Assembly: GCA_008632985.1 (NCBI GenBank)
Contig: QPGO01000045.1
Span: forward strand, 310,001-374,000
Direction of reading: 5' to 3'
Source of the DNA: Psammoneis japonica
Taxonomy: Eukaryota
Length of the DNA: 64,000 bases
In this document: in pieces, positions 1-64,000 of the stretch
Layout: each line of letters opens with the position of its first letter
Position numbering within the stretch: the stretch's first letter is position 1
The notes under the pieces: generated by a model
What the model saw: only the letters and a program-made list of their open reading frames with translations
What the model was told of the DNA's origin: nothing
The model's database searches: none
Program-made: the position numbers and the translations under genes

Positions 1-224
1 GCGAAAGGCCGATTTTCTGCGCAGTTTGGCGCAATTGGCTCCTTCAATGTTGATCGTTTTGAAAATCGAAAGGCAAGTGTGCACCCGAAAACACATGTGA
101 AGTGTGCACTTGCCCTTGGATTTGGCAAAAAAGGATTTTGAAAAAGTCAATTGCGCTAAATGCACAAATTGCCAAATGATGGGAATCGAACCCTCGCGGA
201 GCACCTGGAGCTGGAACAGGCCAG
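1..224. mobile_element. Right part of a MITE-like element, same family as 9477-9744
   Basis: Aligns by eye to 9516-9744 and ends in the same terminal repeat GAGCACCTGGAGCTGGAACAGGCCAG. Confidence 0.75.
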
Positions 225-684
225 TCTCGGAAGCGTGTCTTCCACAGCAACAAGAGCTCGATGGGGAACAACAGTTGATGAGTCAACAGCCGTTAGTCCT
301 GCAAATTGCACGCCAGCTCAGATGACACTTCATTGTGCAACACGCACCTCAAGAGCAGTGCGAGTCAACAAAGTTGCTGCACCTCATCTCACAGTTCCTG
401 GGTTGAAGACAAGTGCGGGTGACAAAGTGTGCCTTGGAGACTTTCGGCGAGGCTCCTTTTTCCATTGTGCTGCCGCTTTCCATGCTGAAACAACACGTCA
501 AATCCGACGAGATCAGAGACGTCCCTGGCGCCAATCACGATCTGCCTGACAACAGCAACACACAAGGGCTGCGCCGGCACCTGCACCCGCACCACCAGCC
601 AATCTGGAACAAGAAGATGATGAAGCAACTGACAGTGAGGAGTTCGAGTCAACCAATGAAGATGATGATGAAGATGTCAACTGC

Positions 685-2906
685 TTGTCCGAAACACTTG
701 CCACAGCTGACATTGAGTGTGTGAGGCAATGTGAAGCTTCAGCCAGAGGTGCCTGGGCCGGTCAAGCATCCCTGTCACATCCTCACCTTGACGACCCACC
801 TGAGACCGAAGAAATGCAAGACTTGTTCTCAGCCGTGAATGGAGACGGTTTTCACAGCATTGACAGGCCAAGAATGCCAGTCTGGCACATGCCAAAAAAA
901 GCTTTAAAAGTGGTGCTTCGTGAGGCCGAACATGCGCGGAACCCACAGAAGCTGCAAGAAGCAAAGCAGGCGATGATTGAAGATGGATTCACCGAGAACG
1001 ACATTGAACTGGAAATGTGCCATCGAGTGAAATTCTTCCGAGACTGTGTCGACCATTGGAAGCTGCCACTGAGACAGTTGTGTTGGCAAGTCCGTGCTGC
1101 ACATGCGCTGTTGGGCGACAAAAAAGACGGTGAGACAGGACAGCCACTTTTCAACAAGAGGGCATGGAAGAAGGCAAACAGTGTTCTGAAAGCCACACTT
1201 GCCGGGTGCATGCCCGATCCTCCTGGAGTGCAGTCTCACACGCTGCGCCTCAACAGTTCAGGAGAACCATTGAAGAACAAGCACAGGTTTGGTCTGCTGA
1301 ACTGCAGCTGGGGAACAAGTGATGCAGAGTCCATGCACAAACAAATCGTCGCAACTTTCGGGACATGGTGCACCAGTGTTGAAATGTTGGATTTCAATCA
1401 TCGATGCTCAGAATGTTGGTGCCAGGGCTTTCCGAGGATTGGTCATTGTTTTGACACTTGGCTGACAGATCGGCTGCAACTCCTTGTTGAAGACAACCAT
1501 GGCACACCATTGCATCCCGAATGGACCAATTCAAGTGACTGCAAAAGCACGCCAGAGAGCTTTGACACAACTCCATTGCACAGTCAGGAACTGGCAAACG
1601 CTGTTGAAGGCAGACATGCTCCAGCTCCAGGTGGGACCTCGTGCCACTGCACTGTGACATCAACAGTTTTTTGGATCACGTCGCATGTCGCGCACGTGCA
1701 TTTCTGCATGTCAAATTCTACGAAATTGTTTCACACTCCCTGTTTTGCAAAGCCAAAGGCTTTCTATTTTCATCATTTGTGAGAATGAAAATGCACTGGG
1801 TGTGTTCTTCAATGTCTGAAGAACACACCCGGGCAAACTGTCAATGATGTGCTGCAAGCATGAAGGAGGAGATGCATCCGCAAAGTTGCCTCTTTTTCTG
1901 TTGATGATCATTTGCACTCTCATTGCAGCACAAATTTGCTGCGGAGCTCGCACGCAGAATCGAACTCTGGAACAAGAGTGACAAGTTAAAGCCGGGTGAG
2001 GAACATGAAGTGAGATTGACAAGAGACCAGGTGCATCTTGCAGCTGCCATGGGATCAAAGCTGCCATTCTCACCTGTTCGCGGAGTGGACGAGATGAGAC
2101 TTTTCTCCAGGCTTCGTCCAGAGTCTCGTCATGATGCCCACAAGTGTGGCATCAACTGGACCAAGTGCTGCAATGGCGCAACCATCTTTCCAAAGCTCGA
2201 GGTGCACCACAACATGTGTGGCGAGTGGTGGAAACAAAACCAAAGGACCAAGGATGCCATTCAAGGTGCAAGAACTGTTTTCAAAGCTCTTGAAAACTTG
2301 AGCCAAACTGTGCAGCTGGGCGCACACAACAGAGATTCAAGCAATGCTGCAATGGAGCTGCTTGGCAATGACAGTGGTGAGACACCAAATGGCGGTGCCA
2401 GTGCAGTGGAAGGTCCGTCTCAAACTCAACAGGACCCTGCATTTCACAATGCACATTGGCCCACACCCTTGACACCACGCACTCTCGACTTGCCATTGCA
2501 GTGTGTTCATCACAATGACAAAATGCCAACCACAGTTGGTGGGATGCAGATGTGTCCCCTGCACCGTGTGATGCCTGAGATGGAAGAAAATCCAACAACA
2601 GTTGGAAGAAGAGGTGAGCGCAGCAGCAACACCAGGAAACGAAACAGCCATCATTGCATGCACTGCATCCGACACTGGGGAGACAAGGCACTTGAATGTA
2701 GAGGCCGACACCCAAGGCCAGGACAAGAGAAATGTGGGCATTTTAAAAGTGATGGGAGCCCCCAAAACTCTCAGCGTGCGGAGAACAAAAATCAAAGCAA
2801 ACGCACCACAAGCATCCACAGTTTTCCAAATCTCTTGACAGCGGCAAAGAGGTTGACGAGCCGAAGGCAGCACTTTTTTGTCATGCCAGCGGTGGTGGAC
2901 AGCTGA
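685..2906 (+). pseudogene. Decayed putative transposon-associated protein
   Basis: ORFs 685-1782 and 1923-2906 almost lack Tyr. Motifs PLFNKRAWKKANSVL, DPPGV and GTSDAESMH resemble the DPPGV...RGT/SxxEx.H pattern of eukaryotic putative transposase-like proteins. A TIR-like end interrupts it near 1616. The family is uncertain. Confidence 0.4.
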
Positions 2907-4614
2907 ACAAAACACCATTTCATTGCCTTTCGTCTTTGCCATTTTGCCAGTTTTCGATCCCCTGAACGAGGGAGCACCGCTTGCTGGCACAAAGTCATGA
3001 GAACAAAAAAGTGGGATGTGACGGCAGCCAGACAACTCAACCAAATCAAGGAGCGCCATGACACCTGTCAACAAGCTCAAGTCTGGTGCAGAAATGATGT
3101 GACAATGAGTTGACAAGACTGCAGGTGAGCGACACAAGATGAGCAACAATGTCAGCAGCAGAAAAGGTCACGTGCCACTCGGGATGACAGCATCTTTGAC
3201 ATCCACACAACTGCAGACTTGCATGAAATGGGTGGGTTGTGCGCTTCTGAATCTGTTGAGAAAGAACAAAAACAGCAACGAAAGCGGCGAGCAACAGGTG
3301 CTTGAGTGACAGCAAAATTACACAAGGCAGTTGTTGTCCATTTTTGGGTTCAATCTCACCTCTCTTTGGCGACAATGTCTGACACCGCCTGTCGCCGCTG
3401 TCATGGCCTCACGAGGGAGATTCTCAGCTCGCGCTGGATCGCGCTTTTGCACACATTTCCACATGGTCTAAAAAACTTTGTGTGTGTTATCTGAAGGTTT
3501 TTGATGCCAAAACTGACGTTTAACCTTATATTTTAATTTTTATATCATTATAATTTAACAATGGGCCATTATTTTCGTTTATTCATTCATCAGAGCCCAC
3601 ACAAGGCTTTGTGGTTATGAAGCAAAGGGGGAACATTGGAATCCGCGTGACTAGTAGACCCCTTGAAGGTGTGACGCGATTTTTTAAAAATGTTCGGTTC
3701 TGATTGGCTGAGGGGATCTCTGTGACGCAGTTTTTTAATCAGTTCCCCCCCCCCACGTGTTCTCTGGTGCAAATGTACATGCGCAATTCTGGTACAAAAA
3801 ACAGCGTAAACTCGGGTCGAGCTCCACAATCGATCTAAAATCATCTAAAACAATTGCGAGCTCCGCAGCAATGGGCGTTAGGAACGGCATCGGAAACGAG
3901 CCACAAAAGCAGCGCCTTTGTTGCCGCTTGAGCAGCAAATAAAGAACAGAGTCTCTCCTCTTCTGTTTTCTCTTTTTTTCTCTTTTCTCTTTTTCTTTTC
4001 CTTTTCGGTCTAAAATGCGCTCCAGTGGCATGGTCTAAAAACCACATTGCACGAGTTTGTCGTGCAATTCACAATGCCATGGGGTGCGTTCGTTGTGTTA
4101 CGTTGCATTCGAATGTACCCCCAACGTAAGTCAATTTCGTGTCTATTTTTCTTTTCATTCGAGATCTCTTTACTGACGTTGCTTTTCATCTTCATTTTGT
4201 CAACATAAAAACACACCCTATACCCGGTTCGACCACCCGACTTGAAACGATGCGGCAGTCAGTCTTTATTGAAGTACTAAGGTTCAAGTAACAGTGGGTC
4301 CCGCCCCGAGACTTATGTTTTCCGGAACAAAATGTGTACCAGGCATGATTGGTGCTTCAATGCGAAATGACCACTCTGTATTTGCTCAAGACCCGCGGTA
4401 GTCAATGAACCAAACCCTTACTTATTTCGGACGCGGAGAATGAATTGTGGAAGAATGGAAATAGTTAGGTAAGTATTGGCGTCACGGAATGGCTTTGTTT
4501 ATGCTCCAGGAAGGATAGCGGCTCCTCCCTAAGGTATTAAACGAAGGAAAGCAGTCCGTGGCGTCTAGAATAAATGTATAGAAGTTGCTTGTTGAAGTGG
4601 GTTTTCGGTCAAAT

Positions 4615-5766
4615 AGGTCCTTGTCCTTGTACTATCTCGTTATCACCAAAAACTGTTACTACTGCATTGCTTGGGGCTTCATCCGCATACTCTAATGCCT
4701 GGCCTATCCATCATGAGTATTTTGTATTTAGAACAATTCTAGTCCTGACATCGAATTACATCCGTATTACAAGAACAATAGCGGATTGCTTTCGACTTTT
4801 GCTGCCTTACCTAGCTACCGGTAATTGATATTGGCCAACGCGGTAGTCGGTATACTGTGTAGTGCCGGCTGAATGTCTTGGTATTCCCATCTTGTGTCAT
4901 CAGATTGTCTAAGCTAGTGATCGAAAGCGGAAAGAATTTAACATGAATACTAGTTGCGTTTGTCCCATGTTGTTTCCAAGATGACAAGCTCGACAAGTTT
5001 CGGTCAAGCCGAATGTTCAAGGAAGCTTCATCGAGTCGCTGAAATCAACGCTCCTGCATACAAGTACACGTCGCTGCCAATGATATTGAGTTCCGAGCTC
5101 ACTACAGTCACCCAGATTGAGAGAATGGAGCAACTAAGCTGAGAACAATATCTCCGAAACCTTCATTTGGTGGTGCCGTCAAGTAGAGGGTGTTGCGCTA
5201 TTCTCGTCCACAGGCTCTTCGACGTACCTTAAAGTACCTTTCTTCCGCCCAAATCCATAGTAGTTATACACAAGCCAGTCCTCAAGGATGTCAATGCAGC
5301 CGACAAATGCTCCGCTCTTAATCCAAAGAGCACGCTGTGCAATTGCTTTATTGGAGCATGCTGCAAAACAGTCCAAGATGTTTCGCCGGATCGAGTTGGC
5401 GTCTGACACAGAGCAACGAGGGGTGTAGCTGAGAGAACAAAGCATCCAGGGAAGGGATGTCGAAGGTCATTTCGACCTGGATCTCTGTTTAATCTTACCT
5501 GTCGCGTTTGTCGTTCTCATTCTCGCACAGCAATTTACTGCATATGTCAAGAGTAGTAATGTTGATGGACGAATCGTAAGTGTAGCAAATAACACGTGTG
5601 CCGTAGCTTGACACGCGTTGCAGCCAGTGCAGTTTGCGAGCTTGTCCTTGTACAATCTTGTCATCGCCAATAACCATACTATCGCTAGAGGCTTCACCCA
5701 CATAATACCTTGTCCATCCATCATGAGTCTTTTGTATTTAGATCGATTCTAGTCCTGACGTCGAAT
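4615..5766 (-). repeat. Diverged local duplication (4615-4757 vs 5640-5766) within decayed coding-like sequence
   Basis: Both copies share ccatcatgagt.ttttgtatttaga...attctagtcctgac.tcgaat and the upstream cttgtccttgtac. Confidence 0.7.
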
Positions 5767-8700
5767 GAGATCTGTGTCGCAAAAAATAAAGCCGACGGCA
5801 ACCCGAGTTGCTCTGTTGTCGCCTTGCCTTCGCTTGTACCTTCTACTGTACTTGCGTAGCAATTGTTCTGAGTTGATTGCTCCTCTACAAGAAGTTGAAA
5901 ACTATGAAATAAGCCCATTTCAAAATATGGCCGTTTTGTTCAATGCCAAATCGCTGCCGACAACTCGCCGGTCTCGATCACATGTCATTCACGGTTCACG
6001 AAGGAAAAAGCCGATTCATCATTTCCAATTGGTTCACAGTTTCCTTACCTCATCTTTTTTGTTTCTTATGGACACAAGGACTCATTGATTCTGCTGTTTT
6101 GAGTGAATTGTCCTCGAAACTATCCTCACACCCTAGAGTTGCTTCGTACTTGTTCCAAAAGGGCTACAGCTCGACTTCACCGTCACGATACCCGTGTCTT
6201 TGTACCCGTTCAAAACGTTTAGCATGATGCAAGGGACACGCATACATGCGATTACCATTCTTATATGGAACAAAGCCCTTTTTACACGGCGTAAAGTCAA
6301 GTGTACGTTTACCGGGAGAAGCAAATTTCAGAGTGGCTTGCACAATCGCTCGGCCTTGAAGTGTGTAGTGTGTCACTGCCAGCCGATTCTATGTAGTGAC
6401 CACCACCATACAAGTCCCCGTTCTTCGTTGGATATCCACAAATATAACCCCACGGAACTTGTTCAGTACAACTCGATTTGATTTTATATCATTCACTCGG
6501 AAGAATTCCGAAATCAAGAAACTTGCTCTTGTAAGTGTTGCGTGTTGTTGTTATGTTGCTGACTTGATACCTTCTCGCTTAGCTTCTAGTGCTAATAACC
6601 TGGCTGAAGAACGCTTCTTGTTTACGGGTATTACGGGTATTCCTTGGGCACACGTGCCGTGATTTTGTGGTGCCATGACTTGTTGCGGATGTGATGTTGT
6701 CTTGGTTGCAGCCGCTACTTCATCCAGCAAGTGGCTCATGGTCTCACGGTGAATGAATGCGATGGCTGCGCTGGTGCCTGGCTCGCCTGGCCTACCTGGC
6801 GAGAGGTCGTCTGTTTTCCGACCGATGGTGCCGCACACGGCACCATAATCGCCACCGTAGAACAATGCTGAATTTGCCGTAGAGAATCTTTCCGTTGGAA
6901 CAATTTTCGATCGCTAAAACTGCGTCCGACAATGCACCTCCGAGGATGGCGGAGATGTCTTCAGATGGGTACACCCGAAAGCTGTGTCAATGGAAAAGGC
7001 TACGTGCATGTCAGTTGTACAGCTTCTAAGGACCCTGAATGCTGATTCAAGTTTGAAAAGGGCGTGCTGTTTCGCCTGTCAAGGGAGACGAGTTCAGCGG
7101 TCTCGATTCTCGATGGCTTGCACTCGGCATCTTGTGTCTCACCAAGTTGCACTTGCAACAGAGAGAATGACAAGAACAAAACAAGCCATTGCATTGATCT
7201 CTTTTGGGTCACAAGCACATGAGTGTTGCCATGAATTCATCATTGTTTGACTTTGTTCTTTTGTTGTAGTCTGGTGGTTGCTTTCATGATTGCCTCGAGA
7301 AGAAAACGGACGGCACTTTTTCTGAAGAAGATCTTCGTTTATTTCTTGACTCCATGCAGGACAAGTGCTTGACAGATTCAACATCAAACCATCCAAAGTG
7401 GTGCGCGGACAATGACCTGGGAAAGATGTGAAGACAACCTGCCCTCCTGCCATTCAAAATGTGTGTCGGTGGGCCAGCTGGCGCCACTGACGGAGTTGGG
7501 TGTGCTGTCCACAGTTTCAGTTTTGTTGGCATTGTTGGTGGTTTGCACCAGGCAACCAGCATGCTTTGGAGTGACTCCAAAAGTTGCTTGGGCACTCTCT
7601 GGAGAGAGCTGTTCATTGTTGTGCACATGCTGATTGGCTGGGCCACCATCAGCGCGCAGAGAACAGGGCAATCCATTCCATGGCTGTTTGTGTGGTCACA
7701 GCAGAGAAATGTGCAAACTTGCACAGTGTGAGTGTGACACAGTCTCTGAGGAAAGAGCTGAAGAGTGGCTCACATTTTGAGCAAGATCTCCATGACTCTT
7801 TTGGCAGACAATCAGATGAAGAATGGGTTGAAGTCTGCAAATTGGCTCTCCCATGCACTGACGCCATTGTCTTTGAACAGCAGTTGCCACAAGCATGAGA
7901 TGGATGTCTCAAGTGAGGAGTTTAGAGTGGAAGGAACTGAGTGACCAAGAGTTGTGTTGGTCAGTGTCATTCTCTTGTTTGGCTTGGGCTCTGCAGAGTT
8001 GGGCAGGGTTGACGCAATTTGGCTCACCTCCTTGTGTGCTCTTCTCAGTTGTTCATTTGAGGCACCAGTTGTGTTGCAAATTTTGGCGTGCCTCTGACAG
8101 TGGAAGATTGGTTTCCAAAAAGTGAGACCACTTCATTCTGTCATCCTGTGCAGGCCATCAACCTTCAGCCATGCTGCTTGTGCTCAGCTTCCAACCATGC
8201 AATGAGGGGGCGAGTCAGAGAACAACAAGCCACATCAATTTTTTGCAAAACAACAGGACACCATTGGGAGCCATCTTTGCCAATGCTGCACCATCTCTTC
8301 ATTGACAATGTGTTGGAGAGGTTGCCTGGCTGCTGATTTAGCCAGGTGTGCAAGCCGCAGTTTTGTTTTGTTTGCATGTTGGCTTGCACGCCCATGCACT
8401 CAAGTGGCTCCAAGAGTTGTGCCCAAACTGCACTTTTTTGAAGCCATTTGTTGTCATGTGTGCCAACCAGGCCACCATCAGCACAGAATGGGACAATCCT
8501 TTCTGCTGCTTCTGTGCTGACTTGAAGCAAAAATGCACAATCTTGCACAGCAAAGAGTGTGGCACAGCCTCTGGAGATGAGCTGACAAGTGAGCAGCTCA
8601 CATTTTGAGCAGGATCACCATGATTTGGTTGATGGAGACAAGGAAAAACACGTGGGCATTTCAAAACCTGGATTTCCACACTGATGCAGCCAGCTGTTGT

Positions 8701-9476
8701 CTTTGATGAGTGGGTGCAAGTTTGAGTTGAACATTTCCAGCAAGTTTGGATCAAGGGCTGTGTGAAGAACCACACACAGCCAAGAGTTGCGCTGGTGGCA
8801 TGCTGTGTGGCTCAATTTGTGGAGTTCTTGGGCAGGGTTGACTCCAATTTGGAAGCTGTCTTGGAGTCTGCTCACACCCTTGGTGTTGCACATTCTTGGC
8901 AAGAGGCAAGATTGCCTCTTTTTCCATCTTGCACAGGTGGGGGCTGACCTTCAATCAGCATGGTGCAGTGGACACCCAAGATCTTTTGACCTTGCAATGA
9001 GAGGAGGGACAGCGAGAGAACAACACGTTGCTCCAAATGTCCTAAAAAGCAACAGCTTTGGAGCAGCAGCCTGTGGGGAGTCCAAGGGGAGACCAACAAC
9101 TTGGTTGTCAGAGAGAACAATGAGTTGCATGCCAGATGTTTGCAAAAATGGCTGGGACACCAGCACTGGGGCAGCCCCCATCTTTTTACAGGAGCCGCAA
9201 TGATTTTGGAAACTTGGCTGGTGCTGGCTGCCCTGGCTGGCTGCAGCAAGCATGGTGTGTGGTGCTCAAGATTCAACTTGTTGCTGAAGGGTGCTCTCTC
9301 AGCACATGACCCACTCTCAAGTTGGGGCTTGGCCGACATCCCCGCCTCCTTGTGCCGCCACCACACCGCTGCTGTCAAGCATGCACAGACTCTGTGCATT
9401 GGGTTGCATCCTCTGGGAGTTGGGCCTGACGCACCCAGCAGCATTGCAGAGAGGCCCAACCAAAGATTGCCTTCAG

Positions 9477-9744
9477 CTGGCCTGTTCCAGCTCCAGGTGC
9501 TCTGCTTTTCATCACGCGAGAGGCCAATTTTCTGCACAGTTTGGCGCAGTTGACTCCTTCAATTTTGATTGTTTCGAAAATCGAAAGGTGAGTGTGCACC
9601 CGAAAACACATGTGAAGTGCCGCACACTCACCCTTCGATTTGGCAAAAAATGGATTTGGAAAAAGTCAATTGCACTGAATGCACAAATTTTCCAAATGAT
9701 GGAAATCGAACCCGCGCGGAGCACCTGGAGCTGGAACAGGCCAG
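9477..9744. mobile_element. MITE-like element, about 270 bp, with 26-bp terminal inverted repeats
   Basis: CTGGCCTGTTCCAGCTCCAGGTGCTC (9477-9502) and its exact reverse complement (9719-9744). A second copy lies at 1-224. Confidence 0.8.
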
Positions 9745-10797
9745 CTGGCACAGCAGTCTGGCACACACACAGGAGCAACAGCATGCCCACCATGCTTGGC
9801 TTTTGAGCCACACAACATGACATGATGGCAAGAGCCAACCATGCCATTGTCTCCAATGCTTTGCTGTGCTTGTCTTGATCACTGTCCTCTGCGCCATTGC
9901 AATCTTGCTGGTGCTGTGCATCCATTCTTTCATGCTGCACTTTGCATTTTGCACAGCTGTTGGTGGCTCGTTTTGCTGCATGGCATCCTTGCCATCAGCA
10001 AATTTTCAGCTCTTGCATCAGCTTCAGCAATTTCGCCAATCTTTTGCTCACATTTCATTGCTCTCCTTGCATCCCTTGTCCCCGCCACAACAGAGCCACA
10101 GCAGCTCTTCTTTTGGTGGACAAACACGAAAGTCATTGTCCTTCTGAGAGCTTGTTGTGTTTTTTTTTGCATCATTTCTTTTTTTCAGCAGCAAGTGGCT
10201 GTGCCTGTTCTCTCCCATTTCATGTGCACAGATGACACTTCAGTGTCACGCTCATTTTGATCACAGAGATTGTGCCTTGCAACAGTTTGCCGCTTCCCTT
10301 TTGGTCTTTTCTTTTCAACATTGTGATGCTTGCAATGCTGGAGGTTTGGCTGCTGTGCATTGACACTGGCCTCTTGGCAATGCAGGAACTGATCTTTGCA
10401 GTGACTGCAATGTTGCTGCTTTCATTGGCAAGTTCAAAAGATTGCATGTCCTTGTCACTGCTGATGCAAATTTTGTTAAACATGGTTCACTGGCCTCAAG
10501 CAATCATCAACATCCTCACTCAGCACAGCTTCTTTGCCTTTGAATGACAAAGTGATGGGCAAGCCCTGAGTCATTGTGCTGCATGTCTTCTCTGAGCAGT
10601 CAAAAAACATTGCACCTGTCACGGGGAGATTTTTGGGGAGTGCTTTGCATGTGTTTGTGCCTCTTGCAACTCATTTGACCAGGGCTGCTGTTTCTGCATC
10701 TGGAACCCAATCCCACCACCCGGCAAGGCAGCCACTTGGTCAATCCACCAAAATCTGTGTGCAGCCATTCTTTCAGAATCACAGGGGCCAACGAGCA

Positions 10798-10912
10798 ATG
10801 ACAGCATTCCAATGGAGGCAAGACCATCATTTCCAGCCCTTCTTGATCCTGTTGATGACAGCATTCCAATGGAAGCAAGAGCCATCATTTCCAGCCCTTC
10901 TTGATCCTGTTG
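10798..10912. repeat. About 58-bp tandem duplication
   Basis: atgacagcattccaatgga.gcaaga..catcatttccagcccttcttgatcctgttg occurs twice. Confidence 0.85.
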
Positions 10913-13900
10913 GTGTCTGGTGCCCATTGGGAAAAGCACTCGGCTCGTCTTGGTCCATGGGTCTCTTCATGAAAACCCCATGACATGAGCTGTGCTGCTG
11001 CCTTCTCAGCAAATGCACCACCAATGTTGGCTGCCTTTTTCAGCAAAATGTGAGCATGCCCAGTTGGCCAACTGGGAAGAGAGAAGAACTTTTGTGTTGG
11101 GAAGCTTCTTGTAGAATTGTGGAGGGGCTCAGTGTGGGTCATCCCAGGACTTGCAATCATGTCTTTGGTGAGTGCACTCTGAGCCACCACTTCCCACAAA
11201 GAGGCAAGCATGCAGCGTTTGTGTGCTTTGGCACTGACCTTTCTTCTTGTTTGAAGACAACAACGCGGTTGTGCTTGAACTGCAATCGCACCCTGGATGC
11301 TGTGTTGCACCCTTGACAAAGAATCCAAAGGATGCTGGCTTCATGATGATGCTGAGTCAAGACAATCACGTTGAATCAGGCATTTCTTCCAGTGCAAAGG
11401 AAGCCGTGCGAGTTTTGCCACATCCCGCCACAGAAATGGATGCCATGGAGCATCTTGCTGATTTCATTGGACTGCCAAATCCAGGGCGTTGCTGCATGCT
11501 GGAAACGAGCAATTGCACGGTTCTTTTTGCAGGGGCTGATGTTTTCTCAGGAGCGCCGGTGATCAGGTGATGCTGGCAAAAAAGTCTGGGTCAATTGGGT
11601 GGAGCAAGATCTGCTCACTGCAGACTTTGGCGTTGATGAACACTGCCAGTTTGCTGTGAACGAGGATGGCAGTTTGTCCCCAGTCACGCAACCTGATTTG
11701 GCCATTGGCGTTGCTGCTCTTCCATCTGCACATTTGGTCCCACGCGACAGTTCAAACTGACTGCTTTTCACCCGTGCCCCAGGATTGGATGCTGAAGTCC
11801 CACCCAGGCCTTGCCATGGTTGCCACGAGGCGCTGCACTTCATCGAAAATTCTGCCACTCCAAAGCACAGGGACAGGCCATGTCACTCACCATGAAATGC
11901 TTGCTCTCCACCCACTCGACAATCGCCATCACAATGAGGATTTGCTCATGAACAGACCAACTCTGCAGGAAGATGGCTCAGTGGTTTTGGTGGGGATGGA
12001 TTTGCTCCCAGAGAAAGGGGTTCCTTCAATGTTGTTGGGGTGCAACAAGGAAGCACTCAGATCAAATGCAGTTTTGGATGCATTGTGAGAAGCAACTTCT
12101 GCCAGCAAGAACGTGACCTGGATCATCAATGAAGAAGATGGGAGCATGTCTCTGCTGAATGCTCCATGGCTTGCTCCAGGCTGCGAACAGCTGGCGGGTG
12201 TCAGTCAAACCAATTCACTCATCAGCAAAGAAATGCAAGAACTGGCTTCGGTGCATGCTTGTCAGATCTTCGCTGATGAGGCCGTTGAGGATGATGATGC
12301 AATGTCTCTTGAGGGTCATCGAATTTTGCATGTGGTCATTGTCACTTTGTTTGCACATGGCTTTGGCCTGTGCATTGCCTTTGTTTGTGGATTGCTGGCA
12401 CACTGATTTTACTCAAGAGCACCCCATGGAAACTGTGCTTGGCGGGTCTTGCTGGTTTGTGCTTTGGGAGCTCCACCACATTGCTTTGTCTGTTCTTGTT
12501 GGCTGCCCAAGCATTTTTGGTGGTGCTTTGCAAGTGATGGACTCCAATGAGCAAACAACAATTCGGGCCTTGACAACAGTTTTGCAACTCAATCGATTGC
12601 AAAAGCTCTAGAAAGAGATGAGACTGGTGCCATTTCACAGGAGACTAAGTCTTGCCGGGACAATGTTGCTGTCACCAATGCTTTGACATTGCAAACCCAC
12701 AAGCTGCACCAGCAGAGCTGGCAACGAAGTGTCTTCTCTGCCCTCCTTGCTGCGCTGTGCATTGTTGCATCATCTCGCTGGCTGCAAAGAGCACGGCAGC
12801 CATTTTGAATTTCGTCCTCGTCGTCTTTTTTGTGCAGCGCAAGCTCCTGCACTCCATGTGTTGTGAAATTCGACATGGCTGCAATTGCGAGACATGGATT
12901 CTTCATCGCGTCCGCAACAAAGAGAAGGCGTTGATGCCAAAACTGCCGCATTTGATGGCACCTTCGTCAGGCTCTTGCCGGACACAAGAGCTTCTGCAAC
13001 TCTTCTGCTGCGCGGATTTTTGATTTGACGTGGGGTCAAGCACAGCAGAACCCAGCAAGGTGCTCCAGTGTTGGGCCAGACACTGGAAGTCAAGGCCATG
13101 CTGAATGAAGGCATGATGCGGCAAGCATTCTCTTGCAAGGACAGAGTTGGATCAGTTCATCAGATCACAGCCCACACCAGCAGTCACCAGATTCTTGGGC
13201 TGCCAGTTGGTGGCACATTGCATTGGAAGAACCCGCATTGTGATCACTTGATGGATGGAAGCAAGAACACTTCATTTGGGACAATGGTCAAGTGCAAAGA
13301 AATCCTCAGCCTGCCACTCCATTGTGTGCGCCATTGCAGCTAGTTGCCACTGCACCCATCTGATCTTGAGTGCAAGATTTTGCGAACATCGCTGTGTGAC
13401 AGTCGTGCTGGTGATTCATTGTTGACAGCCATGCTTTTTTTCTTTTTCTAGATTCAATGAGATGGCATCAAAACCGGTTGCCTGACCCAAAATTCTGGAG
13501 TGACTGTCTGAAGACACAGATGGAGGAGAAAGCAGAAATCAACGGTGGCTTGTTTTTGTTTCTCTGGGGCCCTTGCTGATTCACCACACACATCAGATGG
13601 AGAACAAGACAGGACAAAAGAAAGTGAGTCAAGAACATCACAGAGATGGCAAGAATGATCGGGTTGCCCAAAACTTGTTCAAGGAGAGTTTGTCAAGAGA
13701 AACTGCCTTTCAATTTTTGTGCAACCTGCCAGAACAAAGCCGTCAACAGAGAGGGGGCTCTTGGAGGAGAATGACGCAGGTGGAACAGCAATCCCTCCCA
13801 ATGTGCGCATTTGGAGTCTGTTGTGCTGCATCAAAAAGACCTCATTGAGGTCAAATGCTGAGCTCAATGGGCATTTGGGTGCACCGCAACGCCACAGCCA

Positions 13901-14170
13901 GGGCATGCAAAGCATGGCAAGAAGCACTTTCAGTCGCTGGAGCAGTCAGCAAAAATGTTGAGTTGCCTTTCTTGTCTCCGACGGAGTCAATCATGACGAT
14001 CATAAAAGAGCTGGAAAAAGTTTCATCTGCTGTTCGTTTTGAGCACCACTTTCCGCAAGAAGAAGACTGGAGAGCAGGCCAACAGAACCGCACCTTGGCA
14101 ATTGTGTGTCTGCGATGAGATGATGAGATTTCATCAAGCACATGCGTTCGTGCACAACTTTGGCACAACG

Positions 14171-14718
14171 TGTTCCAGTCCCAGGTGACGCACAAAACGA
14201 CAATCGGATTTTGAATGCAACTCATGTGTCTTTTAGTGCATGTGGCATTTTAATGTAAAATGCTTGGACGGATTGACTTTTGAAGGCTTCTAGAGTGTGA
14301 ACATTCAAACAGTTTTTTGTGGGGCACTCAAATCCTCATGGGACATGCATCACAAACTTCCTCAGCAGACTCAATGCTGATTGTGCGTCAGCAGATTTAT
14401 GCTGAGATTTTTTTGCAGGTGGAAAACCTGCCAAGCAGCATCGCAGAAAGATGCACTCAGGTGACATCCAAATGACGGCAACATTTTCGCCGAAAATCAT
14501 CCGCCGTGTTGCGAATCTTTCAACGCAATGAAAAACACAGACAGCGCAACAACAATGATGTTGCAACACTTGCACGAGTCTTGTCAGTGTTGCAAAACAT
14601 TTGTGCTTGTGTGAATCCATGCTTTTGGTGGTGAAAGTTTGATCGCAAGTTGGGGACCGCGCAAAAATCGCGCAAATGTCGTTTTTGTGCACGGTTTGGT
14701 TCACGTGCGGCTGGAACA
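14171..14718. mobile_element. Probable non-autonomous TIR element with TGTTCCAG ends
   Basis: Left end TGTTCCAGTCCCAGGTGA, right end TCACGTGCGGCTGGAACA. The left ~50 bp recurs at 60912-60960. Confidence 0.55.
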
Positions 14719-15535
14719 TGTCGCATGTGTGTTGCCGCCACAGCGACACTCTCTGTCAGTGAATCATTCCGCAGCACCATGCAAGAGCCAATGAGATGAC
14801 CACACAAACCCAATGACAAACACAATCACCCGCCCCAAAACTGTGGCTGCAAAGTGCGCGCAGGTTGCAACAAGCATTTGACTCGAGCAGCAGTCTTGTC
14901 TCCTGCGTGAAACGTTGGCTTGGCGCGGATGCGAAGTGACAGCAGCTTGCTTGCCACTTTGCTCTTGTCTTCTTTTTGATTCTTTCCCCTTCCAACCCAA
15001 GTGAGAACTGTGACAACAGATTGCTCCGCCGGATCCTTTTGCATGCTCGCCGCGAACCACGCACTTTTTCCATGCGGCGTGTCCACCCACTTGTTTTTGT
15101 TGTTGATTTCTCACACAGAAACAATTGACGCTGACAATCAATCACAGAAACAACTGCTCCTCATGCACACAGCAGAAGGACCACACCAAGTGGAGTGTTG
15201 ACGACTTGCTCATCACTTCGTTTGGCTGCAGAGTGGAAGATGAAGAATTTCGAAATTCTGGCACATTTTTGCCCAAAGTGCACACAGGAATCAGTGACAA
15301 TTTTGAAAGCACTGAGTTCCCGCCAATCTTCTACGTGCAAATCATGGCATTGATTCTACAAAGACACACAAAAATGACAGTGATTGAGAAATTTAGCAAC
15401 AGTCATGACACAAACAAAATCTCTCGGACAGCTTTTCTTTCGTGCTCGATTTCCATCACAACTCATTCGTCTCGCATGTTGTGTTGTTGTTGTTTGCCAA
15501 GCCAGAATGCCACAATCTCCAAGGATGGCTTGACG

Positions 15536-15916
15536 CGTTCCAGGTCCAGGTGGGACCTCGTGCTGCTGAACTGTGACATCGGCAGTTTTTTGAATCTCGT
15601 CGCATGTCGCACACATGGAATTCTACATGTTTTTTTGACATTTTGTGTCATTCTGCGGTGCACTTGTTGAGCAATCTGTCCAAAAACTTTTGACATTTTT
15701 TGTTGCAGCGCGATTCTGTGATGTTTTGAGAGTCACACAGGGCAGGTGCATTTGCAAAAACGTCAAGTGGCAAGAGGCACAATTGCACCACAAACTTGGT
15801 CGTTCATTTGATGTTGAAGACAAACACATCCATTGATTAAATTCTCACACTGCGGAGCTCGCACGCAGAATTCTGCGGGCCCAATGTCACACGGAGTCCC
15901 ACCCGGGGCTGGAATG
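15536..15916. mobile_element. Probable non-autonomous TIR element
   Basis: Imperfect TIRs CGTTCCAGGTCCAGGTGGGACCTCGTG and CACGGAGTCCCACCCGGGGCTGGAATG. The left ~90 bp is homologous to 1616-1720. Confidence 0.55.
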
Positions 15917-17099
15917 CATTGCTCGTGCTTCCTCTGGATTGAGAGCTTGCTCTTGCTTGGCACTCCACAACTCACTTTGCTTGATGGAGTGTTGTCTCTC
16001 TTTTCAACTCGTTGTCTTGCACGTTGTGCTGTTGTTTGCCAAGCTTGAATGCTGCAATCACCAAGGATGGCTCGCCCTTCCTCTGGATTGAGAGCTTGCT
16101 CTCGTTTGGTGCTCCACAACTCCTTTTGCTTGACGGCGCATTGTCTCCAATTGGCAGTGCAGGTGTTGCCAGCTGAGTCCAGAGGTCGGGGCAAATCGAG
16201 CGCGTCTCTCCGGCCTTGAGTCCATGTCACTCTTGTGTCTTTGAGCGCAGGAAGTTGTCCGTTCACTTGGTCAGTCAAGCCCACAGCTGTTGAAACAGAC
16301 AGCAAGTGTTCGTCTGCAAAGCAGCAAGAGCTTGCCAAGCAGAACACCATTGATGGAACACTGAATTGGGGTTTTGCCACACCGGCGACACAGCAGCACG
16401 GCAAGCCTTCACTCGCAGGGAGCAAATGGCTTGGCAAGCGGTTGACTTGCAAGTTTTCTTGTTGCCCCCACATTGCGTCCCCCCTTTTTTCTTTTTTTGG
16501 GGTGACATTTCACTCTGACGATGCAAAAAAGCTTGAGCACCATCTTTTGATGGCGCTCTTGAGGCATCATTGCCCTGCGTGGCCGATTTCCATGTCAACT
16601 TTTGACAATGGTGTGTTTCAAAATTTTGAAACACATTGCGAAACTTTTTCAACAGGAGCAGAAAGACCAGCGGTGCAATGCAGCGATCTTTGGTTGCGTG
16701 TGAGTCATTCCGCATGTGTGCCAATGGACTGCGATGACGGTTGCAGCATGTTCTCGGCCCTCACGCTCCATTGTTGTGACAAAACAAAAATGCAAGGATT
16801 GTGGCGCACTGGAGGTTTTTGTCACGAATCGCGCTTGCGCACCTTGTTGGATGAGGTGTCACAAGAACGCTTTGTTTGGACAGAGTCTGTCACACTGAAG
16901 CAATTTGTCCGAAAAATGGACAGGTGCGCTGTCCTCGATTAGATGGAGTGGTTGACCATTCACAGCAAAACAACGATGCAACCTAGAAATTGCTCGCATG
17001 TGTCTGAAGCCTTCATTCTGCCAAGCATGCAGGGCCCTGGAGATGCCAGTCAGGAATCTTAACTTGCAAGCGCGTGTGCTCCACTGCCCCGTCCCATTT

Positions 17100-18690
17100 G
17101 GACTCTTGTGGTTTGTCCACCCACCCAATGGACCGGTCAATTGCCTTGCCCCACGAATGCTTGAGCTCCGTTTGAGTGTCTTCCGACATGTCAGGAGAAA
17201 AGGTGCAGTCGTCTTCCCAAAGTTTCTTGATGTTGTCCAACGAGTCCCAGACACCCGCTGACAAACCCACAGCGCAGGCGGCTCCGGCAGCGGCAGTCTC
17301 GAGACTGCTTGGGCGAAGGACCCTGGCTCCCAAGATGTTGGCCAAGAATTGTGCAAATTCAGAGTTGGCAGCCATGCTGCCATCTGCACGAAGTTCTGAA
17401 ACAGGAACTCCCGAGTCAGCGGCCATGGCGTCAAACACCTCGGAGCACTGAAATGCTGCCGCCTTGATTGCTGCTCTTGCAACATGTGCCTTGGCATGAC
17501 AGGCGGTGAGTCCAGCAACAACTCCACGTGCACTCTCCTCCCAGTGTGGAGCCAGCAAGCCAGCAAAGGCGGGGACAAACCGCACCCTGCCAGCGTCATC
17601 GACGGAAGATGCCAAATCTGCAACATCTTTGGCGCTGTCACCGAACTGCAAGTTGTTGCGGAGCCATTGAACAAGTGATCCTGCAATGGCAACAGCACCT
17701 TCAAGAGTGCAAACCGGTGCTTCTCCCTTGATTTGGCAAAAGTGGGTTGCCAGGAGTCCACACTCTGAAATTTGCAGTTCACCCTGCGCACCCATGTTCA
17801 TCGTGAGAAAGGCTCCAGTTCCGAACACAGCCTTGGCTTCTCCCACTTGAAAGCATGCTTGACCAAACATTGCAGCATGTTCGTCACCAAGAACAGCTCC
17901 AATGGGCACACCCTCCAACTCCGGACATGACACTGCAGTCCCAAAGTCACCGCCAACGGAAGGTTCAATGGCTGGCAGCATGGATCTGGGAATGTCAAAG
18001 GTGTCAAGAAGCCAGTCGTCCCAGTCAAGTGTCGTCAAGTTGCAAAGCAAAGTCCTTGACGCATTCGTCACATCTGCCCCGTGCTTTTCTCCACCCGCGA
18101 GCTTGCACAAGAGCCAAGAATCAATTGTTCCAAAGAGCGCTTGACCATCACGGGTCTTGCCCTCTGAGCCGTCTACATTGTCAAACATCCAACTCCATTT
18201 GGTTGCCGAAAAGTGGGCAGAAATGGGAAGCCCTGTTTTAGAAAGTAAAGCATCTTTTCCTCCCAGGGTCTTGCAGAAGTCAGCAACAAGTCCCGCGGTT
18301 CGTCCACAATGACAAACAAAAGCAGGACACAGTGGCTCTCCTGAATCCTTGTCCCACACGACAGTCGTCTCCCTCTGATTTGTGGTTCCAATGGATGCGA
18401 CTGAACTGCTCGTGATGTTTGCTTCAGTGAGTGCATCCAAAAGACACAGTGCAGAATTGTCCCAGATCTCGGAGGCGTCGTGTTCGACCCATCCGGACTG
18501 AGGATGACACTGTTTGTGCTTGCTCTGAGAAGAGGAGGCGGGCTTGCCAAACCTGTCATGCAGAATAAAACGCGTTGACAAAGTCTTTTGATCAAGGGAT
18601 CCAACGCATTGCTCTGACAAGCCAGCGGAAAAAGATCTCTGCCACTTTGAGCCAAATGCACCAAGACCCCTGCCACTGATGAGAGCACAA
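17100..18690 (-). pseudogene. GK: Glycerol kinase (FGGY family), full length but hypermutated
   Basis: Motifs GSLDQ, PQSGWVEHD, TNQRETTVVWD, FGTIDSWL, DVTNASRT, FGTGAF, LEGAVAIAGSLVQWLR and FVPAFAGLLAP.W are present. The 599-codon ORF 17013-18812 has no Tyr, and several conserved residues are altered. Confidence 0.93.
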
Positions 18691-18982
18691 GCAGCATGCT
18701 GATTCGACCCACAAGAAGTCGGGGCAACAAAAAGCATGTCAGCCAAGAAGAAGGCGGATTGCATGCTGGAGCCAGCATCATGTGCTTTTGTAAAAAAACT
18801 GTTGGGAACCACAAGGTTGACAGGCTTTGGCCTGTCTCTTGTGTGACAACATGGTGCAGCATTGCAGAAGTGTCATGAACAGCAGCAATGACACAACAAA
18901 TTAGTGTCACTTGCAACACAGCAACACAAACAACAATGAAAGCACCAAAGAATTGCTCCAATGGTTGCACCTCTGGACGCAG

Positions 18983-19600
18983 AGTCCTCGCCGCATTCGT
19001 CATGTCTGTCACGTGCTTTTCTCCACCCGCGAGCTTGTGCAAGAGCCAAGAACCAATTGTCCCAAAGAGTCCGTCCCGTGCCTTGCCCTCCAAGCCATGC
19101 ACATTGTCAAACATCCACCGCAATTTGGTTGCCAAAAAGTGGGTGGAAATGGGAAGCCCCACTTTAGAAAGTGAGGCATCTTTTCCTCCTGGGCTCTTGC
19201 AGCAGTCAGCAACAAGTCCGGCAGTTCATCCACAACTCCAAACAAAAGCAGGACACAGTGGCTCTCCTGAATCCTTGTCCCACACGACAGTCGTTTCCCT
19301 CTGAATGGCAACTCCAACTGATGTGACTGAAATGCTCGTGACATTTGTTTTGGCCAGTGCATCCGAAATGCACCGCGCAGAATTGTCCCAGATCTCAGAG
19401 GCGTCGTGTTCGACCCATCCCGACTGAGGACAATGCTGTTTGTGCTCGCTCTGAGAAGAGGAGACCGGCTTGCCAAACCTGTCATGCAGAGCGAAGCAAG
19501 TCGACAAGGCATCCTGATCAAGGGATCTGACACATTGCTCTGATGAGCCAGCGGAGAAAGATGTCTGCCATTTCAAGCCAAACGCACCAACACCCCAAAT
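18983..19600 (-). pseudogene. GK: Partial second copy of glycerol kinase (N-terminal part), frameshifted
   Basis: Paralogous to about 18050-18670 (SLDQ, PQSGWVEHD, QRETTVVWD, FGTIGSWL, DMTNAART) and split over two frames. Confidence 0.9.
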
Positions 19601-19621
19601 GCATGACATGAATCATGGGTG

Positions 19622-21400
19622 TCAACATGAAGAGCACCTGGAGGTGCAACATGAGCAAAGAAAAATCCAAGAGGACTCCAAACACTTGCTCTCCACATCT
19701 TTTGTTTTCCATGCCATGCATGCGAGGACAGCAAGGATGGCAACAAGAGTCAAGAGGGGAGTCGTTGTTCCCAGCATTTTCTCGTGGGTGTCGCACTGGC
19801 AAATCAACTCCCCTGTGAAGTCATCCATGTGATGGCGATCCCAGTCCAAACCACCCATGGCAGTCCACACTGACAGGAAGATGACAGTTGATGGCGCAAC
19901 TGCAATGGAGGGCCAAACAACATGCTTGCACTGTGCTTGGGTCCTTCGAAATTGAAGTGCCTTGTTGATGCGCCAGAGCCAGGCAGGCAAGAGATGAGAA
20001 AATGTCGCAAGATGTTTCAAACAGCACATCACGTCACACGCACACACTTCATCACACCTTTCCCCTGCAGTTTGTGATGTGCCCCATGACCAAAGCCAAG
20101 CCACTGCTGTGCAAGCCTTTCCCAAAGCTTCTCTGTCCCACCCATGGCTTTCGTCGTTCGACATCATCAGAATTGCCAGCGTCTGAAAAAAGCTTCCAAA
20201 AGCCAACAGATGCAAAAAAACGGGTTGCGATGCCACCACGACTGATGATTTCCGATGCAGAAGAACCCAGACAAAAGACGAAAATGTGACAAATTGAGCA
20301 ATTGCCATGAACATGAGGCCAAATGTTCTGACTCCTCTGTCAAGGCAGTTTTGTTCTGGAACATTGCGCAACAGTGCGGGGGGCTGTGGGGCGCCATTTG
20401 CGCATGCAAACGGGGCCACCTTGATCCAAGAACCAAAATGATCATCATTGCTTTCTCAACTTGAAACCATGGACAATGCGAATCTGAATTTCGCAGACGC
20501 AAATGCCAGTTAGAGATGGCCAAGCAGTGGCCAAACACAAACATTGTGGTTGTGCAGCATTCCCTCACCTGTCAGCATCATCATCTAGACTCGGAAGTGC
20601 ATTGAGTGCACCAACAGTCAAACTGTGAAGCGCCCGGCTGCCTGGAACACACAACTCATTTTCTCCAAAGATCACATGGCCGGTTGCTCCAGTGAAGTCG
20701 ACCAATCGCACACCATTGTTGTGTGATTTACCAGCAATCTCTTTGTTTTGTCACAAGCGGCATTTCCTGAGCACAAACCCGCACCAACAGACATTGCAGC
20801 ATCACGCACCAAACCAGAACCGGCCAAAGGATCGTGGGTCTTGAAATGATCTTTCCATGTGCAAAAACATCTTGGGGAACCTTTTGCAATTGGATTGAAT
20901 GAGTTAACTTGTGCAACAAAAGACCCACTTTGTGCCCTCCATGATTTCAGAAGTCCATCTTTTTCAGGATCAAAAGTGAGTCCATCCAAATCGCGAAACA
21001 CAACAGAACCACAAAGTGACTTTCTCATGTTGGCATTGCCAAGTGAAGCCTCATTCTCAAAGAAGTGAAGTGAGTTGGTGCCAACAAATGCCCACATGCA
21101 TTCACCATCATTCACACCCAGCTCATCTGCCACGCCAGCTGCAATTGGCAACTCAGTCTCTACAGAGCTGATGGCATGGACGATTGTTCCGAAGCCGTTC
21201 TGATGCAGCGTCTCCAAGCCACTTCTTGTTGATGAGGCAAGATCTCTCATCACGCTTTCGCGAATGTTGATGTCGCAGTGCTTTGAGGAATCTGGAATCT
21301 GCGTCGCAGTGGATGCAGTTTTCTTGGTGCAAGTTCTACAGACTTCTGCGCGATTTTGATTTTTTGGCTGTGATGGACAGACCACATGTTTTGGCGCAGA
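19622..21400 (-). pseudogene. Class C (GABA-B-like) GPCR: extracellular ligand-binding region plus 7TM, hypermutated
   Basis: ORF 19622-20419 has VVVASQPVFLHLLAFG, DESHGW...ACTAVAWLWSWG, WRINKALQFRR and LACMAWKTKDV, typical of 7tm_3-type receptors. The upstream ORF 20672-21574 looks like the extracellular domain. Confidence 0.75.
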
Positions 21401-21689
21401 AAAAGTTGCTCGTCTCTCACTGATTTTAGCATGTCTGAACTTTTTGCGTGCAGCTTTCATGAACAACAAACATGCCAGCTGCAGAGCTTCACTCTGTTTC
21501 TTTTCCCAACTGGAATTTGTTCCCCAACAAAAGTGTTCTGGCGCATCAAGTTTGGCATTGGGAGCAGTGTTCACAGCTTGAGCAGGTGGTTTCCGTCCTC
21601 GACCTCCCCTTTTTCAGGCTAAATGTCCTCCTCGTCTTCCTTGTCATCTTGTTGTTGCCACTCTTGTTCAACCGCTTGGGCCCCCTTTT

Positions 21690-21835
21690 GCCTTTCCTGC
21701 TTGTTGCACAAATGCGCCTTGACTTGCACTGAAGTTTTGGCACCAACCGACTTGGCAATGTTGTCTGGATCAATCTTTCCAACTTTCATGGCATCTTGGC
21801 ACTTTCCAACTTCCTCTTCTGTCCACGCCACCCCT
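21690..21835 (-). pseudogene. Myb/SANT-like domain fragment
   Basis: WTEEEVGKCQDAMK...IAKSVGAKTSVQVKAH. Confidence 0.6.
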
Positions 21836-22149
21836 GTCAACGCCTTTCCAGGGGAACCTGCAGCAGCCTGTGGCTTTGTGTTGCTTGCAGGATTCGAGGC
21901 ACCAATGTTGAGAAGGGGCGGCGGTGAGGCAATGTCCCTCTGAATTCTTCGACCGGTTCGCTGGTGGTGCAATTCCATGGCAGCACGAGCCAAGTGCTCC
22001 ATCATGGCAGAGCCCATCTCGACATTAGAAGGAGCAAGCTTTGCAAGCTCTTGCCCCAATTTGTTGGCGCCTTCTGCGTCTCCCTGTCCGTCTGGTGCAT
22101 CTGCACTTGGAGCAGGACCATCCTTTGCACTGACAAAGGCCAGAGTGCC

Positions 22150-23450
22150 AGCCAAACAGATTCATGGAGTTGACTTGTCTCCAGAAATGACTCGAAATGC
22201 TGGATGCACACATCCTCCTTCATTTGATTGGCTGAGTTCGGGTGAACAGAAACCACTCGCTTCCCATTGGGTGGAGTCAGGACCAAATCAGACTCACCGT
22301 CAAAAATTCCTTGTTCCGTTTTTAAGCCAGCCTTGCAGATGCAGTCAATGTCATGTCCTTTCTGCCACAAGACTCACTTTGTTGAGCAGGGCTTTCAGAA
22401 ATTGCAGCTGACACATGCTTTCCCCAACTGCCAGTCCTGGGAAATGCAGCCATTGTGACAGACTCTCCAGCCTCACAACCTTGTTGATGCAGCAACATGT
22501 GGCCACGTCAGACTCCTCCTGAGATGCCATGCAGTGTCACTCGTTTCGGACTCCAGTTTTAAATTCTTTTGGCATTTGGTCTCAGCAGTGCAACGCGTGC
22601 CAAACGCTCTTGACGTGACTGTCATGTGACTCGGGTGCCATTGCTTGTGGAGCCCCTCTCTCTTTGACCAAATCAAGAGATTCCTGTCACACAAATGTTG
22701 TCAATGCACTTGATCATTTGCACCCTGTTCAAGACATTCGACTTCGACCATGTCATGCCACCCGGAACCTTGCCATTTTCTCGACCAAGTTCCTTGTCTC
22801 ATTTGTCAAGCTTTTGATGTCTTTGATTTCTGCTCGGGCTTGTCTTCTCGAGATTCTGCATGAGCTTTGTAGAACTCCAACAAGGTCTTGTCGCACTCCT
22901 CATGCAGTCACACATTGGCCTCTCCTCTTGAAGTTCCAAGACATGTTTGGCAACACGAGCATGATGGTCCGACTGCTCCTTGCACAGTTGCTCCATTTTT
23001 TCATCCACGACATCCGCCACTTCCTCGATTGGATGGTCGGACACAATTCATTTTCTGATTTCTTTGAGCTTGAACCCGGGCATGTCCGACAATTCAAAAC
23101 GTTGAAGCTCCTCTTCTGCCGACCAAAGCTCATCCAAAATGGTCACCAATGCCTTTGACTCATCCATGTCATTTTCATTTGAACGGGCTGCAGCGCCTGC
23201 TGCAATGGTTCCAGGCTGGGTGGAATGGCGCAATGGGCACAAGACCACTCAGCCGTGCAGTGTTGGAGGGACGACAAGAATGCGGCGGCTTGTGAACATG
23301 AGCCCCCTTTCTTCATTGACAAGTTTGGCAACACTGGGGCACACCACAAGCTCCAACTGCCACAAAGAAAGCAAAACATTCTGCTTCCAGCAGAAGTGGT
23401 GGCGGCCAGCAAAAAGAAAGTGATTGCCAGCAAGGCGAGCACCACCATGG
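22150..23450 (-). pseudogene. Hypermutated inverted homologue of the 5' ATRX-like segment of the tandem unit
   Basis: About 22210-22630 is reverse-complement homologous to about 25160-25675 (GIFDGESD.VLTPPNGKR.VSVHP..ANQMKE). 23380-23450 matches 25085-25150. Confidence 0.85.
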
Positions 23451-24255
23451 CATGAAAAGGCAGCACACATCAGTGCGCACAAGCGAAGCAAACCTGGTCG
23501 AATTTGGCTTCAAGAAAACCCCAGCCGAGCCAAAAAGCAAGCAATGGCACCCAAAGACTGCAAAGAAAATGAACAGCCCTTTACGATTTTAAAGATTGCC
23601 ACGAGAAGTTGCACTAGCTAGAGACCACAAACAAAGATTGCACACCCAATCACCCCAGATTTTGATTGTTTTCTGCCCTCCATCAGTCTTGCACGATCGG
23701 TCGGATGGAGGGAGAATTTTTGATTTCGAACTGTTTGCTGTATTATTTTTTTTGTCCCCGAATATCATACTCTCGTCAGTACCGGGACAACATCGTACGC
23801 TTCTACGGAGTGGAACGGAATGTACCGGCATGTCTTGCTGTACTGTACAGTACCTTTTATCAGTAGGCAAATCTCGTGGAGACAGCACGTCCAACTTTTC
23901 AACATCCACCGCAGAAACCAGACAAACATCGCCCCGCGGCGCCGCTTATTCTCCGCAGTTTATTAGTGTGGGAATGAAGATGGGATTATTTTATGCCAAG
24001 GACATGCTCATTCAAATGGATGTAGACGAACCGTAAGCTGGTGTCATGGAAACAATCTCGCCTGTAGTCACGGCCCGAGTCATATCCATTTTTGCCATTG
24101 ATTTGAACTCGACAATGTCACCTTCCGTTGTCAGCACTTTCACGTGGCCTGCGTGGCCTGTGACATGCGTCACACAGGCGTCGAACAAGGCTGGAGTCGA
24201 TTCGGTGTTTTGAAAGTCTGACTACGGGCTCTCATTTACCTGAATTTATACACCA

Positions 24256-24670
24256 CGTTTTACTATGAGCAGTACCTTTTGTTCGGTACGGTCGCTCCGC
24301 TACGTCATTTATCCCATTCAAGTATTGGCCAAGAGTTGCAAGCCTGTACCCGTCATGATTATGGGAGCTCTCATGGGAAAGAAATATCCTCTCAAGAAAT
24401 ATATCAATGTCGTCATGATTGTAGGTGGTGTGGTGCTCTTTATGGGAGGGTGAGTGTGTATAGTGTGGAACAAACAACTACCTATCATCGTGATGTCGTT
24501 GTTGTTGTAGCTGTTTTCTAACACTACCTGCTCTCGTTCTCGTTGCAACCATGTATGTACAGTATTCTACAGTGGTGTTTCCAAGTCGAGTAAAAAAAAG
24601 CAGTGCCGACGAAGATGTCGGTGGTGCATCATCTCAAATGTTTGGTATTCTACTCTTGTTTATCAGTCTC
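24256..24670 (+). pseudogene. Internal fragment of a UAA-family nucleotide-sugar (UDP-galactose) transporter, SLC35B1-like
   Basis: [25 protein letters not shown], then an intron (gtgagt 24450 ... ctacag 24572), then GILLLFISL, after which homology appears to stop. No N- or C-terminus is visible. Confidence 0.8.
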
Positions 24671-27600
24671 GACTATCCGTCGGATCGGTGTTGTCGATGT
24701 TATGGCTAACATGGTCGTATCTCTGTCGTCGACAAAGCCGGCAAGCTCCTGTTGAAGTAGTGGCGTTGCTGAAGGGCATGATTGAAGATGGGGAGCTGGC
24801 ACTACCGCATGGGCTCACCTGTGGTACGAAGCATCTACTTGATGCCGGATGGGCAGAAGCGGATTTTGAAGAAATGGCGGTTGCTTGTGCAATCTTTTTT
24901 GATGGTCTAGTGCAGCTTTTTTCATTTTCTTTGCAGTCTTTGGATCCTGTTGCTTTTTGGCTCGGCTAGGGTTTTGTGATGGTGCAAGATGAAATCTTGA
25001 ATCAGAATTCGGCAGATTCGTTCAGTGGGGCGTATTGACGTGCTGCTTTTTCAAATCAGGCAACGTAAAACTATCTGTTTGATTGTGGTGCTACCTTGCT
25101 GGCAGTCACTTTCTTTTTGCTGGCCGCCACCACTTCTACTGGAAGCAGAATATTCCGAATCATGTGACAGTCGCGTCAAGAGCATTCGGCGAGCGTTGCG
25201 TTGCGTTGCGAAGACCAAATGCTAAAAGAATCTAAGATTGGAGCCCGAAAACGAAAAGACACTGCTGACGCCGCCGGGGAGCAAAGAGCGCAACGACATA
25301 GCGTCTCGGGAGGAGCCGACGTGACCAATTGTTGCTACATCGACAAGTTCGTAAGGCTGGAGAGTCAATCACAACGGTTGCGTATCCAAGACTAGCAGTT
25401 GGGGAAAGCATGTGGCAGTTGCAAGTTCTGAAAGTCCTGCTCGACAAATTGCGTCTAATAGTGATAGTAGCAAGTCTCCAGCACGCGAAAAGAAGCGCAT
25501 CAAGCCAGAGGTTGTCTCATCCGGTAGAAAGGACACCACAATGACTGCATCTGCGATGTTGGCTGAAACTGAACACGGAATTTTCGACGGCGAGTCTGAT
25601 TTTGTCCTGACTCCACCCAATGGGAAGCGAATCGTTTCTGTTCACCCGGACTTAGCCAATCAAATGAAGGAGGTAACAACTTCGCATCGTATGCTGCACT
25701 ACTATCCTGACATTCTATTTTGCCTCACTCGAAAAGTGTTATAAATGTATCTCCCTCATTTCAGCATCAGAAAGATGTGATCAAATCCATGTGGGACAAC
25801 GTTTACTGTGACTTTTCTACGATGTCCGACGATGAAGCCTATGTGGCAAAGGTAGACGGCAATGAAACTTTGGTTTATTCCAACCAATCGCTTGGCGGAT
25901 GTATCCTTGCCAAGTGTGGGACTTGGCAAGTCGCTCCAAGCGATTGTGTTGCTTCATACCTTACTTCATCACCCTTCTTTGAATGTGTCGGGTATCCCTC
26001 TGTTTCGTACGGCGCTTCTCGTTGTCCCAACCAATACCGTACGTATCATACAATCCGGTCGGGTTCTTGCTTTGCTGTGTACGATCTCCGTTCTGACACG
26101 TTGTCTTATTCTTGATCTTGGCGCCACTAGTTGATAAACTGGGAGAGCGAATTCCGAAAGTGGGTAGCGTCTCTCCGGCCCGACACCAACACTTTTAATC
26201 TGAATGACGTAAACAGTTCTTCTCGGGGTAAAACGATCAAAGCTTGTAGCGACAGAGGTGGCGTTCTTCTTATGACTGTGCATGCGTCGTTTTGCTTCTC
26301 TCAAGAAGATCTCCAGGTTGATTTAATTTCTCTATTTGTGAGTAGTTGTTTCAATTACTCTGAAATAGAGAAATTCCCAGGAAGGGGTGAAATTGAATAA
26401 AAAAATTACGAGGAGTCCATGAGCCTTTCTCTGATTATAATCGATTTATTCTCTGCAACACAGCACAGAGCCCTGTCGCCTATCGAGCGCGTGATTTTTT
26501 GAGTTAGTGCTCAAATAAAAACAACAAACAATTGCGACTGCAGCGAAGCCGCAGCCGCTGATAGCTTTAGCGACAGACAAAGCCTGAGAATCCGGCTAGT
26601 GTCGAGCCCTTGCTGTGGTTGTCGTTGTCATCTTGCTGTCGCAAGAGAAAGATCCGAAGAGCATCCACGGATTCCTCGGAGCGGAGAGAAATTTCAAATT
26701 TCGCACCGCTGTTGGTCGTGCTTGCCTCATAGTTCCGTTGAGCAATTTTCATCACCATGGCGACATACTACTGCCTTCACATGAACCGGAAAGGGGAATT
26801 TACCTTTGACGATGATGTCCCCCCTCGTCCCTTGTTCAGGAACCCAGAGACCAGCGCCGTCTATCGCATCGACGACCTTGGAGGCGATGCCGTCTCTGTT
26901 GGTGATAACGGAGACCCTCACGCCGACGACGGTGTGCCCATTGCGCAACCGGAAGATCGCCTTCAAGCTTTTATGGACTATGGCGCGAGTAGCAGGGTAG
27001 ACCTTCAGGAGGCCCGGGCCACACTCATCCCAGAACCTGAATTACTAGCTTCCGGCTCCGATCCCAATCGGCTTGACAATGTCCTAGCCAGGGCCCGTGA
27101 AGGGGGGATTGTCTTTCGAAAGAAAACGAAGGAAATCCAGGCCTTGTTGAAGCTAATCTCATCGGATTCTACTGGCGCTACGAAATCACAAACGTCTTCT
27201 AAGAGAGGCCCCAAGCCTGGGAACAAAGCATTCCTAACAAACCATGGCTTGGAAAGAGTGTTCATTGCACGTAAGCAGCTGCGAGTTCGAAATGATGGCG
27301 AGAAGGCCAAGTACGGGGAGCTTGAAGAGAAGATTGTTTCCTATTGTCAAGGAGACTATGGCCAGGAGTCCAACGGCCTTTCAGGGCCACAAAAGATTCT
27401 CTACAAAGCTATGTTTCAGGAAGTGACAGGTCGGAACAGGGAAACGGGCATGCGAAAGCTACTTCCAGACCATTTATTGGTCATGGCGCAGTTGGCTTGC
27501 CAGCTTGACATGGATGCCAAGGAAGACAACCCCGACGCTTACCCAGTGTTTGCTCGGGACTTTGCGCGCTATTTGATCTTTGTAATCTTTGACCTTGGGG

Positions 27601-28471
27601 AACACAAAATCAGCAAACGGTATAGGACCCTTTGAAGGAAATGAACCTCCCACAACCCGAAGGAAACCCCAAGGACGATACATGGGCGACGAGGAGGTTT
27701 GCGATGTGCTCCTTTATTGGCGCCATCATTGACAAAGGGCCACTAATGCAACATGTTGTGGATATGGCTGTGGACAAAGCCATAGCTACTAGCCCCGCCA
27801 AACCCAACCGCGGTGGTGACTACCCTCCCGGTGTTCTGCCAAAGAATTTTCATCGGTGGCTAGAGAATTCTTATGCTGCAGATGATTTTGCTGGGCTACA
27901 AGGTACTCTTACTCCTATTATGGCTGAGGTTCACGAATTTACAACGATCCAAGTTCCCAGTGAGCGTCACGGTAGTGTTAGACTCACGCTAAAGCCTTGC
28001 GACGAGTTGCGAGTGAAAGATGGCGACAAGTACTACACAGCCCGCGAATCAGACAACCAATTCGTCACGGCGCATGAATCGGTGGAAGAGATCAACAACT
28101 TAGTGCCTTGTGGTGCCACGAACGGTCACGACAAGGACGTCCCGCTTCTCGCGGCTGCTTCGAGTGAAACAATCACAAGTGTCGAAGCCGAGGATACGAA
28201 AGCTACCGACGACGGCGACTCACAGTTCCTTCACAGCATCGAGGGACTTTTGGCACGCCGGCGTAACGGTGAGTTTGACGATCCCACACTGATGTGTCAG
28301 CTGCAGATGCTGTTGGAAGATGGTTGCACACCCAGCCACAAAGAGAACCGCGGCTTTGGTTCCGCCATCGATGGGCTCACAGTAACACCGAGAGGGTTCG
28401 AGCATTCTATTCTATATGCTGAAAAGCGAGCTGACTGCCCTAAGCAGGTGTCCAAGTATTTGCGAGATCAC
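24572..28471 (+). repeat. Large tandem unit 1 (3900 bp; one copy of the 581-bp segment at 25918-26498)
   Basis: Starts GTGGTGTTTCCAAGTCGAG, which recurs at 28472, 34696 and 40346. Confidence 0.95.
25541..26280 (+). pseudogene. ATRX/RAD54L2-like SNF2 ATPase N-terminal fragment (repeated in each unit)
   Basis: Spliced reading LANQMKE|HQKDVIKSMWDN...GGCILA/GLGKSLQ (motif I, frameshifted)...TALLVVPTNT|LINWESEFRKW...GGVLLM. Introns lie at about 25673-25764 and 26039-26130. The fragment ends before the DExH motif. Confidence 0.8.
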
Positions 28472-28609
28472 GTGGTGTTTCCAAGTCGAGTAAAAAAAAG
28501 CAGTGCCGACGAAGATGTCGGTGGTGCATCATCTCAAATGTTTGGTATTCTACTCTTGTTTATCAGTCTCGACTATCCGTCGGATCGGTGTTGTCGATGT
28601 TATGGCTAA
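26757..28609 (+). pseudogene. 5' part of the kinase gene, truncated before the kinase domain and fused to a transporter-derived tail (unit 1)
   Basis: Matches 44275-45989 and continues YLRDHV-VFPSRVKKSSADEDVGGASSQMFGILLLFISL. There is a 1-bp homopolymer frameshift near 27632. Confidence 0.75.
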
Positions 28610-31600
28610 CATGGTCGTATCTCTGTCGTCGACAAAGCCGGCAAGCTCCTGTTGAAGTAGTGGCGTTGCTGAAGGGCATGATTGAAGATGGGGAGCTGGC
28701 ACTACCGCATGGGCTCACCTGTGGTACGAAGCATCTACTTGATGCCGGATGGGCAGAAGCGGATTTTGAAGAAATGGCGGTTGCTTGTGCAATCTTTTTT
28801 GATGGTCTAGTGCAGCTTTTTTCATTTTCTTTGCAGTCTTTGGATCCTGTTGCTTTTTGGCTCGGCTAGGGTTTTGTGATGGTGCAAGATGAAATCTTGA
28901 ATCAGAATTCGGCAGATTCGTTCAGTGGGGCGTATTGACGTGCTGCTTTTTCAAATCAGGCAACGTAAAACTATCTGTTTGATTGTGGTGCTACCTTGCT
29001 GGCAGTCACTTTCTTTTTGCTGGCCGCCACCACTTCTACTGGAAGCAGAATATTCCGAATCATGTGACAGTCGCGTCAAGAGCATTCGGCGAGCGTTGCG
29101 TTGCGTTGCGAAGACCAAATGCTAAAAGAATCTAAGATTGGAGCCCGAAAACGAAAAGACACTGCTGACGCCGCCGGGGAGCAAAGAGCGCAACGACATA
29201 GCGTCTCGGGAGGAGTCCGACGTGACCAATTGTTGCTACATCGACAAGTTCGTAAGGCTGGAGAGTCAATCACAACGGTTGCGTATCCAAGACTAGCAGT
29301 TGGGGAAAGCATGTGGCAGTTGCAAGTTCTGAAAGTCCTGCTCGACAAATTGCGTCTAATAGTGATAGTAGCAAGTCTCCAGCACGCGAAAAGAAGCGCA
29401 TCAAGCCAGAGGTTGTCTCATCCGTAGAAAGGACACCACAATGACTGCATCTGCGATGTTGGCTGAAACTGAACACGGAATTTTCGACGGCGAGTCTGAT
29501 TTTGTCCTGACTCCACCCAATGGGAAGCGAATCGTTTCTGTTCACCCGGACTTAGCCAATCAAATGAAGGAGGTAACAACTTCGCATCGTATGCTGCACT
29601 GCTATCCTGACATTCTATTTTGCCTCACTCGAAAAGTGTTATAAATGTATCTCCCTCATTTCAGCATCAGAAAGATGTGATCAAATCCATGTGGGACAAC
29701 GTTTACTGTGACTTTTCTACGATGTCCGACGATGAAGCCTATGTGGCAAAGGTAGACGGCAATGAAACTTTGGTTTATTCCAACCAATCGCTTGGCGGAT
29801 GTATCCTTGCCAAGTGTGGGACTTGGCAAGTCGCTCCAAGCGATTGTGTTGCTTCATACCTTACTTCATCACCCTTCTTTGAATGTGTCGGGTATCCCTC
29901 TGTTTCGTACGGCGCTTCTCGTTGTCCCAACCAATACCGTACGTATCATACAATCCGGTCGGGTTCTTGCTTTGCAGTGTACGATCTCCGTTCTGACACG
30001 TTGTCTTATTCTTGATCTTGGCGCCACTAGTTGATAAACTGGGAGAGCGAATTCCGAAAGTGGGTAGCGTCTCTCCGGCCCGACACCAACACTTTTAATC
30101 TGAATGACGTAAACAGTTCTTCTCGGGGTAAAACGATCAAAGCTTGTAGCGACAGAGGTGGCGTTCTTCTTATGACTGTGCATGCGTCGTTTTGCTTCTC
30201 TCAAGAAGATCTCCAGGTTGATTTAATTTCTCTATTTGTGAGTAGTTGTTTCAATTACTCTGAAATAGAGAAATTCCCAGGAAGGGGTGAAATTGAATAA
30301 ATAAATTACGAGGAGTCCATGAGCCTTTCTCTGATTATAATCGATTTATTCTCTGCAACACAGCACAGAGCCCTGTCGCCTATCGAGCGCGTGATTTTGG
30401 GACTTGGCAAGTCGCTCCAAGCGATTGTGTTGCTTCATACCTTACTTCATCACCCTTCTTTGAATGTGTCGGGTATCCCTCTGTTTCGTACGGCGCTTCT
30501 CGTTGTCCCAACCAATGCCGCACGCATCATACAATCCGGTCGGGTTCTTGCTTTGCTGTGTACGATCTCCGTTCTGACACGTTGTCTTATTCTTGATCTT
30601 GGCGCCACCAGTTGATAAACTGGGAGAGCGAATTCCGAAAGTGGGTAGCGTCTCTCCGGCCCGACACCAACACTTTTAATCTGAATGACGCAAACAGTTC
30701 TTCTCGGGGTAAAACGATCAAAGCTTGTAGCGACAGAGGTGGCGTTCTTCTTGTGACTGTGCATGCGTCGTTTTGCTTCTCTCAAGAAGATCTCCAGGTT
30801 GATTTAATTTCTCTATTTGTGAGCAGTTGTTTCAATTACTCTGAAATAGAGAAATTCCCAGGAAGGGGTGAAATTGAACAAATAAATTGCGAGGAGTCCA
30901 TGAGCCTTTCTCTGATTGTAATCGATTTGTTCTCTGCAACACAGCACAGAGCCCTGTCGCCTGTCGAGCGCGTGATTTGGGACTTGGCAAGTCGCTCCAA
31001 GCGATTGTGTTGCTTCATACCTTGCTTCATCACCCTTCTTTGAATGTGTCGGGCATCCCTCTGTTTCGTACGGCGCTTCTCGTTGTCCCAACCAATGCCG
31101 CACGCATCACACAATCCGGTTGGGTTCTTGCTTTGCTGTGTGCGATCTCCGTTCTGACACGTTGTCTCATTCTTGATCTTGGCGCCACTGGTTGATAAAC
31201 TGGGAGAGCGAATTCCGAAAGTGGGTGGCGTCTCTCCGGCCCGACACCAACACTTTTAATCTGAATGACGTGAACAGTTCTTCTCGGGGTAAAACGATCA
31301 AAGCTTGTAGCGACAGAGGTGGCGTTCTTCTCATGACTGTGCATGCGTCGTTTTGCTTCTCTCAAGAAGATCTCCAGGTTGATTTAATTTCTCTGTTTGT
31401 GAGCAGTTGTTTCAATTGCCCTGAAATGGAGAAATCCCCAGGAAGGGGTGAAATTGAATGAACAAACCATGAGGAGTCCATGAGCCTTTCTCTGATTGTG
31501 ATCGATTTGTTCTCTGCAACACAGCACAGAGCCCTGTCGCCTGTCGAGCGCGTGATTTTGGGACTTGGCAAGTCGCTCCAAGCGATTGTGTTGCTTCACA

Positions 31601-34600
31601 CCTTACTTCATCACCCTTCTTTGAATGTGTCGGGCATCCCTCTGTTTCGCACGGCGCTTCTCGTTGTCCCAACCAATGCCGTGCGCATCATGCAATCCGG
31701 TCGGGTTCTTGCTTTGCTGTGTACGATCTCCGTTCTGACACGTTGTCTTGTTCTTGATCTTGGCGCCACCAGTTGATAAACTGGGAGAGCGAATTCCGAA
31801 AGTGGGCAGCGTCTCTCCGGCCCGACACCAACACTTTTAATCTGAATGACGCAAACAGTTCTTCTCGGGGTAAAACGATCAAAGCTTGTAGCGACAGAGG
31901 TGGCGTTCTTCTCACGACTGTGCATGCGTCATTTTGCTTCTCTCAAGAAGATCTCCAGGTTGATTTAATTTCTCTGTTTGTGAGCAGTTGTTTCAATTGC
32001 TCTGAAACAGAGAAATTCCCAGGAAGGGGTGAAATTGAACAAACAAACCACGAGGAGTCCATGAGCCTTTCTCTGATTACAATCGATTTGTTCTCTGCAA
32101 CACAGCACAGAGCCCTGTCGCCTGTCGAGCGCGTGATTTTGGGACTTGGCAAGTCGCTCCAAGCGATTGTGTTGCTTCACACCTTGCTTCATCACCCTTC
32201 TTTGAATGTGTCGGGTGTCCCTCTGTTTCGTACGGCGCTTCTCGTTGTCCCAACCAATGCCGCACGTATCATACAATCCGGTCGGGTTCTTGCTTTGCTG
32301 TGTACGATCTCCGTTCTGACACGTTGTCTTGTTCTTGATCTTGGCGCCACTGGTTGACAAGCTGGGAGAGCGAATTCCGAAAGTGGGCAGCGTCTCTCCG
32401 GCCCGACACCAACACTTTTAATCTGAATGACGCAAACAGTTCTTCTCGGGGTAAAACGATCAAAGCTTGTAGCGACAGAGGTGGCGTTCTTCTTATGACT
32501 GTGCATGCGTCGTTTTGCTTCTCTCAAGAAGATCTCCAGGTTGATTTAATTTCTCTATTTGTGAGTAGTTGTTTCAATTACTCTGAAATAGAGAAATTCC
32601 CAGGAAGGGGTGAAATTGAATAAATAAATTACGAGGAGTCCATGAGCCTTTCTCTGATTATAATCGATTTATTCTCTGCAACACAGCACAGAGCCCTGTC
32701 GCCTATCGAGCGCGTGATTTTTTGAGTTAGTGCTCAAATAAAAACAACAAACAATTGCGACTGCAGCGAAGCCGCAGCCGCTGATAGCTTTAGCGACAGA
32801 CAAAGCCTGAGAATCCGGCTAGTGTCGAGCCCTTGCTGTGGTTGTCGTTGTCATCTTGCTGTCGCAAGAGAAAGATCCGAAGAGCATCCACGGATTCCTC
32901 GGAGCGGAGAGAAATTTCAAATTTCGCACCGCTGTTGGTCGTGCTTGCCTCATAGTTCCGTTGAGCAATTTTCATCACCATGGCGACATACTACTGCCTT
33001 CACATGAACCGGAAAGGGGAATTTACCTTTGACGATGATGTCCCCCCTCGTCCCTTGTTCAGGAACCCAGAGACCAGCGCCGTCTATCGCATCGACGACC
33101 TTGGAGGCGATGCCGTCTCTGTTGGTGATAACGGAGACCCTCACGCCGACGACGGTGTGCCCATTGCGCAACCGGAAGATCGCCTTCAAGCTTTTATGGA
33201 CTATGGCGCGAGTAGCAGGGTAGACCTTCAGGAGGCCCGGGCCACACTCATCCCAGAACCTGAATTACTAGCTTCCGGCTCCGATCCCAATCGGCTTGAC
33301 AATGTCCTAGCCAGGGCCCGTGAAGGGGGGATTGTCTTTCGAAAGAAAACGAAGGAAATCCAGGCCTTGTTGAAGCTAATCTCATCGGATTCTACTGGCG
33401 CTACGAAATCACAAACGTCTTCTAAGAGAGGCCCCAAGCCTGGGAACAAAGCATTCCTAACAAACCATGGCTTGGAAAGAGTGTTCATTGCACGTAAGCA
33501 GCTGCGAGTTCGAAATGATGGCGAGAAGGCCAAGTACGGGGAGCTTGAAGAGAAGATTGTTTCCTATTGTCAAGGAGACTATGGCCAGGAGTCCAACGGC
33601 CTTTCAGGGCCACAAAAGATTCTCTACAAAGCTATGTTTCAGGAAGTGACAGGTCGGAACAGGGAAACGGGCATGCGAAAGCTACTTCCAGACCATTTAT
33701 TGGTCATGGCGCAGTTGGCTTGCCAGCTTGACATGGATGCCAAGGAAGACAACCCCGACGCTTACCCAGTGTTTGCTCGGGACTTTGCGCGCTATTTGAT
33801 CTTTGTAATCTTTGACCTTGGGGAACACAAAATCAGCAAACGGTATAGGACCCTTTTGAAGGAAATGAACCTCCCACAACCCGAAGGAAACCCCAAGGAC
33901 GATACATGGGCGACGAGGAGGTTTGCGATGTGCTCCTTTATTGGCGCCATCATTGACAAAGGGCCACTAATGCAACATGTTGTGGATATGGCTGTGGACA
34001 AAGCCATAGCTACTAGCCCGCCAAACCCAACCGCGGTGGTGACTACCCTCCCGGTGTTCTGCCAAAGAATTTTCATCGGTGGCTAGAGAATTCTTATGCT
34101 GCAGATGATTTTGCTGGGCTACAAGGTACTCTTACTCCTATTATGGCTGAGGTTCACGAATTTACAACGATCCAAGTTCCCAGTGAGCGTCACGGTAGTG
34201 TTAGACTCACGCTAAAGCCTTGCGACGAGTTGCGAGTGAAAGATGGCGACAAGTACTACACAGCCCGCGAATCAGACAACCAATTCGTCACGGGCGCATG
34301 AATCGGTGGAAGAGATCAACAACTTAGTGCCTTGTGGTGCCACGAACGGTCACGACAAGGACGTCCCGCTTCTCGCGGCTGCTTCGAGTGAAACAATCAC
34401 AAGTGTCGAAGCCGAGGATACGAAAGCTACCGACGACGGCGACTCACAGTTCCTTCACAGCATCGAGGGACTTTTGGCACGCCGGCGTAACGGTGAGTTT
34501 GACGATCCCACACTGATGTGTCAGCTGCAGATGCTGTTGGAAGATGGTTGCACACCCAGCCACAAAGAGAACCGCGGCTTTGGTTCCGCCATCGATGGGC

Positions 34601-34695
34601 TCACAGTAACACCGAGAGGGTTCGAGCATTCTATTCTATATGCTGAAAAGCGAGCTGACTGCCCTAAGCAGGTGTCCAAGTATTTGCGAGATCAC
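28472..34695 (+). repeat. Large tandem unit 2 (6224 bp = 3900 + 4x581)
   Basis: Near-identical to unit 1 apart from the internal array. Confidence 0.95.
29818..32721 (+). repeat. 581-bp tandem array, 5 copies
   Basis: GGGACTTGGCAAGTCGCTCC at 29818, 30399, 30979, 31560 and 32141. Confidence 0.95.
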
Positions 34696-34833
34696 GTGGT
34701 GTTTCCAAGTCGAGTAAAAAAAAGCAGTGCCGACGAAGATGTCGGTGGTGCATCATCTCAAATGTTTGGTATTCTACTCTTGTTTATCAGTCTCGACTAT
34801 CCGTCGGATCGGTGTTGTCGATGTTATGGCTAA
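32980..34833 (+). pseudogene. Truncated chimeric kinase 5' copy (unit 2)
   Basis: Same sequence as the other units, with 1-bp indels near 34020 and 34292. Confidence 0.75.
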
Positions 34834-37800
34834 CATGGTCGTATCTCTGTCGTCGACAAAGCCGGCAAGCTCCTGTTGAAGTAGTGGCGTTGCTGAAGGG
34901 CATGATTGAAGATGGGGAGCTGGCACTACCGCATGGGCTCACCTGTGGTACGAAGCATCTACTTGATGCCGGATGGGCAGAAGCGGATTTTGAAGAAATG
35001 GCGGTTGCTTGTGCAATCTTTTTTGATGGTCTAGTGCAGCTTTTTTCATTTTCTTTGCAGTCTTTGGATCCTGTTGCTTTTTTGGCTCGGCTAGGGTTTT
35101 GTGATGGTGCAAGATGAAATCTTGAATCAGAATTCGGCAGATTCGTTCAGTGGGGCGTATTGACGTGCTGCTTTTTCAAATCAGGCAACGTAAAACTATC
35201 TGTTTGATTGTGGTGCTACCTTGCTGGCAGTCACTTTCTTTTTGCTGGCCGCCACCACTTCTACTGGAAGCAGAATATTCCGAATCATGTGACAGTCGCG
35301 TCAAGAGCATTCGGCGAGCGTTGCGTTGCGTTGCGTTGCGAAGACCAAATGCTAAAAGAATCTAAGATTGGAGCCCGAAAACGAAAAGACACTGCTGACG
35401 CCGCCGGGGAGCAAAGAGCGCAACGACATAGCGTCTCGGGAGGAGTCCGACGTGACCAATTGTTGCTACATCGACAAGTTCGTAAGGCTGGAGAGTCAAT
35501 CACAACGGTTGCGTATCCAAGACTAGCAGTTGGGGAAAGCATGTGGCAGTTGCAAGTTCTGAAAGTCCTGCTCGACAAATTGCGTCTAATAGTGATAGTA
35601 GCAAGTCTCCAGCACGCGAAAAGAAGCGCATCAAGCCAGAGGTTGTCTCATCCGGTAGAAAGGACACCACAATGACTGCATCTGCGATGTTGGCTGAAAC
35701 TGAACACGGAATTTTCGACGGCGAGTCTGATTTTGTCCTGACTCCACCCAATGGGAAGCGAATCGTTTCTGTTCACCCGGACTTAGCCAATCAAATGAAG
35801 GAGGTAACAACTTCGCATCGTATGCTGCACTGCTATCCTGACATTCTATTTTGCCTCACTCGAAAAGTGTTATAAATGTATCTCCCTCATTTCAGCATCA
35901 GAAAGATGTGATCAAATCCATGTGGGACAACGTTTACTGTGACTTTTCTACGATGTCCGACGATGAAGCCTATGTGGCAAAGGTAGACGGCAATGAAACT
36001 TTGGTTTATTCCAACCAATCGCTTGGCGGATGTATCCTTGCCAAGTGTGGGACTTGGCAAGTCGCTCCAAGCGATTGTGTTGCTTCATACCTTACTTCAT
36101 CACCCTTCTTTGAATGTGTCGGGTATCCCTCTGTTTCGTACGGCGCTTCTCGTTGTCCCAACCAATACCGTACGTATCATACAATCCGGTCGGGTTCTTG
36201 CTTTGCTGTGTACGATCTCCGTTCTGACACGTTGTCTTATTCTTGATCTTGGCGCCACTAGTTGATAAACTGGGAGAGCGAATTCCGAAAGTGGGTAGCG
36301 TCTCTCCGGCCCGACACCAACACTTTTAATCTGAATGACGTAAACAGTTCTTCTCGGGGTAAAACGATCAAAGCTTGTAGCGACAGAGGTGGCGTTCTTC
36401 TTATGACTGTGCATGCGTCGTTTTGCTTCTCTCAAGAAGATCTCCAGGTTGATTTAATTTCTCTATTTGTGAGTAGTTGTTTCAATTACTCTGAAATAGA
36501 GAAATTCCCAGGAAGGGGTGAAATTGAATAAATAAATTACGAGGAGTCCATGAGCCTTTCTCTGATTATAATCGATTTATTCTCTGCAACACAGCACAGA
36601 GCCCTGTCGCCTATCGAGCGCGTGATTTTGGGACTTGGCAAGTCGCTCCAAGCGATTGTGTTGCTTCATACCTTACTTCATCACCCTTCTTTGAATGTGT
36701 CGGGTGTCCCTCTGTTTCGTACGGCGCTTCTCGTTGTCCCAACCAATGCCGTGCGCATCGTGCAATCCGGTCGGGTTCTTGCTTTGCTGTGTGCGATCTC
36801 CGTTCTGACACGTTGTCTTGTTCTTGATCTTGGCGCCACCAGTTGATAAACTGGGAGAGCGAATTCCGAAAGTGGGTAGCGTCTCTCCGGCCCGACACCA
36901 ACACTTTTAATCTGAATGACGCAAACAGTTCTTCTCGGGGTAAAACGATCAAAGCTTGTAGCGACAGAGGTGGCGTTCTTCTTGTGACTGTGCATGCGTC
37001 GTTTTGCTTCTCTCAAGAAGATCTCCAGGTTGATTTAATTTCTCTGTTTGTGAGCAGTTGTTTCAATTACCCTGAAATAGAGAAATCCCCAGGAAGGGGT
37101 GAAATTGAGTGAACAAATTGCGAGGAGTCCATGAGCCTTTCTCTGATTGTAGTCGATTTGTTCTCTGCAACACAGCACAGAGCCCTGTCGCCTGTCGAGC
37201 GCGTGATTTTGGGACTTGGCAAGTCGCTCCAAGCGATTGTGTTGCTTCGTGCCTCACTTCATCACCCTTCTTTGAATGTGTCGGGTGTCCCTCTGTTTCG
37301 CACGGCGCTTCTCGTTGTCCCAACCAATGCCGCACGCATCATACAATCCGGTCGGGTTCTTGCTTTGCTGTGTGCGATCTCCGTTCTGACACGTTGTCTT
37401 GTTCTTGATCTTGGCGCCACTAGTTGACAAACTGGGAGAGCGAATTCCGAAAGTGGGCAGCGTCTCTCCGGCCCGACACCAACACTTTTAATCTGAATGA
37501 CGCAAACAGTTCTTCTCGGGGTAAAACGATCAAAGCTTGTAGCGACAGAGGTGGCGTTCTTCTTATGACTGTGCATGCGTCGTTTTGCTTCTCTCAAGAA
37601 GATCTCCAGGTTGATTTAATTTCTCCATTTGTGAGTGGTTGTTTCAACCACCCTGAAATAGAGAAATTCCCAGGAAGGGGTGAAATTGAACAAATAAATT
37701 ACGAGGAGTCCATGAGCCTTTCTCTGATTGTGGTCGATTTGTTCTCTGCAACACAGCACAGAGCCCTGTCGCCCATCGAGCGCGTGATTTTGGGACTTGG

Positions 37801-40345
37801 CAAGTCGCTCCAAGCGATTGTGTTGCTTCACACCTTGCTTCATCACCCTTCTTTGAATGTGTCGGGTGTCCCTCTGTTTCGCACGGCGCTTCTCGTTGTC
37901 CCAACCAATGCCGCACGCATCACACAATCCGGTCGGGTTCTTGCTTTGCTGTGTGCGATCTCCGTTCTGACACGTTGTCTTGTTCTTGATCTTGGCGCCA
38001 CCAGTTGATAAACTGGGAGAGCGAATTCCGAAAGTGGGCAGCGTCTCTCCGGCCCGACACCAACACTTTTAATCTGAATGACGTAAACAGTTCTTCTCGG
38101 GGTAAAACGATCAAAGCTTGTAGCGACAGAGGTGGCGTTCTTCTTATGACTGTGCATGCGTCGTTTTGCTTCTCTCAAGAAGATCTCCAGGTTGATTTAA
38201 TTTCTCTATTTGTGAGTAGTTGTTTCAATTACTCTGAAATAGAGAAATTCCCAGGAAGGGGTGAAATTGAATAAATAAATTACGAGGAGTCCATGAGCCT
38301 TTCTCTGATTATAATCGATTTATTCTCTGCAACACAGCACAGAGCCCTGTCGCCTATCGAGCGCGTGATTTTTTGAGTTAGTGCTCAAATAAAAACAACA
38401 AACAATTGCGACTGCAGCGAAGCCGCAGCCGCTGATAGCTTTAGCGACAGACAAAGCCTGAGAATCCGGCTAGTGTCGAGCCCTTGCTGTGGTTGTCGTT
38501 GTCATCTTGCTGTCGCAAGAGAAAGATCCGAAGAGCATCCACGGATTCCTCGGAGCGGAGAGAAATTTCAAATTTCGCACCGCTGTTGGTCGTGCTTGCC
38601 TCATAGTTCCGTTGAGCAATTTTCATCACCATGGCGACATACTACTGCCTTCACATGAACCGGAAAGGGGAATTTACCTTTGACGATGATGTCCCCCCTC
38701 GTCCCTTGTTCAGGAACCAGAGACCAGCGCCGTCTATCGCATCGACGACCTTGGAGGCGATGCCGTCTCTGTTGGTGATAACGGAGACCCTCACGCCGAC
38801 GACGGTGTGCCCATTGCGCAACCGGAAGATCGCCTTCAAGCTTTTATGGACTATGGCGCGAGTAGCAGGGTAGACCTTCAGGAGGCCCGGGCCACACTCA
38901 TCCCAGAACCTGAATTACTAGCTTCCGGCTCCGATCCCAATCGGCTTGACAATGTCCTAGCCAGGGCCCGTGAAGGGGGGATTGTCTTTCGAAAGAAAAC
39001 GAAGGAAATCCAGGCCTTGTTGAAGCTAATCTCATCGGATTCTACTGGCGCTACGAAATCACAAACGTCTTCTAAGAGAGGCCCCAAGCCTGGGAACAAA
39101 GCATTCCTAACAAACCATGGCTTGGAAAGAGTGTTCATTGCACGTAAGCAGCTGCGAGTTCGAAATGATGGCGAGAAGGCCAAGTACGGGGAGCTTGAAG
39201 AGAAGATTGTTTCCTATTGTCAAGGAGACTATGGCCAGGAGTCCAACGGCCTTTCAGGGCCACAAAAGATTCTCTACAAAGCTATGTTTCAGGAAGTGAC
39301 AGGTCGGAACAGGGAAACGGGCATGCGAAAGCTACTTCCAGACCATTTATTGGTCATGGCGCAGTTGGCTTGCCAGCTTGACATGGATGCCAAGGAAGAC
39401 AACCCCGACGCTTACCCAGTGTTTGCTCGGGACTTTGCGCGCTATTTGATCTTTGTAATCTTTGACCTTGGGGAACACAAAATCAGCAAACGGTATAGGA
39501 CCCTTTTGAAGGAAATGAACCTCCCACAACCCGAAGGAAACCCCAAGGACGATACATGGGCGACGCGGAGGTTTGCGATGTGCTCCTTTATTGGCGCCAT
39601 CATTGACAAAGGGCCACTAATGCAACATGTTGTGGATATGGCTGTGGACAAAGCCATAGCTACTAGCCCCGCCAAACCCAACCGCGGTGGTGACTACCCT
39701 CCCGGTGTTCTGCCAAAGAATTTTCATCGGTGGCTAGAGAATTCTTATGCTGCAGATGATTTTGCTGGGCTACAAGGTACTCTTACTCCTATTATGGCTG
39801 AGGTTCACGAATTTACAACGATCCAAGTTCCCAGTGAGCGTCACGGTAGTGTTAGACTCACGCTAAAGCCTTGCGACGAGTTGCGAGTGAAAGATGGCGA
39901 CAAGTACTACACAGCCCGCGAATCAGACAACCAATTCGTCACGGCGCATGAATCGGTGGAAGAGATCAACAACTTAGTGCCTTGTGGTGCCACGAACGGT
40001 CACGACAAGGACGTCCCGCTTCTCGCGGCTGCTTCGAGTGAAACAATCACAAGTGTCGAAGCCGAGGATACGAAAGCTACCGACGACGGCGACTCACAGT
40101 TCCTTCACAGCATCGAGGGACTTTTGGCACGCAGGCGTAACGGTGAGTTTGACGATCCCACACTGATGTGTCAGCTGCAGATGCTGTTGGAAGATGGTTG
40201 CACACCCAGCCACAAAGAGAACCGCGGCTTTGGTTCCGCCATCGATGGGCTCACAGTAACACCGAGAGGGTTCGAGCATTCTATTCTATATGCTGAAAAG
40301 CGAGCTGACTGCCCTAAGCAGGTGTCCAAGTATTTGCGAGATCAC
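34696..40345 (+). repeat. Large tandem unit 3 (5650 bp)
   Basis: Near-identical repeat carrying a 4-copy internal array. Confidence 0.95.
36049..38372 (+). repeat. 581-bp tandem array, 4 copies
   Basis: Monomers start at 36049, 36630, 37211 and 37792. Confidence 0.95.
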
Positions 40346-40483
40346 GTGGTGTTTCCAAGTCGAGTAAAAAAAAGCAGTGCCGACGAAGATGTCGGTGGTG
40401 CATCATCTCAAATGTTTGGTATTCTACTCTTGTTTATCAGTCTCGACTATCCGTCGGATCGGTGTTGTCGATGTTATGGCTAA
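38631..40483 (+). pseudogene. Truncated chimeric kinase 5' copy (unit 3)
   Basis: ORF 38807-40483 is open for 558 aa. A 1-bp deletion near 38717 separates it from the ATG at 38631. Confidence 0.75.
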
Positions 40484-43400
40484 CATGGTCGTATCTCTGT
40501 CGTCGACAAAGCCGGCAAGCTCCTGTTGAAGTAGTGGCGTTGCTGAAGGGCATGATTGAAGATGGGGAGCTGGCACTACCGCATGGGCTCACCTGTGGTA
40601 CGAAGCATCTACTTGATGCCGGATGGGCAGAAGCGGATTTTGAAGAAATGGCGGTTGCTTGTGCAATCTTTTTTGATGGTCTAGTGCAGCTTTTTTCATT
40701 TTCTTTGCAGTCTTTGGATCCTGTTGCTTTTTGGCTCGGCTAGGGTTTTGTGATGGTGCAAGATGAAATCTTGAATCAGAATTCGGCAGATTCGTTCAGT
40801 GGGGCGTATTGACGTGCTGCTTTTTCAAATCAGGCAACGTAAAACTATCTGTTTGATTGTGGTGCTACCTTGCTGGCAGTCACTTTCTTTTTGCTGGCCG
40901 CCACCACTTCTACTGGAAGCAGAATATTCCGAATCATGTGACAGTCGCGTCAAGAGCATTCGGCGAGCGTTGCGTTGCGTTGCGAAGACCAAATGCTAAA
41001 AGAATCTAAGATTGGAGCCCGAAAACGAAAAGACACTGCTGACGCCGCCGGGGAGCAAAGAGCGCAACGACATAGCGTCTCGGGAGGAGTCCGACGTGAC
41101 CAATTGTTGCTACATCGACAAGTTCGTAAGGCTGGAGAGTCAATCACAACGGTTGCGTATCCAAGACTAGCAGTTGGGGAAAGCATGTGGCAGTTGCAAG
41201 TTCTGAAAGTCCTGCTCGACAAATTGCGTCTAATAGTGATAGTAGCAAGTCTCCAGCACGCGAAAAGAAGCGCATCAAGCCAGAGGTTGTCTCATCCGGT
41301 AGAAAGGACACCACAATGACTGCATCTGCGATGTTGGCTGAAACTGAACACGGAATTTTCGACGGCGAGTCTGATTTTGTCCTGACTCCACCCAATGGGA
41401 AGCGAATCGTTTCTGTTCACCCGGACTTAGCCAATCAAATGAAGGAGGTAACAACTTCGCATCGTATGCTGCACTGCTATCCTGACATTCTATTTTGCCT
41501 CACTCGAAAAGTGTTATAAATGTATCTCCCTCATTTCAGCATCAGAAAGATGTGATCAAATCCATGTGGGACAACGTTTACTGTGACTTTTCTACGATGT
41601 CCGACGATGAAGCCTATGTGGCAAAGGTAGACGGCAATGAAACTTTGGTTTATTCCAACCAATCGCTTGGCGGATGTATCCTTGCCAAGTGTGGGACTTG
41701 GCAAGTCGCTCCAAGCGATTGTGTTGCTTCATACCTTACTTCATCACCCTTCTTTGAATGTGTCGGGTATCCCTCTGTTTCGTACGGCGCTTCTCGTTGT
41801 CCCAACCAATACCGTACGTATCATACAATCCGGTCGGGTTCTTGCTTTGCTGTGTACGATCTCCGTTCTGACACGTTGTCTTATTCTTGATCTTGGCGCC
41901 ACTAGTTGATAAACTGGGAGAGCGAATTCCGAAAGTGGGTAGCGTCTCTCCGGCCCGACACCAACACTTTTAATCTGAATGACGTAAACAGTTCTTCTCG
42001 GGGTAAAACGATCAAAGCTTGTAGCGACAGAGGTGGCGTTCTTCTTATGACTGTGCATGCGTCGTTTTGCTTCTCTCAAGAAGATCTCCAGGTTGATTTA
42101 ATTTCTCTATTTGTGAGTAGTTGTTTCAATTACTCTGAAATAGAGAAATTCCCAGGAAGGGGTGAAATTGAATAAATAAATTACGAGGAGTCCATGAGCC
42201 TTTCTCTGATTATAATCGATTTATTCTCTGCAACACAGCACAGAGCCCTGTCGCCTATCGAGCGCGTGATTTTGGGACTTGGCAAGTCGCTCCAAGCGAT
42301 TGTGTTGCTTCATACCTTACTTCATCACCCTTCTTTGAATGTGTCGGGTATCCCTCTGTTTCGCACGGCGCTTCTCGTTGTCCCAACCAATGCCGCACGC
42401 ATCACACAATCTGGTCGGGTTCTTGCTTTGCTGTGTGCGATCTCCGTTCTGACACGTTGTCTTATTCTTGATCTTGGCGCCACCAGTTGATAAACTGGGA
42501 GAGCGAATTCCGAAAGTGGGCAGCGTCTCTCCGGCCCGACACCAACACTTTTAATCTGAATGACGCAAACAGTTCTTCTCGGGGTAAAACGATCAAAGCT
42601 TGTAGCGACAGAGGTGGCGTTCTTCTTATGACTGTGCATGCGTCGTTTTGCTTCTCTCAAGAAGATCTCCAGGTTGATTTAATTTCTCTGTTTGTGAGCA
42701 GTTGTTTCAATTACCCTGAAACAGAGAAATCCCCAGGAAGGGGTGAAATTGAACAAATAAATTGCGAGGAGTCCATGAGCCTTTCTCTGATTACAATCGA
42801 TTTGTTCTCTGCAACACAGCACAGAGCCCTGTCGCCCATCGAGCGCATGATTTTGGGACTTGGCAAGTCGCTCCAAGCGATTGTGTTGCTTCATGCCTTG
42901 CTTCATCACCCTTCTTTGAATGTGTCGGGTGTCCCTCTGTTTCGTGCGGCGCTTCTCGTTGTCCCAACCAATGCCGCACGCATCGTGCAATCCGGTCGGG
43001 TTCTTGCTTTGCTGTGTGCGATCTCCGTTCTGACACGTTGTCTTGTTCTTGATCTTGGCGCCACCAGTTGACAAACTGGGAGAGCGAATTCCGAAAGTGG
43101 GTGGCGTCTCTCCGGCCCGACACCAACACTTTTAATCTGAATGACGCAAACAGTTCTTCTCGGGGTAAAACGATCAAAGCTTGTAGCGACAGAGGTGGCG
43201 TTCTTCTTATGACTGTGCATGCGTCGTTTTGCTTCTCTCAAGAAGATCTCCAGGTTGATTTAATTTCTCTGTTTGTGAGCAGTTGTTTCAATTACTCTGA
43301 AACAGAGAAATTCCCAGGAAGGGGTGAAATTGAACAAATAAATTACGAGGAGTCCATGAGCCTTTCTCTGATTATAATCGATTTGTTCTCTGCAACACAG

Positions 43401-45989
43401 CACAGAGCCCTGTCGCCTGTCGAGCGCGTGATTTTGGGACTTGGCAAGTCGCTCCAAGCGATTGTGTTGCTTCACACCTTGCTTCATCACCCTTCTTTGA
43501 ATGTGTCGGGTGTCCCTCTGTTTCGCACGGCGCTTCTCGTTGTCCCAACCAATGCCGCACGTATCACACAATCCGGTCGGGTTCTTGCTTTGCTGTGTGC
43601 GATCTCCGTTCTGACACGTTGTCTTGTTCTTGATCTTGGCGCCACCAGTTGACAAACTGGGAGAGCGAATTCCGAAAGTGGGCAGCGTCTCTCCGGCCCG
43701 ACACCAACACTTTTAATCTGAATGACGTAAACAGTTCTTCTCGGGGTAAAACGATCAAAGCTTGTAGCGACAGAGGTGGCGTTCTTCTTATGACTGTGCA
43801 TGCGTCGTTTTGCTTCTCTCAAGAAGATCTCCAGGTTGATTTAATTTCTCTATTTGTGAGTAGTTGTTTCAATTACTCTGAAATAGAGAAATTCCCAGGA
43901 AGGGGTGAAATTGAATAAATAAATTACGAGGAGTCCATGAGCCTTTCTCTGATTATAATCGATTTATTCTCTGCAACACAGCACAGAGCCCTGTCGCCTA
44001 TCGAGCGCGTGATTTTTTGAGTTAGTGCTCAAATAAAAACAACAAACAATTGCGACTGCAGCGAAGCCGCAGCCGCTGATAGCTTTAGCGACAGACAAAG
44101 CCTGAGAATCCGGCTAGTGTCGAGCCCTTGCTGTGGTTGTCGTTGTCATCTTGCTGTCGCAAGAGAAAGATCCGAAGAGCATCCACGGATTCCTCGGAGC
44201 GGAGAGAAATTTCAAATTTCGCACCGCTGTTGGTCGTGCTTGCCTCATAGTTCCGTTGAGCAATTTTCATCACCATGGCGACATACTACTGCCTTCACAT
44301 GAACCGGAAAGGGGAATTTACCTTTGACGATGATGTCCCCCCTCGTCCCTTGTTCAGGAACCCAGAGACCAGCGCCGTCTATCGCATCGACGACCTTGGA
44401 GGCGATGCCGTCTCTGTTGGTGATAACGGAGACCCTCACGCCGACGACGGTGTGCCCATTGCGCAACCGGAAGATCGCCTTCAAGCTTTTATGGACTATG
44501 GCGCGAGTAGCAGGGTAGACCTTCAGGAGGCCCGGGCCACACTCATCCCAGAACCTGAATTACTAGCTTCCGGCTCCGATCCCAATCGGCTTGACAATGT
44601 CCTAGCCAGGGCCCGTGAAGGGGGGATTGTCTTTCGAAAGAAAACGAAGGAAATCCAGGCCTTGTTGAAGCTAATCTCATCGGATTCTACTGGCGCTACG
44701 AAATCACAAACGTCTTCTAAGAGAGGCCCCAAGCCTGGGAACAAAGCATTCCTAACAAACCATGGCTTGGAAAGAGTGTTCATTGCACGTAAGCAGCTGC
44801 GAGTTCGAAATGATGGCGAGAAGGCCAAGTACGGGGAGCTTGAAGAGAAGATTGTTTCCTATTGTCAAGGAGACTATGGCCAGGAGTCCAACGGCCTTTC
44901 AGGGCCACAAAAGATTCTCTACAAAGCTATGTTTCAGGAAGTGACAGGTCGGAACAGGGAAACGGGCATGCGAAAGCTACTTCCAGACCATTTATTGGTC
45001 ATGGCGCAGTTGGCTTGCCAGCTTGACATGGATGCCAAGGAAGACAACCCCGACGCTTACCCAGTGTTTGCTCGGGACTTTGCGCGCTATTTGATCTTTG
45101 TAATCTTTGACCTTGGGGAACACAAAATCAGCAAACGGTATAGGACCCTTTTGAAGGAAATGAACCTCCCACAACCCGAAGGAAACCCCAAGGACGATAC
45201 ATGGGCGACGAGGAGGTTTGCGATGTGCTCCTTTATTGGCGCCATCATTGACAAAGGGCCACTAATGCAACATGTTGTGGATATGGCTGTGGACAAAGCC
45301 ATAGCTACTAGCCCCGCCAAACCCAACCGCGGTGGTGACTACCCTCCCGGTGTTCTGCCAAAGAATTTTCATCGGTGGCTAGAGAATTCTTATGCTGCAG
45401 ATGATTTTGCTGGGCTACAAGGTACTCTTACTCCTATTATGGCTGAGGTTCACGAATTTACAACGATCCAAGTTCCCAGTGAGCGTCACGGTAGTGTTAG
45501 ACTCACGCTAAAGCCTTGCGACGAGTTGCGAGTGAAAGATGGCGACAAGTACTACACAGCCCGCGAATCAGACAACCAATTCGTCACGGCGCATGAATCG
45601 GTGGAAGAGATCAACAACTTAGTGCTGTGGTGCACGAACGGTCACGACAAGGACGTCCCGCTTCTCGCGGCTGCTTCGAGTGAAACAATACAAGTGTCGA
45701 AGCCGAGGATACGAAAGCTACCGACGACGGCGACTCACAGTTCCTTCACAGCATCGAGGGACTTTTGGCACGCCGGCGTAACGGTGAGTTTGACGATCCC
45801 ACACTGATGTGTCAGCTGCAGATGCTGTTGGAAGATGGTTGCACACCCAGCCACAAAGAGAACCGCGGCTTTGGTTCCGCCATCGATGGGCTCACAGTAA
45901 CACCGAGAGGGTTCGAGCATTCTATTCTATATGCTGAAAAGCGAGCTGACTGCCCTAAGCAGGTGTCCAAGTATTTGCGAGATCACGTG
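40346..45989 (+). repeat. Large tandem unit 4 (about 5640 bp), running into the unique 3' part of the kinase
   Basis: Ends GATCACGTG|ATTCCTCTG instead of GATCACGTG|GTGTTTCC. Confidence 0.95.
41693..44016 (+). repeat. 581-bp tandem array, 4 copies
   Basis: Monomers start at 41693, 42274, 42855 and 43436. Confidence 0.95.
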
Positions 45990-47155
45990 ATTCCTCTGTT
46001 TAGGGAAGCGGCTGCTCAACCTTCCAACAAAGTCGAACAAGTCCTCGCTGGTCACAAGTTCAACGAACATGATTTCGATATTTTGAAACAGATAGGCATA
46101 GGCTGCGGAAGCTTTGGAAATGTGTTTTTGGTAAGTGCTGCAACTTGTAGATGTTTTTCTGTATCTTCTTCTTGTTCTTTTGTCATTTCTAACCTTTTGT
46201 GTTGTCTACGTAATGTTTCCTAAGGTCCGCTTGAAGATGAATCATTCCATCCGTGCCGTATTGAAAGTCGTCTGTGTCAATGGCCATGATCTTCTGGTTT
46301 ACGGTAAGCGTGAACTAATCGATGGGACAAAGGTCAAAAGCCCTCATGTGATACGCTGTCTTGCCTTCTTCCCTATGGCGTCTGTGTCGTGGTCACAGAG
46401 CAAGCCCCTCACCCTGGGGATCGTCCTGGAGGAATGCATTTGCGATTTGGGGATGGTTGTTGAAGACATCAATAGTTCAAAGCCGATCGAGCAACTCTGG
46501 ATCTTCAGGCTCTACAAGGCGCTCGGAGAGATAGACGAGAAGAAACTGAAAAATCTTTATCTCGAAGAACCGATCACGCCAGAGTTACAGCTCTTGATCA
46601 GCTGTTTTATCATCAAGGACATCCTGACCGGTGTTCGAGACTTGCATCGCAATAAAATTACTCACCGTGACATCAAACCTGGGAACATTTGCCTTGGAAA
46701 AGATTCTCTTTGGAAGCTCATTGACATGGGGCTCGCTAGGGAATTTGATGCAGGTGGCAGTCTTACTCAAGGTGCCGGAACAGGACCTTATGTGCCGCCA
46801 GGTATGCACTATTTTGTCTCTTCTTATGGTAAAAAATCTCGTATGGGCTCGTGGGCTAACTATTTTTTTTCTTGCATTTTCAGGAGGTTTCGGTGAAAAG
46901 CATGATGAATTCAGTACGGCCGTTGTCTTTCATCAGTTACTTTTGAAGGACATTCCAAAATGTAACGAGGAAAACCGCACCGTGGGGAAGCTTTGCCGCT
47001 ACCAAGTGTTTGATGAGGGCATCAAAGCGATCAATCTTTTCAATCGTTTGTCTCAGCCGATTGACCACATTCGTCTCGCTGCTGGCGATGCCTTGCCCCA
47101 AGTCGAGAAGATCATTGATTCTTTGAAGGGCAAGCTGATGGGGGTGTCAGAGTAG
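44275..47155 (+). CDS. Ser/Thr protein kinase with long N-terminal region; exons about 44275-46130, 46225-46801 and 46884-47155
   Basis: Gly loop IGCGSFGNVFL, AVLK, HRDIKPGN, DMG and GTGPYVPP. GT-AG introns at 46131-46224 and 46802-46883. Small deletions at about 45625-45690 relative to units 1-3 shift the frame and may be consensus errors. Confidence 0.85.
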
Positions 47156-47269
47156 AACTAGCGATAAGCGTAAAGGACCTCCGTAAAACTAGTGACAGTG
47201 AAAACACTTGTGCTACAGTCGTACAGTGATAAGCAGATCTGCCATCGCTGTCGCGCCATCGTCTAAGAT

Positions 47270-48040
47270 GTGGTCTGCCTGTTTTCCGCACACTGTCTGC
47301 ATTGTGAGGATCCATGGATGGCGAGCATCACGCCGACACTCGCCCCTGATCTGCAACGTTCATCTCAAGACAATGCAGGTCACAGAAAAGAAATGCAACA
47401 GCATGCCATGAAACACAACCTTTGCAAGGCAGCACCCTGGACAAATGGCTGGACCCACCAGGCAGGGAAATCACCACACAGCAGCAGCAGGAGGAGGGTG
47501 GGTGAGGAAGCAGCCGAGCCCCCCCCAGCGGCACAGCAGGGCATGTGCAATGATCCATTGAGTCTTCAACAGAACAATGTCAATGACAGTTTCCATCAAA
47601 TCCAAATCTTGCTCATCAATCAAGTCTTGAACCAAAGAGTGACTCCACCAATCAACAAATGGCCAAACACCAAACAAGTCAGAGCAGCAGAGCTCTGCTG
47701 CTGGCAAGCCACCATGCTGCTGAATCTGTCAAACAGGGAGGACAGTCACCATGGCAGCAAAATGGAGCAGCAGCATCCTGCTGGAGCAAACAATGCCTCC
47801 ATGACCATGCTGCTCTGTGCCCTGGAAAAGAGCCTGCTGGACAAAGAGAACATTTGGCAGGTGCGAGCATCAAATGACACACAAATCTTGGTCACTCTGT
47901 GCACAAAGCATTGTTGGAAGATCCTGCATGCATGCCAATCTTGTGTGCTTGGTGGTGGTGCTGTTGTTGTTGTTGTTGGTGGTGGCGGCGGCGGCGGTGG
48001 TGGCGTTGTTGTTGTTGGCACTGTTGTTGCTGTGCTGCTG

Positions 48041-48072
<32 letters not shown>

Positions 48073-51000
48073 GGTGGTGGTGGTGGTGATGTTGTTGTTG
48101 GAGGCAATGGTGGTGGTGATGGTGATGGTGGCAACATTGGTGTGTTGTCATTTTTGTTCTTGGTGGTGGCAGTGATGTTGTTGTTGTTGTTGGCGGTGGT
48201 GGCTGCAGACTTCTGCATTTTGTGGTTGTTTGTTGTCTCGCAAAATGTTCCTGGAAATTGTGAAATGCAAAAATGTCCATTTGACCATGCAGTTTGATGG
48301 ACAGATTTGACAAAATGGGCAGGCAGACACACATTGCCACAGCACATGATCAGCCACAGCATGCAGCAAGTGCTTGAGCAAGAGCAAGCAACTTTTTCCA
48401 AGCTCTTGCTTCTGATGGTGTGTGGACCTGTCCAAGTTGATTGGCATCAGAACAAAAGCACAGAAATGGCACCAACACATGGAGAGCCTGGGGGTGCGGC
48501 TGTGTGCCCAGCCACATGGTGTGTGCAGTGCACCTTTGGCACTTGGCAGAAAGCATCCCATTTGCATCATTGGCAAGAAGCACTGGCTTGTTTGTGGCCC
48601 CACCCTGGATGCTGCACAACTCTGTGCAATGTCTCTGTTTTTTTTGTGTCCATTTTGGTGCACACAGTTGTTGACAACATTGCTGGCACTGCCTGAAACC
48701 AGTGCTGGCACTGTTGGCAAAATGCAAAATGCCACAAGGAGGGAAACACAAGCAACCGTTCCAGCTCTCTCTTGCATTTGAGCACCTTGGCAGCAATGCT
48801 CCAGGCATGGATGAGCTGTCAACAAGGGCTTCTTGGGCACTGCAGTTGGCATGTCCTGGGCTGATCTGAGGCAAAAGCAGCCAGCTGCAATGAGTTGTTG
48901 TTGTTGCACTTGCACTGGAGCCTGCCATGGAGAGTGTCATTTCACTTGTGCCTGCTGCATGCAACCCATGACTCACTTCACACATTTGCAGCATGAAGCC
49001 ATGCACTGGCACTCTGCTGCTGCTGTCAACATTGAACATGGACAACAAGAGCCACCAGACACCAGACAAGACTTTTCTCTCTGCTGTCAACTGCCACAGA
49101 TGCAAGAGAGATGAGAAGTGCACAAGCTGCTTTCCTTGAAAGAAGCAACACTCAAATTCATCTTCTCACTGGCAGAAATGAACACCCACGTTAAATCATC
49201 CTTGTCCTCCACAGCTGAACAGTGAAGAAAGCTTTGCAGGTTTTCACAGAGGAAGCTTTGAGTGTTGTGCTCAATGGCTGTTGTTACCTCAATTGCCGCA
49301 GTGTGCAGTCAATGCAAAGCCCATCAAAGCACAGCTCACCTGAGAGCCAGAATCACCTGGTTAAAAATCAACAGTTTCTGCTGGCTGCCTCCCTTGCAGT
49401 CTGACCACAAATCTTCAGACTCTCCTCACACTGGCTTGACAAATTGCCAAGCTCCATGAGGAGTTCAGAGCATTGAAAAAGTTTGGAGATGCCACAACTT
49501 GTCTGATGCAAACAAGCACACAGTTGAGTGAAGTGAGCACCCCCAAAAACGCCTTCCTGAATGTGTGGGAAAAATCAAATGTGGCCAAATTTGTGTTGTC
49601 AAAAGTGCAGAGCTGCTTGAGTTTGTTGTTAGCTCACAACCATTCTCTGCTTCTGCCATGCCCATCACATTTTCAACATGCTCTGCTCACAAATCTGATC
49701 AACAAAAGCATCTCCATTCCATTCCTTGGTGGGCTCATCTTTGCATTCAGTTTCTGTCAGTTCCAGCAGAGCATTTTGCACAGCTTGCTGATGCCATGCT
49801 GTGATTTTTGTTTTAGACAGCATCTTGCCTGCACATCCAAAGCATGGCTCCTCTCATGGGTTGACATGCAGCACTTTTCTGGGAATGACATCACATGCTT
49901 TCAGGTGGTGACTTCATCCTCCATCTGAGTGCTGAAGTCCTCCTGATGCACTCCCAAGATGCCTGGTTGCTCCTGCTGTCCAGCCTCTGCCCACCCTCCC
50001 TCCCAATGCACATGCCCTGCATGAGTGCTTTGCACTGCAGGGAGCTGGATGGCCCTCCCAACACAGCATGGTTTTGGAATGACACTTGACTGCATCCACC
50101 GGCAAAGACATCCCAGCCAGAACATCGCTGGAATTTCTGGTGTTTTTGGCACAACTGGAGAGATGCAGGAGGAGAAGGAACAAGATGGGCAGTAGCAGCT
50201 GTCCACTTTGTGGAATTGATGAGTCAAAATGACCACCCTCCTCCAACTGCTGGGGCCATTTCCACCAACAACAAACAATTTGAATGTGCTTGCACAAGCA
50301 CAAGGAAGAGCAACGGCTGCTGCTCTGGCTTTGTCACTCTCATTCTCTTGAAGAGCAAACCAAGAGCAGCACCTGCAGTGGACAGTTTTCAATGCTCCCC
50401 ACCTCTCCCTCACTCTCTGGCCCTGCTGCTCCAGCTTGGGTTTTGGGAGCAAGGCTTGTCTGCACCGCCAGCAAAGCTGTCAGGAGATTCAAAGCCAAAG
50501 GCAGAGAAGGTGGCACACCGCTTGAGTTGCTCCATGTGTGCAGGCTGGGGAATCTGCTTCTTGGAGCTGGGCACACCAGCTTGTTGGTTGTTTGGAGCAC
50601 AGGAGCTTTGTCAATGGCAGGGCTTTCAGAAGAGAAGATGAAGCAGAGCCAGCATTGCAGCGAGCCACAGGGAAAGCTTGTTTGAAAAGTTGGAGGGTGC
50701 TCACCAAGAGAGTTGCTGGGCTCATCAAGCTTTCTGTCAACATTCAACATTTGCAAAGATCATGGATCAGTGATGCAGAGTGGGGATGCTTCTTTGATGC
50801 AGTGTGCAGAATCAGAAGAGCAGGGAAGGAGGACATTAAAGCATGGCATCAGCAAGCCGTGGAATGAGTCATGGGTGGAAGGACCATGCACCAGGACATG
50901 GCAGGCCACCACTCAGATTGCTGCAACATGAAAATGACTTCACTCAACACCAACAATGGCCTTGTCTTTGAGATTGCCGGCATTGAAGTGTGGACCATGA

Positions 51001-52240
51001 CACCCTTCCCACATGTTTTTCAAGAGCCGAAATTAGAAACAGGACAAAAATCATTTTTGATCATGGCAATTTTGTGGAACAGCAAAATTGGTGCAAGAGC
51101 AAAACATGCCGTGGTGTTGACACTTGCTGTCTTGATCAAATGAGAGCACAGTGAACACTGCATTGTGTGTCTTGATGGCACACCCAAATTCCACAAAAAA
51201 ACATCACAAAGTCAGCCGGGGCAACTGCAGGCAGCCTGACTCAAATTTGCACGGATGCGACAACACAAGATTTGTGAAAAAATGATGGACAGCAGCAGTG
51301 TGCAATTGTTCCCCACAACCAAACCCATTTCCAAGATGGTGTGTGGGCATCTGCGTCAATTGATGCAAACCTCTGTGCATGAAGAAGTTTGCCATCTTGT
51401 CATGAGAGTTGCACTTTGTTTGGAAATGAGCGGCTGCTGTGTTGCACCAAGTGTTGACCAACAAAGCAGAAACAGAGTCACACAGGGCTGAGAGGTTGCA
51501 CTCATTGGCACCCTTGTGCAAAAGTCCTCAGGATGGGGCAAATGTTGGACACTCTAGCTTGGGTTGTTGAATGAGGTTTTGCAACTGCATCTGCCACCTT
51601 GACAAAGCCATCTTGTTGCTCTTTGTCCAAGCAAGCAGTGGCACAAATGGCAGCACAGCTGCTGTCCAACAAGTCACCGTGAGTGTTTGACAGTTCTTGG
51701 ACACAAAGCTCATGTTTTCACAGGCACAAACCATGCTTCTAGGGTGGGTTTTGGAGGTGACAACTCAACTGATTTCAAGGAAGTGGTGCTGTCTTCAATG
51801 CTTGAGATGAGATGCTCTTCAGTTGATTTGGTCACATTTGCTGAAGTGGGCTCATCACTGCACCCACAGCTGCACAGAACCAGGCAAGATCTTGTCAGCC
51901 TGCTTGGGGGCATCAGCACTTTTAGCAGAACAAGATCATGTGGCTCTGGCAGAACAGGCAGAAAAAGTGTGCACCATCTGGGGGCAAACGCTGCCACTCT
52001 TTGTCAACAGTTTGATTCAACCCACGCATTGCCAAGAAGGTGGGGACCCCAGTTGACACATCTCACTGTCCAAATTGACTTGGCAAGGAGCTATGTGTGC
52101 GTGTTGTGTGTTTAGCATTGAATGATGGTGGGCAAAGAAATGCTGTTGACTTGCCAGCAAAGAAACCAGAGTTGTCACTGTGGTCACACATTCACGGGAG
52201 GACATCAAAAGCCAGTCATGCAAGCGTTCAAGACTGCCCT
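47270..52240. other. TpA-depleted and strongly CpG-depleted domain 3
   Basis: TA is nearly absent and CG is rare. I could not recognise an intact gene. Confidence 0.9.
47950..48202. repeat. Compound (GGT/GTT/GAT/GGC)n trinucleotide microsatellite
   Basis: Directly visible. It produces the poly-V/G/C/W/H/Q/P ORFs. Confidence 0.95.
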
Positions 52241-52479
52241 TTCTTGTCTATCCATTAGTGCTGAGCGAAGCAGATGGTTTGGTTTCGACTACCGCCAAGG
52301 ACCACATTGATACGTAGGCCCTACATGCAAGAAGAGCCGCAAGAAAAAAACGACTCGAACCTACTCTGAAATGATAGAAGAAGTGTAATAGTCTATTGGT
52401 AAGCCATTATTATGAATGTAGATGAACAACAATAGAATATAGTAGGAGAGAATCGATAGATAGCTAATTCAGAATCGCT

Positions 52480-53700
52480 TGTCTGGTGACTGCGTGAATC
52501 GCTTTAATCCATACACAGTAGACTGACTGGACCATACAGAGTAAGCTGCAGATGGAGCACGCACAGCTTGATCATGCTGGGGCTCACTTCCTTGATCTCC
52601 CAGACAACTTCCTGACGTTGTGTTTACAATGTTCGAAGGCAAAGCTCTGCGTTGCTCAAATCCTCTTCGAGTTCCACCGTGTCCATGGCTTCATTCTCCT
52701 CTGCATCATTGACGTCTGCCAGAACCTTGCTCGATGGTGTTGGTGAGCTGTTCAACGCATTTCTGACTTGTTGCTACTGTTCCGCTGGGTCTTGTAGACA
52801 TGATGCTATTTCTTCGAATCTTCCTCCTTGGCTCCAGGCTCTTCAACGTCTCTCGAGAGCTGCGCAACTTCTTGTTTGGTGTCCTCGATTGCCTTCGACT
52901 TATCCGCCCCGATTGTTTGTCTTGACCTTTTCATGTTCCTTGACAGTATCCCTTATGTCCCTCACCAAGTCGTGCAACTCTTGCTCCTTCGTCTTGACGG
53001 GAACCCTGGCGCGTTTGAGGTCCTTTTTGGCAGAGACCGCATGTCTTGCATCCTCAGTGAACGGCTTCATGGTAGCCTGATTCTCCTGCTCTTCCTCCGA
53101 GCCAGTCTCGCTTTTCTCTTGAGTTTTTTGTTGCAACTCTGCTCCATCCCGTTTTCATCCACAAGCCTATAGCCATTGTATCTACCGCCCCTCGAAATAG
53201 AGCGCTCTAGTGCCCTCCCGTTAGGAAGTGAGGAAAGATTCGCGAGATTGGTATGTTAGCATATAGCTGCGAAAACAACTTACGAAACAACAACCAAACA
53301 CCCAGAACATCAAACCACTTACTCCAGTCGAAATCGGTCTCCTCCCTTGCTTAATAAAGTCAATGGGACCTTCGCTCCGTTGGTGTTATATCTAACCTCC
53401 TTACGAATCAAGTCTTTTAGGTTACGCCGGCGATGCGTCCGTCGTGCAGCAGCACCGCGAGACTGATCTGCATACGGCGCCAAATCAAAATGGCCGGCTT
53501 GCCACTACTGTGCCCTTCTGGCCGTGCATAAAGTTGATATTGCGACAAAAGTTGACTGTGAGCTTCTTGTGGCACATAAAGTACTCGGCGTGAACGCGTG
53601 TACAATAATGCTGGCCTCTGGAGGTTTTTGCCGTGAGCGTTCAATGTCGTTGTTGCTTTCGCGGTACTGCTTCTGATGAACAATTGGGGTAGTCACAGTG
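52480..53700 (-). pseudogene. Disrupted coiled-coil protein gene fragment, identity unknown
   Basis: Charged helical-looking pieces (AKKDLKRARVPVKTKEQELHDLVRDIRD) are broken by stops and frameshifts. Confidence 0.3.
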
Positions 53701-54563
53701 TCATCAGAATACTCCTCAGCAAAGGTCAGAGATGCGTTATCTTGAATCTTTGACGACCTTATTACATGAAAGTTGTCTCCAAAGAGTTGACCCGGGCTGT
53801 CCTTATGTTTCGCAAGAAATAATGAAGCGCCGGATCAATCTTGGGGTTTGTAGGAGTGATTGCATGAGTAACAGAGTCTTGAAACAGCTCCAATGCCACA
53901 ATAACGCTGCTCAAAATAGACCAAGTGTGCCGTAAATTCAGTCGTTTCGCCGTTGCATACCGTTCAGTAGGGCTACAACATCAAGTCACAATCTCGCAAC
54001 GCGACGGACCGGGCGTAGCAGGAGACACACAATGCACATTTTCCGGTGCATCACAGCTCAACAAAGCTTTCCATAGAGGTATAGATTTCATTCACACAAG
54101 CTGTACATGACTTTATGGTCGAACGAAGGGTTTCGAGCTCACAATCGAGTGAAATACCCTGTGTTTTCCGAAGCCTTGTTTTCAATGGTTGTGACATTCT
54201 GCGATAATACTGAAGCTACCCTGATATTCTTAGATAAAAGAGGCACGTATTCCATAAGCAGTATTGGAAAATACTGAACGGTTGTTGAGCTACAAGACGA
54301 AGCGTTGGCGGCTCTCGTCATGGTGAGTGATTTTTGGCATCTTCGATCTTCAAAAGGTCCCGTACGAAGGCCGGACGGAACAGGTCGGTTCTTTTAGATT
54401 TTTAGATGATGAGAGAGCTATGATGGGAGCGTCGTCGCAATGACTTTCATTTTTCTGTAACAACTTCAAAAGGCCATAAAGCATCTCATACTTTTCTTTT
54501 ATAACGATCACAAAAGCAAGAGCAAAAAATCGAGCGAGAAAGGGGTGTCGAGCCGTCAACAAC

Positions 54564-56402
54564 ATGAGTCAAGAGCGTGCTCCGAATGCTGCACAGAACG
54601 AGGATGATGAACATCTCTTTCAAGTGGCGGAATGTTTTAGTGAAGAATCGATGGATTATGTGTCGCCCTTGCTATGCCTGCCAAGTACATGTCGACCGAG
54701 TCTGTCGCTCGAGTCATCGTCACCGTGGTACGACGTTTCCCGTGCGTCGCCAATGATTACCCATTGCCACATCTCCACAAGTCAGCAATCTCAGCAATAT
54801 CCGTTACGTCGCATAAGGTCCAGATCCCTTGGAGACATACCGTCAACACTATCACCTTCACTGCTCTTGCCAAGTAACCACGAACTTGGACAGTCGGACC
54901 GCTCCGCAATTTTCTCTGGAGACCCTGACGTTGCTGACGATGCAGTGGAGGAGTCTGCGAAACTGCTTGGGGAAGAAAAGGACAAATATGACTCCGTTGT
55001 GACCGATCCTGTACCTTCTTCTCAACAGAGACAGAGCGATGCTGACGAAAATAATGCATTCAAGCAAAAAGAGCCGAATCCAATTTGGGTTTCCATACTC
55101 TACGGACTCATCAACACCAGCATTGTACTACCCGTCCTCATGTCATTTGGGAGCATTATTTATTGTGATCCCGTCTTTGCTCCATACATGCCAACTTTGA
55201 TCAAGCTCACAATAGTATCGGGTATGGTTCATCAAGTTTGTTTTTCGTCTCTGTCGACTTTGCCTTTTGCCGTGGGACAAGTGCAGGATGCGGGTCTTAT
55301 CTTTTTGTCACAAATGGCTCGGACCATGGCTCAGTACTGCAGGAATAATGGTTACGCGGACGACGAAATGCTGGCGACCGTCACGGTTGGGTTGGGGCTT
55401 TCTACTGCATTGTTGGGATGCGGTCTAATTCTGATTGGCAAAGCACAACTCGCGCAGTGGGTTCAAGCCTTACCTACACCCGTGGTGGGAGGATACCTCG
55501 CATTTATTGGATGGTTCTGCGGACTATCTGGTTTCAAACTCATGTGCATTGATATCGACGACACGAACGCTGCTTCTCTTTTTGAGTCGCAATGGAAGTT
55601 TTGGTTGCCGGGCGTTGCTGGGGGGTTGTTGATTTACGTGCTTGTCAGATCGCTGCGACACATGGCGGTGTTGCCTATATGCATCCTCTTTATTCTCATG
55701 TTGTTCTATGCCAGTCTTTGGATAACAAACACATCCATAGCTCAAGCTACAGAACTAGGATGGATCCCGCATTCCGACAGCCAACCTCCCGTGTGGTATC
55801 ATACTTGGGACTATGTCCGGTTGAACAAGGTTGTTTGGTCAGCCTTGCCACAACAAGCACTTACGTTGTGCAGCATGATTTTTGTCGTTGCTATTTCTAG
55901 TAGCTTGGATGTCGCGGCGATTGAATTGGAACTCAAGAACCAGCCGCTAGACTACAATCGGGAACTGCAAATGGTGGGAACGAGTAATTTGGTTTCAGGA
56001 CTGGCGGCCGGGTATACTGGAAGCTACATTTTTAGTCAAAGTATCTTTTCTCTTCGAGCGGGAATCACTTCAAGATTAGCTGGTTTCGTTATCGCCGGCT
56101 GCGAATTGATTGTCTTTGTTCTCCCCTTCTCGGTTTTGTCGTTTGTTCCCAACTTCTTTTTTGGAAGTCTCTTGATCATGATTTGCATTGATCTAATGTA
56201 CGAATGGCTATGGGACGTTCGATCAAAATTCACGAGTGCGAGCTACATTACATGCCTTGGTACCTTTGGTTTGATCCAGGTGTTGGGGGTCGAGTATGGT
56301 ATCATTGCCGGAGCTTGTCAGTACTTGCTGGCATTCAAGTTAGGATTCAACATGAGTGATCGTAGCACCGTTGACAACGACGTCGGAACTGCTACGACAT
56401 AG
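54564..56402 (+). CDS. SulP/SLC26-family sulfate/anion permease (no STAS domain visible)
   Basis: 612-aa ORF with many hydrophobic segments and motifs FAVGQVQDAGLIFLS, LPTPVVGGYLAFIG, SSSLDVAAIE, DYNRELQMVGTSNLVSG and GYTGSYIFSQ. Tyr usage is normal. Confidence 0.88.
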   Translation: MSQERAPNAAQNEDDEHLFQVAECFSEESMDYVSPLLCLPSTCRPSLSLESSSPWYDVSRASPMITHCHISTSQQSQQYPLRRIRSRSLGDIPSTLSPSLLLPSNHELGQSDRSAIFSGDPDVADDAVEESAKLLGEEKDKYDSVVTDPVPSSQQRQSDADENNAFKQKEPNPIWVSILYGLINTSIVLPVLMSFGSIIYCDPVFAPYMPTLIKLTIVSGMVHQVCFSSLSTLPFAVGQVQDAGLIFLSQMARTMAQYCRNNGYADDEMLATVTVGLGLSTALLGCGLILIGKAQLAQWVQALPTPVVGGYLAFIGWFCGLSGFKLMCIDIDDTNAASLFESQWKFWLPGVAGGLLIYVLVRSLRHMAVLPICILFILMLFYASLWITNTSIAQATELGWIPHSDSQPPVWYHTWDYVRLNKVVWSALPQQALTLCSMIFVVAISSSLDVAAIELELKNQPLDYNRELQMVGTSNLVSGLAAGYTGSYIFSQSIFSLRAGITSRLAGFVIAGCELIVFVLPFSVLSFVPNFFFGSLLIMICIDLMYEWLWDVRSKFTSASYITCLGTFGLIQVLGVEYGIIAGACQYLLAFKLGFNMSDRSTVDNDVGTATT

Positions 56403-56452
56403 CATCAACTTGCTTCGAAAACTGCTACGACATAGCATCAACTTGCTTCGAA
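56387..56452. repeat. 33-bp tandem duplication spanning the SulP stop codon
   Basis: AACTGCTACGACATAGCATCAACTTGCTTCGAA occurs twice. Confidence 0.9.
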
Positions 56453-59129
56453 ACTTGATTCCTTTCCAATCAGGGCACGGCACGACGCAACAAAGAAGAT
56501 GACGTGCATTGCGAGAAATCCCAGGGAACCCCGTGCTAAGTACAAAGGATAAGTGGTTGGATACCAAGGATGTGCAGTGGGCACTCAGCGCTTCTCCAAA
56601 TCGCTTCCCTCAGGCAACGAGTTACTCGGAAATACGGCGCTATTACTCGTGGCGGCGTCTCTAAAGCGAAGTCAAATAGTACCTGGTAGGGCGTCGTCCT
56701 TGATACCGTCACCGCCTCTGCATCTTACCTCAACTATGGAATCTTGTTGATCGAGTGGGCAAATTGAAGTTAAAGGGAAGGGGGTATCGAAGCATGTCAC
56801 TTGTAGAGAATTGTCGTTACCTCTCCAAATCCTCCGGTTTTTGCGAAACAGGCCTTGTTCACCCAATCTCTTTAGTTATTTGTAAAGGAACGTCCTTCTC
56901 TAAAGAATCAAATCAATCGGAAAGCACCGCACTCGTTTCCAAGTCGAAGGAGATCATACATGCCGTACCCGGTAGTCCAACATCTCGCGCTGTTTGTAGG
57001 AGTCAATACGTTAGAGTTCTTCACGTCTCGTCGATTTCTCTACGGCACTTCTTGGATGATTCTCTTTCTAGCTTCTTTCTAGCTTCGAGTAGACGAAGGA
57101 TTCTCGGGTCTCCTGCAGGGCTAGCTAAGCTATGCTAGAGGGCCCTCTCTAGCTAGCTCTAGGCCCTCTAGCTAGATAGATAGTACTCTCTAGAGCGGCG
57201 GGATAGTACCCTCCTCACTCTGTAAGTTCAGATAGCCGTTTTTCGGTATTGTTCCTTGTACTTCTCTTTTGTGATGTTCCCATGCTCCAAAAAATCGTAG
57301 CGTAACGGTAAGAATAATAGCTCACACTCAGTCCAGATTCGTCGGAGGATGAAGAGAAACTGCTAACAAAGCAAACGCATACGGTAAAGCATCACAATCC
57401 ATAGAACCTCCCACTCCCTTTTTCCACCGCAATATGGTTGTACTATAATATCCGTTGATACCCGGGCCTCAATGCACAGTGCTTCACAGTCAGTCGCTCC
57501 ATACCATAGCGTTCCGTTGTTGTTAGTTGACGGAAACAAGCCTCCCAACGCAACGTTCGCCATGGCGTCGGCGACTTGCAGTCTGACGTGGTTGTATCAT
57601 ATGTAGGCGTGTGTTCGGAAATACTGTTTAATCTAAATTATATAATGTTGAAGCTTTTTTAATGTTTAAAAACATGCGCGCTCTCTTTATTAATATTTAA
57701 AAATAAATGGTGAAACACATAAATTTCATTTGATTAGATGGACTGAAATTTTCCAAAGGGGGTACATCATGATTTTTTTCAGTCAAACTAATCAAATGCT
57801 TTTTTATATGTTATTCGGCGAATAGAATATAATTAATATACTCTTAGTTGACTTAGGAAGGTATTAGTTATATATAGCTTATTGCCTTTATTATAGATTA
57901 TTATACCACATTAATCTCCATACATATAAATTGCCCGGGTTGCAGAATAATGATTCAAAGACGAAGGCATAAAAAGACAATGAACAATGACATCCGATGG
58001 ACGAGCTATGAGCGTTTAGATCCAGCCAATAGTCTCTTGCTTACTGAAAAAATCCTTCTCAGTGATCTCTTGAGCGCAAATGAAGAGATTCGTGATGTGT
58101 TGTAGCGTACAAGTAAAAGCTACAGCACTCCAAGATGGAAAGGAATGAATTGCACGCTCCTTCTCATGCTGTTGATGAGGCCCAAAAATGATTTTCTTCG
58201 TACAGTCATTTCCCTAAGCCGTCGCTTTCTTTTGGTTTCACATTATTTGATGGATCGATTCTCTCGCCGACACATTGACAGCGTGGAATCGAAGTGAGAA
58301 TAATGCAGATTACTGTTATATCAGCTTGCTGTCAATACGAATCGGCGCTCGTTGAAGCGGTACTTTTGGTAAATCAGTCGATACATTTATCGAACGAGCC
58401 GCAAGACTGAATCCGCGTTGGCCAGCATTTTATGAGATCTGCAGAACAAATACCAACATTAGAATTAAGTGCAACTGCAAGAGAGAAGAGTCGCGACGAT
58501 TGCCAACAGCAATATGATCGCCACGATGATGTGGGATCGATTGTGTGAAGAGGCATTACAGTAGCTTATTGACTGGCAAACTTATACCGGTGGGTTTGTG
58601 AAGAGGGAAGTGCCTGCCTGTTGTAGAGACAATTTTGGGGGGGGGGGGCTCCATTCAAGCTTTTATGCTTTCGTATCTTGCATCTCGACCGGCCTGCTTA
58701 GCTTTAGGGAGAGTGTCGTTAGTATAGTAATAGCTTCCTACCATAAGAGTTACTGCATATGTTTTGTTAGGGACTTTTCGAGCTCCCTTGCTTTCGGAAC
58801 TGGTAACGTGTTGCGCTCTCTACGGTATGTACTCTTCATCTACTACTAGCTGTAGTTTTTGCTCGCGTCACATACTGTATAGCGTAGCCTCGCAAAGCAA
58901 ATAATGATGTACGAATAGCCGAGGCATTAATGTAACATGACTGTTTCGATCCGCTAAGCTATTTCTATTTTCATTGCTACTCTGTGGCTGTTATAATGAG
59001 AGAGGCAAATTCTGGAGCTGACAGCTCATGTGTTTATAAGTAGTGAAAGTAATTGCCTGATCTCCTGGCATGATTCGCATGAGACGCGGCGCACGTAATG
59101 CCCTTCCAGAGAGCCAGGTGTCCCTCTTC

Positions 59130-59520
59130 CTACCTAGAGGCGACCACGGCGCAAGACTGAAACAATCCCATGCTTTGGCGTTTTGCCCGGAACAACCACT
59201 TGGTTTTGCACACGAGTCTTGACCACATCCAAGGGGATGTCAACCATGGGTCCCACACCTCCACAGATAACTCCCATGACTGACGAACGCCAGTGTGTTG
59301 CAATTCAGCAGTGCCCTGGTGTTCCAAGAGCTTTTTCTCGAACATTTGGCAGGCTGCAAAGTTGACTGCCTGACTGCATCCCTGCCTCATCATGGTGGGC
59401 ACCACACCCTTGTAGAGATCTCCCAATTCCTCCTCATGCAGACAATCACAAAGGCCGTTTGCAATGCATTGGTGTGTTTGTGATGCTGCACCTGAGATGG
59501 ATCCAATGATGAACATTTGC
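59130..59520 (-). pseudogene. Mitochondrial carrier (SLC25; succinate/fumarate or tricarboxylate-like) fragment
   Basis: LYKGVVPTMMRQGCSQAVNF, and in another frame the carrier signature PLDVVKTRVQ. Confidence 0.75.
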
Positions 59521-59668
59521 AAAGCTCACTCGCCATCAGATGGAGGAGAAAGGGGATTGAACAATCTCAAAAACAACCACAACAAATCATGAGTTTATCT
59601 CATGCAGAGTGAGGTGATGCATGTGGGTCGCTCAACATTGTGATTGAGAAAATCCAACAAGCTGGGAA

Positions 59669-59990
59669 TCAAAGACGAAATGCGGCCACCATGGTTTTCC
59701 ATTCAAACTCAGCCCACATGGATTGAAGGGCTTCGTCAGTGCAAGTTGTGGGGCAAATGTGATCCACAACAACCAAGCAAACATCATTGAGATTGATGTG
59801 TTGCTTCTCTTGTGTCCTCACTGCATTGACACAGCAAATGGTTCCTGAGATGTGCCCTGTCTTGCTGGAGGAGACCTTGACAGAAGCGCAGCATGTTGTC
59901 TGATCAAGAGGGCCAACACTTTGAGACTGCGGGCATTCAACAAACTTCGTGTCACCCATGGTGGTGAGTTACACCATCAAATCAGACATT
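59669..59990 (-). pseudogene. COPB1: Coatomer beta (beta-COP) appendage fragment
   Basis: ASVKVSSSKTGHISGTI...INLND...P.TCTDEALQSMWAEFEW matches the recalled beta-COP pattern KVSSTETG.IFG.I...FRSMWAEFEWENK. Confidence 0.8.
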
Positions 59991-61172
59991 GTGACAGGAG
60001 CACACAGAATCTCCAAGACAGCCTCCTGCCTGCCAGTCATGCACCATGAACCATGAGAGAAAGGCCTCCACTGGACATTGTTGTCAAATCCATTGAGTTG
60101 GCAGATGCAATTGAGTTTGGAACTCAGCAAACAACATGACATGATTTTGCATCATCCACACAGAGTTGCATGTTGTTCATGCACAAGTGGTGCTTTCTTG
60201 CTTTGCTTGCAATGCCAACAACCTGGAAGAACAACGCTTCGTGCTGATGATGCATGGGTGTTCCTCAGACAAATGCAACATCATGTTTGGCACCATGGTT
60301 TGTTGGGGATGTGATGTTGTTGTGGTTGCAGTGCCAATGCAGCCTCAATCCTGCTTGTGGCCTGTCATGGGCGGTGCAGTGGCTGCAGACCCAAAAGGCA
60401 AACCAAAGTCATCATGGTTGGCTGTCATCATGGCGAGCATCGCTGCACTCATTTTTCATTTCAGATCTCAGATTTTGACACATCTGCAAATTCCAAAATC
60501 ATGCAGAATCCACAAAGAATTGCACCAAATGAAATGTGGCTGCCAACGGATGAAGGCAAGTGCGGTGCATGCATGCGAGGGTGCACGCATGGCATCAAGT
60601 GCGTGCATTCCCAACATGGGAGGTCTCTGTGCAGTGTGCAAAAAAGGAGGAATGCGCAAAATGCATGTCATGGCCACATGAGACACACAGCAGAGCCAGC
60701 CTTGTCATCTTCATCCTCCTCTGGCAGGTGATGACTTTTCCGTGTCATCAACCTCATCAGAGGAATCATCATTGGCAGTTGCAAAAATTCAGAGCTTGGA
60801 AGACCTTCTGTCAGACAACAGCCTTTCTCTCTTGACAGCATGCCAGAGTCAATGCAATCTCTTTTCACAGCTCCAGAGAGAAGATGCCACCTCTCAAAAA
60901 GAGAAGGGACGTGTTCCAGTCCCAGGTGACACGCAAAATGACAATCAATTTTGAATGTAAATTGTGTGTCCATTGGTGCATGCAGCATTTACAAAATGCA
61001 GGCTGAATTCACCCTGTGACTGTCAATCATCATCAACTCCAAGTCATCTAAAGAACTCCTTTCTTCAGCTGAACTCTCTTGAAAAAGCCAACAGTGCCAC
61101 GCTCCTCCTTTTCTCTTCACATCCTCATCAAGGTGCTTGTCACCATCAGATGGCAGTCATGGCAAAGGCCAA

Positions 61173-61672
61173 CCCTTCAACCACCAGACTTGAGCAAATC
61201 TCCGCGGGTGGAGATTTGCTTGCTTGTGTCACAAACATGGCAAATGAAGTAATTTCAGATGTGTGCAATGTTTTGTTTGCGCGATTTTGTTCTGGAGCGC
61301 GCATTCGCCAAAAATCTGGAGGCACCCTTTTTGTGATTTAGAAAGTTCAATGTCGCCTTTTAACACCAGGTTTTTTGCAAGCTTCATCTGTGAACAGAGA
61401 GGAACTGAATCTCAACCTTTGACAATGCAGGTCATCATGAATTGCTGTCACAAATGGAGCAACAATGCCACACCCTGGGAGCAAATCTCCGCCAGTGGAG
61501 ATTTGCTTCCAACAAGCAAATGTGCATGGTGTGCTTTACGCAGATTGCACATGACATGACATTTTTGTGCCATGTTCATCACATTGTCACAAAAGTGCAT
61601 GACACGTCACACATCCTTGAGCAGAGCAAATCTCCACCCATGTGGAGATTTGCTCCCCTGGTGGTTGAAGGG
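61173..61672. mobile_element. piggyBac-like non-autonomous element (about 500 bp)
   Basis: TIRs CCCTTCAACCACCAG and CTGGTGGTTGAAGGG. The right flank is TTAA and the left flank CCAA. Three internal GAGCAAATCTCC..GGAGATTTGCT palindromes. Confidence 0.7.
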
Positions 61673-62349
61673 TTAAGAAGTGGGCCCAGATGCCTTGATT
61701 TGTGTTCCCAGCTTGCTTGACATGAGCATCTGGATGGGCTGCAAAAACAATTTTTTTTTGGACAGGAGCTCAGCCATCTTTTGAAATGGCCTGATGGCAC
61801 TCTGCTTTTTTCCACTTGAGGTTGCTTCTTGCACACACACGGCACATGGACCACTGGGCAGATGTGCAAGAGATTTTGGCTGTGTTCCCTCTGAAATTTT
61901 TTTGAAAATGCCATCATTGACAGCACTCCAGTCAAGATTGGTGGCAGCGGCATGGGCTGCATTGCTGAGAACATTGCAGCGCTGCAATTGTTCAAAAGCA
62001 TGAAAAAATCTCTCACCCTGCACTGGGCCACCCTCAAATCAATCGGCGGTGTTTCCTCTGAGTCTCTGAGTTTGACAAAACAACCAATGGAGCCATTAAC
62101 ACCATTGTTCAAAGTCTTTGGTGCAGACAAATGGCAAAGCCCAAGAACTTTGTGCGCATCCTTCTCTCTCTGAGAATGACAAATGTGACAGTGTCAATCG
62201 CATTGAAAATTCAAATTTTTATCTCAGCTCCATGTCACACAGACAACGAGACACGCAGCCGTCCAGCGAAGCGTCCAATCTGGGATCTGCATCAAGCACC
62301 CAGCCCATGAAAAACAAAGATTGCAGATTGGAGATTGCAGCACGGCATA

Positions 62350-63855
62350 CCGGTACAATTGGCAGTAGACTAACTCGATCGTCACCGTGGATTGTCGTCT
62401 TCTTCTTGGGTACTTCACATGCTTAGTGTCTCTTCTGATCGCCCTTGTGCGGAGGGAATAAAGTCTCGGGTACAGTTCGATTGACGGGAGCAAGCTCGGA
62501 CGTGGTGCTGACAAAGTTTGCGTTAGGGCCCTACAGTAGGACCTTTTGCGAGGGGCAAATTACAAGTTGACCTTTGGTCCAAAGAAATATATGAGGATGA
62601 ATCTCCGCTGAAGGCACACTTGTTTATAGACATTAATTGGAAACGACAAGAAATGGAGAGCTCGTGTCAACGGACCCATGTGGCAACAACGGGAAGAGCG
62701 GGAGCACTATTGGTATGTTGTGATTGATGACTGTTCATTGGAGCAGCGGTTCCATGACAATGCAATACCTGTATGGAATTATGACGTGGATATATGAAGA
62801 CGCTTCAGACGATTACACTAGTGATTTCATTGCTACTGACAGGGTTGTTGGGAATGCGTGTTAGTATTTGGTATTGTGCTGACTGAAAGCTCCACGGTTC
62901 ACGTTGCCTTGTTCACCGTAATGGCGGCGACCGGCTGTGACGCTGTCGCGTCCCTTTGTGAATTGGTTCACTTGAACATTTACGAAAGCAACGGATATGG
63001 CTCTTACACCAAAGACGGCATGTCTTTTCTTCATCTTGAGGCGGTGTGTGATTCACTCGTTGCGCTTCTGATATTGTCGATTGCGGCTGGGTGTACCTTG
63101 CCCTCGGATGCGGTAAACTTATCGTCGACAGCGTTCGGTGGTAAACTTCAGTCATTGCTTCAAGGCTTGCGTTCACCAGTGGGACCATTGGTAAATCACA
63201 ATGCGGTAGGATTGCTAGCACTGTCGATTATTATTGTTCATGTGGCTCTAGCGCAATGGGGACGAACATACAATGACGACTTTGATTCCCATCACGCGTT
63301 GGAACATCGACCAGGACGGCTTCTCATGATTTTCCGTACATTGTTGGGAGTTCTCCTTGTTGTATCTTGCGTTCAGACAGCAAAAATCATGCCCTAACGT
63401 TGGACTGGAACGTTTCTACGGTAAACTTGACGCTTTGGTTTCAAAGTTTGCCACTGATTACTTGGTTCTGCGGATGGGCCCTTCCATATTATCAACGCCA
63501 TCCAGCCGTACCGTGGGGTACCGCACTGTTTCAAACTTCATCGCTGGTTGCTCTTGCGTGGTTGGTTACTGCGCATGCAAACTCGAGCTCGTACCATAAA
63601 CTCAGTCGACTTGGTCAGGAACGAGAAGGAAATTTGACGGATCATGTAATTTTTGAAGCCAACGCGGCGGAGGAGACCAAAGAAGAGGCCCAACCGATGC
63701 GGATAGAGAGGAGTTTGTGGATTCGTCACTTTATTGGAATGCATTCCTATGCAGCAAATCGGTCAGATGGCGAACAAGAAGCAACGCGTTTTCCACAAGA
63801 GAATTCCGAAGTTCAATTTGCAGGCGAAGACCTTTCGAGAAGCTCATGTGTCTAA
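62350..63855 (+). pseudogene. GPR180/TMEM145-like 7TM protein, frameshifted
   Basis: EHYWYVVIDDCSLE (about 62703), then LCELVHLNIYESNGYG, LLILSIAAGCTLP and QWGRTYNDDFDSHH. The hydrophobic segments are split across frames (62858-63397, 63367-63855). Confidence 0.65.
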
Positions 63856-64000
63856 TGGCGCTTCTTTGCAAATGCCTTGCTGTGAGCCACGACATTTGCC
63901 CTTGAGACTGTCTCCGCAAACCAGAGTCTCGTTTGTTTACGAAATGGCACGTGTGGCCTTTTGCTTAGATGCGTATCCCACGCTTATATCCCTCTTTGGA

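Follow-up and report, generated by a model that had tools for sequence, protein, structure and literature searches.

We report four multi-kilobase blocks of a 64-kb window, the whole stretch of DNA analysed here, from which the dinucleotide TpA has been almost completely erased. The best explanation, to which we assign a probability of about 85%, is that these deserts are nuclear DNA of the ordinary host type, from a diatom-like alga, in which a locally targeted hypermutation ran to saturation. The cause is mutation rather than selection or foreign composition, and the change runs from TA to CA or TG. In cis, the process is restricted to sharp-edged tracts. An intermediate stage is preserved in the interiors of three sub-arrays of a 581-bp repeat, while identical sequence in the first copy, the solo copy and the flanks was spared.

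Four TpA deserts with abrupt borders

Sliding windows of 500 bp, TA positions and per-block statistics delimited four TA-poor blocks, to which no strand applies, at 1–3468 (D1, truncated by the window start), 7028–23581 (D2, 16.6 kb), 47265–52248 (D3) and 59136–62347 (D4). These limits lie within 10 bp of those in the first-pass annotation, which had proposed that the genome is partitioned in a way legible from dinucleotides alone, and such statistics indeed recover the partition. Relative to the TA number expected for each block from its base composition, D1 contains 9 instead of 210 (O/E 0.043), D2 46 instead of 1049 (0.044), D3 13 instead of 319 (0.041) and D4 14 instead of 223 (0.063). The six normal blocks range from 0.51 to 0.76, so that a mild TA shortage also exists outside the deserts. 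The O/E of CA+TG is 1.67–1.91 in the deserts (1.67 in D1) compared with 1.10–1.25 in normal blocks, and in the mass balance the 73.5 TA+CG lost per kb are matched by 73.9 CA+TG gained. Deserts reach a TA-free run of 1927 bp, whereas none in normal DNA exceeds 341 bp; with TA at its normal density of 0.040 per bp, a run of 1928 bp has a probability of about 2e-34. The desert pattern is therefore real and far outside chance. The switch to normal composition, previously put at roughly 100 bp, is abrupt and resolved to within tens of bases. For example, 11 TA occur in the 130 bp upstream of position 47265 and then none across 1.9 kb.

The deserts are also poor in CpG (O/E 0.14–0.58 compared with 0.87–1.04 in normal blocks), and CpG loss differs among deserts of equal TA saturation. 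The values are 0.58 in D1, 0.32 in D4 and, as the lowest of the four, 0.14 in D3, which also carries a TGG microsatellite at 47950–48131 (TRF), while D2 is composite, with 0.25 at 7028–11500, 0.45 at 11501–14500 and 0.58 at 14501–23581.

It is very improbable that the blocks are an artefact, either of modified bases that were miscalled during sequencing or polishing (CA or TG reported in place of TA) or of chimeric or contaminant sequence. Modified motifs can give systematic miscalls in some long-read base-callers. The sequencing platform is not on record, and the three read runs come from one sample that is possibly, even probably, the source of the assembly itself, so that read support is not independent of it. 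Nevertheless, k-mer contigs at a depth of 32–63 reproduce the edges with 0–3 differences: contigs of run X1 span the edges at 47265 (0 differences in 641 bp), 52248 and 59136 (3 differences in 1975 bp), and no contig of this run spans the edge at 62347. The three spanned edges speak against an assembly chimera. The word depth of D3 (33–71) is not discordant with that of its flanks (58–65). A systematic miscall would also not render identical local sequence as TA, CA or TG in different copies of the 581-bp repeat. Moreover, codon-level damage, divergence of paralogues with indels and CpG decay indicate real, old sequence change, and the mass balance together with host-type genes speaks against a contaminant.

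A tandem array caught midway

Next door to the deserts, a tandem array of four units occupies 24572–45989 on the plus strand. Each unit consists of a 1.35-kb segment X, n copies of a 581-bp segment S (n = 1, 5, 4 and 4) and a 1.97-kb segment Y, and the composition of the array is normal apart from the S interiors. The four copies of X are more than 99.5% alike and vary at 1 of 47 TA steps; the four copies of Y are equally alike and vary at none of 67. An open frame in Y (38690–40480) has neither a Pfam match nor relatives. Among the 14 copies of S, 44 of the 61 variable columns are exchanges between TA and CA or TG, and 26 of the 30 TA steps carry a mutation in one copy or more. TA, CA and TG coexist at 19 of these 30 steps, for which an ancestral TA is the sole explanation.

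The change depends on position. Partly converted tracts, again without a strand, extend from copy 2 halfway into copy 5 in sub-array 2 (30516–32434, TA O/E 0.28), over 36705–38039 in sub-array 3 (0.26) and over 42364–43683 in sub-array 4 (0.26). Interior copies retain 7–18 of the 30 TA steps compared with 29–30 in the first and solo copies: the solo copy of unit 1 (25917–26497) keeps 29, the other one being AA, and the first copies at 29817–30397, 36048–36628 and 41692–42272 keep all 30 each. In all three sub-arrays the converted tract stops near column 250–293 of the last S copy, and these last copies differ from one another at only 2–9 sites. Since the repeated X, Y and first S copies are spared, repetition per se is not the trigger. 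The S interiors show the same TA-to-CA/TG change as the deserts in unsaturated form, which bears out the earlier suggestion that the deserts are the saturated end state of one process. This view gains further support from a strand rule of about 80:20, set by the flanking bases, that array and deserts share.

Target motif and candidate agents

The young S tracts carry about 166 copy-level changes at TA steps, counts that are not independent events since some patterns are shared by descent, for example among the similar last copies. Beyond these we found about 18 other A:T>G:C changes, five CpG transitions, no other G:C>A:T change and one transversion site. CpG was changed in 5 of about 297 copies compared with about 166 of 270 for TA, and CpG decay is thus a separate, slower overlay with a roughly 50-fold lower rate per site in the young tracts. 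In the deserts, TA survival is 0.39 for TTAA, 0.18 for CTAA and 0.12 for CTAG and zero for GTAC, ATAC and ATAT (0 found, 366 expected). An additive per-strand model fits all ten contexts (likelihood-ratio statistic 105.7, 3 df) and, with neighbouring normal DNA as proxy for the ancestral composition, gives cumulative hazards of 3.2, 2.1, 1.1 and 0.5 when the A is followed 3′ by T, C, G and A, respectively. The process prefers the adenine of 5′-T-A-Y-3′. Correspondingly, TG is the majority outcome at 8 of 8 YTAY sites of the array and CA at 7 of 7 RTAR sites (Fisher 1.6e-4), and the split of about 80:20 was also recovered from tetranucleotide gains in the deserts. The rule does not account for two TA steps of S, gggTAaaa and ttgTAgcg, which are never mutated although the other strand offers the favourable TAC.

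CA and TG outcomes alternate by site within single S copies, so both strands were hit, in near-equal numbers. This pattern contradicts a route in which transcripts underwent ADAR-like A-to-I hyperediting and the edited copies were then reverse-transcribed and integrated. Such a route would give A>G with a favoured 5′ U (10.64898/2026.01.13.699255, discussion), but the S tracts were converted in place with their flanks intact, and no reverse-transcriptase domain was found in the desert ORFs scanned. We regard it as extremely improbable.

We propose that the A:T pair of TpA is converted to G:C, giving TpG on one strand and CpA on the other, and that the agent may be a TadA/ADAT2-like adenine deaminase, an enzyme type that naturally acts on U-A-C. 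Here the substrate would be DNA that is transiently single-stranded or silenced. The marked domains might correspond to silenced, CpG-methylated chromatin made up of small mobile elements and of host DNA that was duplicated or became pseudogenised, and the process could serve genome defence by inactivating them through missense changes and motif loss. The enzymes that act naturally on tRNA and the base editors derived from TadA share with the desert process a U or T before the target adenine and the outcome A>G. According to the portion of PMC12296453 considered here, native TadA depends on UACG, and TadA-8e prefers UA in single-stranded loops. Unlike natural TadA and ADAT2-3, the putative enzyme would alter DNA, and in contrast to the U-A-C-G of native TadA, TAC in this window is hit no more readily than TAT.

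The sequence outcome is identical whether A is deaminated or the paired T, in R-T-A, is modified or mispairs. A rather unlikely alternative, in which adenine deamination plays no part, is therefore a thymine modification, for instance TET/JBP-type oxidation to 5-hydroxymethyl- or 5-formyluracil, at 5′-R-T-A-3′ in silenced chromatin, with subsequent mispairing with G. 5-Hydroxymethyluracil prefers TpA in dinoflagellate DNA, and 5-formyluracil is mutagenic. What the sequence establishes is limited to the base pair and the bases beside it, TAY being RTA on the opposite strand, and co-location with CpG decay would suit a pyrimidine-directed chemistry. However, the off-target changes in the S interiors are all A:T>G:C, with a pyrimidine 3′ of the A in six of eight distinct contexts read on the A strand, and the U-A preference is documented for TadA-type enzymes (PMC12296453, in part).

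Desert contents and relation to known mutators

TpA erasure leaves no tyrosine codon, no TAA or TAG stop and no TATA-type motif, and it generates no new stops. Its effect is visible in a hypermutated glycerol-kinase copy inside D2 (17013–18812, minus strand), a 599-aa open frame without tyrosine. The frame matches FGGY_N (4.6e-51) and FGGY_C (1.5e-31) and aligns end to end with PDB 2d4w (1.1e-129), and its nearest relatives among the matches listed are diatom glycerol kinases (Odontella aurita, 58%). The 120 relatives listed have 4–11 tyrosines (6–11 in the 11 aligned). All four conserved tyrosines have been lost, two to His and two to Cys, and 38 of 239 conserved columns are altered. Five Thr>Ala and three Ile>Val changes are what TpA>TpG would produce at steps that straddle two codons. 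Such destruction of conserved residues in desert pseudogenes shows that the deserts are not under selection for function. It is accordingly extremely improbable that selection against TA (avoidance of a nuclease, restriction or mariner targets) or GC-biased gene conversion produced the pattern without a targeted mutator. The mildly low TA O/E of normal DNA (0.51–0.76) and the proneness of tandem arrays to recombination would fit these alternatives. Biased gene conversion, however, should favour weak-to-strong changes of every kind, whereas TpA accounts for about 166 of the roughly 184 A:T>G:C changes, and the edges are sharp to tens of bases. Context specificity thus already contradicts both.

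D2 contains host-gene remnants and old tandem duplications. A partial tandem duplicate of the 5′ part of the glycerol kinase (18176–19612, minus strand, period 932 bp) retains FGGY_N fragments (3.5e-11 and 3.2e-20) and differs from the main copy by 19 adjacent CA/TG double mismatches, so the duplication is older than the TA loss; the desert paralogue pairs show 19 and 15 such mismatches. D2 also holds a fragment of a 7TM class-C receptor (19625–20455, minus strand; 7tm_3, 4.3e-09). On the minus strand of D4 lie mitochondrial-carrier fragments (59137–59525; Mito_carr, 7e-07 and 6.9e-07), which end 13 bp inside the D4 border with no Mito_carr homology in the 17 ORFs of the normal DNA beyond it, and a coatomer-beta C-terminal fragment (59672–59968; Coatamer_beta_C 1.1e-08, Coatomer_b_Cpla 1.4e-07). 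The ORFs of D1 and D3 have no Pfam domains, and no TE or viral domain was above cut-off in the 285 desert ORFs scanned.

The first-pass annotation had placed the most intact genes, a kinase and a SulP gene, outside the deserts and most gene fragments inside. This holds for the intact SulP sulfate permease (54564–56402, plus strand; Sulfate_transp, 1.5e-17), whose top named relatives are diatoms at 51–62% identity; together with those of the glycerol kinase, these relatives put the host among the diatoms. It does not hold for the kinase. The longest kinase frame is the glycerol kinase inside D2, and the protein-kinase-domain ORFs in normal DNA (46135–47152, plus strand; Pkinase, 2.5e-15), beyond whose last stop codon D3 begins after about 110 bp, have only a partial match at 46135–46893 that covers profile positions 101–168. 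Several gene fragments do lie in deserts, but a UAA-transporter fragment (24244–24450) lies in normal DNA.

The idea that the deserts are repeat-derived domains stands only in part. MITE-like elements are present (2–224 in D1, with a second copy at 9517–9744), but in a self-comparison of the window with all Y-R steps collapsed, only 26 non-array matches remained, all from short MITE-like elements and from two old tandem duplications with periods of 932 and 847 bp. Deserts are thus largely single-copy within the 64-kb window. D3 shows no excess read depth, and D4 is high-copy only at about 60.4–62.2 kb, with summed word depths of 1220–3740 in bins 60401–62200. This region contains a dispersed element of about 770 bp (60908–61676, strand not applicable), TA-poor yet less saturated (8 TA), with 23 contigs at 61356 and loose ends at 60908 and 61676. 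The sparing of X, Y and the first S copies likewise speaks against repeats as such. An old inverted partial copy of X (22214–23573, minus strand), matching 24921–25673, is fully TA-depleted and terminates 8 bp from the D2 border. Opposite TA steps of the normal copy it has 15 CA or TG and one retained TA, and 11 such steps face a gap or another dinucleotide; among the six steps in high-quality columns, five are altered. The process targeted host-derived pseudogene fragments, MITE-like elements and the array interior.

Like RIP in Neurospora and other fungi, the process is a dinucleotide-specific transition mutator on duplicated or silenced DNA that saturates and leaves domains recognisable by dinucleotide indices; the cytosine methylation that accompanies RIP may be present here as well. 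A strict RIP-like homology trigger, in which duplicates pair and both are mutated, with the partners of the deserts elsewhere in the genome, seems possible but unlikely. The double mismatches put duplication before mutation in the desert paralogues, S arrays were hit only when at least two copies are present while the solo copy is intact, and borders coincide with the end of the inverted X homology (8 bp from the right border of D2) and with gene-fragment ends. Moreover, many diatoms have DNMT4, which is related to the RIP enzyme RID and whose function is not known, according to the part of PMC9998398 used here. However, X and Y (four copies, more than 99.5% alike, 1.35–1.98 kb) were spared, unlike in RIP, as were the first S copy and, in each array, the final ~290 bp. 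The X partner at 24921–25673 is pristine opposite a saturated desert arm, and D3 has no extra depth at a likeness of at least 90%. The direction is also opposite: RIP changes CpA to TpA and creates TA and stop codons, whereas here TA and TAA/TAG stops are destroyed and none created. Decay of 5-methylcytosine, known from methylated repeats of diatoms through DNMT5a (PMC9998398, in part), agrees with the CpG-poor deserts and with the products TpG and CpA, but cannot remove TA.

Locally targeted hypermutation remains the preferred reading, and the only matching report of targeted TpA erasure that we found is a 2026 preprint on an unrelated alga, the chlorarachniophyte Bigelowiella natans (Mettrop et al., bioRxiv 10.64898/2026.01.13.699255). 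Among the new mutations of its mutation-accumulation lines, 210 of 211 in one viral integrant and 20 of 20 in another were A>G or T>C, without exception at TpA; the targets are integrated giant-virus and virophage DNA, and the genome contains 124 TpA-poor, CpA+TpG-rich clusters. Shared features are the almost exclusive A:T>G:C change at TpA, seen as TpG on one strand and CpA on the other, the regional confinement, with rates very far above those of the surrounding DNA, the clusters left behind and an adenine deaminase as the favoured agent. In contrast to B. natans, where new mutations were directly observed, the changes here are deduced from copies, the host is diatom-like and thus a stramenopile, and the targets are host-type gene copies, MITE-like elements and an array interior, with no viral domains found. 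The words 'trinucleotide', 'flanking' and 'diatom' are absent from the main text of the preprint, supplements aside. Our blocks are saturated, with a TA O/E of 0.04 compared with a rho(TpA) of 0.45 in the viral region there, and they add a 3′-neighbour rule (TAY preferred to TAG, and TAG to TAA) and a position-dependent cis sparing of identical sequence.

TA deserts and their borders

Scanned in 500-bp windows, the sequence alternates between two composition states. Four blocks almost lack TA, and we refer to them as deserts D1 (1-3468; 9 TA, 210 expected from base composition), D2 (7028-23581; 46 TA, 1049 expected), D3 (47265-52248; 13 TA, 319 expected) and D4 (59136-62347; 14 TA, 223 expected), and to the remaining sequence as normal DNA. 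The first-pass annotation had described four such near-TA-free blocks from the sequence alone, and its coordinates proved correct to within 10 bp and its borders abrupt. It had also proposed that the domains can be read from dinucleotides, which holds in 500-bp windows as well as per block: the observed/expected ratio (O/E) of TA is 0.041-0.063 in D1-D4 versus 0.51-0.76 in the six intervening blocks, and CA+TG is raised in the deserts to an O/E of 1.67-1.91. CpG O/E is 0.14-0.58 in deserts versus 0.87-1.04 in normal DNA, with a G+C content of about 0.47-0.50 inside and 0.45-0.49 outside. The longest TA-free run measures 1927 bp, which has a probability of about 2e-34 at normal TA density. The borders are resolved to tens of bases. 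At 47265, 11 TA in the 130 bp upstream are followed by none in the next 1.9 kb, and at 3469 the change is from no TA in the preceding ~150 bp to 17 in the following 120 bp. A search for terminal repeats or target-site duplications at six block borders returned only 10-mers, which 61 of 200 random pairs contain as well. Of all 500-bp stretches in the window, the richest in TA is an AT-rich patch downstream of the SulP gene (57501-58000; G+C 0.33, TA O/E about 1).

Read evidence was taken from three runs of one public sample, available as contigs with the platform unrecorded and compared over positions 46001-64000; this sample may be the source of the assembly itself and is therefore treated as non-independent. 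Three borders are spanned by sample contigs, namely 47265 (641 bp, 0 differences), 52248 and 59136 (1975 bp, 3 differences), and none of the listed contigs bridges 62347 by at least 31 letters. Discordant read coverage, which the first-pass annotation had named as evidence that would speak against its reading, is not seen for D3 in this non-independent sample, where contig depth (33-71) is comparable to that of the flanks (58-65). High copy number in D4 is confined to 60.4-62.2 kb (depth 1220-3740, with 23 contigs at a single position). To the extent that these data allow a judgement, the deserts are not an assembly artefact. Of the 40 listed allelic differences in D3 between the window and other contigs, 4 lie at a TA step, 7 at a CpG step and 29 at neither. 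They give no sign of recent TA activity, and since most of them are unrelated to TA or CG steps, the saturated state is old and fixed.

Base changes in the deserts and in a neighbouring tandem array

Three lines of evidence from sequence comparison show that the direction of change is from TA to CA or TG. The first is a full-length glycerol-kinase frame of 599 aa inside D2 (17013-18812, minus strand; FGGY_N 4.6e-51, FGGY_C 1.5e-31; 1.1e-129 against PDB 2d4w across residues 72-569), which contains no Tyr, compared with 4-11 in 120 relatives fetched (6-11 in the 11 aligned). It is the only Tyr-free protein among the 241 fetched. Counting as conserved those columns in which at least 9 of the 11 aligned relatives agree, the frame keeps 201 of 239, and all four conserved Tyr are replaced, two by His and two by Cys. 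Further losses of Thr to Ala (5), Ile to Val (3) and Met to Val (1) fit TpA to TpG changes across codon borders, and those of Asp to Asn, Ala to Thr and Gly to Ser or Arg fit CpG decay. The second line comes from S, a 581-bp sub-repeat present in 14 copies in a tandem array at 24572-45989. At 19 of its 30 TA steps, TA, CA and TG all occur among the 14 copies, and TA is the only state from which a single transition leads to either of the other two. The third line is adjacent CA/TG double mismatches, 19 in the partial tandem duplicate of the desert glycerol kinase and 15 in the desert pair 7550-7900 / 8380-8720. They mark ancestral TA sites that were converted separately in each copy once the duplication had taken place. 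Compared with neighbouring DNA, the deserts have 44.7 TA and 28.8 CG fewer and 73.9 CA+TG more per kb; they are converted host-like DNA, and no further compositional change is needed.

The array preserves an unfinished stage. It consists of four tandem units of 5.65-6.2 kb, each composed of X (1.35 kb), n copies of S and Y (1.97 kb), with n = 1, 5, 4 and 4. X and Y are more than 99.5% identical between units, and only one TA step varies among the 47 of X, and none among the 67 of Y. The 61 variable columns of S comprise 44 exchanges between TA and CA/TG, 8 between CG and CA/TG, 7 other transitions and 2 other changes. TA is almost fully retained (29-30 of 30) in the solo S and in the leading copy of each sub-array. 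Fully interior copies keep 7-18 (12-23 changed), with CA and TG mixed in a pattern that differs between units, and the last copies are converted to about column 250-293 and intact beyond, keeping 18-20 (10-12 changed). The resulting converted tracts lie at 30516-32434 in sub-array 2, 36705-38039 in sub-array 3 and 42364-43683 in sub-array 4, and have a TA O/E of 0.26-0.28. In the S interiors we counted about 166 TA-step changes, about 18 other A:T>G:C changes and 5 CpG transitions; A>G or T>C outside TA steps occurs at 10 sites and a transversion at one, and G:C>A:T changes other than CpG transitions are absent. This spectrum points to a mutator that is almost purely A:T>G:C, and the conversion of tracts between intact flanks indicates that it works in place. 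Because X and Y are undiverged and interior S copies have changed at 12-23 of 30 TA, the local rate contrast must be very large. The part-converted S interiors of this adjoining array support the earlier view of the deserts as the same process at saturation.

The 82 TA remaining in the deserts are non-random by context. Survival relative to normal DNA is 0.39 for TTAA, 0.18 for CTAA, 0.12 for CTAG, 0.08 for GTAA, 0.064 for CTAC, 0.032 for ATAA, 0.012 for ATAG and zero for GTAC, ATAC and ATAT (0 found, 366 expected). A model with independent hits to the A of each strand, and a rate that depends on the base 3′ of that A, accounts for all ten context classes (likelihood-ratio statistic 105.7, 3 df, against a uniform rate), with cumulative hazards of 0.49 for A, 1.06 for G, 2.06 for C and 3.19 for T. 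In the array, TG is the majority outcome at 8 of 8 informative YTAY sites (copy counts 40:10) and CA at 7 of 7 RTAR sites (36:9; Fisher test on sites, YTAY versus RTAR, 1.6e-4). Thus, the flank 3′ of the A matters, as expected if the target is the A of 5′-T-A-Y-3′; were the base 5′ of the T decisive, the outcome would be the opposite. The favoured strand is used at about 80:20, a ratio recovered independently from the desert tetranucleotide gains. Read on the opposite strand, the motif is 5′-R-T-A-3′ with the T altered, which has the same sequence outcome as an A target. Four TA steps of S (columns 279, 312, 330 and 407; e.g. 30096-30224 in an intact copy) are unconverted in 14 of 14 copies. 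Two of them are of the slow TTAA type and two have a favourable TAC on the opposite strand, and the unconverted patch of about 130 bp coincides with the tract stop in every last copy. No RNA gene that might act as a barrier, or form a selected core of S, came to light (0 Rfam matches, 0 tRNAs).

Methylation-driven CpG decay shares with the deserts the loss of CpG together with a gain of TpG and CpA. However, it is a second, slower clock, and as an overlay it leaves the TA loss unexplained. Deserts equally saturated for TA differ in CpG O/E from 0.14 (D3) to 0.58 (D1 and D2 at 14.5-23.6 kb), and the young S tracts have lost about 166 of 270 TA copies versus 5 of about 297 CpG copies. In an inverted pair of X copies, one of them in D2, the desert copy has CA or TG in place of about half of the CpG present in the normal copy. 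Such a loss would be expected from cytosine methylation over a long time, and the deserts themselves would then be methylated; in diatoms, cytosine methylation marks transposable elements (PMC9998398). None of the approximately 1,490 desert RCAY/RTGY sites has drifted back to RTAY, and since about half of the CpG has decayed, the TA process has probably been active throughout. The residual TA may represent a balance of creation and slow removal.

Choice of domains and relation to known systems

Several borders lie near other features of the sequence. Kinase-domain ORFs stop about 110 bp before the start of D3, mitochondrial-carrier homology stops 13 bp inside the border at 59136, and D2 ends at 23581, 8 bp from the end of the old inverted X copy, whose normal partner is pristine. 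The carrier-homology stop and the inverted-X end mean that some borders are also sequence-history junctions; across 59136, the mitochondrial-carrier gene has no continuation into normal DNA. In desert paralogues the duplication is older than the mutation. In the S arrays, about 660-700 bp beside X and about 290-330 bp beside Y are protected, independent of copy number. A simple rule that any repeat is hit fails on these protected edges and on the spared repeated X and Y, and homology guidance in trans likewise fails on the edges. As identical S is untouched a few hundred bases away and in unit 1, guidance by sequence identity alone is impossible, and a trans-acting RNA guide is excluded on the same grounds. 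A trigger by chromatin state or DNA structure would fit best. Such a state could arise in short-period tandem repeats and non-genic mosaic DNA and be held off by active flanks, and the substrate might be transient single-stranded DNA, for example slipped or recombining repeats. The description of the deserts as repeat-derived domains in the first-pass annotation is accordingly borne out only in part: MITE-like repeats and a high-copy element of 770 bp lie inside deserts, but the repeated X and Y are spared.

The closest known case is the rhizarian alga Bigelowiella natans. In mutation-accumulation lines, two integrated viral regions are reported to mutate about 1000 times faster than the remainder of the genome, with 210 of 211 and 20 of 20 changes being A>G or T>C, all at TpA; the genome contains 124 TpA-poor, CpA+TpG-rich clusters, and the authors propose an ADAT2-like adenine deaminase and defence against foreign DNA (10.64898/2026.01.13.699255). 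Shared with our observations are mutations that are almost exclusively A>G or T>C (here in the S interiors), the restriction to TpA with TpG or CpA as outcome depending on strand, and delimited regions with a rate far above that of their neighbours (since unit duplication, 1/47 in X and 0/67 in Y versus 12-23/30 per fully interior S copy). In contrast, the B. natans targets are integrated viruses, whereas the deserts contain host gene copies, the array tracts are the interior of a tandem array, and no viral domain exceeds the cut-off in the 285 desert ORFs scanned; the window also belongs to a diatom-type lineage. Saturation differs as well, with a TA O/E of 0.04 in deserts against a rho of 0.45 given for the B. 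natans viral region. A 3′-neighbour rule and position-dependent sparing are seen here, and the words “trinucleotide”, “flanking” and “diatom” do not occur in the main text of the preprint. We found no report in the literature of a TpA-targeted process in diatoms or other stramenopiles, the B. natans preprint being the only match.

Fungal RIP introduces C:G>T:A transitions, mainly CpA>TpA, and thereby raises TpA. Where a duplication exceeds a few hundred bp, RIP mutates every copy; it needs a RID/DNMT4-type protein and acts before meiosis. RIP is a functional analogue of the process in the window, which runs in the reverse direction. Here, in addition, not all copies are mutated: X and Y in their four copies, each first copy of S and the normal member of the inverted X pair have been spared. 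As a lead only, we note that DNMT4, which is related to the RIP enzyme RID, is listed for 31 of 60 diatom species with its function given as unknown (PMC9998398). ADAR-type hyperediting acting via retrocopies would affect the transcribed strand only and place the copy elsewhere; here both strands are hit within one and the same copy, in place between intact flanks. Early adenine base editors had a “YAC” preference. Native TadA is described as needing U-A-C-G, and the evolved TadA-8e as preferring UA in single-stranded loops (PMC12296453); both TadA preferences agree with the T-A-Y target found here.

The finding is a TpA hypermutation signature of a recently described kind in a different major lineage, to which the window adds a target motif, a mass balance and a natural intermediate, so that the mechanism becomes testable. 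We consider it possible, with a probability of roughly one in three, that diatoms, and perhaps the wider stramenopile-alveolate-rhizarian group, have a cis-acting “inverse RIP” in which an ADAT/TadA-derived 5′-TAY-3′ deaminase is aimed at locally duplicated or silenced chromatin and not at foreign sequence as such. If so, every TpA would be turned into CpA or TpG until the domain is dead, by a logic unlike that of every known mutational defence: no stops would be made and TAA and TAG erased, genes would be killed through the loss of all Tyr codons and of TA-containing signals, and long open Tyr-free frames would persist, to be called as genes by gene finders. The S sub-arrays would then be a natural time series, and the rule at their edges, where the first copy and the final ~290 bp are spared, would report how the cell senses a repeat. 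In the literature searched, targeted A:T>G:C hypermutation at TpA has a single prior description, the 2026 preprint on a rhizarian alga, where it is presented as a response to integrated viruses. Its signature in a diatom-like genome suggests that, among the major marine phytoplankton, such a system either is old or has arisen repeatedly. New in this sequence are multi-kb TA-free blocks as the end state and host DNA and tandem repeats as targets. The TAY motif narrows the search for the enzyme, and in the natural intermediate identical sequence is hit or spared by position; domain mark and enzyme can thereby be tested directly. Furthermore, TA and CA+TG indices can map silenced domains from sequence alone, and models of mutation rate and GC content in these genomes need a local AT>GC term.

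Genes, open frames and repeats

The recognisable contents of the deserts are cellular genes or gene pieces: the glycerol kinase with its partial tandem duplicate and, by Pfam, a 7tm_3 receptor fragment, mitochondrial-carrier (Mito_carr) fragments in D4 and a coatomer-beta C-terminal fragment. Among 285 desert ORFs scanned against Pfam (135 of at least 90 aa and 150 of the 192 of 55-89 aa, the other 42 lying mostly at 17.0-20.5 kb in the glycerol-kinase/7TM area, 22.2-23.5 and 61.1-62.3 kb), none had a viral or transposable-element domain above the cut-off, a search that degraded elements could escape. The top sub-threshold match of transposable-element type was Integrase_H2C2 (E=0.006, 21549-21785). 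In normal DNA, 67 of 133 ORFs of at least 90 aa were scanned, the others being in repeated array units, mostly unit 2. Here, a UAA-family nucleotide-sugar transporter fragment was detected between D2 and the array (24244-24450, plus strand; 2.9e-14, profile positions 77-138 of 311), so that gene fragments are not confined to deserts. The first-pass annotation had placed the MITEs and most gene fragments inside the deserts and the two most intact genes, a kinase and SulP, outside; MITE-like repeats and fragments are indeed inside, the UAA-family fragment is an exception, and the account of the genes outside has to be amended, as the full-length glycerol kinase is in D2. Right of D4, normal DNA contains an ORF with a GPR180/TMEM145-type transmembrane domain (62840-63394, plus strand; 1.1e-08).

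By the genetic code, changes from TA to CA or TG should create no in-frame stop, except TAA>TGA (stop to stop), and should remove TAA and TAG. Long open frames consequently persist in the deserts, with 135 of at least 90 aa in 28 kb, and a dead gene such as the desert glycerol kinase would still look intact to a gene finder. Genes would instead be inactivated by the loss of every Tyr codon, by altered ATA, TTA, CTA and GTA codons and codon borders, and by lost TA-containing signals. In algal annotations, pseudogenes of this kind can be recognised simply by open frames that lack Tyr.

Among the desert repeats, a MITE-like element of about 225 bp occurs in two deserts (2-224 and 9517-9744; 89% alike, 92% after merging pyrimidine-purine steps) and also matches itself in inverted orientation. 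A further MITE-like short pair joins 14168-14262 and 60909-60998. The latter lies in a dispersed high-copy element of about 770 bp (60908-61676), a short piece of which recurs at 14168-14262; it has loose contig ends at both edges, exceeds the surrounding sequence 20-60 times in summed contig depth, and is TA-poor yet keeps 8 TA. D3 contains a TGG microsatellite (47950-48131; about 61 units, 80% matches) with higher-order repeats of 27-30 bp. It alone shows a strong TG-over-CA skew (+0.55); otherwise, no long strand-coordinated TG-over-CA run in the deserts exceeds the range of normal DNA.

In the array, one Y contains an open frame of 597 aa without Pfam domain (38690-40480, plus strand), which has no relatives at an E of 1e-5 or better; in each of the remaining three units, frame changes interrupt it. 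At the position taken by X in the other units, the last Y continues into ORFs with a protein-kinase domain, and the array may therefore consist of kinase-gene duplicates truncated to the 5′ part.

Among the relatives of the D2 glycerol kinase, diatom enzymes rank first (Odontella aurita 58%, Eucampia antarctica 54%), ahead of bacterial GlpK at about 50%. The best named relatives of the intact SulP gene (54564-56402) are also from diatoms: Fragilaria crotonensis (58%), Nitzschia inconspicua (62% over 70% of the length) and Seminavis, Cylindrotheca and Conticribra (51-53%). No near-identical protein was present in the protein collection searched. These affinities identify the window as nuclear DNA from a diatom or a close diatom relative, with no sequenced near neighbour in the databases searched. 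In contigs of the sample run, the SulP frame has a 9-base insertion at 55128, probably an allele. The 3′ end of the gene carries a perfect 33-bp tandem duplication (56387-56453).

Follow-up and report, generated by a model that had tools for sequence, protein, structure and literature searches.

The 64-kb window analysed here (the whole stretch of DNA under study) is nuclear DNA of a pennate diatom and contains four sharp-edged blocks depleted in the dinucleotide TA (D1 to D4, 27.9 of 64 kb). It raises the question of what distinguishes the few TAs that survive in these deserts, and what they reveal about the process that removed the others. The original prediction held that the residual TAs reflect the preference of a mutator (TAY favoured, YTAR spared) compatible with a TadA-like enzyme acting on DNA.

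Composition and content of the TA deserts

TA density is 2.9 per kb in the deserts against 46.8 in the normal blocks; CG falls from 53.0 to 24.8 per kb and TG plus CA rises from 143.1 to 216.4, a gain of 73.3 per kb that matches the loss of TA and CG (72.1 per kb). YR steps remain constant (244.1 per kb in deserts, 242.9 in normal blocks) and GC rises from 0.466 to 0.494. The composition of the deserts is that of normal DNA in which 94% of TA and 53% of CG have been turned into TG or CA, the two products being about equally frequent, with no strand asymmetry. All deserts are CpG-poor, TA loss and CpG loss occupying the same blocks. D2, the interval of the original prediction, holds 46 TAs between 7035 and 23575, compared with about 775 expected at 46.8 per kb; its edges are defined to within tens of bases (the last and first flanking normal TAs lie at 7027 and 23582), it includes non-repeat DNA and most of it is found at single-copy read depth (Table 1).

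The 599-aa fossil glycerol kinase of D2 contains no tyrosine, 21 cysteines and 17 histidines, and in the six alignment columns with tyrosine in 6 or more of 12 homologues it carries cysteine (four) or histidine (two). Its partial duplicate differs from 18047-18670 by 14 CA-versus-TG steps, and seven paralogue pairs in the deserts show 28 such steps, indicating independent changes on the copies. Similarly, the TAs of the array unit 25673-24921 are TG or CA in the inverted copy at the right end of D2. Contigs assembled separately from the reads of a public run match the desert at 99.4–99.9%, in a comparison that covers window positions 1-20000 and runs (X1–X3) of one sample, possibly the source of the assembly. 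The normal block corresponds to a single contig (depth about 140) and the desert to two (depth 54–71), one near-identical to the window (3/697, 1/680 and 4/669 differences) and the other about 10% divergent (66/715, 70/623 and 90/667), with CA at positions 7402-7403 where the window has TG.

Table 1. Coordinates of the deserts, fossil sequences and tandem arrays in the window
Feature	Position	Strand	Characteristics
TA desert D1	1..3480		10 TAs in 3.5 kb; continues past window start; per kb TA 2.9, TG 96.9, CA 111.0, CG 36.2; residual TAs: YTAR 6, mixed 4
TA desert D2	7030..23580		46 TAs in 16.5 kb; per kb TA 2.8, CG 28.8; residual TAs: YTAR 27, mixed 19, RTAY 0
TA desert D3	47266..52090		11 TAs; per kb TA 2.3, TG 119.4, CA 119.2, CG 8.1 (most CpG-poor desert); residual TAs: YTAR 9, mixed 2
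TA desert D4	59140..62215		13 TAs; per kb TA 4.2, CG 16.6; residual TAs: YTAR 5, mixed 8
Glycerol-kinase (FGGY) ORF fossil	17013..18812	-	Pfam FGGY_N 4.6e-51, FGGY_C 1.5e-31
Partial FGGY_N duplicate	18979..19612	-	Pfam FGGY_N 3.2e-20; 83% identity to 18047-18670
7tm_3 receptor-like ORF remnant	19625..20455	-	Pfam 7tm_3 4.3e-09
Inverted, diverged copy of part of array unit (25673-24921)	22214..23573		72–92% identity piecewise; D2 right end
Lone unmutated 581-bp unit	25917..26498		Ancestor, together with first copies at 29817, 36048, 41692
Unit flank B1, unmutated control	26499..29816		Copies: B2 32722-36047, B3 38373-41691
Partly mutated tract, array 1 (29817-32721)	30517..32433		73 A>G/T>C changes vs unmutated copy
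Partly mutated tract, array 2 (36048-38372)	36706..38039		59 A>G/T>C changes, including the two CAT>CGT
Partly mutated tract, array 3 (41692-44016)	42364..43683		52 A>G/T>C changes

Mutation in progress in the 581-bp arrays

The tandem arrays between D2 and D3 offer mutated copies beside their ancestor, whose four copies depart from their common consensus in only two places overall, both A>T. The mutated tracts stop within tandem copies; in array 1, the first copy and the final ~290 bases are unmutated. The arrays lie in ~5.65-kb tandem units whose near-identical flanks are spared: B1 to B3 carry 113 TAs each with no TA change, against 52–73 changes inside each subarray, and an alignment of B1 to B4 and A1 (3.3 kb) shows only three substitutions, none at TA. 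Fourteen subrepeat copies compared with the unmutated copy yield 191 differences: 184 A>G, of which 166 are at TpA; 5 C>T, every one at CpG; and 2 A>T. In the six inner copies, change rates are 120/360 (0.33) at TA, 6/606 at AA, 7/534 at GA and 4/~420 at CA, while C changed in 5/396 cases at CpG and in none elsewhere. About 67% of TAs but 1.3% of CpGs have changed in these young tracts, so TA loss does not lag behind the deamination of CpG. A given site could become TG in one copy and CA in another, runs of TG and CA along the array are random, neighbouring sites changed equally on both strands, and both strands of one TA never changed together (no CG outcome in 180 site-copies). Change thus took place in situ, repeatedly and independently in adjacent copies, with both strands affected equally. 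Common ancestry among copies is visible at column 119, which is G in 10/10 mutated copies.

Context preference in the arrays and deserts

The expectation that array TAC and TAT usually change was borne out in the six inner copies, where per-strand change amounts to 53/114 for TAC and 43/96 for TAT compared with 12/48 for TAG and 12/102 for TAA, an order at +1 of C and T, then G, then A. Editing is 0.46 with Y and 0.16 with R at +1 (Mann–Whitney U, p 7e-5), and 0.14 with A at +2 against 0.40 otherwise (p 0.003), while the 5' flank had no effect in the arrays (-2 and -3 not significant). By flank class, changes were found in 40/96 R-TA-Y, 56/114 Y-TA-Y, 19/114 R-TA-R and 5/36 Y-TA-R sites. The preference of the edited strand comprises T at -1 (25–35-fold), C or T at +1 (~3-fold over R) and a base other than A at +2 (~3-fold); with the neutral 5' flank, the edited strand therefore reads T-A-Y-B, and the arrays show that the deciding side is 3' of the edited A. 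One exception is gtttTAcccc, changed in 0/6 inner copies despite reading TACC. TAT (0.45) is edited as often as TAC (0.46), and TACG (0.58) is not preferred over TATT (0.60). Additionally, no hairpin-loop effect on array editing was detected (rho -0.02) over 60 oriented contexts, which are not independent because copies share ancestry and the strands of each site are in competition.

The bias of the residual TAs in the deserts is confirmed and sharpened: of 80 pooled TAs, 47 are YTAR, 33 mixed and none RTAY, compared with 166, 538 and 255 of 959 TAs in normal blocks counted without array copies 2–4 (30398-45989) against pseudo-replication (chi2 86, p 2e-19). An internal control on all 6816 YR steps within the deserts gave the same bias (chi2 66, p 5e-15). 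The residual classes named in the original prediction account for 39 of the 46 TAs in D2 (27 YTAR and 12 TGTAR/TCTAC) against 261/959 in normal blocks, and its five example sites were recovered within three bases (9043 gtccTAaaaa, 10477 ttgtTAaaca, 11112 cttgTAgaat, 12609 gctcTAgaaa and 22323 ttttTAagcc). Its never-changing array motifs (TTTTAAT, GATTTAAT, GGTAAAA and TTGTAGC) are intact in 10/10 mutated copies, and the CAT>CGT changes that it placed outside TA lie at 36760 (rather than ~36769) and 37249. On the other hand, its rule of favoured TAY and spared YTAR holds in deserts and arrays but not uniformly, since the array's only CTAG was altered in 9/10 copies.

The next base outwards tells as much as the immediate neighbour, with strand-symmetrised -3 T/+2 A present in 59% of residual TAs against 27% (p 2e-8). 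TAs survive as T-Y-TA-R-A because both strands then read TARA. Under a hot/cold rule framed after both data sets had been seen, survival in the two-strand classes falls from 0.57 (cold/cold) to 0 (hot/hot), with no hot/hot site in the deserts and 147 in normal DNA. TTAA is the best-surviving desert context (0.42), and context ranks in arrays and deserts correlate at rho -0.66 (p 0.07, n=8).

A putative adenine deaminase and competing explanations

A context-biased TpA mutator is very probably real. Its best explanation, to which we assign a probability of about 0.5, is that the residual TAs are sites refractory to a domain-limited, near-saturating transition hypermutation by a putative adenine deaminase; adenine deamination as the chemistry, taken on its own, is a tentative assignment at slightly under even odds. 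Hypermutation converts 5'-TA-3' into TG or CA, an A:T>G:C change at the TpA adenine of either strand. The agent would be an enzyme deaminating adenine to hypoxanthine in duplex DNA; replication would fix I:T as G:C, destroying the TpA on the opposite strand. The target may be silenced, CpG-methylated chromatin (tandem-repeat interiors, repeat-bearing blocks and enclosed genes), where CpG decay would follow more slowly; the restriction of tract C>T changes to CpG and the CpG poverty of every desert point to such a link with silencing. The prime suspect would be a candidate zinc deaminase of the CDA/TadA fold. Stramenopile-restricted proteins combining deaminase, SAM and tudor domains are in print, and LmjF36.5940-like deaminases have been suggested as possible DNA mutators (PMC3239186, in extract). 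No deaminase domain was detected among 111 window ORFs scanned (of 148 of at least 110 aa). The adenosine deaminases of this fold known to us act on RNA or single strands, whereas here there is no strand asymmetry, runs are random and no hairpin-loop effect is seen; we know of no precedent for a duplex-acting adenine deaminase, and this counts against the explanation. So do the lack of a TACG preference, the exceptions to the context rule, the sparing of the near-identical flanks of the ~5.65-kb units and the single-copy depth of most of D2.

RIP in Neurospora and other fungi is a C>T process at CpA that lowers GC and creates stop codons. It resembles the present case as a block-wise, near-saturating transition hypermutation set by dinucleotide context, with sharp edges, relics of enclosed genes, targeting of tandem repeats and an association with DNA methylation (here a probable one). 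RIP makes TpA, as captured in RIP indices (PMC7884421), whereas the A>G change at TpA removes it, raises GC and is incapable of creating an in-frame stop. Also unlike RIP, the ~5.65-kb units with their near-identical flanks are spared and the 581-bp array interiors are mutated. The bacterial DddA-type toxins act on duplex DNA and require T at -1, as here, but they deaminate cytosine (TC) and are not known to target chromatin. The changes do agree with a TadA-type enzyme, but only in part: TadA, ADAT2-3 and ABE7.10 share A>I read as G and a pyrimidine on each side of the target A, and the +1 Y fits the 5'-YAY preference and AAA avoidance of ABE7.10 (PMC10188366, in extract). Natural TadA edits TAC, recoding Tyr to Cys as in the fossil kinase, and the E. 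coli enzyme is described as requiring TACG and never using TAT (PMC5630033, in extract), in contrast to the equal use of TAT and TAC and the lack of a +2 G effect here. ABE accepts C at -1, which is excluded here (~0.0095 vs 0.333), natural TadA-type enzymes act on RNA hairpin loops, and the present changes, unlike those of TadA/ADAT enzymes, are heritable and occur in duplex DNA on both strands. The TadA-like reading of the original prediction therefore stands for A>G, -1 T and +1 Y and fails for TACG preference and hairpin-loop selectivity.

A>G at T-A-Y is indistinguishable from T>C at R-T-A by sequence, each TA>CA being formally T>C and the TAYB rule 3' on the A strand being a V-R-T-A rule 5' on the T strand. 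Chemistry directed at thymine, for example a TET/JBP-type dioxygenase modifying T in 5'-R-T-A-3' of silenced chromatin to a product (5hmU/5fU or a derivative) that pairs wrongly with G, producing T>C, draws on the same counts, and the two-strand symmetry without single-strand signatures fits a duplex-acting modifier. In dinoflagellates and in the telomeres of kinetoplastids, hydroxylated thymine is concentrated at TpA, and 5-formyluracil is able to mispair with G. We consider it unlikely: we know of no oxidised thymine in diatoms, and oxidised-T lesions also yield transversions, of which there are only 2 among 191 changes. Miscopying of T at WA motifs occurs in the second phase of immunoglobulin hypermutation, and an error-prone patch repair in which a Pol eta-like polymerase with this habit is drawn in by the frequent T:G mismatches that 5mC deamination leaves in methylated chromatin appears improbable. 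The comparison with Pol eta that the original prediction proposed went against the polymerase: WA includes AA, yet AA changed 34 times less than TA; Pol eta spectra contain many transversions, against 184 A>G and 2 transversions in 191 changes here; and TA changed far ahead of CpG in young tracts. The common blocks of TA and CpG loss would suit it, as would the gathering of Pol eta mutations at TA (WA) hotspots, TA being the hottest A:T site of a process tied to C deamination (PMC9723645, in extract).

RNA editing of the ADAR/ADAT type, acting on transcripts or dsRNA and carried into the genome by reverse transcription or RNA-templated repair, would account for A>G with U at -1, typical of ADAT-type mRNA editing; in the sexual-stage editing of filamentous ascomycetes (Tad2-Tad3 with Ame1) U precedes 86% of Fusarium sites, against T at 166/184 here (PMC4817773, in extract). 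However, the +1 order there is the opposite (A and G about level, followed by U and then C; G preferred by ADAR), and that editing is confined to RNA and hairpin loops (PMC4817773, in extract). It is very improbable, as tracts end inside tandem copies and spare near-identical flanks, neighbouring sites changed equally on both strands, the 16-kb blocks contain non-repeat DNA and a scan of 80 desert ORFs returned no reverse-transcriptase domain. Modified bases can give systematic miscalls on some platforms, and the TAs might really be present behind such miscalls or an assembly or polishing error. This is scarcely credible given the agreement of the separately assembled contigs, the Cys/His at conserved Tyr codons of a full-length ORF and the CA-versus-TG steps between desert paralogues; strand-specific modification predicts TA at about half of sites, or all-TG and all-CA versions, whereas TG and CA occur intermixed and TA has disappeared. 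Common transposon families insert at TA and TTAA, so that selection against TA in the blocks (avoidance of such transposons or of a nuclease, with no mutator) could be imagined. It is the least probable explanation, as TTAA survives best, a glycerol-kinase gene has lost its invariant tyrosines, and recently diverged tandem copies are changing now at rates far above their flanks. The RNA-editing, Pol eta and selection explanations are disfavoured.

Literature searches gave no description of an A-to-G TpA DNA mutator of this kind. The TAs that survive in this stretch of diatom chromosome expose the sequence preference of an A-to-G mutator of DNA that appears not to have been described before.

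Composition of the TA deserts and flanks of their residual TAs

Four blocks of the window, referred to as TA deserts D1 to D4, show a TA observed/expected ratio (in 500-base bins) that falls from about 0.5-0.8 to 0.00-0.16, together with TG and CA ratios that rise to 1.35-2.95. They comprise 27,932 bases with 80 TAs, compared with 1447 TAs in the remaining ~36 kb (the normal blocks), and their edges are sharp; the normal TAs nearest to D2 lie at 7027 on its left and 23582 on its right. The density of all pyrimidine-purine (Y-R) steps is nearly the same in deserts and normal blocks (244.1 and 242.9 per kb), whereas TA drops from 46.8 to 2.9 per kb, CG drops from 53.0 to 24.8 per kb and TG plus CA rises from 143.1 to 216.4 per kb. 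The mass balance is near exact (72.1 per kb lost as TA and CG, 73.3 per kb gained as TG and CA), and the deserts therefore look like normal DNA of the genome after transitions at 94% of its TA and 53% of its CG steps. Hardly any TA remains in any desert (2.3-4.2 per kb), whereas CG density is unequal among them, indicating that TA loss saturates first and that CpG decay comes later. D3 and D1 differ fourfold in CpG loss with equal TA loss, and CpG loss may be a clock of desert age.

Positions and properties of features in the window
Feature	Positions	Details
TA desert D1	1-3480	CG 36.2/kb; residual TAs: YTAR 6, mixed 4, RTAY 0
TA desert D2	7030-23580	CG 28.8/kb; residual TAs: YTAR 27, mixed 19, RTAY 0
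TA desert D3	47266-52090	CG 8.1/kb; residual TAs: YTAR 9, mixed 2, RTAY 0
TA desert D4	59140-62215	CG 16.6/kb; residual TAs: YTAR 5, mixed 8, RTAY 0
Very high-copy repeats in deserts	1335-2001, 9339-10005, 14008-16675	summed contig depth 1e4-1e5; no Pfam domain
58-bp tandem repeat inside D2	10798-10912	two copies, 96% match
Inverted copy	22214-23573	80 mismatches of mixed kinds
Tandem array of ~5.65-kb units	24572-45989	1, 5, 4 and 4 copies of the 581-bp subrepeat per unit
ORF of a ~5.65-kb unit (example)	38690-40480	597 aa
Mutated tract, array 1	30517-32433	73 changes
Mutated tract, array 2	36706-38039	59 changes
Mutated tract, array 3	42364-43683	52 changes
194-aa ORFs	31773-32357, 37424-38008, 42487-43071, 43068-43652	in mutated subrepeat copies only
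SulP transporter gene	54564-56402	612 aa; normal block
TA-rich stretch left of D4	57001-59000	TA observed/expected 1.13 at 57001, 1.18 at 58501; GC 0.33 at 57501-58000
Mitochondrial-carrier ORF	59133-59525	minus strand; Pfam 6.9e-07

The stretch just left of D4 is the most TA-rich of the window, an opposite extreme adjoining a desert. The SulP protein of a normal block finds its best matches in pennate diatoms (such as Fragilaria, Seminavis, Nitzschia and Cylindrotheca; 57-67% identity), none of the recorded proteins being identical to it. The 64 kb gave 0 matches to Rfam families and 0 to tRNAs.

The original prediction was that the surviving TAs are biased by their flanks, with YTAR spared. 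All five of its example sites are present, and its survivor classes account for 39 of the 46 TAs of D2 (27 YTAR, 12 TGTAR or TCTAC) compared with 261 of 959 in normal DNA, a baseline taken without array copies 2-4 (30398-45989) to avoid repeat counting of sites. Over all deserts the YTAR, mixed and RTAY classes hold 47, 33 and 0 of 80 TAs versus 166, 538 and 255 of 959 (chi2 86, p 2e-19), the 0 RTAY standing against ~348 expected at normal density, and the bias is seen in each desert singly. An internal control in which the 80 TAs were compared with all 6816 desert Y-R steps by flank class (chi2 66, p 5e-15) needs no normal DNA and gives the same answer. Tetramer survival, defined as density in deserts over density in normal DNA, runs from 0.42 for TTAA through 0.19 (CTAA/TTAG), 0.125 (CTAG), 0.077 (GTAA/TTAC), 0.068 (CTAC/GTAG), 0.028 (ATAA/TTAT) and 0.006 (ATAG/CTAT) to 0 for ATAC/GTAT, GTAC and ATAT.

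In addition to what had been predicted, the second base out from the TA tells as much about survival as the adjacent one: a T at -3, equivalent to an A at +2 in the strand-symmetrised count, accompanies 59% of survivors versus 27% (p 2e-8), and positions -4/+3 and farther out had no significant effect on TA survival. When +1 and +2 are combined, with TAYB termed hot and TARA cold (Y being C or T, R being A or G and B any base except A), desert survival by two-strand class is 0.57 for cold/cold, 0.28 for cold/mid, 0.061 for cold/hot, 0.049 for mid/mid, 0.008 for hot/mid and 0 for hot/hot (0 sites in deserts versus 147 in normal DNA). The TGTAR/TCTAC class is explained by the same rule, since 10 of 13 CTAC/GTAG survivors, judged by eye, combine TACA on one strand with TAGA on the opposite one.

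Direction and rates in the 581-bp subrepeats

Outside the subrepeats, the ~5.65-kb units show only 3 substitutions in alignment and their flanks B1-B3 carry 113 TAs each with 0 changed; the array looks very recent or homogenised. The ORFs of the units had no Pfam matches. In each multi-copy subarray the first copy and the final 290-330 bases are unchanged. The mutated tracts lie near the subarray middle with an offset of 160-250 bases rightward, so that ~660-790 bases to their left and 290-330 to their right are untouched.

When the four untouched subrepeat copies are taken as the ancestor, 191 differences are found: 184 A>G (or T>C), of which 166 are at TpA, 5 C>T, all at CpG, and 2 A>T. The inverted copy at the right end of D2 is too old and short for a clean spectrum. 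Rates per available base, taken from six fully inner copies, are 120/360 (0.333) at TA, 6/606 (0.0099) at AA, 7/534 (0.0131) at GA and 4/~420 (~0.0095) at CA, the last obtained by halving a row that pooled the A with the C of CA; at C they are 5/396 for CpG and 0 for other C. The off-context CAT>CGT changes noted earlier are present at 36760 and 37249, each beside a changed TA. No TA became CG (0/180 site-copies), as expected if a single hit abolishes TpA on the opposite strand. A given site could become TG in one copy and CA in another, and runs of identical outcomes showed no excess over shuffled order in the three arrays (32 versus 34.5, 26 versus 25.9 and 27 versus 25.2), which together indicate that hits were recurrent, independent and on both strands. 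Additionally, TG and CA counts per kb differed at p <0.01 in 0 of 30 bins, so that neither they nor the runs carry a transcription- or replication-strand signature.

The arrays agree with the predicted preference for TAY. With contexts read on the edited strand (T at -1, then the target A), the per-strand rate is 53/114 for C and 43/96 for T at +1, versus 12/48 for G and 12/102 for A, and the four array sites predicted never to change are changed in 0 of 10 copies. Over 60 oriented contexts the mean is 0.46 for Y and 0.16 for R at +1 (p 7e-5) and 0.14 for A and 0.40 for the other bases at +2 (p 0.003), while no significant effect was found for Y versus R at -2 (0.41 and 0.28, p 0.10) or for T versus the other bases at -3 (0.41 and 0.31, p 0.38). 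The crossed rates for -2 and +1 (R-TA-Y 40/96, Y-TA-Y 56/114, R-TA-R 19/114, Y-TA-R 5/36) indicate that the 3' side decides and that the 5' bias of the survivors is its mirror image from the opposite strand. These results bear out the flank bias and extend it. Editing is favoured at T-A-Y-B and resisted at T-A-R-A, the TAs left behind read T-Y-TA-R-A, and what decides is the sequence 3' of the edited A.

Presence in reads and fate of genes

Contigs from three public runs of one sample, which may be the source data of the assembly itself, were compared with positions 1-20000. The normal block (5294-6692) is represented by a single contig at depth ~140 with 9/719 and 6/651 differences (~1%), and the desert (7338-13340 and 16676-20000) by contig pairs at depth 54-71, of which one member hardly differs from the window (3/697, 1/680 and 4/669 differences) and the other ~10% different (66/715, 70/623 and 90/667). 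These contigs, built from reads in a separate assembly, reproduce the TA-free sequence; the half-depth pairs indicate that the organism is diploid there, its two homologues differing about ten times as much in the desert as in the normal block. The ~10% is about what is calculated for independent resolution of ~45 TA and ~50 CG steps per kb; for example, the window has TG-CG-CG at 7402-7407 and the other contig CA-TG-CA, and at 7267 the other contig carries CA in place of a residual TA. Seven old paralogue pairs within deserts similarly contain 28 CA-versus-TG double steps. At 15636, within a very high-copy repeat, a loose end from one run carries TA where the window has CA/TG, indicating that unmutated copies of this repeat exist elsewhere.

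D2 contains a 599-aa ORF with complete FGGY_N (4.6e-51) and FGGY_C (1.5e-31) domains and 54-60% identity to diatom glycerol kinases. It has 0 Tyr, 21 Cys and 17 His, compared with 6-12 Tyr and 0-11 Cys in 12 homologues. Six alignment columns, three of them invariant, have Tyr in at least 6 of these 12, and there the fossil kinase shows four Cys and two His. Next to it lie a partial duplicate of FGGY and a remnant of 7tm_3. A change of TA to TG or CA cannot create an in-frame stop and does away with TAG and with half of the TAA fates, so that an open frame in a desert is no sign of function. Of the 148 ORFs with 110 aa or more, 80 overlap a desert (44% of the window is desert); five of these 80 have Pfam matches (FGGY three times, 7tm_3 and Mito_carr), and no reverse transcriptase, integrase, transposase or deaminase domain was found among them by Pfam. 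The 31 of 68 non-desert ORFs searched, with array repeat copies omitted, gave kinase, SulP and GPR180-like matches only, and no deaminase of the CDA fold (HxE...PCxxC) was found among the 111 window ORFs scanned. The 194-aa ORFs of the mutated subrepeats probably arise through erasure of TAA and TAG stops; one has a weak SNF2-related match (E 0.0042) under the Pfam cut-off. The mitochondrial-carrier ORF lies inside the left edge of D4, crosses it by a few bases and may belong to a gene cut by, or partly within, the mutated domain.

Relation to known mutators and proposed mechanism

These data define a TpA-specific process that changes A:T to G:C at a very high rate locally, is confined to domains, hits both strands without coordination and obeys a 3' context rule, accompanied in the same domains by a slower decay of CpG to TpG or CpA. 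Targeted hypermutation of silenced DNA is represented by RIP (C>T) in fungi and by AID/APOBEC (C>U) in animals, and the logic seen here is closest to fungal RIP with chemistry and direction reversed. RIP is defined by C>T at CpA, with TpA/ApT raised and (CpA+TpG) lowered, whereas here TA is turned into TG and CA and C>T is found at CpG only. RIP acts on all copies of duplicated DNA of ~0.4-1 kb or more, whereas in this window the interiors of the 581-bp arrays are mutated, sparing the first copies as well as the flanks of the ~5.65-kb units, near-identical as these are. The trigger is therefore probably not simple sequence duplication. Most of D2 is at single-copy depth (at least 85% likeness), but may stem from an older duplication. 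RIP also depends on a C5-methyltransferase homologue of the RID/DIM-2 type and takes place before meiosis. Diatom DNMT4 is described as related to RID and of unknown function (PMC9998398).

The proposal that a TadA-like enzyme acts on DNA is partly supported: the A>G spectrum, the strict T at -1 (TA being hit far above AA, GA and CA) and the Y at +1 are in its favor, whereas a TACG preference and a hairpin-loop effect, expected from TadA/ADAT, are absent. PMC5630033 gives TACG as the core motif of bacterial TadA, with TAT unused; here TAT and TAC are edited alike (43/96 versus 53/114), with array rates of 28/48 for TACG, 9/18 for TACT, 13/30 for TACC and 25/42 for TATT. Unpaired probability, computed with DNA parameters in 41-nt windows for the 60 oriented contexts, did not correlate with edit fraction (rho -0.02, p 0.88), the mean being 0.33 in both loop (n=17) and non-loop (n=43) sites. 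The adenine base editor ABE7.10 favors 5'-YAY and disfavors AAA, as quoted in a later paper (PMC10188366), and the present process likewise favors Y at +1 and has its lowest rate at TAAA (3/48), but excludes the C at -1 that ABE accepts. ADAR acting on double-stranded RNA prefers U>A>C>G at -1 and G at +1, as quoted in PMC4817773; hyper-editing by ADAR is contradicted here by the rate for G at +1 (0.25), below C (0.46) and T (0.45), and by AA being 34-fold under TA. The CpG loss, deepest in D3, may reflect decay through deamination of 5-methylcytosine, by which CG>TG/CA is confined to methylated domains. Pol eta mutagenesis at WA hits both TA and AA and yields transitions and transversions, and the comparison with its signature turned out negative (AA 6/606 versus TA 120/360; transversions 2/191). 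Each of the three candidates Pol eta, ADAR and fungal ADAT editing conflicts with a feature that was tested.

CpG loss, C>T only at CpG in the young tracts and the position of the tracts in mid-array suggest that the mutated domains would be silenced, methylated chromatin. There, adenine would be converted by hydrolytic deamination to hypoxanthine, which would pair as G, and replication would fix the change, giving TG in one daughter, or CA when the opposite strand was hit. Such deamination would account for the purity of the spectrum (184/191), the strict T at -1, the mutual exclusion between strands and a +1 pyrimidine preference like that of TadA-derived editors. The process does not fit the textbook TadA/ADAT in that, besides lacking the TACG and hairpin-loop effects, it has no strand bias at kb scale and no runs; an agent without single-strand signature would have to take duplex DNA as its substrate or treat the two strands alike. 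A live rival is a thymine-modifying enzyme producing T>C at (not T)-R-T-A, for which the counts are identical when the opposite strand is read. Our tentative reading, to which we give a probability of about 0.4, is that diatoms, or this lineage, have a chromatin-targeted deaminase for the adenine of 5'-T-A-Y-B-3' in duplex DNA, a genome defence mirroring RIP that erases TpA from silenced or tandem DNA in both homologues independently and kills genes by Tyr>Cys/His and similar replacements, never by making stops. Candidate leads for the agent come from PMC3239186, which lists deaminase+SAM+tudor proteins restricted to stramenopiles as well as LmjF36.5940-like deaminases, a possible DNA-mutagenizing activity being suggested for the latter.

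In 80 metagenome loci around SulP homologues of related algae, TA deserts were found in 0 of 1894 windows of 500 bases (504 kb), the 10 windows with TA observed/expected <0.2 being all in DNA of 59-78% GC without block pattern; these contigs are gene-centred and their lack of deserts says little about the repeat-rich DNA of other diatoms. No description of TpA-depleted blocks or of an A>G process resembling RIP, in diatoms or elsewhere, was found in full-text searches of open-access papers and preprints. The hypermutation process thus appears to be undescribed, and the finding is a sound quantitative fingerprint of it.

The window documents a natural A:T to G:C rewriting of DNA in strict TpA context, in saturating blocks of up to at least 16.5 kb. 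T at -1, Y at +1 and not A at +2 form a fingerprint for recognising the agent; by this rule the candidate chemistries can be told from Pol eta, ADAR and fungal ADAT editing, and it supplies oligonucleotide substrates for enzyme assays (TAYB versus TARA). To our knowledge, all current adenine editors are laboratory-evolved TadA variants. If the agent is an adenine deaminase acting on duplex DNA, it would be the first such DNA enzyme found in nature and of interest to base-editing technology. For genome annotation, desert blocks are full of long but dead ORFs, and the context rule offers a way to map and date the affected DNA in any diatom genome.

Follow-up and report, generated by a model that had tools for sequence, protein, structure and literature searches.

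In this locus, a 581-bp monomer is repeated inside a 3.9-kb unit, which is itself present four times in tandem. Most copies of the monomer are heavily mutated, whereas the enclosing unit is nearly unchanged. The question is why the short-period repeat is mutated and the long one is not. The analysis covers one locus in one assembly, within a stretch of 64,000 nucleotides (the window). The nested array would capture, at an intermediate stage, a rare DNA-editing process by which entire neighbouring regions of this chromosome have already lost their TA.

Structure of the Nested Array

The four units lie on the forward strand. Unit 1 (24572..28471) contains one 581-bp monomer, unit 2 (28472..34695) contains five, and units 3 (34696..40345) and 4 (40346..45989, where the array ends) contain four each. 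The lone monomer of unit 1, which is unmutated, is located at 25917..26497. The monomer arrays occupy 29817..32721 in unit 2 (5 x 581 bp, with starts at 29817, 30398, 30978, 31559, and 32140), 36048..38371 in unit 3 (4 x 581 bp, starts at 36048, 36629, 37210, and 37791), and 41692..44015 in unit 4 (4 x 581 bp, starts at 41692, 42273, 42854, and 43435), all on the forward strand.

The 3.3-kb backbone segments are 99.3–99.8% identical across the units (BLAST), which confirms the four near-identical tandem copies described in an earlier sequence-only reading of this DNA. Single-base substitutions among them are found only at 25701, 27692, and 28259; the other differences are a small complex change at 28107–28116 in unit 4, a 5-bp insertion in unit 3, and homopolymer indels. 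The same reading called the backbone TA-rich. This holds relative to the neighbourhood, where TA observed/expected is 0.00–0.10, but not otherwise, as the ratio is only 0.54–0.55 in the backbone (0.70 in the first monomer). It also noted a backbone change with the monomer signature at ~25697; the change exists, but its true position is 25701, where unit 1 has TA (A) and units 2–4 have TG (G, at 29601, 35832, and 41476). No other difference among the backbones matches this signature. The site is 216 bp before the start of the array, within a 92-nt GT..AG stretch (25671..25762, +) that is skipped in contigs of run X2 and is most simply an intron. Another 92-nt GT..AG stretch skipped in X2 contigs lies in the first monomer of unit 4 (41814..41905, +; unit 1 equivalent 26039–26130). 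The unit 1 monomer contains motifs (GLGKS..., NWESEFRKW) that we take to be SNF2-like, and the search for a Pfam match to it gave none.

Mutation Signature and Timing

Compared with a consensus built from the first monomer of each unit, the remaining 10 monomers have 189 substitutions in total, 166 of which fall on the 60 TpA positions of the 581 (binomial p = 4e-136). Both strands are hit evenly, with 84 T>C and 82 A>G among the TpA changes and no CG state. When the unit 1 monomer is used as the reference, its 29 TA sites in 10 monomers (290 in total) read TA in 127 cases, TG in 82, CA in 81, and CG in 0. The direction of change is given by single sites, which show CA in some monomers and TG in others, never CG. 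The remaining 23 substitutions outside TpA are also mostly A:T>G:C (18), and 10 of these 18 occur in two contexts beside TpA (CATA>CGTG and TAAT). Conversion depends on the following base, as counted per strand: TAC 77/166, TAT 60/127, TAG 16/65, and TAA 12/134. Neighbouring converted sites are of like type in 81 of 163 cases, against a null of 83.4 +/- 4.2. This absence of strand coordination fits site-by-site action on duplex DNA better than the editing of long single-stranded tracts.

The changes in the internal monomers arose independently in the different units. Internal monomers from different units are 15–36 nt apart, with 0–10 CA-versus-TG conflicts per pair, and the monomer phylogeny, which the sequence-only reading had proposed as a check, is star-like for them, while the backbones are only ~0.1% apart. 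These results support its view that much of the mutation followed the large duplication, and the process is probably fast relative to background mutation, as it had also suggested. Variants shared by position among units, which would speak against this view, do not predominate in the internal monomers but do so in the last ones: the last monomers of units 3 and 4 agree in 11 changes and differ in 2, with 0 conflicts.

Spared Margins and TA-Free Domains

The mutations are confined to the array interiors. The converted tract, defined from the first through the last converted TA, spans 30517..32433 in unit 2 (from 700 bp past the array start to 288 bp short of its end), 36706..38039 in unit 3 (658 bp and 332 bp), and 42364..43683 in unit 4 (672 bp and 332 bp). 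The unmutated margins comprise the first monomer of each unit, ~80–120 bp of the second, and the last ~230–330 bp of the last monomer, and these edges recur in all three multi-monomer units. The 581-bp segment had been described as untouched where it is single. This is true of unit 1, but sparing is not restricted to singletons, as every first copy and the end of the last copy are spared as well. TA sites are converted in 166/300 cases in the inner monomers versus 3/456 in the backbone copies (Fisher p = 3e-78). The backbone, although present four times, differs at 1 of ~114 TA sites, whereas the array interiors have lost ~77% of the susceptible sites by the tract definition (166/215), which bears out the claim that copy number alone is not the trigger. 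Because the backbone, the first monomers, and the array ends are spared, targeting would act in cis on the local state of the DNA, and so would be independent of copy number and of a diffusible homology guide.

Sharply bounded TA-free domains, with TA observed/expected of 0.00–0.10, make up ~42% of the window. They are 2.8–16 kb long and their edges are sharp to tens of bp. The left domain (7340..23573), with 0–6 TA per kb, includes a glycerol kinase relic, a class C receptor relic, and an inverted paralogue of the units; the right domain extends over 47267..51923. The relics found in the window are those of glycerol kinase, the class C receptor, and a mitochondrial carrier, and tyrosine codons of the relics in TA-free domains are now Cys or His codons. 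Comparison with relatives supports the direction of change as well: of 9 columns in which the relatives keep Tyr, 0 have Tyr in the TA-free copy (C3, H3, L, M, W), while most of the Phe, Trp, Leu, and Lys columns are retained. Similarly, the window copy of glycerol kinase is without Tyr, and the positions of the 7 Tyr in the Odontella protein read C4, H2, and D1 (counted by eye). Related metagenome loci, which bear on the direction too, are TA-normal in 35/35 cases (TA observed/expected 0.48–0.92).

In 26.9 kb of TA-free DNA, 73 TAs survive, at a density of ~5% of that in normal DNA: 44 are YTAR, 24 are CTAC/GTAG/TTAC/GTAA, and 5 are others. ATAT, GTAC, ATAC, and GTAT, common in normal DNA, are absent from the 73. 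The array and the domains have a common sequence preference, TAC and TAT >> TAG > TAA; therefore, the process is not confined to DNA in tandem repeats, as the gene-relic domains show it as well. The array interiors thus appear to be a young, partly converted target of the process that cleared the domains. Repeat period or local copy density, suggested earlier as the trigger, is not supported as stated: the idea is weakened by the clearing of multi-kb domains of genes that are single-copy within the window, and in every array the first monomer, though equally repeated, has escaped.

Two duplications record the process within the TA-free DNA. The inverted paralogue (22214..23573, −) is an older partial copy of 24921–25673 and has CA or TG at 10/12 unit TA sites, and a count over four pieces gave a TA-to-CA/TG asymmetry of 8:0. 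In the second case, a glycerol-kinase segment that is partly duplicated, there are 14 CA/TG conflicts, and therefore both of its copies were converted after the duplication.

Models of Targeting

The explanation favoured here, with moderate confidence, is a local hypermutation from A:T to G:C at TpA, of the adenine-deamination type, which is targeted in cis to a silencing-like DNA state. Silencing or heterochromatin would nucleate within the short-period array and be restrained by the expressed flanks. The adenine of duplex 5′-TA-3′, with TAY preferred, would then be deaminated, and the strand that is hit would determine whether TA>TG or TA>CA results. The multi-kb domains would represent the process near completion, and the three young 581-bp arrays the process about three-quarters complete. 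As for the chemistry, the sequence data would agree just as well with thymine oxidation. A link to silencing is hinted at by the low CpG observed/expected of the TA-free domains (0.05–0.8, and 0.05–0.43 in the right domain, versus ~1.0 in normal domains) and by CpG transitions in the inner monomers (5/330 versus 0/776 in the backbone, p = 0.002). Lack of transcription, named earlier among the candidate triggers, is a possible one.

The sparing of the first monomer and ~80–120 bp of the second, with a shorter 3′ margin, is predicted by no simple chromatin model and could point to a polar, homology-based rule instead. Such a rule would be a RIP-like short-range trigger, in which a copy a few hundred bp upstream is recognised and the downstream partner alone is mutated, with copies 3.9–6.2 kb away out of range. 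This is the earlier idea of repeat period made concrete. A single rule fits all three arrays: a site is converted when its partner is 581 bp upstream and the shared sequence extends for at least ~80–120 bp on the 5′ side and at least ~230–330 bp on the 3′ side. The rule also spares the backbone, the partners of which are 3.9–6.2 kb away. The edge of the left TA-free domain coincides with the end of the paralogue homology (23573 versus 23582), which is what this trigger would give and counts against the favoured explanation; the conversion of both copies of the glycerol-kinase segment, with its 14 conflicts, is also in line with the trigger. However, the 2.8–16 kb domains carry genes without a second copy in the window, and the partner of the inverted paralogue, i.e., the units, is unmutated (8:0, 10/12 sites). 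The one-sided action on the downstream copy has no known mechanism, and the main target of comparable hypermutation in Bigelowiella natans is single-copy according to the available preprint text (bioRxiv 10.64898/2026.01.13.699255). Overall, the homology-based rule is considered unlikely.

A different view attributes the pattern to history: the inner monomers were mutated elsewhere, e.g., in a long 581-bp array of a TA-free domain, and imported by ectopic recombination, or the arrays were hit over their full length and gene conversion from unmutated units then restored the margins. Tandem arrays and units are liable to unequal exchange, and loose contig ends point to further copies or alleles of unit parts outside the window. 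This view is nevertheless improbable, as three imports would be needed, each with identical unmutated margins, and gene conversion has no reason to restore TA every time. Furthermore, the inner monomers are ~77% converted (tract definition), versus a surviving TA density in the domains of ~5% of normal DNA. The SNF2-like frame is already broken at 25917, both at the DNA level and in the contig of run X2, which makes it unlikely that selection keeps the first monomer intact.

Mutagenic synthesis, in which an error-prone polymerase or a deaminase acting on long exposed single strands made the changes while new monomers were formed by slippage or break repair, and the tract represents the new DNA, would explain the clean template monomer and backbone and the private changes of each inner monomer. 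Polymerase eta prefers A>G at WA motifs, which agrees with such an origin. However, ~77% conversion (tract definition) is far beyond polymerase error rates, the expected single-strand runs are absent (81/163 versus 83.4 expected), and the same preference occurs in 27 kb of non-array TA-free domains, which makes this origin very doubtful.

An assembly artefact has to be judged against the reads. The reads insert a T after 27630, and the assembly thus has single-base indel errors. Depth is 139–172 in the backbone, 60.7 in one 134-nt flank contig, and 4–50 in the inner-monomer bins; these figures are compatible with more than one copy number, and the number of units may be heterozygous. Contigs of run X1 cover the inner monomers, where no deviating letter is listed, and X1 contains 0.82 of the sampled words of 17000–26900, a stretch that is two-thirds TA-free. 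The assembly may have been built or polished from the X1 data, in which case the agreement is non-independent. That misassembled alleles or consensus and polishing errors produced the units or variants, as the indel errors, the depth ratios short of a clean 4:1, and the signs of a second allele or paralogue at the left array edge would allow, is highly unlikely, since such errors would not hit TpA in 166/189 cases, strand-even, without CG, and by the TAY rule of 27 kb of unique DNA, since the contigs of a separate run list no differing letters, and since misjoined alleles still leave the nested contrast inside each unit.

Comparison with Known Systems

The closest parallel to cis-targeted TpA hypermutation is B. 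natans, and the window signature appears to match the same kind of process, here in a diatom-like genome. According to the available text of the preprint, two B. natans regions have 231 mutations, 230 of them A>G or T>C, and every GC-biased one is at TpA; the rate in the regions is ~6e-7 per site per generation versus 3.5e-10 elsewhere, the targets are viral or foreign, and ADAT2 enzymes editing DNA are cited (Mettrop et al., bioRxiv 10.64898/2026.01.13.699255). As far as this text goes, both systems show changes almost only of the type A>G/T>C on TpA, giving TpG or CpA by strand, in discrete regions beside normal DNA, with long-term loss of TpA and gain of CpA/TpG clustered in kb windows and predicted genes nearly without TpA. 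The lineages differ, the window being from a diatom-like stramenopile and B. natans being a chlorarachniophyte. The targets differ as well: those in the window are host-like (an SNF2-like fragment array and gene relics, no viral inserts), whereas those described for B. natans are viral or foreign, and this counts against the favoured explanation. Depletion is more complete in the window, with TA observed/expected of 0.00–0.10 versus the 0.45 given for a B. natans NCLDV insert. A +1 base preference, tandem repeats, and unmutated margins, all present in the window, are not mentioned in the preprint text.

RIP of Neurospora and other fungi changes C:G to T:A, mostly CpA>TpA, which creates TpA, and mutates both members of any duplicated pair longer than a few hundred bp; to our knowledge, it is known in fungi only. 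It resembles the process in the window by heavy dinucleotide-specific transitions in sharp-edged segments, by genes killed at intact length, and by the resulting compositionally distinct isochores. The chemistry and direction are opposite, as the process in the window destroys TpA. It also leaves alone the first monomer and a 3.3-kb backbone that is present in four nearly identical copies.

Among enzymes that act on A, TadA and ADAT2–ADAT3, from which base editors have been derived, naturally modify an A after U (U33–A34), within UACG in the bacterial TadA anticodon loop. In the window, TAC and TACG rank with the most frequently converted sites; unlike the TadA type, TAT is also hit, and the lack of strand runs suggests duplex DNA rather than RNA loops or single strands. 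ADARs, which are regarded as animal enzymes, convert A>G with 5′ U and 3′ G preferred, in clusters and often on repeats. Such hyper-editing of dsRNA resembles the window in its clustered A>G and 5′ U/T context; in the window, however, genomic DNA is changed, neighbouring sites are converted on both strands, almost every converted A follows a T, and C or T is preferred at 3′. The very-short-patch repair of E. coli changes TA in a short word to CA or TG, and CTAG is depleted genome-wide. It is likewise a repair or editing activity that depletes a TA-containing word by TA to CA/TG changes, but it operates in bacteria, is linked to the site of a single methylase, proceeds slowly and genome-wide, and is neither domain-bound nor saturating.

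Orphan Reading Frame of the Unit

The unit also encodes a 597-aa orphan ORF (38690..40483, +). In the assembled sequence, single-base indels split it in units 1, 2, and 4; the reads contradict the indel at 27630. In unit 4, this ORF continues beyond 45989 into a protein-kinase gene, the kinase part of which (45990..47155, +) is located in TA-normal DNA.

Nested Structure of the Array and Location of the Converted Sites

Self-comparison of the window resolves the array, which ends at 45989, into four tandem units (U1–U4) starting at 24572, 28472, 34696 and 40346. Every unit combines ~3.3 kb of backbone with a nested array of 581-bp monomers, with one monomer in U1, five in U2 and four each in U3 and U4. 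The backbone segments show 99.3–99.8% identity in BLAST, and three single-base substitutions separate the four copies in the column-by-column alignment, at 25701, 27692 and 28259. The other backbone differences are a small complex change in U4 (28107–28116), a 5-bp insertion in U3 and single-base homopolymer indels. At least one indel of the assembly is contradicted by the contigs of two public sequencing runs (X1 and X2), which add a T after 27630, and the indels of the assembly are thus unreliable; its substitutions show no sign of unreliability. The added T would fuse the ORFs 26742–27635 and 27626–28609 into the 597-aa form seen in U3. The first monomers equal the single monomer of U1, save for a single private transversion each in U2 and U1. 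An exact 24-base word of the monomer gave no match among the metagenome contigs.

The stretch from the first to the last site changed from TA to CA or TG, referred to as the converted tract, lies at 30517–32433 in U2, 36706–38039 in U3 and 42364–43683 in U4, each time inside spared backbone. In all three multi-copy arrays the whole first monomer is outside the tract, which starts at column 119 (U2), 77 (U3) or 92 (U4) of the second monomer and ends at column 294 (U2) or 249 (U3 and U4) of the last. This leaves unmutated array margins of ~630–700 bp at the 5′ side and ~230–330 bp at the 3′ side. When the site-copies at risk are defined, for this analysis, as those inside the tracts with four never-hit sites left out, 166/215 of them (77%) are converted. 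Each backbone copy carries 113–114 TA sites, and a single one differs among the copies, namely 25701, which lies 216 bp upstream of the array and is TA in U1 and TG in U2–U4. TA conversion thus amounts to 166/300 in the inner monomers (the ten other than the first of each unit) versus 3/456 in the backbone (Fisher p = 3e-78), and CpG transitions to 5/330 versus 0/776. These counts confirm the observation of the sequence-only reading that mutated short-period monomers are enclosed in an unmutated four-copy repeat. They also bear out its view that copy number alone is not the trigger, the four-copy backbone being spared at all but one of its TA sites.

Signature of the Conversion

The consensus of the four first monomers served as the reference for the substitution counts in the ten other monomers. 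Among the 189 substitutions found, 184 are A>G or T>C, and 166 fall on TpA (84 T>C and 82 A>G), which occupies 60 positions per 581 (binomial p = 4e-136). Of the 18 A>G or T>C changes off TpA, ten stand in CATA>CGTG or TAAT contexts adjoining a TpA and are like bystander edits. The remaining 5/189 substitutions are CpG transitions. With the U1 monomer as the reference, the 29 TA sites in ten monomers give 127 TA, 82 TG, 81 CA and no CG states, and at least one hit is present at 25 of the 29 sites. The same site can be CA in some monomers and TG in others, and it is never CG. Such alternatives indicate that TA is the ancestral state and that each site received a single hit, on either of the two strands.

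The frequency of conversion depends on the base following the edited A. When both strands of every TA site in the monomers are counted separately, the hits per chances are 77/166 for C, 60/127 for T, 16/65 for G and 12/134 for A, and two TTTAAT sites are unhit in all 17 at-risk copies. The strand type shows no coordination, as 81 of 163 adjacent pairs of converted sites are alike versus 83.4 +/- 4.2 under a null in which the strand labels were shuffled within sites. This argues against long single-stranded regions (R-loops, resection, break-induced replication) being the edited substrate and against the copying of one edited RNA. ADAR-type editing through an RNA intermediate, in which each copy would carry one strand type, was rejected on the same alternation of TG and CA at neighboring sites.

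The changes are confined to TpA, even between strands and never CG, and the same rule holds in unique DNA, so they do not represent consensus errors. Sequencer misreading of a modified base was also rejected, as it would be expected to yield mixed calls together with some CG, and the 290 states include no CG. Contigs of run X1, which is possibly the data behind the assembly, cover the inner monomers, where no mismatching letters are listed, and 0.82 of the sampled words of 17000–26900, two-thirds of which is TA-free DNA, are present in this run. The contigs of run X2 do not cover the inner-monomer bins and have no bearing on inner-monomer expression. No RNA run was listed as containing the sampled sequence. 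Contig depths of 139–172 in the backbone, 60.7 in one short flank contig and 4–50 in the inner bins do not fix the copy number. Contigs of both runs leave the window sequence at 24539–24671 with letters absent from the window, which indicates a further allelic or paralogous version of the array's left edge. The nested contrast inside each unit would stand even if the units were misjoined alleles.

Timing of the Conversion Relative to the Unit Duplications

The last and the internal monomers have different histories. The last monomers of U3 and U4 share 11 identical changes, with no conflicts and two differences, and each has 7–8 changes in common with the last monomer of U2, with one conflict. 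The last monomers of U2–U4 are clearly the same by descent, and a part of the conversion (last monomer, columns 41–294) is therefore older than the unit duplications. Any pair of internal monomers is 15–36 nt apart with 0–10 CA-versus-TG conflicts, each of which precludes descent from a mutated ancestor, and internal monomers at equal positions in different units are no closer than those at unequal positions. In the maximum-likelihood tree of all 14 monomers the internal ones are star-like with long private branches, and the first monomers form the sole supported group (94/99). As the internal monomers are independent, most of their conversion took place after the unit duplications, and the backbones remained almost unchanged in the meantime.

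The claim that much of the mutation post-dates the large duplication is thus upheld by the internal monomers. Sharing of variants by position among units, named in the sequence-only reading as evidence to the contrary, is found in the last monomers and is absent from the internal ones. The process was also proposed to be fast relative to background mutation. As a rough guide, the rates in the available text of a preprint on Bigelowiella natans (10.64898/2026.01.13.699255) would correspond to ~1e-5 per TA site per generation, so that 77% of the sites would be converted in ~1e5 generations, and a 3.3-kb backbone copy would on average gain far less than one background change over ~1e5 generations. 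This estimate matches the contrast between 77% converted monomers and almost unchanged backbones and supports the proposal.

TA-Free Domains and Their Gene Relics

The dinucleotide profiles reveal TA-free domains at about 1–3319, 7340–23573, 47267–51923 and 59268–62097, which make up ~42% of the window in runs of 3 to 16 kb (1-kb bins) with edges sharp within tens of bp. Their TA content is 0–6 per kb (obs/exp 0.00–0.10), with obs/exp values of 1.4–2.5 for CA and TG and 0.05–0.8 for CpG. The rest of the window, including the whole array and ~1 kb on each side of it, has TA obs/exp of 0.4–1.0 and CpG of ~1.0. In total, 73 TAs occur in 26.9 kb of TA-free DNA versus 738 in 14.6 kb of normal non-array DNA. 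The surviving 73 comprise 44 YTAR (TTAG, TTAA, CTAG, CTAA) and 24 CTAC, GTAG, TTAC or GTAA, and none is ATAT, GTAC, ATAC or GTAT, all of which are common in normal DNA. The context preference equals that of the monomers, which points to the same process. Older repeats elsewhere in the window, judged from 10 chosen pairs of 145 BLAST rows, have ordinary differences rich in CpG transitions. The segment 57001–59000, which directly adjoins a TA-free domain, is AT-rich (40–44% G+C) and has the highest TA obs/exp of the window (~0.9–1.0).

CpG depletion accompanies TA loss across the domains, and half-converted monomers still have CpG obs/exp of ~1. This difference suggests that TA loss is quick and that CpG decay follows slowly. 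Within TA-free DNA, CpG obs/exp is 0.05–0.46 at 8001–14000 and 48001–52000 and 0.5–0.8 at 14001–23000; if CpG decay follows silencing, the domains were converted at different times. Together with the CpG transitions of the inner monomers, the depletion gives an indirect hint of a link to silencing.

The conversion creates no stop codons and removes TAA and TAG, and converted genes therefore keep long open frames. Tyr accounts for 7 of 10,983 residues (0.06%) in the ORFs of TA-free DNA, which are open, versus 188 of 7,605 (2.47%) in normal ORFs. As a consequence of the open frames, annotation pipelines will call dead Tyr-free genes real. An example is the 619-aa glycerol kinase ORF on the minus strand at 17013–18872 (Pfam E = 5e-51), which aligns with an Odontella aurita protein at 58% identity and lacks Tyr throughout the alignment. 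The seven Tyr of the O. aurita protein, counted by eye, stand opposite Cys (four), His (two) and Asp (one). The ORF is likely dead though intact-looking, and annotation would call the gene intact. Its 5′ part belongs to a partial tandem duplication inside the TA-free domain (18047–18670 and 18979–19596, 83.5% identical), and 14 CA-versus-TG conflicts indicate that each copy was converted independently after the duplication.

The plus-strand ORF 550–1779 has relatives in Cyclotella atomus and Skeletonema marinoi. At nine columns where these keep Tyr, it has three Cys, three His and one each of Leu, Met and Trp, and the columns kept for other residues are 7/13 for Phe, 4/5 for Trp, 12/17 for Leu and 7/13 for Lys. 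All 35 related loci in the metagenome (L001–L035) are TA-normal, with TA obs/exp of 0.48–0.92. These outgroup comparisons establish the direction as TA loss independently of the monomers. The family, a hypothetical protein with one cluster of 20 members, has no Pfam domain and may be part of a mobile element.

Other relics on the minus strand are a class C receptor (ORFs 20675–21613 and 19622–20455), whose window copy matches 7tm_3 and whose homologues carry ANF_receptor and 7tm_3, and mitochondrial-carrier repeats at 58994–59525, at a TA-free/normal edge (59135/59268). In a by-eye reading, the carrier gene appears to cross this edge with its last part in normal DNA; the 82-aa ORF 58994–59239, read as the end of the carrier repeat, gave no Pfam match. 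An older inverted copy of part of the array unit occupies TA-free DNA at 22214–23573, and it carries CA or TG at 10 of 12 positions where the unit has TA. None of the 50 ORFs scanned, out of 56 TA-free ORFs of at least 130 aa, has a viral or transposon Pfam domain, the other six being two ORFs scanned before and four derived from a microsatellite. The start of one TA-free domain carries a (TGG)n microsatellite and derived 27- to 30-bp repeats (47950–48148), which give rise to long low-complexity ORFs on both strands.

Targeting in Cis and Competing Explanations

Identical sequence is spared in the first monomers and in U1, so the action is in cis, and a diffusible homology guide, for instance a small RNA, does not suffice. 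Within one young duplication, position alone decides whether identical DNA is spared or converted, which makes the array a natural experiment on targeting. Neither copy number nor sequence origin nor a diffusible homology guide can thus be a sufficient trigger. The data show the signature with its direction and confinement, the independent hits in different units, the lack of strand runs and the cis action. The reading that probably accounts for them best is that the process targets a local silent state. Such a state would nucleate in the interior of the short-period array and be kept back by the expressed flanks. Either deamination of adenine in TA(Y) or oxidation of thymine in (R)TA could be the underlying chemistry; as TA is self-complementary, the sequence by itself does not distinguish between them.

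The main rival, which is unlikely, is a short-range polar homology rule, by which a monomer is hit only when it has a partner 581 bp upstream. This rule fits the array margins and the edge of one TA-free domain (23573/23582), and it accounts neither for targets present as a single copy nor for the sparing of the inverted paralogue's partners. A dependence on the repeat period itself is unproven and is weakened by the TA-free domains. Age alone, with old DNA being TA-free and young DNA not, was rejected for the array, where the converted monomers are nested in and derived from a spared unit. Selection as the cause of the sparing was also rejected: non-coding DNA of the normal domains keeps TA, and the SNF2-like frame of the unit is already broken.

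Relation to Known Hypermutation Systems

Repeat-induced point mutation (RIP) produces C:G to T:A transitions, mostly CpA>TpA, and mutates every copy of a duplicated segment along the homology. It is premeiotic and depends on the cytosine methyltransferase homologues RID or DIM-2. In contrast, the direction in the window is the reverse, from TpA to CpA or TpG, as both the occurrence of CA or TG at one site and the outgroups indicate. Unlike in RIP, the conversion passes over the four-copy backbone and every first monomer, and the inverted paralogue is mutated while its partners are spared.

The literature search for TpA-specific DNA hypermutation returned one report only, a 2026 preprint on B. 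natans (10.64898/2026.01.13.699255). According to its available text, 231 of 302 nuclear mutations in mutation-accumulation lines fell in two virus-derived regions. A>G or T>C made up 230 of these 231, and every GC-biased change was on TpA. The rate was ~6e-7 per site per generation in these regions versus 3.5e-10 elsewhere. The main target, present as a single copy, is transcriptionally silent; TpA-poor, CpA+TpG-rich windows form 124 clusters in the genome, and an ADAT2-like deaminase was proposed as the agent (10.64898/2026.01.13.699255).

Judged from the sequence and from that portion of the preprint, the signature in the window is the same as the TpA hypermutation of B. natans. The changes are almost exclusively A>G or T>C (184/189 here) and lie on TpA (166/189 here, all in the preprint). 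In both cases discrete regions stand beside DNA with an ordinary spectrum, represented here by the spared backbone and the sharp domain edges, and kilobase windows with TpA loss and CpA/TpG gain form runs, here of 3 to 16 kb. The targets described for B. natans are viral or foreign, whereas those in the window are host-like, including SNF2-like and kinase-gene fragments and relics of glycerol kinase, class C receptor and mitochondrial carrier genes. Compared with the reported regions, conversion is far more complete in the window, and the lineage differs, the named protein matches of the window being diatoms and its genes having long, intron-poor ORFs. The available preprint text does not mention a +1 base rule, bystander edits, a tandem array as target or unmutated margins, all of which are seen here.

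The window extends the process to host DNA and to a second, distant lineage, and such a second case would show that it is no peculiarity of a single species. A tentative generalization, which is at present rather doubtful, is that TpA hypermutation forms a genome-silencing system across distant algal lineages. Its trigger would be a local silent state, arising de novo in short-period arrays, and not foreignness or copy number. It would edit duplex DNA one site at a time, preferring TAY and making bystander edits, and stop a few hundred bp before active flanks. Genes would be disabled permanently through the loss of Tyr codons, TAA/TAG stops, splice sites and TATA-like and AATAAA-like signals, with frames staying open. 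If this is true, there would have to be a natural enzyme able to edit adenine (or thymine) within double-stranded DNA. The order TAC, TAT >> TAG > TAA, the bystander edits and the lack of strand runs provide a fingerprint for such an enzyme, and a natural duplex-DNA editor at A:T pairs would interest base-editing work.

Coding Content of the Unit

Two 92-nt GT..AG stretches, 25671–25762 and 41814–41905, are skipped in the contigs of run X2, and the second of them sits inside the first monomer of U4. The simplest reading of these skips is spliced RNA; a processed DNA copy is a further possible source. Motifs recognized by eye in the monomer are presumably SNF2-like and, in the same by-eye reading, join in frame across the second skip. 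Short SNF2-like ORF pieces had no Pfam match at E <= 0.01. The frame is broken at 25917, at the left array edge, both in the DNA and in the X2 contig, and the SNF2-like part looks like a pseudogene fragment.

Downstream of this part, the unit contains an orphan ORF of up to 597 aa, for which no Pfam family, no usable Atlas match and no homologue among proteins of near length were found. In U4 the orphan ORF runs past the array end into a protein-kinase gene and domain on the plus strand (45684–47155). This read-through places the duplication breakpoints inside a gene, and U1–U3 are consequently truncated copies.

Follow-up and report, generated by a model that had tools for sequence, protein, structure and literature searches.

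Local loss of TpA to CpA and TpG in tandem-array interiors and TA-depleted domains of a diatom-like nuclear genome

In fungal RIP, C is changed to T at CpA or another CpN, a reaction that enriches TpA and creates stop codons. The natural target of the TadA and ADAT2-ADAT3 tRNA adenosine deaminases is A34, which follows U33 and so presents a 5′-UA context; we know of no targeting of these enzymes to chromatin domains. The ADARs, which favour G above all as the 3′ neighbour of the edited base, are a metazoan family, and none is known to us outside animals.

The nearest parallel to the locus described here comes from the chlorarachniophyte Bigelowiella natans, for which the accessible part of a recent preprint reports TpA>TpG/CpA hypermutation arising de novo (Mettrop et al. 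2026, bioRxiv 10.64898/2026.01.13.699255). According to that part, Illumina sequencing of mutation-accumulation lines revealed 302 new mutations, of which 231 lay within two integrated viral regions; with a single exception, these 231 are A>G or T>C changes at TpA. The genome is also reported to carry 124 clusters that are depleted in TpA and enriched in CpA+TpG. An ADAT2-like adenine deaminase is proposed as the putative enzyme, and earlier reports of DNA activity for TadA/ADAT2-ADAT3 deaminases, in Trypanosoma and amphioxus, are cited there. Programmed A:T>G:C hypermutation of DNA has, as far as this source indicates, been reported only this once. A preliminary description of the present locus had supposed that no equivalent was described; because the same TpA signature has been shown experimentally in B. 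natans, the locus is not without precedent.

The stretch of DNA analysed here, 64,000 nt in full and referred to below as the window, contains a tandem repeat within which a shorter repeat is itself tandemly arrayed:

24572..45989, plus strand: higher-order tandem repeat with a 3.9-kb unit, about 5.5 units
25917..26497, plus strand: single clean 581-bp monomer of unit 1 (start 25917), the reference state, with 29 TA and 33 CG
29817..32720, plus strand: array A, five monomers starting at 29817, 30398, 30978, 31559 and 32140; changed zone 30517-32433
36048..38371, plus strand: array B, four monomers starting at 36048, 36629, 37210 and 37791; changed zone 36706-38039
41692..44015, plus strand: array C, four monomers starting at 41692, 42273, 42854 and 43435; changed zone 42364-43683

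All 14 of the 581-bp monomers lie inside the higher-order repeat. Outside the arrays, the 3.9-kb units in the window are about 99.9% identical, with three substitutions, one 5-bp indel and a small number of 1-bp indels between them; the 1-bp homopolymer indels are compatible with errors left in a long-read assembly. The single copy and the first copy of each array, four clean copies in all, differ from one another by 0-2 nt, and the earlier view that they keep the ancestral sequence holds, with one refinement. Each array is left clean over 658-700 bp on its left and 287-332 bp on its right; the changed zone is thus the array interior, and every last copy is clean in its 3′ part as well.

When the ten interior copies were compared with the clean copy (29 TA in 10 copies, or 290 TA cells), 196 differences were found, of which 163 fall at an ancestral TpA (82 A>G and 81 T>C). 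A further 18 A:T>G:C changes lie elsewhere, 15 with a TA at most 2 nt away, and bring the A:T>G:C total to 181. Five differences are CpG transitions, and ten belong to column 486, where the reference copy is itself the odd one. At least one change is seen at 25 of the 29 TA dinucleotides, and the 290 cells now read TA in 127 cases, TG in 82, CA in 81 and CG in none, so that 56% (163/290) are converted. Per A or T base, A:T>G:C changes number 163/580 within TA vs 18/2610 outside it (odds ratio 56, p = 3e-107). As relative counts, not per-generation rates, these compare with 0 of 116 TA sites changed in the clean copies and 1 of 456 in the unit flanks. Because CA and TG are each a single step from TA only, and CG is never seen, the polarity is A:T>G:C at TpA. 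The alignment of all 14 monomers therefore bears out what had been proposed from inspection of the letters: that interior copies change mainly at TA, that the change is A>G on either strand, and that its direction, with TpA lost and CpA/TpG gained, is the opposite of fungal RIP.

The outcome at a given site is not fixed by its surroundings. The same TA is resolved to CA in some copies and to TG in others despite identical context, CA and TG lie intermingled only a few bases apart, and single monomers carry both A>G and T>C at a spacing of 4 bp. There is no excess of indels at changed sites, and frames are intact. The 3′ neighbour does influence the rate of conversion, which is 0.44 for TAC, 0.46 for TAT, 0.25 for TAG and 0.09 for TAA (TAY over TAR, p = 4e-13).

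Beyond the tandem repeat, four domains of the window have lost nearly all of their TA:

1..3468: TA-depleted, CpG-poor and CA/TG-rich domain, 9 TA in 3468 bp, running off the start of the window
7028..23581: TA-depleted domain of 16.5 kb, 46 TA and 476 CG, with a sharp right border at 23582
47265..52248: TA-depleted domain, 13 TA and 42 CG, the most CpG-poor of the four
59136..62347: TA-depleted domain, 14 TA and 57 CG

Together these sharply bordered domains make up 28,218 bp, or about 44% of the window. Compared with the rest of the window, they hold 2.9 vs 40.3 TA per kb, 24.8 vs 55.4 CG per kb and 216 vs 143 CA+TG per kb; the combined loss of TA and CG (68 per kb) thus about matches the gain of CA+TG (74 per kb). 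Observed/expected ratios in the domains are 0.00-0.10 for TA, 1.6-2.2 for CA+TG and 0.05-0.8 for CG, and AT, AA and TT are not depleted. Among the TAs that survive in these old domains, TTAA is enriched, followed by CTAA and CTAG, and the survival of ATAC and ATAT is zero; young arrays and old domains share the same TAY-over-TAR context.

The large TA-free domains contain relics of host-type genes and only short dispersed repeats. Among 35 frames from the depleted and unit regions, Pfam returned FGGY, 7tm_3 and protein kinase matches and no viral or transposon domain. The best protein matches are diatoms. The features that allow sequence states to be compared are:

17013..18872, minus strand: glycerol-kinase (FGGY) relic in a depleted domain, frame open (FGGY_N E 4.6e-51, FGGY_C E 1.5e-31)
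18979..19596: partial duplicate of 18047-18670, 83% identity
22214..23573, minus strand: inside a depleted domain, an old partial copy, inverted, of the left part of the unit (24921-25673)
54564..56402, plus strand: SulP sulfate-permease gene in a normal-TA domain, the contrast case, with 3.4% Tyr and 76 TA

The glycerol-kinase relic has no Tyr among its 599 residues, and at all five columns where at least four of eight homologues have Tyr it has Cys or His. Its partial duplicate differs from it by 14 adjacent CA-versus-TG double mismatches, which shows that each duplicate resolved these YpR sites independently of the other; the two differ also by ordinary substitutions and indels, and the depleted sequence therefore has a real evolutionary age. 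The inverted copy of the unit provides a before-and-after pair, reading CA or TG at 10 of the 13 TA sites of the normal copy and TG or CA at 14 of its 28 CG sites.

These patterns leave little room for ordinary evolution, whether as neutral divergence with edges homogenised by gene conversion, as GC-biased gene conversion or as selection against TA, an account that we find hardly credible. It is true that the 3.9-kb units clearly evolve in concert, which could alone explain the clean first copy and last-copy tail, and that the last copies of the arrays have 7-11 changes in common. Drift or GC-biased conversion would not, however, put 83% of the changes on a single dinucleotide (odds ratio 56), AT, AA and TT are not depleted, and selection against TA gives no account of invariant Tyr residues lost from a conserved enzyme.

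The TA-free sequence is also present in an apparently independent deep read set, the public run X1, which derives from one sample and is possibly the assembly's own source. Among the matches listed, X1 contigs with a k-mer depth of about 60-170 show 0-1 other letters over 360-516 nt against a TA-free stretch, and X1 contigs also match the 3.9-kb unit. Of the words sampled from the changed zone, 31% are present in X1, and for the array variants the support is thus not copy by copy. This bears on whether the signature could be an artefact of sequencing or consensus, in which a base modification at TpA in certain chromatin is misread strand-specifically, the majority consensus gives CA or TG, and the true DNA is TA. 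A strand-majority consensus would likewise never yield CG, the homopolymer indels between units suggest a long-read assembly, and the stretch is present in the runs of one sample only. We nevertheless judge such an artefact quite improbable: interleaved CA and TG, resolved differently in identical context, misfit both strand-majority and context-fixed miscalls; intact frames without excess indels, and the ordinary differences between the old duplicates, point the same way; the TA-free sequence recurs in the deep X1 contigs, evidence against a basecalling error; and the same signature is real by Illumina in B. natans, as the available part of the preprint has it (10.64898/2026.01.13.699255).

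A further question is which base is attacked. In the array interiors CpG transitions are raised (5/330 vs 0/776, p = 0.002), with about 1.5% of CpG cells changed vs 56% of TA cells. The hypermutation could be real and yet fall on the thymine of TpA, if this were modified, for example by TET/JBP-type oxidation to 5hmU or 5fU, and then mispaired with G to give T>C; 5-formyluracil is mutagenic towards T>C. Because TpA is self-complementary, chemistry directed at T gives the same strand-symmetric outcome as chemistry directed at A, and the ratio of 82 to 81 fits both. TA and CG are alike in being pyrimidine-purine palindromes and disappear from the same domains, and one enzyme class, if it also acted on 5mC, could tie the depletion of CpG to that of TA. 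Read as T-directed, however, the context becomes a preference for R-T-A, which does not separate the two readings by sequence, and ordinary 5mC decay in silenced DNA is a simpler account of the CpG loss. We therefore regard attack on thymine as unlikely, though less so than the other alternatives.

The 3.9-kb unit appears to be transcribed and spliced. Three stretches look like introns:

24449..24561, plus strand: 113-nt GT..AG stretch, likely intron, skipped by one contig of run X2
25671..25762, plus strand: 92-nt GT..AG stretch, second likely intron of the unit's transcript, skipped by X2 contigs
26039..26130, plus strand: 92-nt GT..AG stretch in the monomer (columns 123-214), likely intron, skipped by X2 contigs

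Without its likely intron the monomer has 581 - 92 = 489 nt, or 163 codons. The exon pieces beside this intron match adjacent positions of an SNF2-related profile (26-61, E 0.27; 63-110, E 0.007), both matches being weak and below Pfam's cut-off, and a homologue search with the 597-aa frame of the unit found nothing at E <= 0.001. Apparent transcription would suit a route in which an ADAR-type enzyme hyperedits double-stranded RNA made from the repeats and the edited RNA is written into DNA by reverse transcription or RNA-templated repair, as would the favoured U 5′ of the edited A, which resembles ADAR (10.64898/2026.01.13.699255, in the part available). The mixture of A>G and T>C at 4-bp spacing would, however, require both RNA strands to be written into one DNA molecule. 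Every copy is 581 bp long and retains the 92-nt intron, so the copies are not retrocopies, and the order of 3′ neighbours is C = T > G > A, not G first. We consider this route very improbable.

Our preferred explanation, which we think probable, is that this diatom-like nuclear genome harbours a local mutational process that converts TpA to CpA or TpG, most likely by enzymatic deamination of adenine in DNA. Such a process would change 5′-TA-3′ to CA or TG on both strands equally, most strongly at TAY. The chemistry may be A>I in DNA, read as G, carried out by a deaminase of TadA/ADAT2 type that would be directed to particular chromatin; such an enzyme would be marked by the HxE-PCxxC motif, and Pfam found no deaminase gene within the 64,000-nt window. 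Domains with long exposure would have lost nearly all TA, plus a variable share of CpG, to CA/TG, and would now carry relics of dead genes; since TAA and TAG stops are removed by the process and none arise, their reading frames remain open. The three young array interiors, with 56% of TA cells converted, would represent an intermediate stage, presumably diverging independently after duplication of the 3.9-kb units. In keeping with this, positional counterparts across arrays have changes in common (11 of 13 for B4 and C4), middle copies are set apart by 21-23 private changes, opposite resolutions of the same TA among them, and the flanks remain about 99.9% identical. The sparing of the first copies, the last-copy tails and the 3.9-kb units counts against this explanation. 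It also speaks against the earlier suggestion that repeats as such are targeted, since the tandem units are about 99.9% identical and yet spared, and the TA-free domains have only short dispersed repeats; any role in genome defence is putative.

A broader version is possible but doubtful. In diatoms, and perhaps in the whole stramenopile-alveolate-rhizarian assemblage, chromatin-guided adenine deamination might erase TpA, TAY first, irreversibly from silenced DNA and, with CpG methylation decay, drive both self-complementary YpR steps to CA/TG, leaving a mosaic in which islands of live genes alternate with dead DNA devoid of TA and in which tandem arrays are entered from inside. If this chromatin-guided reading were true, the locus would serve as a natural reporter, showing the process while it is under way.

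A second and far more advanced case, in a diatom-like genome, would mean that the process is not one alga's curiosity and that it is able to remodel much of a genome (here 44% of the window). Its signature would be simple to search for: a bimodal TA observed/expected with sharp borders, Tyr-free open frames, and duplicates that differ by CA-versus-TG double mismatches. The TAY context and the co-occurring CpG loss place new constraints on finding the enzyme, and half-converted arrays beside untouched flanks offer a compact locus for work on rate, chromatin and enzyme. For annotation, it matters that such depleted domains yield long spurious open frames and dead genes that look intact.

With ADAR hyperediting the locus has in common A>G change, a preferred U (here T) 5′ of the changed base and repeat-derived substrates; ADAR acts on RNA and leaves DNA unchanged, whereas the changes here are fixed in genomic sequence, appear also in X1 contigs, occur on both strands within one copy and follow a different 3′ preference. 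Methylation-driven CpG decay resembles the loss of CpG to TpG/CpA in the depleted domains, and its slight rise in the array interiors, but it gives no TA loss and is much slower here than the TA process. TadA/ADAT2-ADAT3 enzymes are reported, in the part of the literature available to us, to deaminate C as well as A, and such activity could be compatible with the joint loss of TA and CG. Like fungal RIP, the process is a local transition hypermutation at one dinucleotide with sharp borders, which kills genes in the affected DNA and leaves a fossil of dinucleotide bias. It runs opposite to RIP in destroying TpA, making CpA/TpG and removing stops, and whereas RIP is triggered by duplication and changes all copies, here the process has spared the near-identical 3.9-kb units, the first copies and the single monomer. 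With B. natans, as far as the accessible part of the preprint goes, the locus shares A>G/T>C change almost only at TpA and on both strands, bounded regions with neighbours at background, and TpA-depleted, CpA+TpG-enriched clusters as the long-term trace. The process was seen there in real time and is read here from sequence alone; the lineage, with its best matches in diatoms, belongs to another supergroup; and the targets there are integrated viral regions, here the interiors of tandem arrays and domains of host-type relics, in which Pfam found no viral or transposon domain. The CpG loss in the same domains and the TAY context seen here are not reported in the available part of the B. natans work, and the depletion is far deeper, with TA observed/expected of 0.00-0.10 over 28 kb against a Rho of 0.45 in the B. 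natans NCLDV region.

The hypermutation is seen in a higher-order tandem repeat with a 3.9-kb unit, in which a 581-bp monomer is present in one, five, four and four copies in successive units (14 in total). The monomer period escapes Tandem Repeats Finder (TRF), whose longest period is 500. The features are:

24572-45989, higher-order tandem repeat of the 3.9-kb unit
25917 (single monomer) and 29817, 36048 and 41692 (first copies of the three arrays), starts of the clean monomers, among which pairwise distances are 0-2 nt
30517-32433, 36706-38039 and 42364-43683, changed zones in the array interiors

The preliminary description held that the single and first copies keep the ancestral sequence and that interior copies differ mainly at TA dinucleotides, and both observations are borne out. 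Relative to the clean state, the ten interior copies contain 196 differences, 163 of which are at ancestral TpA (82 A>G and 81 T>C); a further 18 are A:T>G:C changes, 15 of these within 2 nt of a TA, and five are CpG transitions. One column accounts for 10 of the 196 differences, the odd sequence there being that of the reference copy. The enrichment of A:T>G:C change at TA over other A/T bases is very strong (odds ratio 56, p = 3e-107), and 25 of the 29 TA dinucleotides of the monomer are changed in some copy. Among the 290 TA cells of the interior copies, 127 read TA, 82 TG, 81 CA and none CG. No state but TA lies a single step from both CA and TG, and CG is absent; TA must therefore be the ancestral state, and a site once converted is not targeted further. 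These data support the core reading of a local, polarised TpA>CpA/TpG hypermutation opposite in direction to RIP.

The same cannot be said of the proposal that the process is repeat-directed. Differences among the four units outside the arrays are limited to three substitutions, a 5-bp indel and a few indels of 1 bp; one substitution falls at a TA, so that 1 of 456 TA sites is changed there. Since the 3.9-kb repeats escape, repeat targeting is not established. Each array also has an unchanged margin of 658-700 bp on the left and 287-332 bp on the right. These clean edges were either truly spared by the process or restored through gene conversion, with clean units as donors, as the 3.9-kb repeats underwent concerted evolution.

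Copies in the same position of different arrays have changes in common: the last copies of the second and third arrays share 11 of 13 changes, and seven are common to all three last copies. Second and middle copies, on the other hand, are 21-23 private changes apart, with the same TA sometimes resolved oppositely, despite unit flanks that are ~99.9% identical. The shared and private changes together imply that partial conversion predates duplication of the 3.9-kb unit, and the private changes between nearly identical flanks imply that the arrays kept changing independently afterwards. The phrase "caught in progress" is a fair one.

Dinucleotide profiles reveal that the window is a mosaic of normal and TA-depleted domains, with sharp borders resolved to tens of bases. 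Four domains, which sum to 28,218 bp (44% of the window), are almost free of TA:

1-3468, TA-depleted domain
7028-23581, TA-depleted domain
47265-52248, TA-depleted domain
59136-62347, TA-depleted domain

Table. Dinucleotides per kb in depleted domains and in the rest of the window
TA: depleted domains 2.9; rest 40.3
CG: depleted domains 24.8; rest 55.4
CA+TG: depleted domains 216; rest 143

The combined deficit of TA and CG (68 per kb) approximates the surplus of CA+TG (74 per kb). Long meaningless open frames abound in these domains because TAA and TAG have been removed and no new stops made. The 1-kb bin 48001-49000 has a TA count of zero, and the most CpG-poor of the domains holds a (TGG)n-like microsatellite of ~180 bp (47950-48148). 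Short dispersed repeats of 83-89% identity connect the depleted domains with one another (1-224 with 9516-9744, 1620-1711 with 15539-15630, and 14168-14250 with 60909-60990); the first pair has three CA-versus-TG double mismatches, and the repeats may be remnants of a mobile element. A sharply bordered 3.6-kb stretch with normal levels of TA and CpG (3469-7027) is surrounded by depleted sequence. It is without a long frame and has an internal repeat ~1 kb apart (4620-4785 and 5641-5795); a search for terminal repeats around it found none that would mark it as a young insertion.

Several relics bear on what the depleted domains once were:

17013-18872, minus strand, glycerol-kinase (FGGY) relic, an open frame strongly recognisable with Pfam
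18979-19596, partial duplicate of 18047-18670 just upstream of the FGGY relic (83% identity, offset 932 bp)
19622-20455, 7tm_3 GPCR-like frame adjoining the FGGY relic in the same TA-free domain

The FGGY relic has no Tyr among 599 residues, whereas eight homologues have 6-11, and at all five columns where at least four of the eight have Tyr it reads Cys or His, encoded by TGY and CAY codons. In an old inverted partial copy of the unit, which lies within a depleted domain, 10 of 13 TA sites of the normal copy read CA or TG, and 14 of 28 CG sites read TG or CA. The 98 mismatches between two old duplicates in a depleted domain include 14 adjacent CA-versus-TG double mismatches, which indicates that each copy resolved these same sites on its own once duplication had occurred. 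Taken together, the relic, the inverted copy and the duplicates suggest that the depleted domains derive from normal sequence. The FGGY and 7tm_3 frames further imply that host-type genes, and not mobile DNA alone, lie in TA-free DNA.

Sequence context points to a single process in young arrays and old domains. In the arrays, the hit rates by 3′ neighbour of the edited A, on either strand, are 0.44 for C, 0.46 for T, 0.25 for G and 0.09 for A (TAY against TAR, p = 4e-13); the TAs left in the old domains are enriched for TTAA, then CTAA and CTAG, with no ATAC or ATAT remaining. Array interiors also have an excess of CpG transitions (5/330 vs 0/776, p = 0.002), at a level far below that of TA changes, and in the old domains CpG loss differs by domain whereas TA is everywhere at its floor. 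This is most simply read as rapid TA change accompanied by slower decay of CpG, both in the same DNA, which is presumably methylated.

Could the pattern be an artefact, in which a modified base is misread strand-specifically and then fixed by majority consensus? Such misreading would likewise never give CG, and so the absence of CG is not decisive alone. However, CA and TG outcomes alternate within a few bases, one site resolves differently among copies of identical context, reading frames are intact, and depleted duplicates carry ordinary substitutions and indels as well. Three public sequencing runs, all of one sample, were compared with the window as contigs (X1, X2 and X3; the library type of X1 is unrecorded), and X3 placed no contigs on it. 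X1 contigs with k-mer depth ~60-170 differ from the TA-free stretch at 0-1 letters over 360-516 nt and match the unit as well, which also speaks against an artefact. We consider an artefact very improbable.

X1 contains only 31% of the sampled words from the changed zone. It is no mere copy of the assembly, because it differs from the window at some CpG and TA/CA/TG sites. CpG/CpA/TpG differences within the depleted domain, some at full depth, include those at 20033, 20444, 20783, 21859, 21982 and 23026; these reflect either CpG polymorphism between read set and assembly or consensus errors at methylated CpG. At sites including 22831-22861, 22163, 23829 and 24627, the window's TG or CA is TA in a subset of X1 contigs, which make up about half of the summed depth. 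The TA-reading contigs could represent a second haplotype or a less-converted paralogue, in which case the hypermutation would be polymorphic. Contig depth is unusable as copy number, with summed values of ~139-250 for unit flanks and ~110-165 for unique DNA.

Concerning the unit itself, three stretches are skipped by X2 contigs:

24449-24561, plus strand, GT..AG-bounded
25671-25762, plus strand, GT..AG-bounded
26039-26130, plus strand, GT..AG-bounded

These skips look like those of spliced transcripts, X2 not being recorded as RNA; X2 contigs are absent over 19700-23700, and the blank there is no evidence of silence. The third stretch, of 92 nt, lies in the same columns of every monomer. Without it, 489 nt (163 codons) of the monomer remain, and in one frame they resemble the segment of an SNF2-type ATPase that spans motifs I-Ia. 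Pfam gives weak SNF2-related matches to the exon pieces at adjacent profile positions (26-61 and 63-110), below cut-off. The GTA at the 5′ splice site is altered in all ten interior copies (GCA in eight, GTG in two), and TA changes destroy the 3′ AG in two. The SNF2-like frame slips one base in a G run at the monomer start (25900-25917), where an additional A follows 25910 in one X1 contig (depth 68 of 198); this could be a frameshifted gene copy, a copy elsewhere or a residual homopolymer assembly error. The unit's long frame (26498-28471 and its repeats) is interrupted in three of the four units (1, 2 and 4) through single-base differences within short homopolymers, which may reflect assembly error and not true frameshifts; the T missing from unit 1 at 27630 is present in X1 and X2 contigs. 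This 597-aa frame is whole in unit 3 (38690-40483), and it has no homologue at E <= 0.001 in a near-length search and no matching Pfam family.

As for mechanism, we infer DNA adenine deamination directed to particular chromatin; modification of thymine, which would have the same outcome in sequence, may serve as an alternative route. GC-biased gene conversion and selection against TA are rejected in view of the mutation spectrum, as are UV photoproducts at TA, which are without domain specificity.

The best named matches of the FGGY relic are diatoms (Odontella, 58%, and also Eucampia), and the named matches of the window's SulP permease among the 120 listed are all diatoms (51-62% identity). 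The window most likely belongs, by these relatives, to a diatom without close sequenced relatives.

Finally, the statement that no equivalent had been described is overtaken by a bioRxiv preprint (2026, 10.64898/2026.01.13.699255), which reports the same TpA signature in Bigelowiella natans. In Illumina-sequenced mutation-accumulation lines, two integrated viral regions accounted for 231 of the 302 new mutations; all of these but one were A>G or T>C changes at TpA, with a rate of ~6e-7 per site per generation. Its authors propose an ADAT2-like DNA adenine deaminase (10.64898/2026.01.13.699255). Our reading of the mechanism is common to that preprint. The words "diatom", "stramenopile" and "tandem" do not occur in its text, and the literature searched contained no published report of TpA hypermutation in diatoms. 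What the present case adds is the lineage, an extreme end state over nearly half of the window, the TAY context, the co-occurring loss of CpG, and a compact, half-converted locus fit for experiments.

What the first reader, a model, noticed from the sequence alone, without database searches (positions are those of the whole stretch)
30517..43683. Mutated zone has reproducible, asymmetric margins inside each array
Seen: the first and last TA changes are about 30517/32433 (array 29818-32721), 36706/38039 (array 36049-38372) and 42364/43683 (array 41693-44016). About 660-700 bp at the left and 290-335 bp at the right are therefore spared in all three arrays, whatever the copy number. Inference: targeting has a defined geometry, such as a chromatin domain nucleated in the array core, protection by flanking promoter or transcription, or a pairing requirement. 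Homogenisation of the edges by unequal exchange or conversion between large units is an alternative.
Basis: partly seen in the sequence, partly recalled or inferred. Interest (0 to 1): 0.85.

Follow-up and report, generated by a model that had tools for sequence, protein, structure and literature searches.

The report
Sharp-edged TpA hypermutation inside tandem arrays
In a diatom, the inner copies of a 581-base tandem repeat have had two thirds of their TA steps rewritten to CA or TG, while the first copy and the tail of the last copy stay untouched; this points to an undescribed DNA-level mutator confined to the stretch between two genes.

Summary
Four 3.9-kb large units (A-D) each hold a 581-bp unit, in 1, 5, 4 and 4 copies. 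In the arrays 166 of 192 changes are TA->CA or TA->TG. TA is the ancestral state: no CG double hits were seen where 27.7 were expected. Hits fill 166 of 249 TA sites in the core and 0 of 141 in the margins (p=3e-47). The margins are the whole first unit, the first ~50-120 bp of unit 2, and the last 165-333 bp. Contigs of an accurate DNA run fit the assembly's mix of mutated and clean copies, so a consensus error is unlikely. C and D gained at least 37 further hits after they split, none in a margin, so the borders are maintained and not only inherited. Neutral homogenisation cannot hold them at zero. The best reading (about 0.4) is a silent, probably cytosine-methylated domain over promoter-less inner copies. 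Its left border would be the upstream pseudogene's transcription unit and its right border the downstream gene's promoter. All five G/C changes are CpG transitions inside the core, and the RNA-like contigs carry only the clean form. A homology-geometry rule remains a live rival. The mutator is unknown. Five literature searches found no description of it.

The parts
24572..45989 (+). Four tandem large units (A 24572-28471, B 28472-34695, C 34696-40345, D 40346-45989). Outside the inner arrays they are near identical.
   Evidence: The flanks differ almost only by 1-bp homopolymer indels, plus 3 isolated substitutions and one small complex indel in D.
25917..26497 (+). Single, unmutated 581-bp unit in large unit A. 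It serves as the reference state and has 30 TA dinucleotides.
29817..32721 (+). Array B, 5 units
36048..38372 (+). Array C, 4 units
41692..44016 (+). Array D, 4 units
30517..32433 (.). Mutated core of array B (1917 bp). TA hits per unit: B2 12, B3 23, B4 22, B5 10.
36706..38039 (.). Mutated core of array C (1334 bp). TA hits per unit: C2 18, C3 20, C4 12.
42364..43683 (.). Mutated core of array D (1320 bp). TA hits per unit: D2 17, D3 20, D4 12.
29817..30516 (.). Spared left margin of B (700 bp). The matching margins are 36048-36705 in C and 41692-42363 in D.
   Evidence: first units 0 of 90 TA sites hit; unit-2 cols 41 and 46 hit 0 of 6 times.
32434..32721 (.). Spared right margin of B (288 bp). 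The matching margins are 38040-38372 in C and 43684-44016 in D.
   Evidence: 0 of 36 at tail sites that are hit 61 of 84 times in inner units.
25671..25762 (+). 92-nt GT..AG intron of the upstream transcribed gene fragment (A copy)
   Evidence: a contig of run X2 skips it.
26039..26130 (+). 92-nt GT..AG intron inside the unit (cols 123-214)
   Evidence: a contig of run X2 skips it.
26398..26400 (+). TAA stop (unit cols 482-484) of the open frame that crosses the second intron. In the arrays this frame ends inside unit 1.
26757..28609 (+). Downstream orphan gene (A copy, broken there by 1-bp indels). Its ATG lies 259 bp after the unit. The longest open copy is 38690-40483 (P0001, 597 aa).
   Evidence: No Pfam family and no homologue.
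26217..32721 (.). Cold patch at unit cols 301-416, repeated in every unit (26217-26332 in A). TA sites at cols 313, 331 and 408, and col 280 just before it, are never hit.

Best explanation
SHOWN.
- The inner copies carry real DNA-level A:T->G:C transitions at TpA (TA->CA or TG).
- The hits fall on both strands and each site is hit independently.
- They reach 67% saturation. The 3' preference is TAC = TAT > TAG > TAA.
- The 3.9-kb flanks, duplicated over the same history, show 0-1 such change.

INFERRED. The mutator acts only inside a silent, probably cytosine-methylated chromatin domain. This domain forms over the promoter-less inner copies.
- Left border: the upstream transcribed pseudogene fragment. 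Its frame stops at array position 482-484 in unit 1, and its 3' end and termination zone would reach about 50-120 bp into unit 2. Fading read-through would explain the gradual rise of hits.
- Right border: the promoter of the downstream gene, whose ATG lies 259 bp past the array. This would explain the abrupt stop 165-333 bp before the array end.

UNKNOWN. The chemistry is not known. The simplest options are adenine deamination at 5'-TA on duplex DNA, or oxidation of thymine at TpA to a base that pairs with G.
For: DIRECTION AND SPECIFICITY.
- 166 of 192 changes are at TA (84 T>C, 82 A>G).
- No CG doubles were seen where 27.7 were expected.
- 19 of 26 hit sites show both the CA and the TG state.
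- Other A/T positions changed 18 of 2071 times, and G/C positions 5 of 2155 times.

REAL IN DNA.
- Flank contigs of run X1 give 33-41 depth per copy.
- The clean path over cols 250-581 gives 334.4, against 9.18 predicted copies, which is 36.4 per copy. If all 14 units were clean it would be 23.9 per copy.
- A variant contig gives 117.8, against 3.39 predicted copies.

MARGINS MAINTAINED. After the C/D split, 37 of 66 at-risk site copies were hit in the zone and 0 of 80 in the margins.

DOMAIN.
- 5 of 5 G/C changes are CpG transitions, all in the zone, p=6e-4.
- T>C and A>G are balanced, with no transcription-strand bias.

GENE BORDERS.
- Stop codon at cols 482-484 and ATG 259 bp after the array.
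- Spliced RNA-like contigs over cols 1-122 and 215-278 have no other letters. No variant contig lies there.

SELECTION UNLIKELY.
- The upstream frame is shifted relative to a paralog contig.
- Six intronic TA sites are hit 0 of 18 times in first units.
Against: - No chromatin, methylation or transcript-end data were available.
- The RNA evidence comes from one sample's contigs, which drop minority forms.
- The run kinds are guessed.
- X1 may be the assembly's own sample.
- There is only one repeat family at one locus, and the three arrays share ancestry.
- The large-unit flanks are also repeated 4 times and must contain some untranscribed DNA. Yet they show 1 TA-type difference among 454 TA copies. 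Silence plus repetition alone may therefore not be sufficient.
- The left border, just past one full unit, is equally what a rule requiring an upstream copy predicts.
Confidence: 0.4

Rival explanations
1. Homology geometry. The mutator recognises a copy only if a homologous copy lies upstream (or on both sides), and it needs some tens of bp of pairing. The margins would then follow from array structure and not from the neighbouring genes.
For: The left border sits 50-120 bp after the first unit junction in all three arrays, whatever the copy number. The single unit A1 is clean.
Against: - A rule requiring partners on both sides predicts a clean last unit, but its first 260 cols are hit 33 of 39 times.
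- A rule requiring an upstream copy predicts hits in the tail, but none of 36 are seen.
- The 3.9-kb large repeats, which have far longer homology, are untouched.
Confidence: 0.2
2. Mutagenic copying. Hits are errors of a low-fidelity polymerase (WA->WG type) made when inner units are re-synthesised during array expansion or recombinational repair. The edges are never re-synthesised.
For: Hits are confined to the part of the array that can recombine out of register. A>G at TA, with a few at AA, resembles the recalled pol eta WA motif.
Against: - 67% saturation with near-absolute TA specificity is far above any recalled polymerase error rate.
- There are no same-strand runs: 81 of 163 adjacent hits lie on the same strand, against a null of 83.4 +/- 4.2.
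- The spared total (about 950-990 bp) exceeds one unit, so old versus new DNA does not fit.
Confidence: 0.13
3. Edge restoration. The whole array is hit, and gene conversion among large units, or from clean unit A, then repairs the edges.
For: The flanks are kept near identical. The right border is abrupt, like the end of a conversion tract, and it is shared by B5, C4 and D4.
Against: - Unit A can restore at most 581 bp per side, and the left margin is 658-700 bp.
- Neutral conversion among equally hit arrays cannot keep 0 of 141.
- After the C/D split, 0 of 80 margin site copies changed.
Confidence: 0.1
4. Purifying selection removes lineages with hits in the upstream gene or in the downstream promoter.
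For: The margins coincide with the gene body plus a presumed 3' end, and with the promoter.
Against: - The upstream frame looks like a frameshifted fragment present in four copies.
- Intronic TA sites (0 of 18) and sites after the stop codon are equally clean in first units.
Confidence: 0.05
5. Assembly or polishing artefact, for example base-modification miscalls in long reads or collapsed edges.
For: The locus retains 1-bp homopolymer indels typical of long-read consensus. Phasing of the units rests on reads that I did not see.
Against: - Contig depths of accurate reads fit the assembly's variant multiplicities.
- Polishing toward the majority allele would give G at col 120 (10 of 14 units), not the clean state.
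- The equally unpolished flanks lack TA changes.
Confidence: 0.05

Closest known systems
Repeat-induced point mutation (RIP) of Neurospora and other ascomycetes (recalled; only search listings were seen)
   Same: It is fast and restricted to repeats. It causes dinucleotide-specific transitions on both strands, approaching saturation. Single copies are spared. One branch depends on heterochromatin and cytosine methylation.
   Different: RIP is C:G->T:A at CpA and makes DNA AT-rich. Here the change is A:T->G:C at TpA and makes DNA GC-richer. RIP mutates both copies of any long duplication over their full length and can leak outward. Here the first unit and the 3.9-kb duplicates are clean. The host is a diatom, not a fungus.
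Immunoglobulin somatic hypermutation (AID plus pol eta; recalled)
   Same: The mutated zone has defined borders relative to a promoter and is 1-2 kb long. A>G at WA motifs is part of the spectrum.
   Different: There is no C-deamination component (5 G/C changes in 2155 positions). The specificity is for TA only, at 67% saturation. It occurs in the germline genome of a unicellular alga.
ADAR hyper-editing of long double-stranded RNA (recalled)
   Same: The change is A->G with a 5' U preference. A large fraction of sites is hit, and both strands are affected.
   Different: The changes here are in genomic DNA contigs, and the substrate is a direct repeat. ADARs are, as recalled, an animal family.
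TadA/ADAT tRNA adenosine deaminases and the base editors derived from them (recalled)
   Same: The target A is preceded by U/T and followed by C. TAC is among the best contexts here (0.46).
   Different: The natural enzymes act on a tRNA loop. Here TAT is hit as often as TAC, and no enzyme was identified.

Membership tests
RIP (Neurospora type) | C:G->T:A transitions, mostly CpA->TpA | tested here: not met
   166 of 192 changes are TA->CA/TG. TA is ancestral: 0 CG doubles against 27.7 expected, 19 of 26 sites show both states, and the clean unit keeps 28 CA, 42 TG and 33 CG.
RIP (Neurospora type) | All sufficiently long duplicated DNA is hit and single copies are spared | tested here: inconclusive
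   The single unit A1 is clean. However, the four 3.9-kb large units are also clean.
RIP (Neurospora type) | Mutation covers each repeat copy to its edges | tested here: not met
   First units are hit 0 of 90 times and last-unit tails 0 of 45 times.
RIP (Neurospora type) | RID/DIM-2 type cytosine methyltransferases; premeiotic timing | not testable with these tools
   No genome is held.
AID / pol eta hypermutation | C deamination hotspots together with A:T mutations at WA | tested here: not met
   G/C changes are 5 of 2155, all at CpG. A/T changes are almost all at TA.
AID / pol eta hypermutation | The zone starts shortly after a promoter and decays over 1-2 kb | tested here: inconclusive
   There is an abrupt border near the downstream promoter and a slow fall toward the left. 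However, the left border follows array structure and not distance.
ADAR-type hyper-editing | A->G with 5' neighbour U > A > C, G | tested here: met
   Counts by 5' neighbour are TA 166, AA 7, CA 4 and GA 7 (the GA count comes from two shared sites).
ADAR-type hyper-editing | The change is made in RNA and the genome is unchanged | tested here: not met
   Variants are present in DNA-run contigs at the expected multiplicity.
TadA/ADAT-like deaminase action | Target context U-A-C in a loop | tested here: inconclusive
   Hit rates are TAC 0.46, TAT 0.47, TAG 0.25 and TAA 0.09. Loop structure was not tested and no enzyme gene could be searched for.

The most novel reading that the evidence does not exclude
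Diatoms have a previously undescribed DNA-level editing system that rewrites TpA to CpA/TpG in silent tandem copies. It would be a GC-enriching, adenine-directed (or thymine-directed) counterpart of fungal RIP. Its field of action is a chromatin domain whose borders are set by the neighbouring transcription units. It can saturate a 1-2 kb core while kilobase-long flanking duplicates of the same age stay identical.
Probability: 0.35. Interest if true: 0.95.

Novelty: categorically new. Interest (0 to 1): 0.82.

Why it matters
If confirmed, this is the first repeat-limited hypermutation outside fungi and the first that acts on A:T pairs. It would imply an unknown enzyme, a duplex-DNA adenine deaminase or a thymine modifier with TpA specificity. 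Such an enzyme would bear on genome defence, on diatom genome evolution and on base-editing tools. The sharp margins are the most informative part. They make the targeting rule directly testable (chromatin and transcription borders against homology geometry), with arrays of different copy number as internal replicates.

Tried and rejected
DATA THAT COULD NOT BE OBTAINED.
- Whole genome: none is held. Other arrays and candidate enzyme genes therefore could not be surveyed.
- Sequencing runs: no RNA holder was listed. Three runs of one sample were offered.

COVERAGE GAP. X2 contigs leave 26388-26659 without cover. This fits two separate transcripts, but a gap in contigs is no evidence and is not used.

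NEGATIVE OR EMPTY SEARCHES.
- Metagenome scan with a 26-base TA-free stretch of the unit: 0 matches.
- Strand-run (processivity) test: negative, 81 of 163 against a null of 83.4 +/- 4.2.
- Pfam on the downstream ORF, on four exon pieces and on 21 other ORFs: nothing relevant.
- P0001 homologue search: no candidate reached E <= 0.001 among the 8000 scored.
- SNF2 identity of the upstream fragment: only two weak PDB hits, both to SNF2L2 motif I, E=0.88 and 1.1. The label is therefore tentative.
- Other, older repeats in the window: ordinary spectra, with TA-type changes 2 of 98, 1 of 21 and 6 of 46.
- Literature: searches returned nothing on A:T->G:C TpA hypermutation of repeats. I saw listings and abstract starts only and read no paper. 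One search failed on term syntax.
- Earlier findings: searches gave nothing relevant.

MODELS REJECTED.
- Classical RIP direction (CA/TG->TA). It would need CG ancestors at 19 sites with none retained.
- Integration of a mutated concatemer by one crossover. It predicts exactly 581 bp spared, and 950-990 bp are observed.
Full report
ANATOMY. Self-comparison of the window shows four tandem large units that start at 24572 (A), 28472 (B), 34696 (C) and 40346 (D) and end near 45989. Each contains a 581-bp unit. It occurs once in A (25917-26497), five times in B (29817-32721), four times in C (36048-38372) and four times in D (41692-44016). Outside these inner arrays the large units differ almost only by 1-bp homopolymer indels. 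There are also three isolated substitutions and one small complex indel in D. The organism is a diatom. An intron-free glycerol kinase ORF at 17013-18872 (-) has its best named matches (54-58% identity) in Odontella and Eucampia. No whole genome is held.

THE OBSERVATION. I aligned each array to n copies of the single unit. The margins are 700/658/672 bp on the left and 288/333/333 bp on the right.
- The unit has 30 TA dinucleotides.
- Of the 192 differences from the reference unit, 84 are T>C in TA and 82 are A>G in TA.
- Inside the zone, 166 of 249 TA sites are hit. Only 18 of 2071 other A/T positions and 5 of 2155 G/C positions changed.
- Outside the zone, 0 of 141 TA sites are hit (Fisher p=3e-47).

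DIRECTION. TA is the ancestral state.
- 19 of the 26 hit sites show both CA and TG among the units.
- No unit has CG at any of them, although 27.7 doubles would be expected if the two strands were hit independently.
- The clean unit still holds 28 CA, 42 TG and 33 CG, so it is not the saturated product of a C->T process.
A first hit destroys the TA context and blocks the second. This is what a strict 5'-T requirement for a change at A predicts.

CONTEXT AND STRAND. The 3' neighbour matters: TAC 0.46, TAT 0.47, TAG 0.25, TAA 0.09 per strand-specific opportunity. The two TTAA sites are never hit. Hits on the two strands are interleaved. 81 of 163 adjacent hits are on the same strand, against 83.4 +/- 4.2 when strand labels are shuffled within sites. 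There is thus no sign of single-strand tracts.

ARE THE CHANGES REAL? Three runs of one sample were offered, and their contigs were laid on the single-unit locus 25300-27100.
- X1 behaves as accurate genomic DNA. Its longest contig is 315 kb and it shows no splice joints here.
- I counted how often each 31-mer of the listed contigs occurs in the window. The three flank contigs (depths 158, 129.7, 138.9 for 3.85, 3.88, 3.95 copies) give 33-41 per copy.
- The contig that follows the clean path over cols 250-581 has depth 334.4 for 9.18 predicted copies, which is 36.4 per copy. If all 14 units were clean it would be 23.9 per copy.
- A variant contig with C at cols 124 and 128 has depth 117.8 for 3.39 predicted copies, which is 34.7 per copy. 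This assumes that the contig's third, unlisted difference is G at col 120.
- The mix of mutated and clean copies in the assembly therefore fits accurate reads.
- Caveats: contig depth is a mean per contig, X1 may be the assembly's own sample, and short contigs cannot show which unit sits where.
- Polishing toward the majority allele would not produce clean first units, because at col 120 the majority (10 of 14) is G.

ARE THE THREE MARGINS INDEPENDENT? They are not fully independent.
- C4 and D4 share 11 hit sites, with 2 sites hit in one only and 0 incompatible. B5 shares 7-8 with them. The chimeric last unit was probably inherited.
- Most other unit pairs have 1-6 incompatible states in 15 left-half sites, so most hits are independent events.
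- I treated C and D as unit-by-unit orthologues. On that basis 31 sites are shared, and at least 37 hits arose afterwards at 66 at-risk site copies in the zone. None arose at 80 at-risk site copies in the margins (p=8e-17).
- If some of these differences came from recombination rather than new hits, the count would fall. The flanks, over the same history, are essentially identical.
- The process is therefore fast and local, and it kept respecting the same borders.

FINE STRUCTURE.
- First units: 0 of 90.
- Second units: 0 of 6 (cols 1-60), 2 of 6 (61-100), 11 of 12 (101-140), and 47 of 90 overall.
- Middle units: 85 of 120.
- Last units: 33 of 39 up to col 260, 1 of 6 at cols 261-300, and 0 of 45 beyond.
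- At tail sites that can be hit, inner units show 61 of 84 and last units 0 of 36.
- Every unit has a cold patch at cols 301-416 (4 of 28 in inner units). The right border can therefore only be placed between col 249/294 and col 355/417.
The profile is a sawtooth, with a slow rise from the left and an abrupt stop on the right.

WHAT LIES AT THE BORDERS.
- Run X2 contains contigs that skip two 92-nt GT..AG intervals, 25671-25762 and 26039-26130. It is therefore most likely cDNA, and a plus-strand transcript runs into the unit.
- The open frame that crosses the second intron ends at a TAA at 26398-26400, which is unit cols 482-484.
- That frame carries a GLGK..LVVPTNT..NWE.EF.KW stretch. It weakly resembles SNF2 motif I (two PDB hits, E=0.88 and 1.1; otherwise recalled).
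- It is out of frame with the upstream exon. An X1 paralog contig (depth 68) has two extra bases at 25910/25912. The window copies therefore look like a frameshifted fragment of a gene that lies elsewhere.
- The downstream ORF (P0001, 597 aa in copy C) starts with an ATG 259 bp after the unit. It has no Pfam family and no homologue.
- In each array the upstream frame thus stops in unit 1. The left margin ends 150-215 bp later. The right margin covers the 425-590 bp before the downstream ATG.
- The X2 contigs over cols 1-122 and 215-278 have no other letters, and the bin depths leave no room for a variant contig there. In the DNA only 4 of 14 units have A at col 120. The clean first-unit form is therefore over-represented in that run.

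A SECOND SIGNATURE IN THE SAME ZONE. All five G/C changes (cols 140, 144, 373, 493, 575) are transitions at CpG, and all lie in the zone. That is 5 of 285 CpG copies, against 0 of 955 in the margins and flanks (p=6e-4). This is what cytosine methylation of the core would produce. A side activity of the same mutator cannot be excluded.

INTERPRETATION. The best-supported reading (about 0.4) is that the mutated zone is a silent, probably methylated chromatin domain over the promoter-less inner copies. The upstream transcription unit closes it on the left, and the downstream promoter closes it on the right. The TpA mutator acts only inside it.
- Shown: the spectrum, its direction, its saturation, its reality in DNA, the maintained borders, the coincidence with gene ends, and the CpG signal.
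- Inferred: the chromatin state, the transcript ends and the chemistry.

RIVALS.
- Homology geometry (0.2). It explains the left border well, but the last unit is half hit and the 3.9-kb repeats are clean.
- Mutagenic copying (0.13). The saturation, the specificity and the lack of strand tracts speak against it.
- Edge restoration by conversion (0.1). The left margin exceeds the 581 bp that unit A can restore, and no margin site changed after the C/D split.
- Selection (0.05). The upstream copy is a fourfold pseudogene fragment, and its intron sites are equally clean.
- Artefact (0.05).
One weakness of the best reading is that untranscribed parts of the large-unit flanks are also repeated yet clean: 1 TA-type difference among 454 TA copies.

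COMPARISON WITH KNOWN SYSTEMS. The logic resembles RIP, but the defining features fail. The base change is A:T->G:C at TpA and not C:G->T:A at CpA. Repeat edges and long duplicates are spared. The host is a diatom. The A>G at 5'-T context resembles ADAR, ADAT/TadA and the pol eta WA motif (all recalled). However, the changes are in genomic DNA, lack a C component and reach 67% of sites.

LITERATURE. Five full-text searches (listings and abstract starts only) and four look-ups of earlier scan notes found no description of such a process. Other, older repeats in this window have ordinary spectra.

VERDICT. The phenomenon is real at this locus and lies outside every known kind that I could test. 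The mechanism remains open.

Noticed in passing
25315, 25523, 26843, 27630, 27793, 28068 and the matching places in B-D: The large units differ by 1-bp homopolymer indels that break the downstream ORF differently in each copy. At 25315 the X1 and X2 contigs carry the extra T (158 of 158 and 81.9 of 81.9). These are therefore probably residual long-read consensus errors.
   Followed up: partly
25701 (A) versus 29601, 35832, 41476 (B, C, D): This is the only TA/TG difference in the flanks. It lies 216 bp upstream of the arrays, inside the first intron. A has TA and B-D have TG. The only X1 contig there has G (129.7 of 129.7). It is either an inherited hit outside the arrays or an error in copy A.
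   Followed up: partly
25604-26260: Contigs of X1 (depths 60-68) and X2 (depth 20.9) differ from the window at non-TA places, and one runs on into unlike sequence after 26276. They probably come from a paralog elsewhere, the intact parent of the upstream gene fragment. Its transcript may be spliced at unit col 360.
   Followed up: partly
38690-40483 (and copies at 26742-28609, 32965-34086, 44260-45807): A roughly 600-aa ORF, covered by RNA-like contigs, has no Pfam family. No candidate reached E <= 0.001 among the 8000 scored from a 5.8-billion-protein collection. It is an orphan gene amplified fourfold.
   Followed up: partly
Unit cols 301-416 in every unit (26217-26332 in A): There is a cold patch in the hypermutated units. 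TA sites 313 and 331 have a favoured TAC context on one strand, yet they are hit 0 of 14 times in the seven units that lie fully inside the zone (second and middle units).
   Followed up: no
Unit cols 123-124 and 482-484 in the mutated units: Hits change the intron's GT to GC in 8 of 10 mutated units. They change the TAA stop to CAA in 5 units and to TGA in 2. This creates 199-aa open frames across unit borders (for example 31758-32357, 42472-43071, 43053-43652).
   Followed up: no
22214-22531 versus 25297-25673 (inverted) and its copies: An older inverted partial copy of the left flank (82-88% identity) has an ordinary substitution spectrum.
   Followed up: partly
18047-18670 versus 18979-19596: An 83% identical direct repeat spans the end of the glycerol kinase ORF and the region before the 7tm_3 ORF. 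Its spectrum is ordinary (2 of 98 TA-type).
   Followed up: no
47950-48131: A TGG-rich microsatellite of about 61 copies lies just after the last large unit, beside a protein-kinase-like ORF (46135-46896).
   Followed up: no
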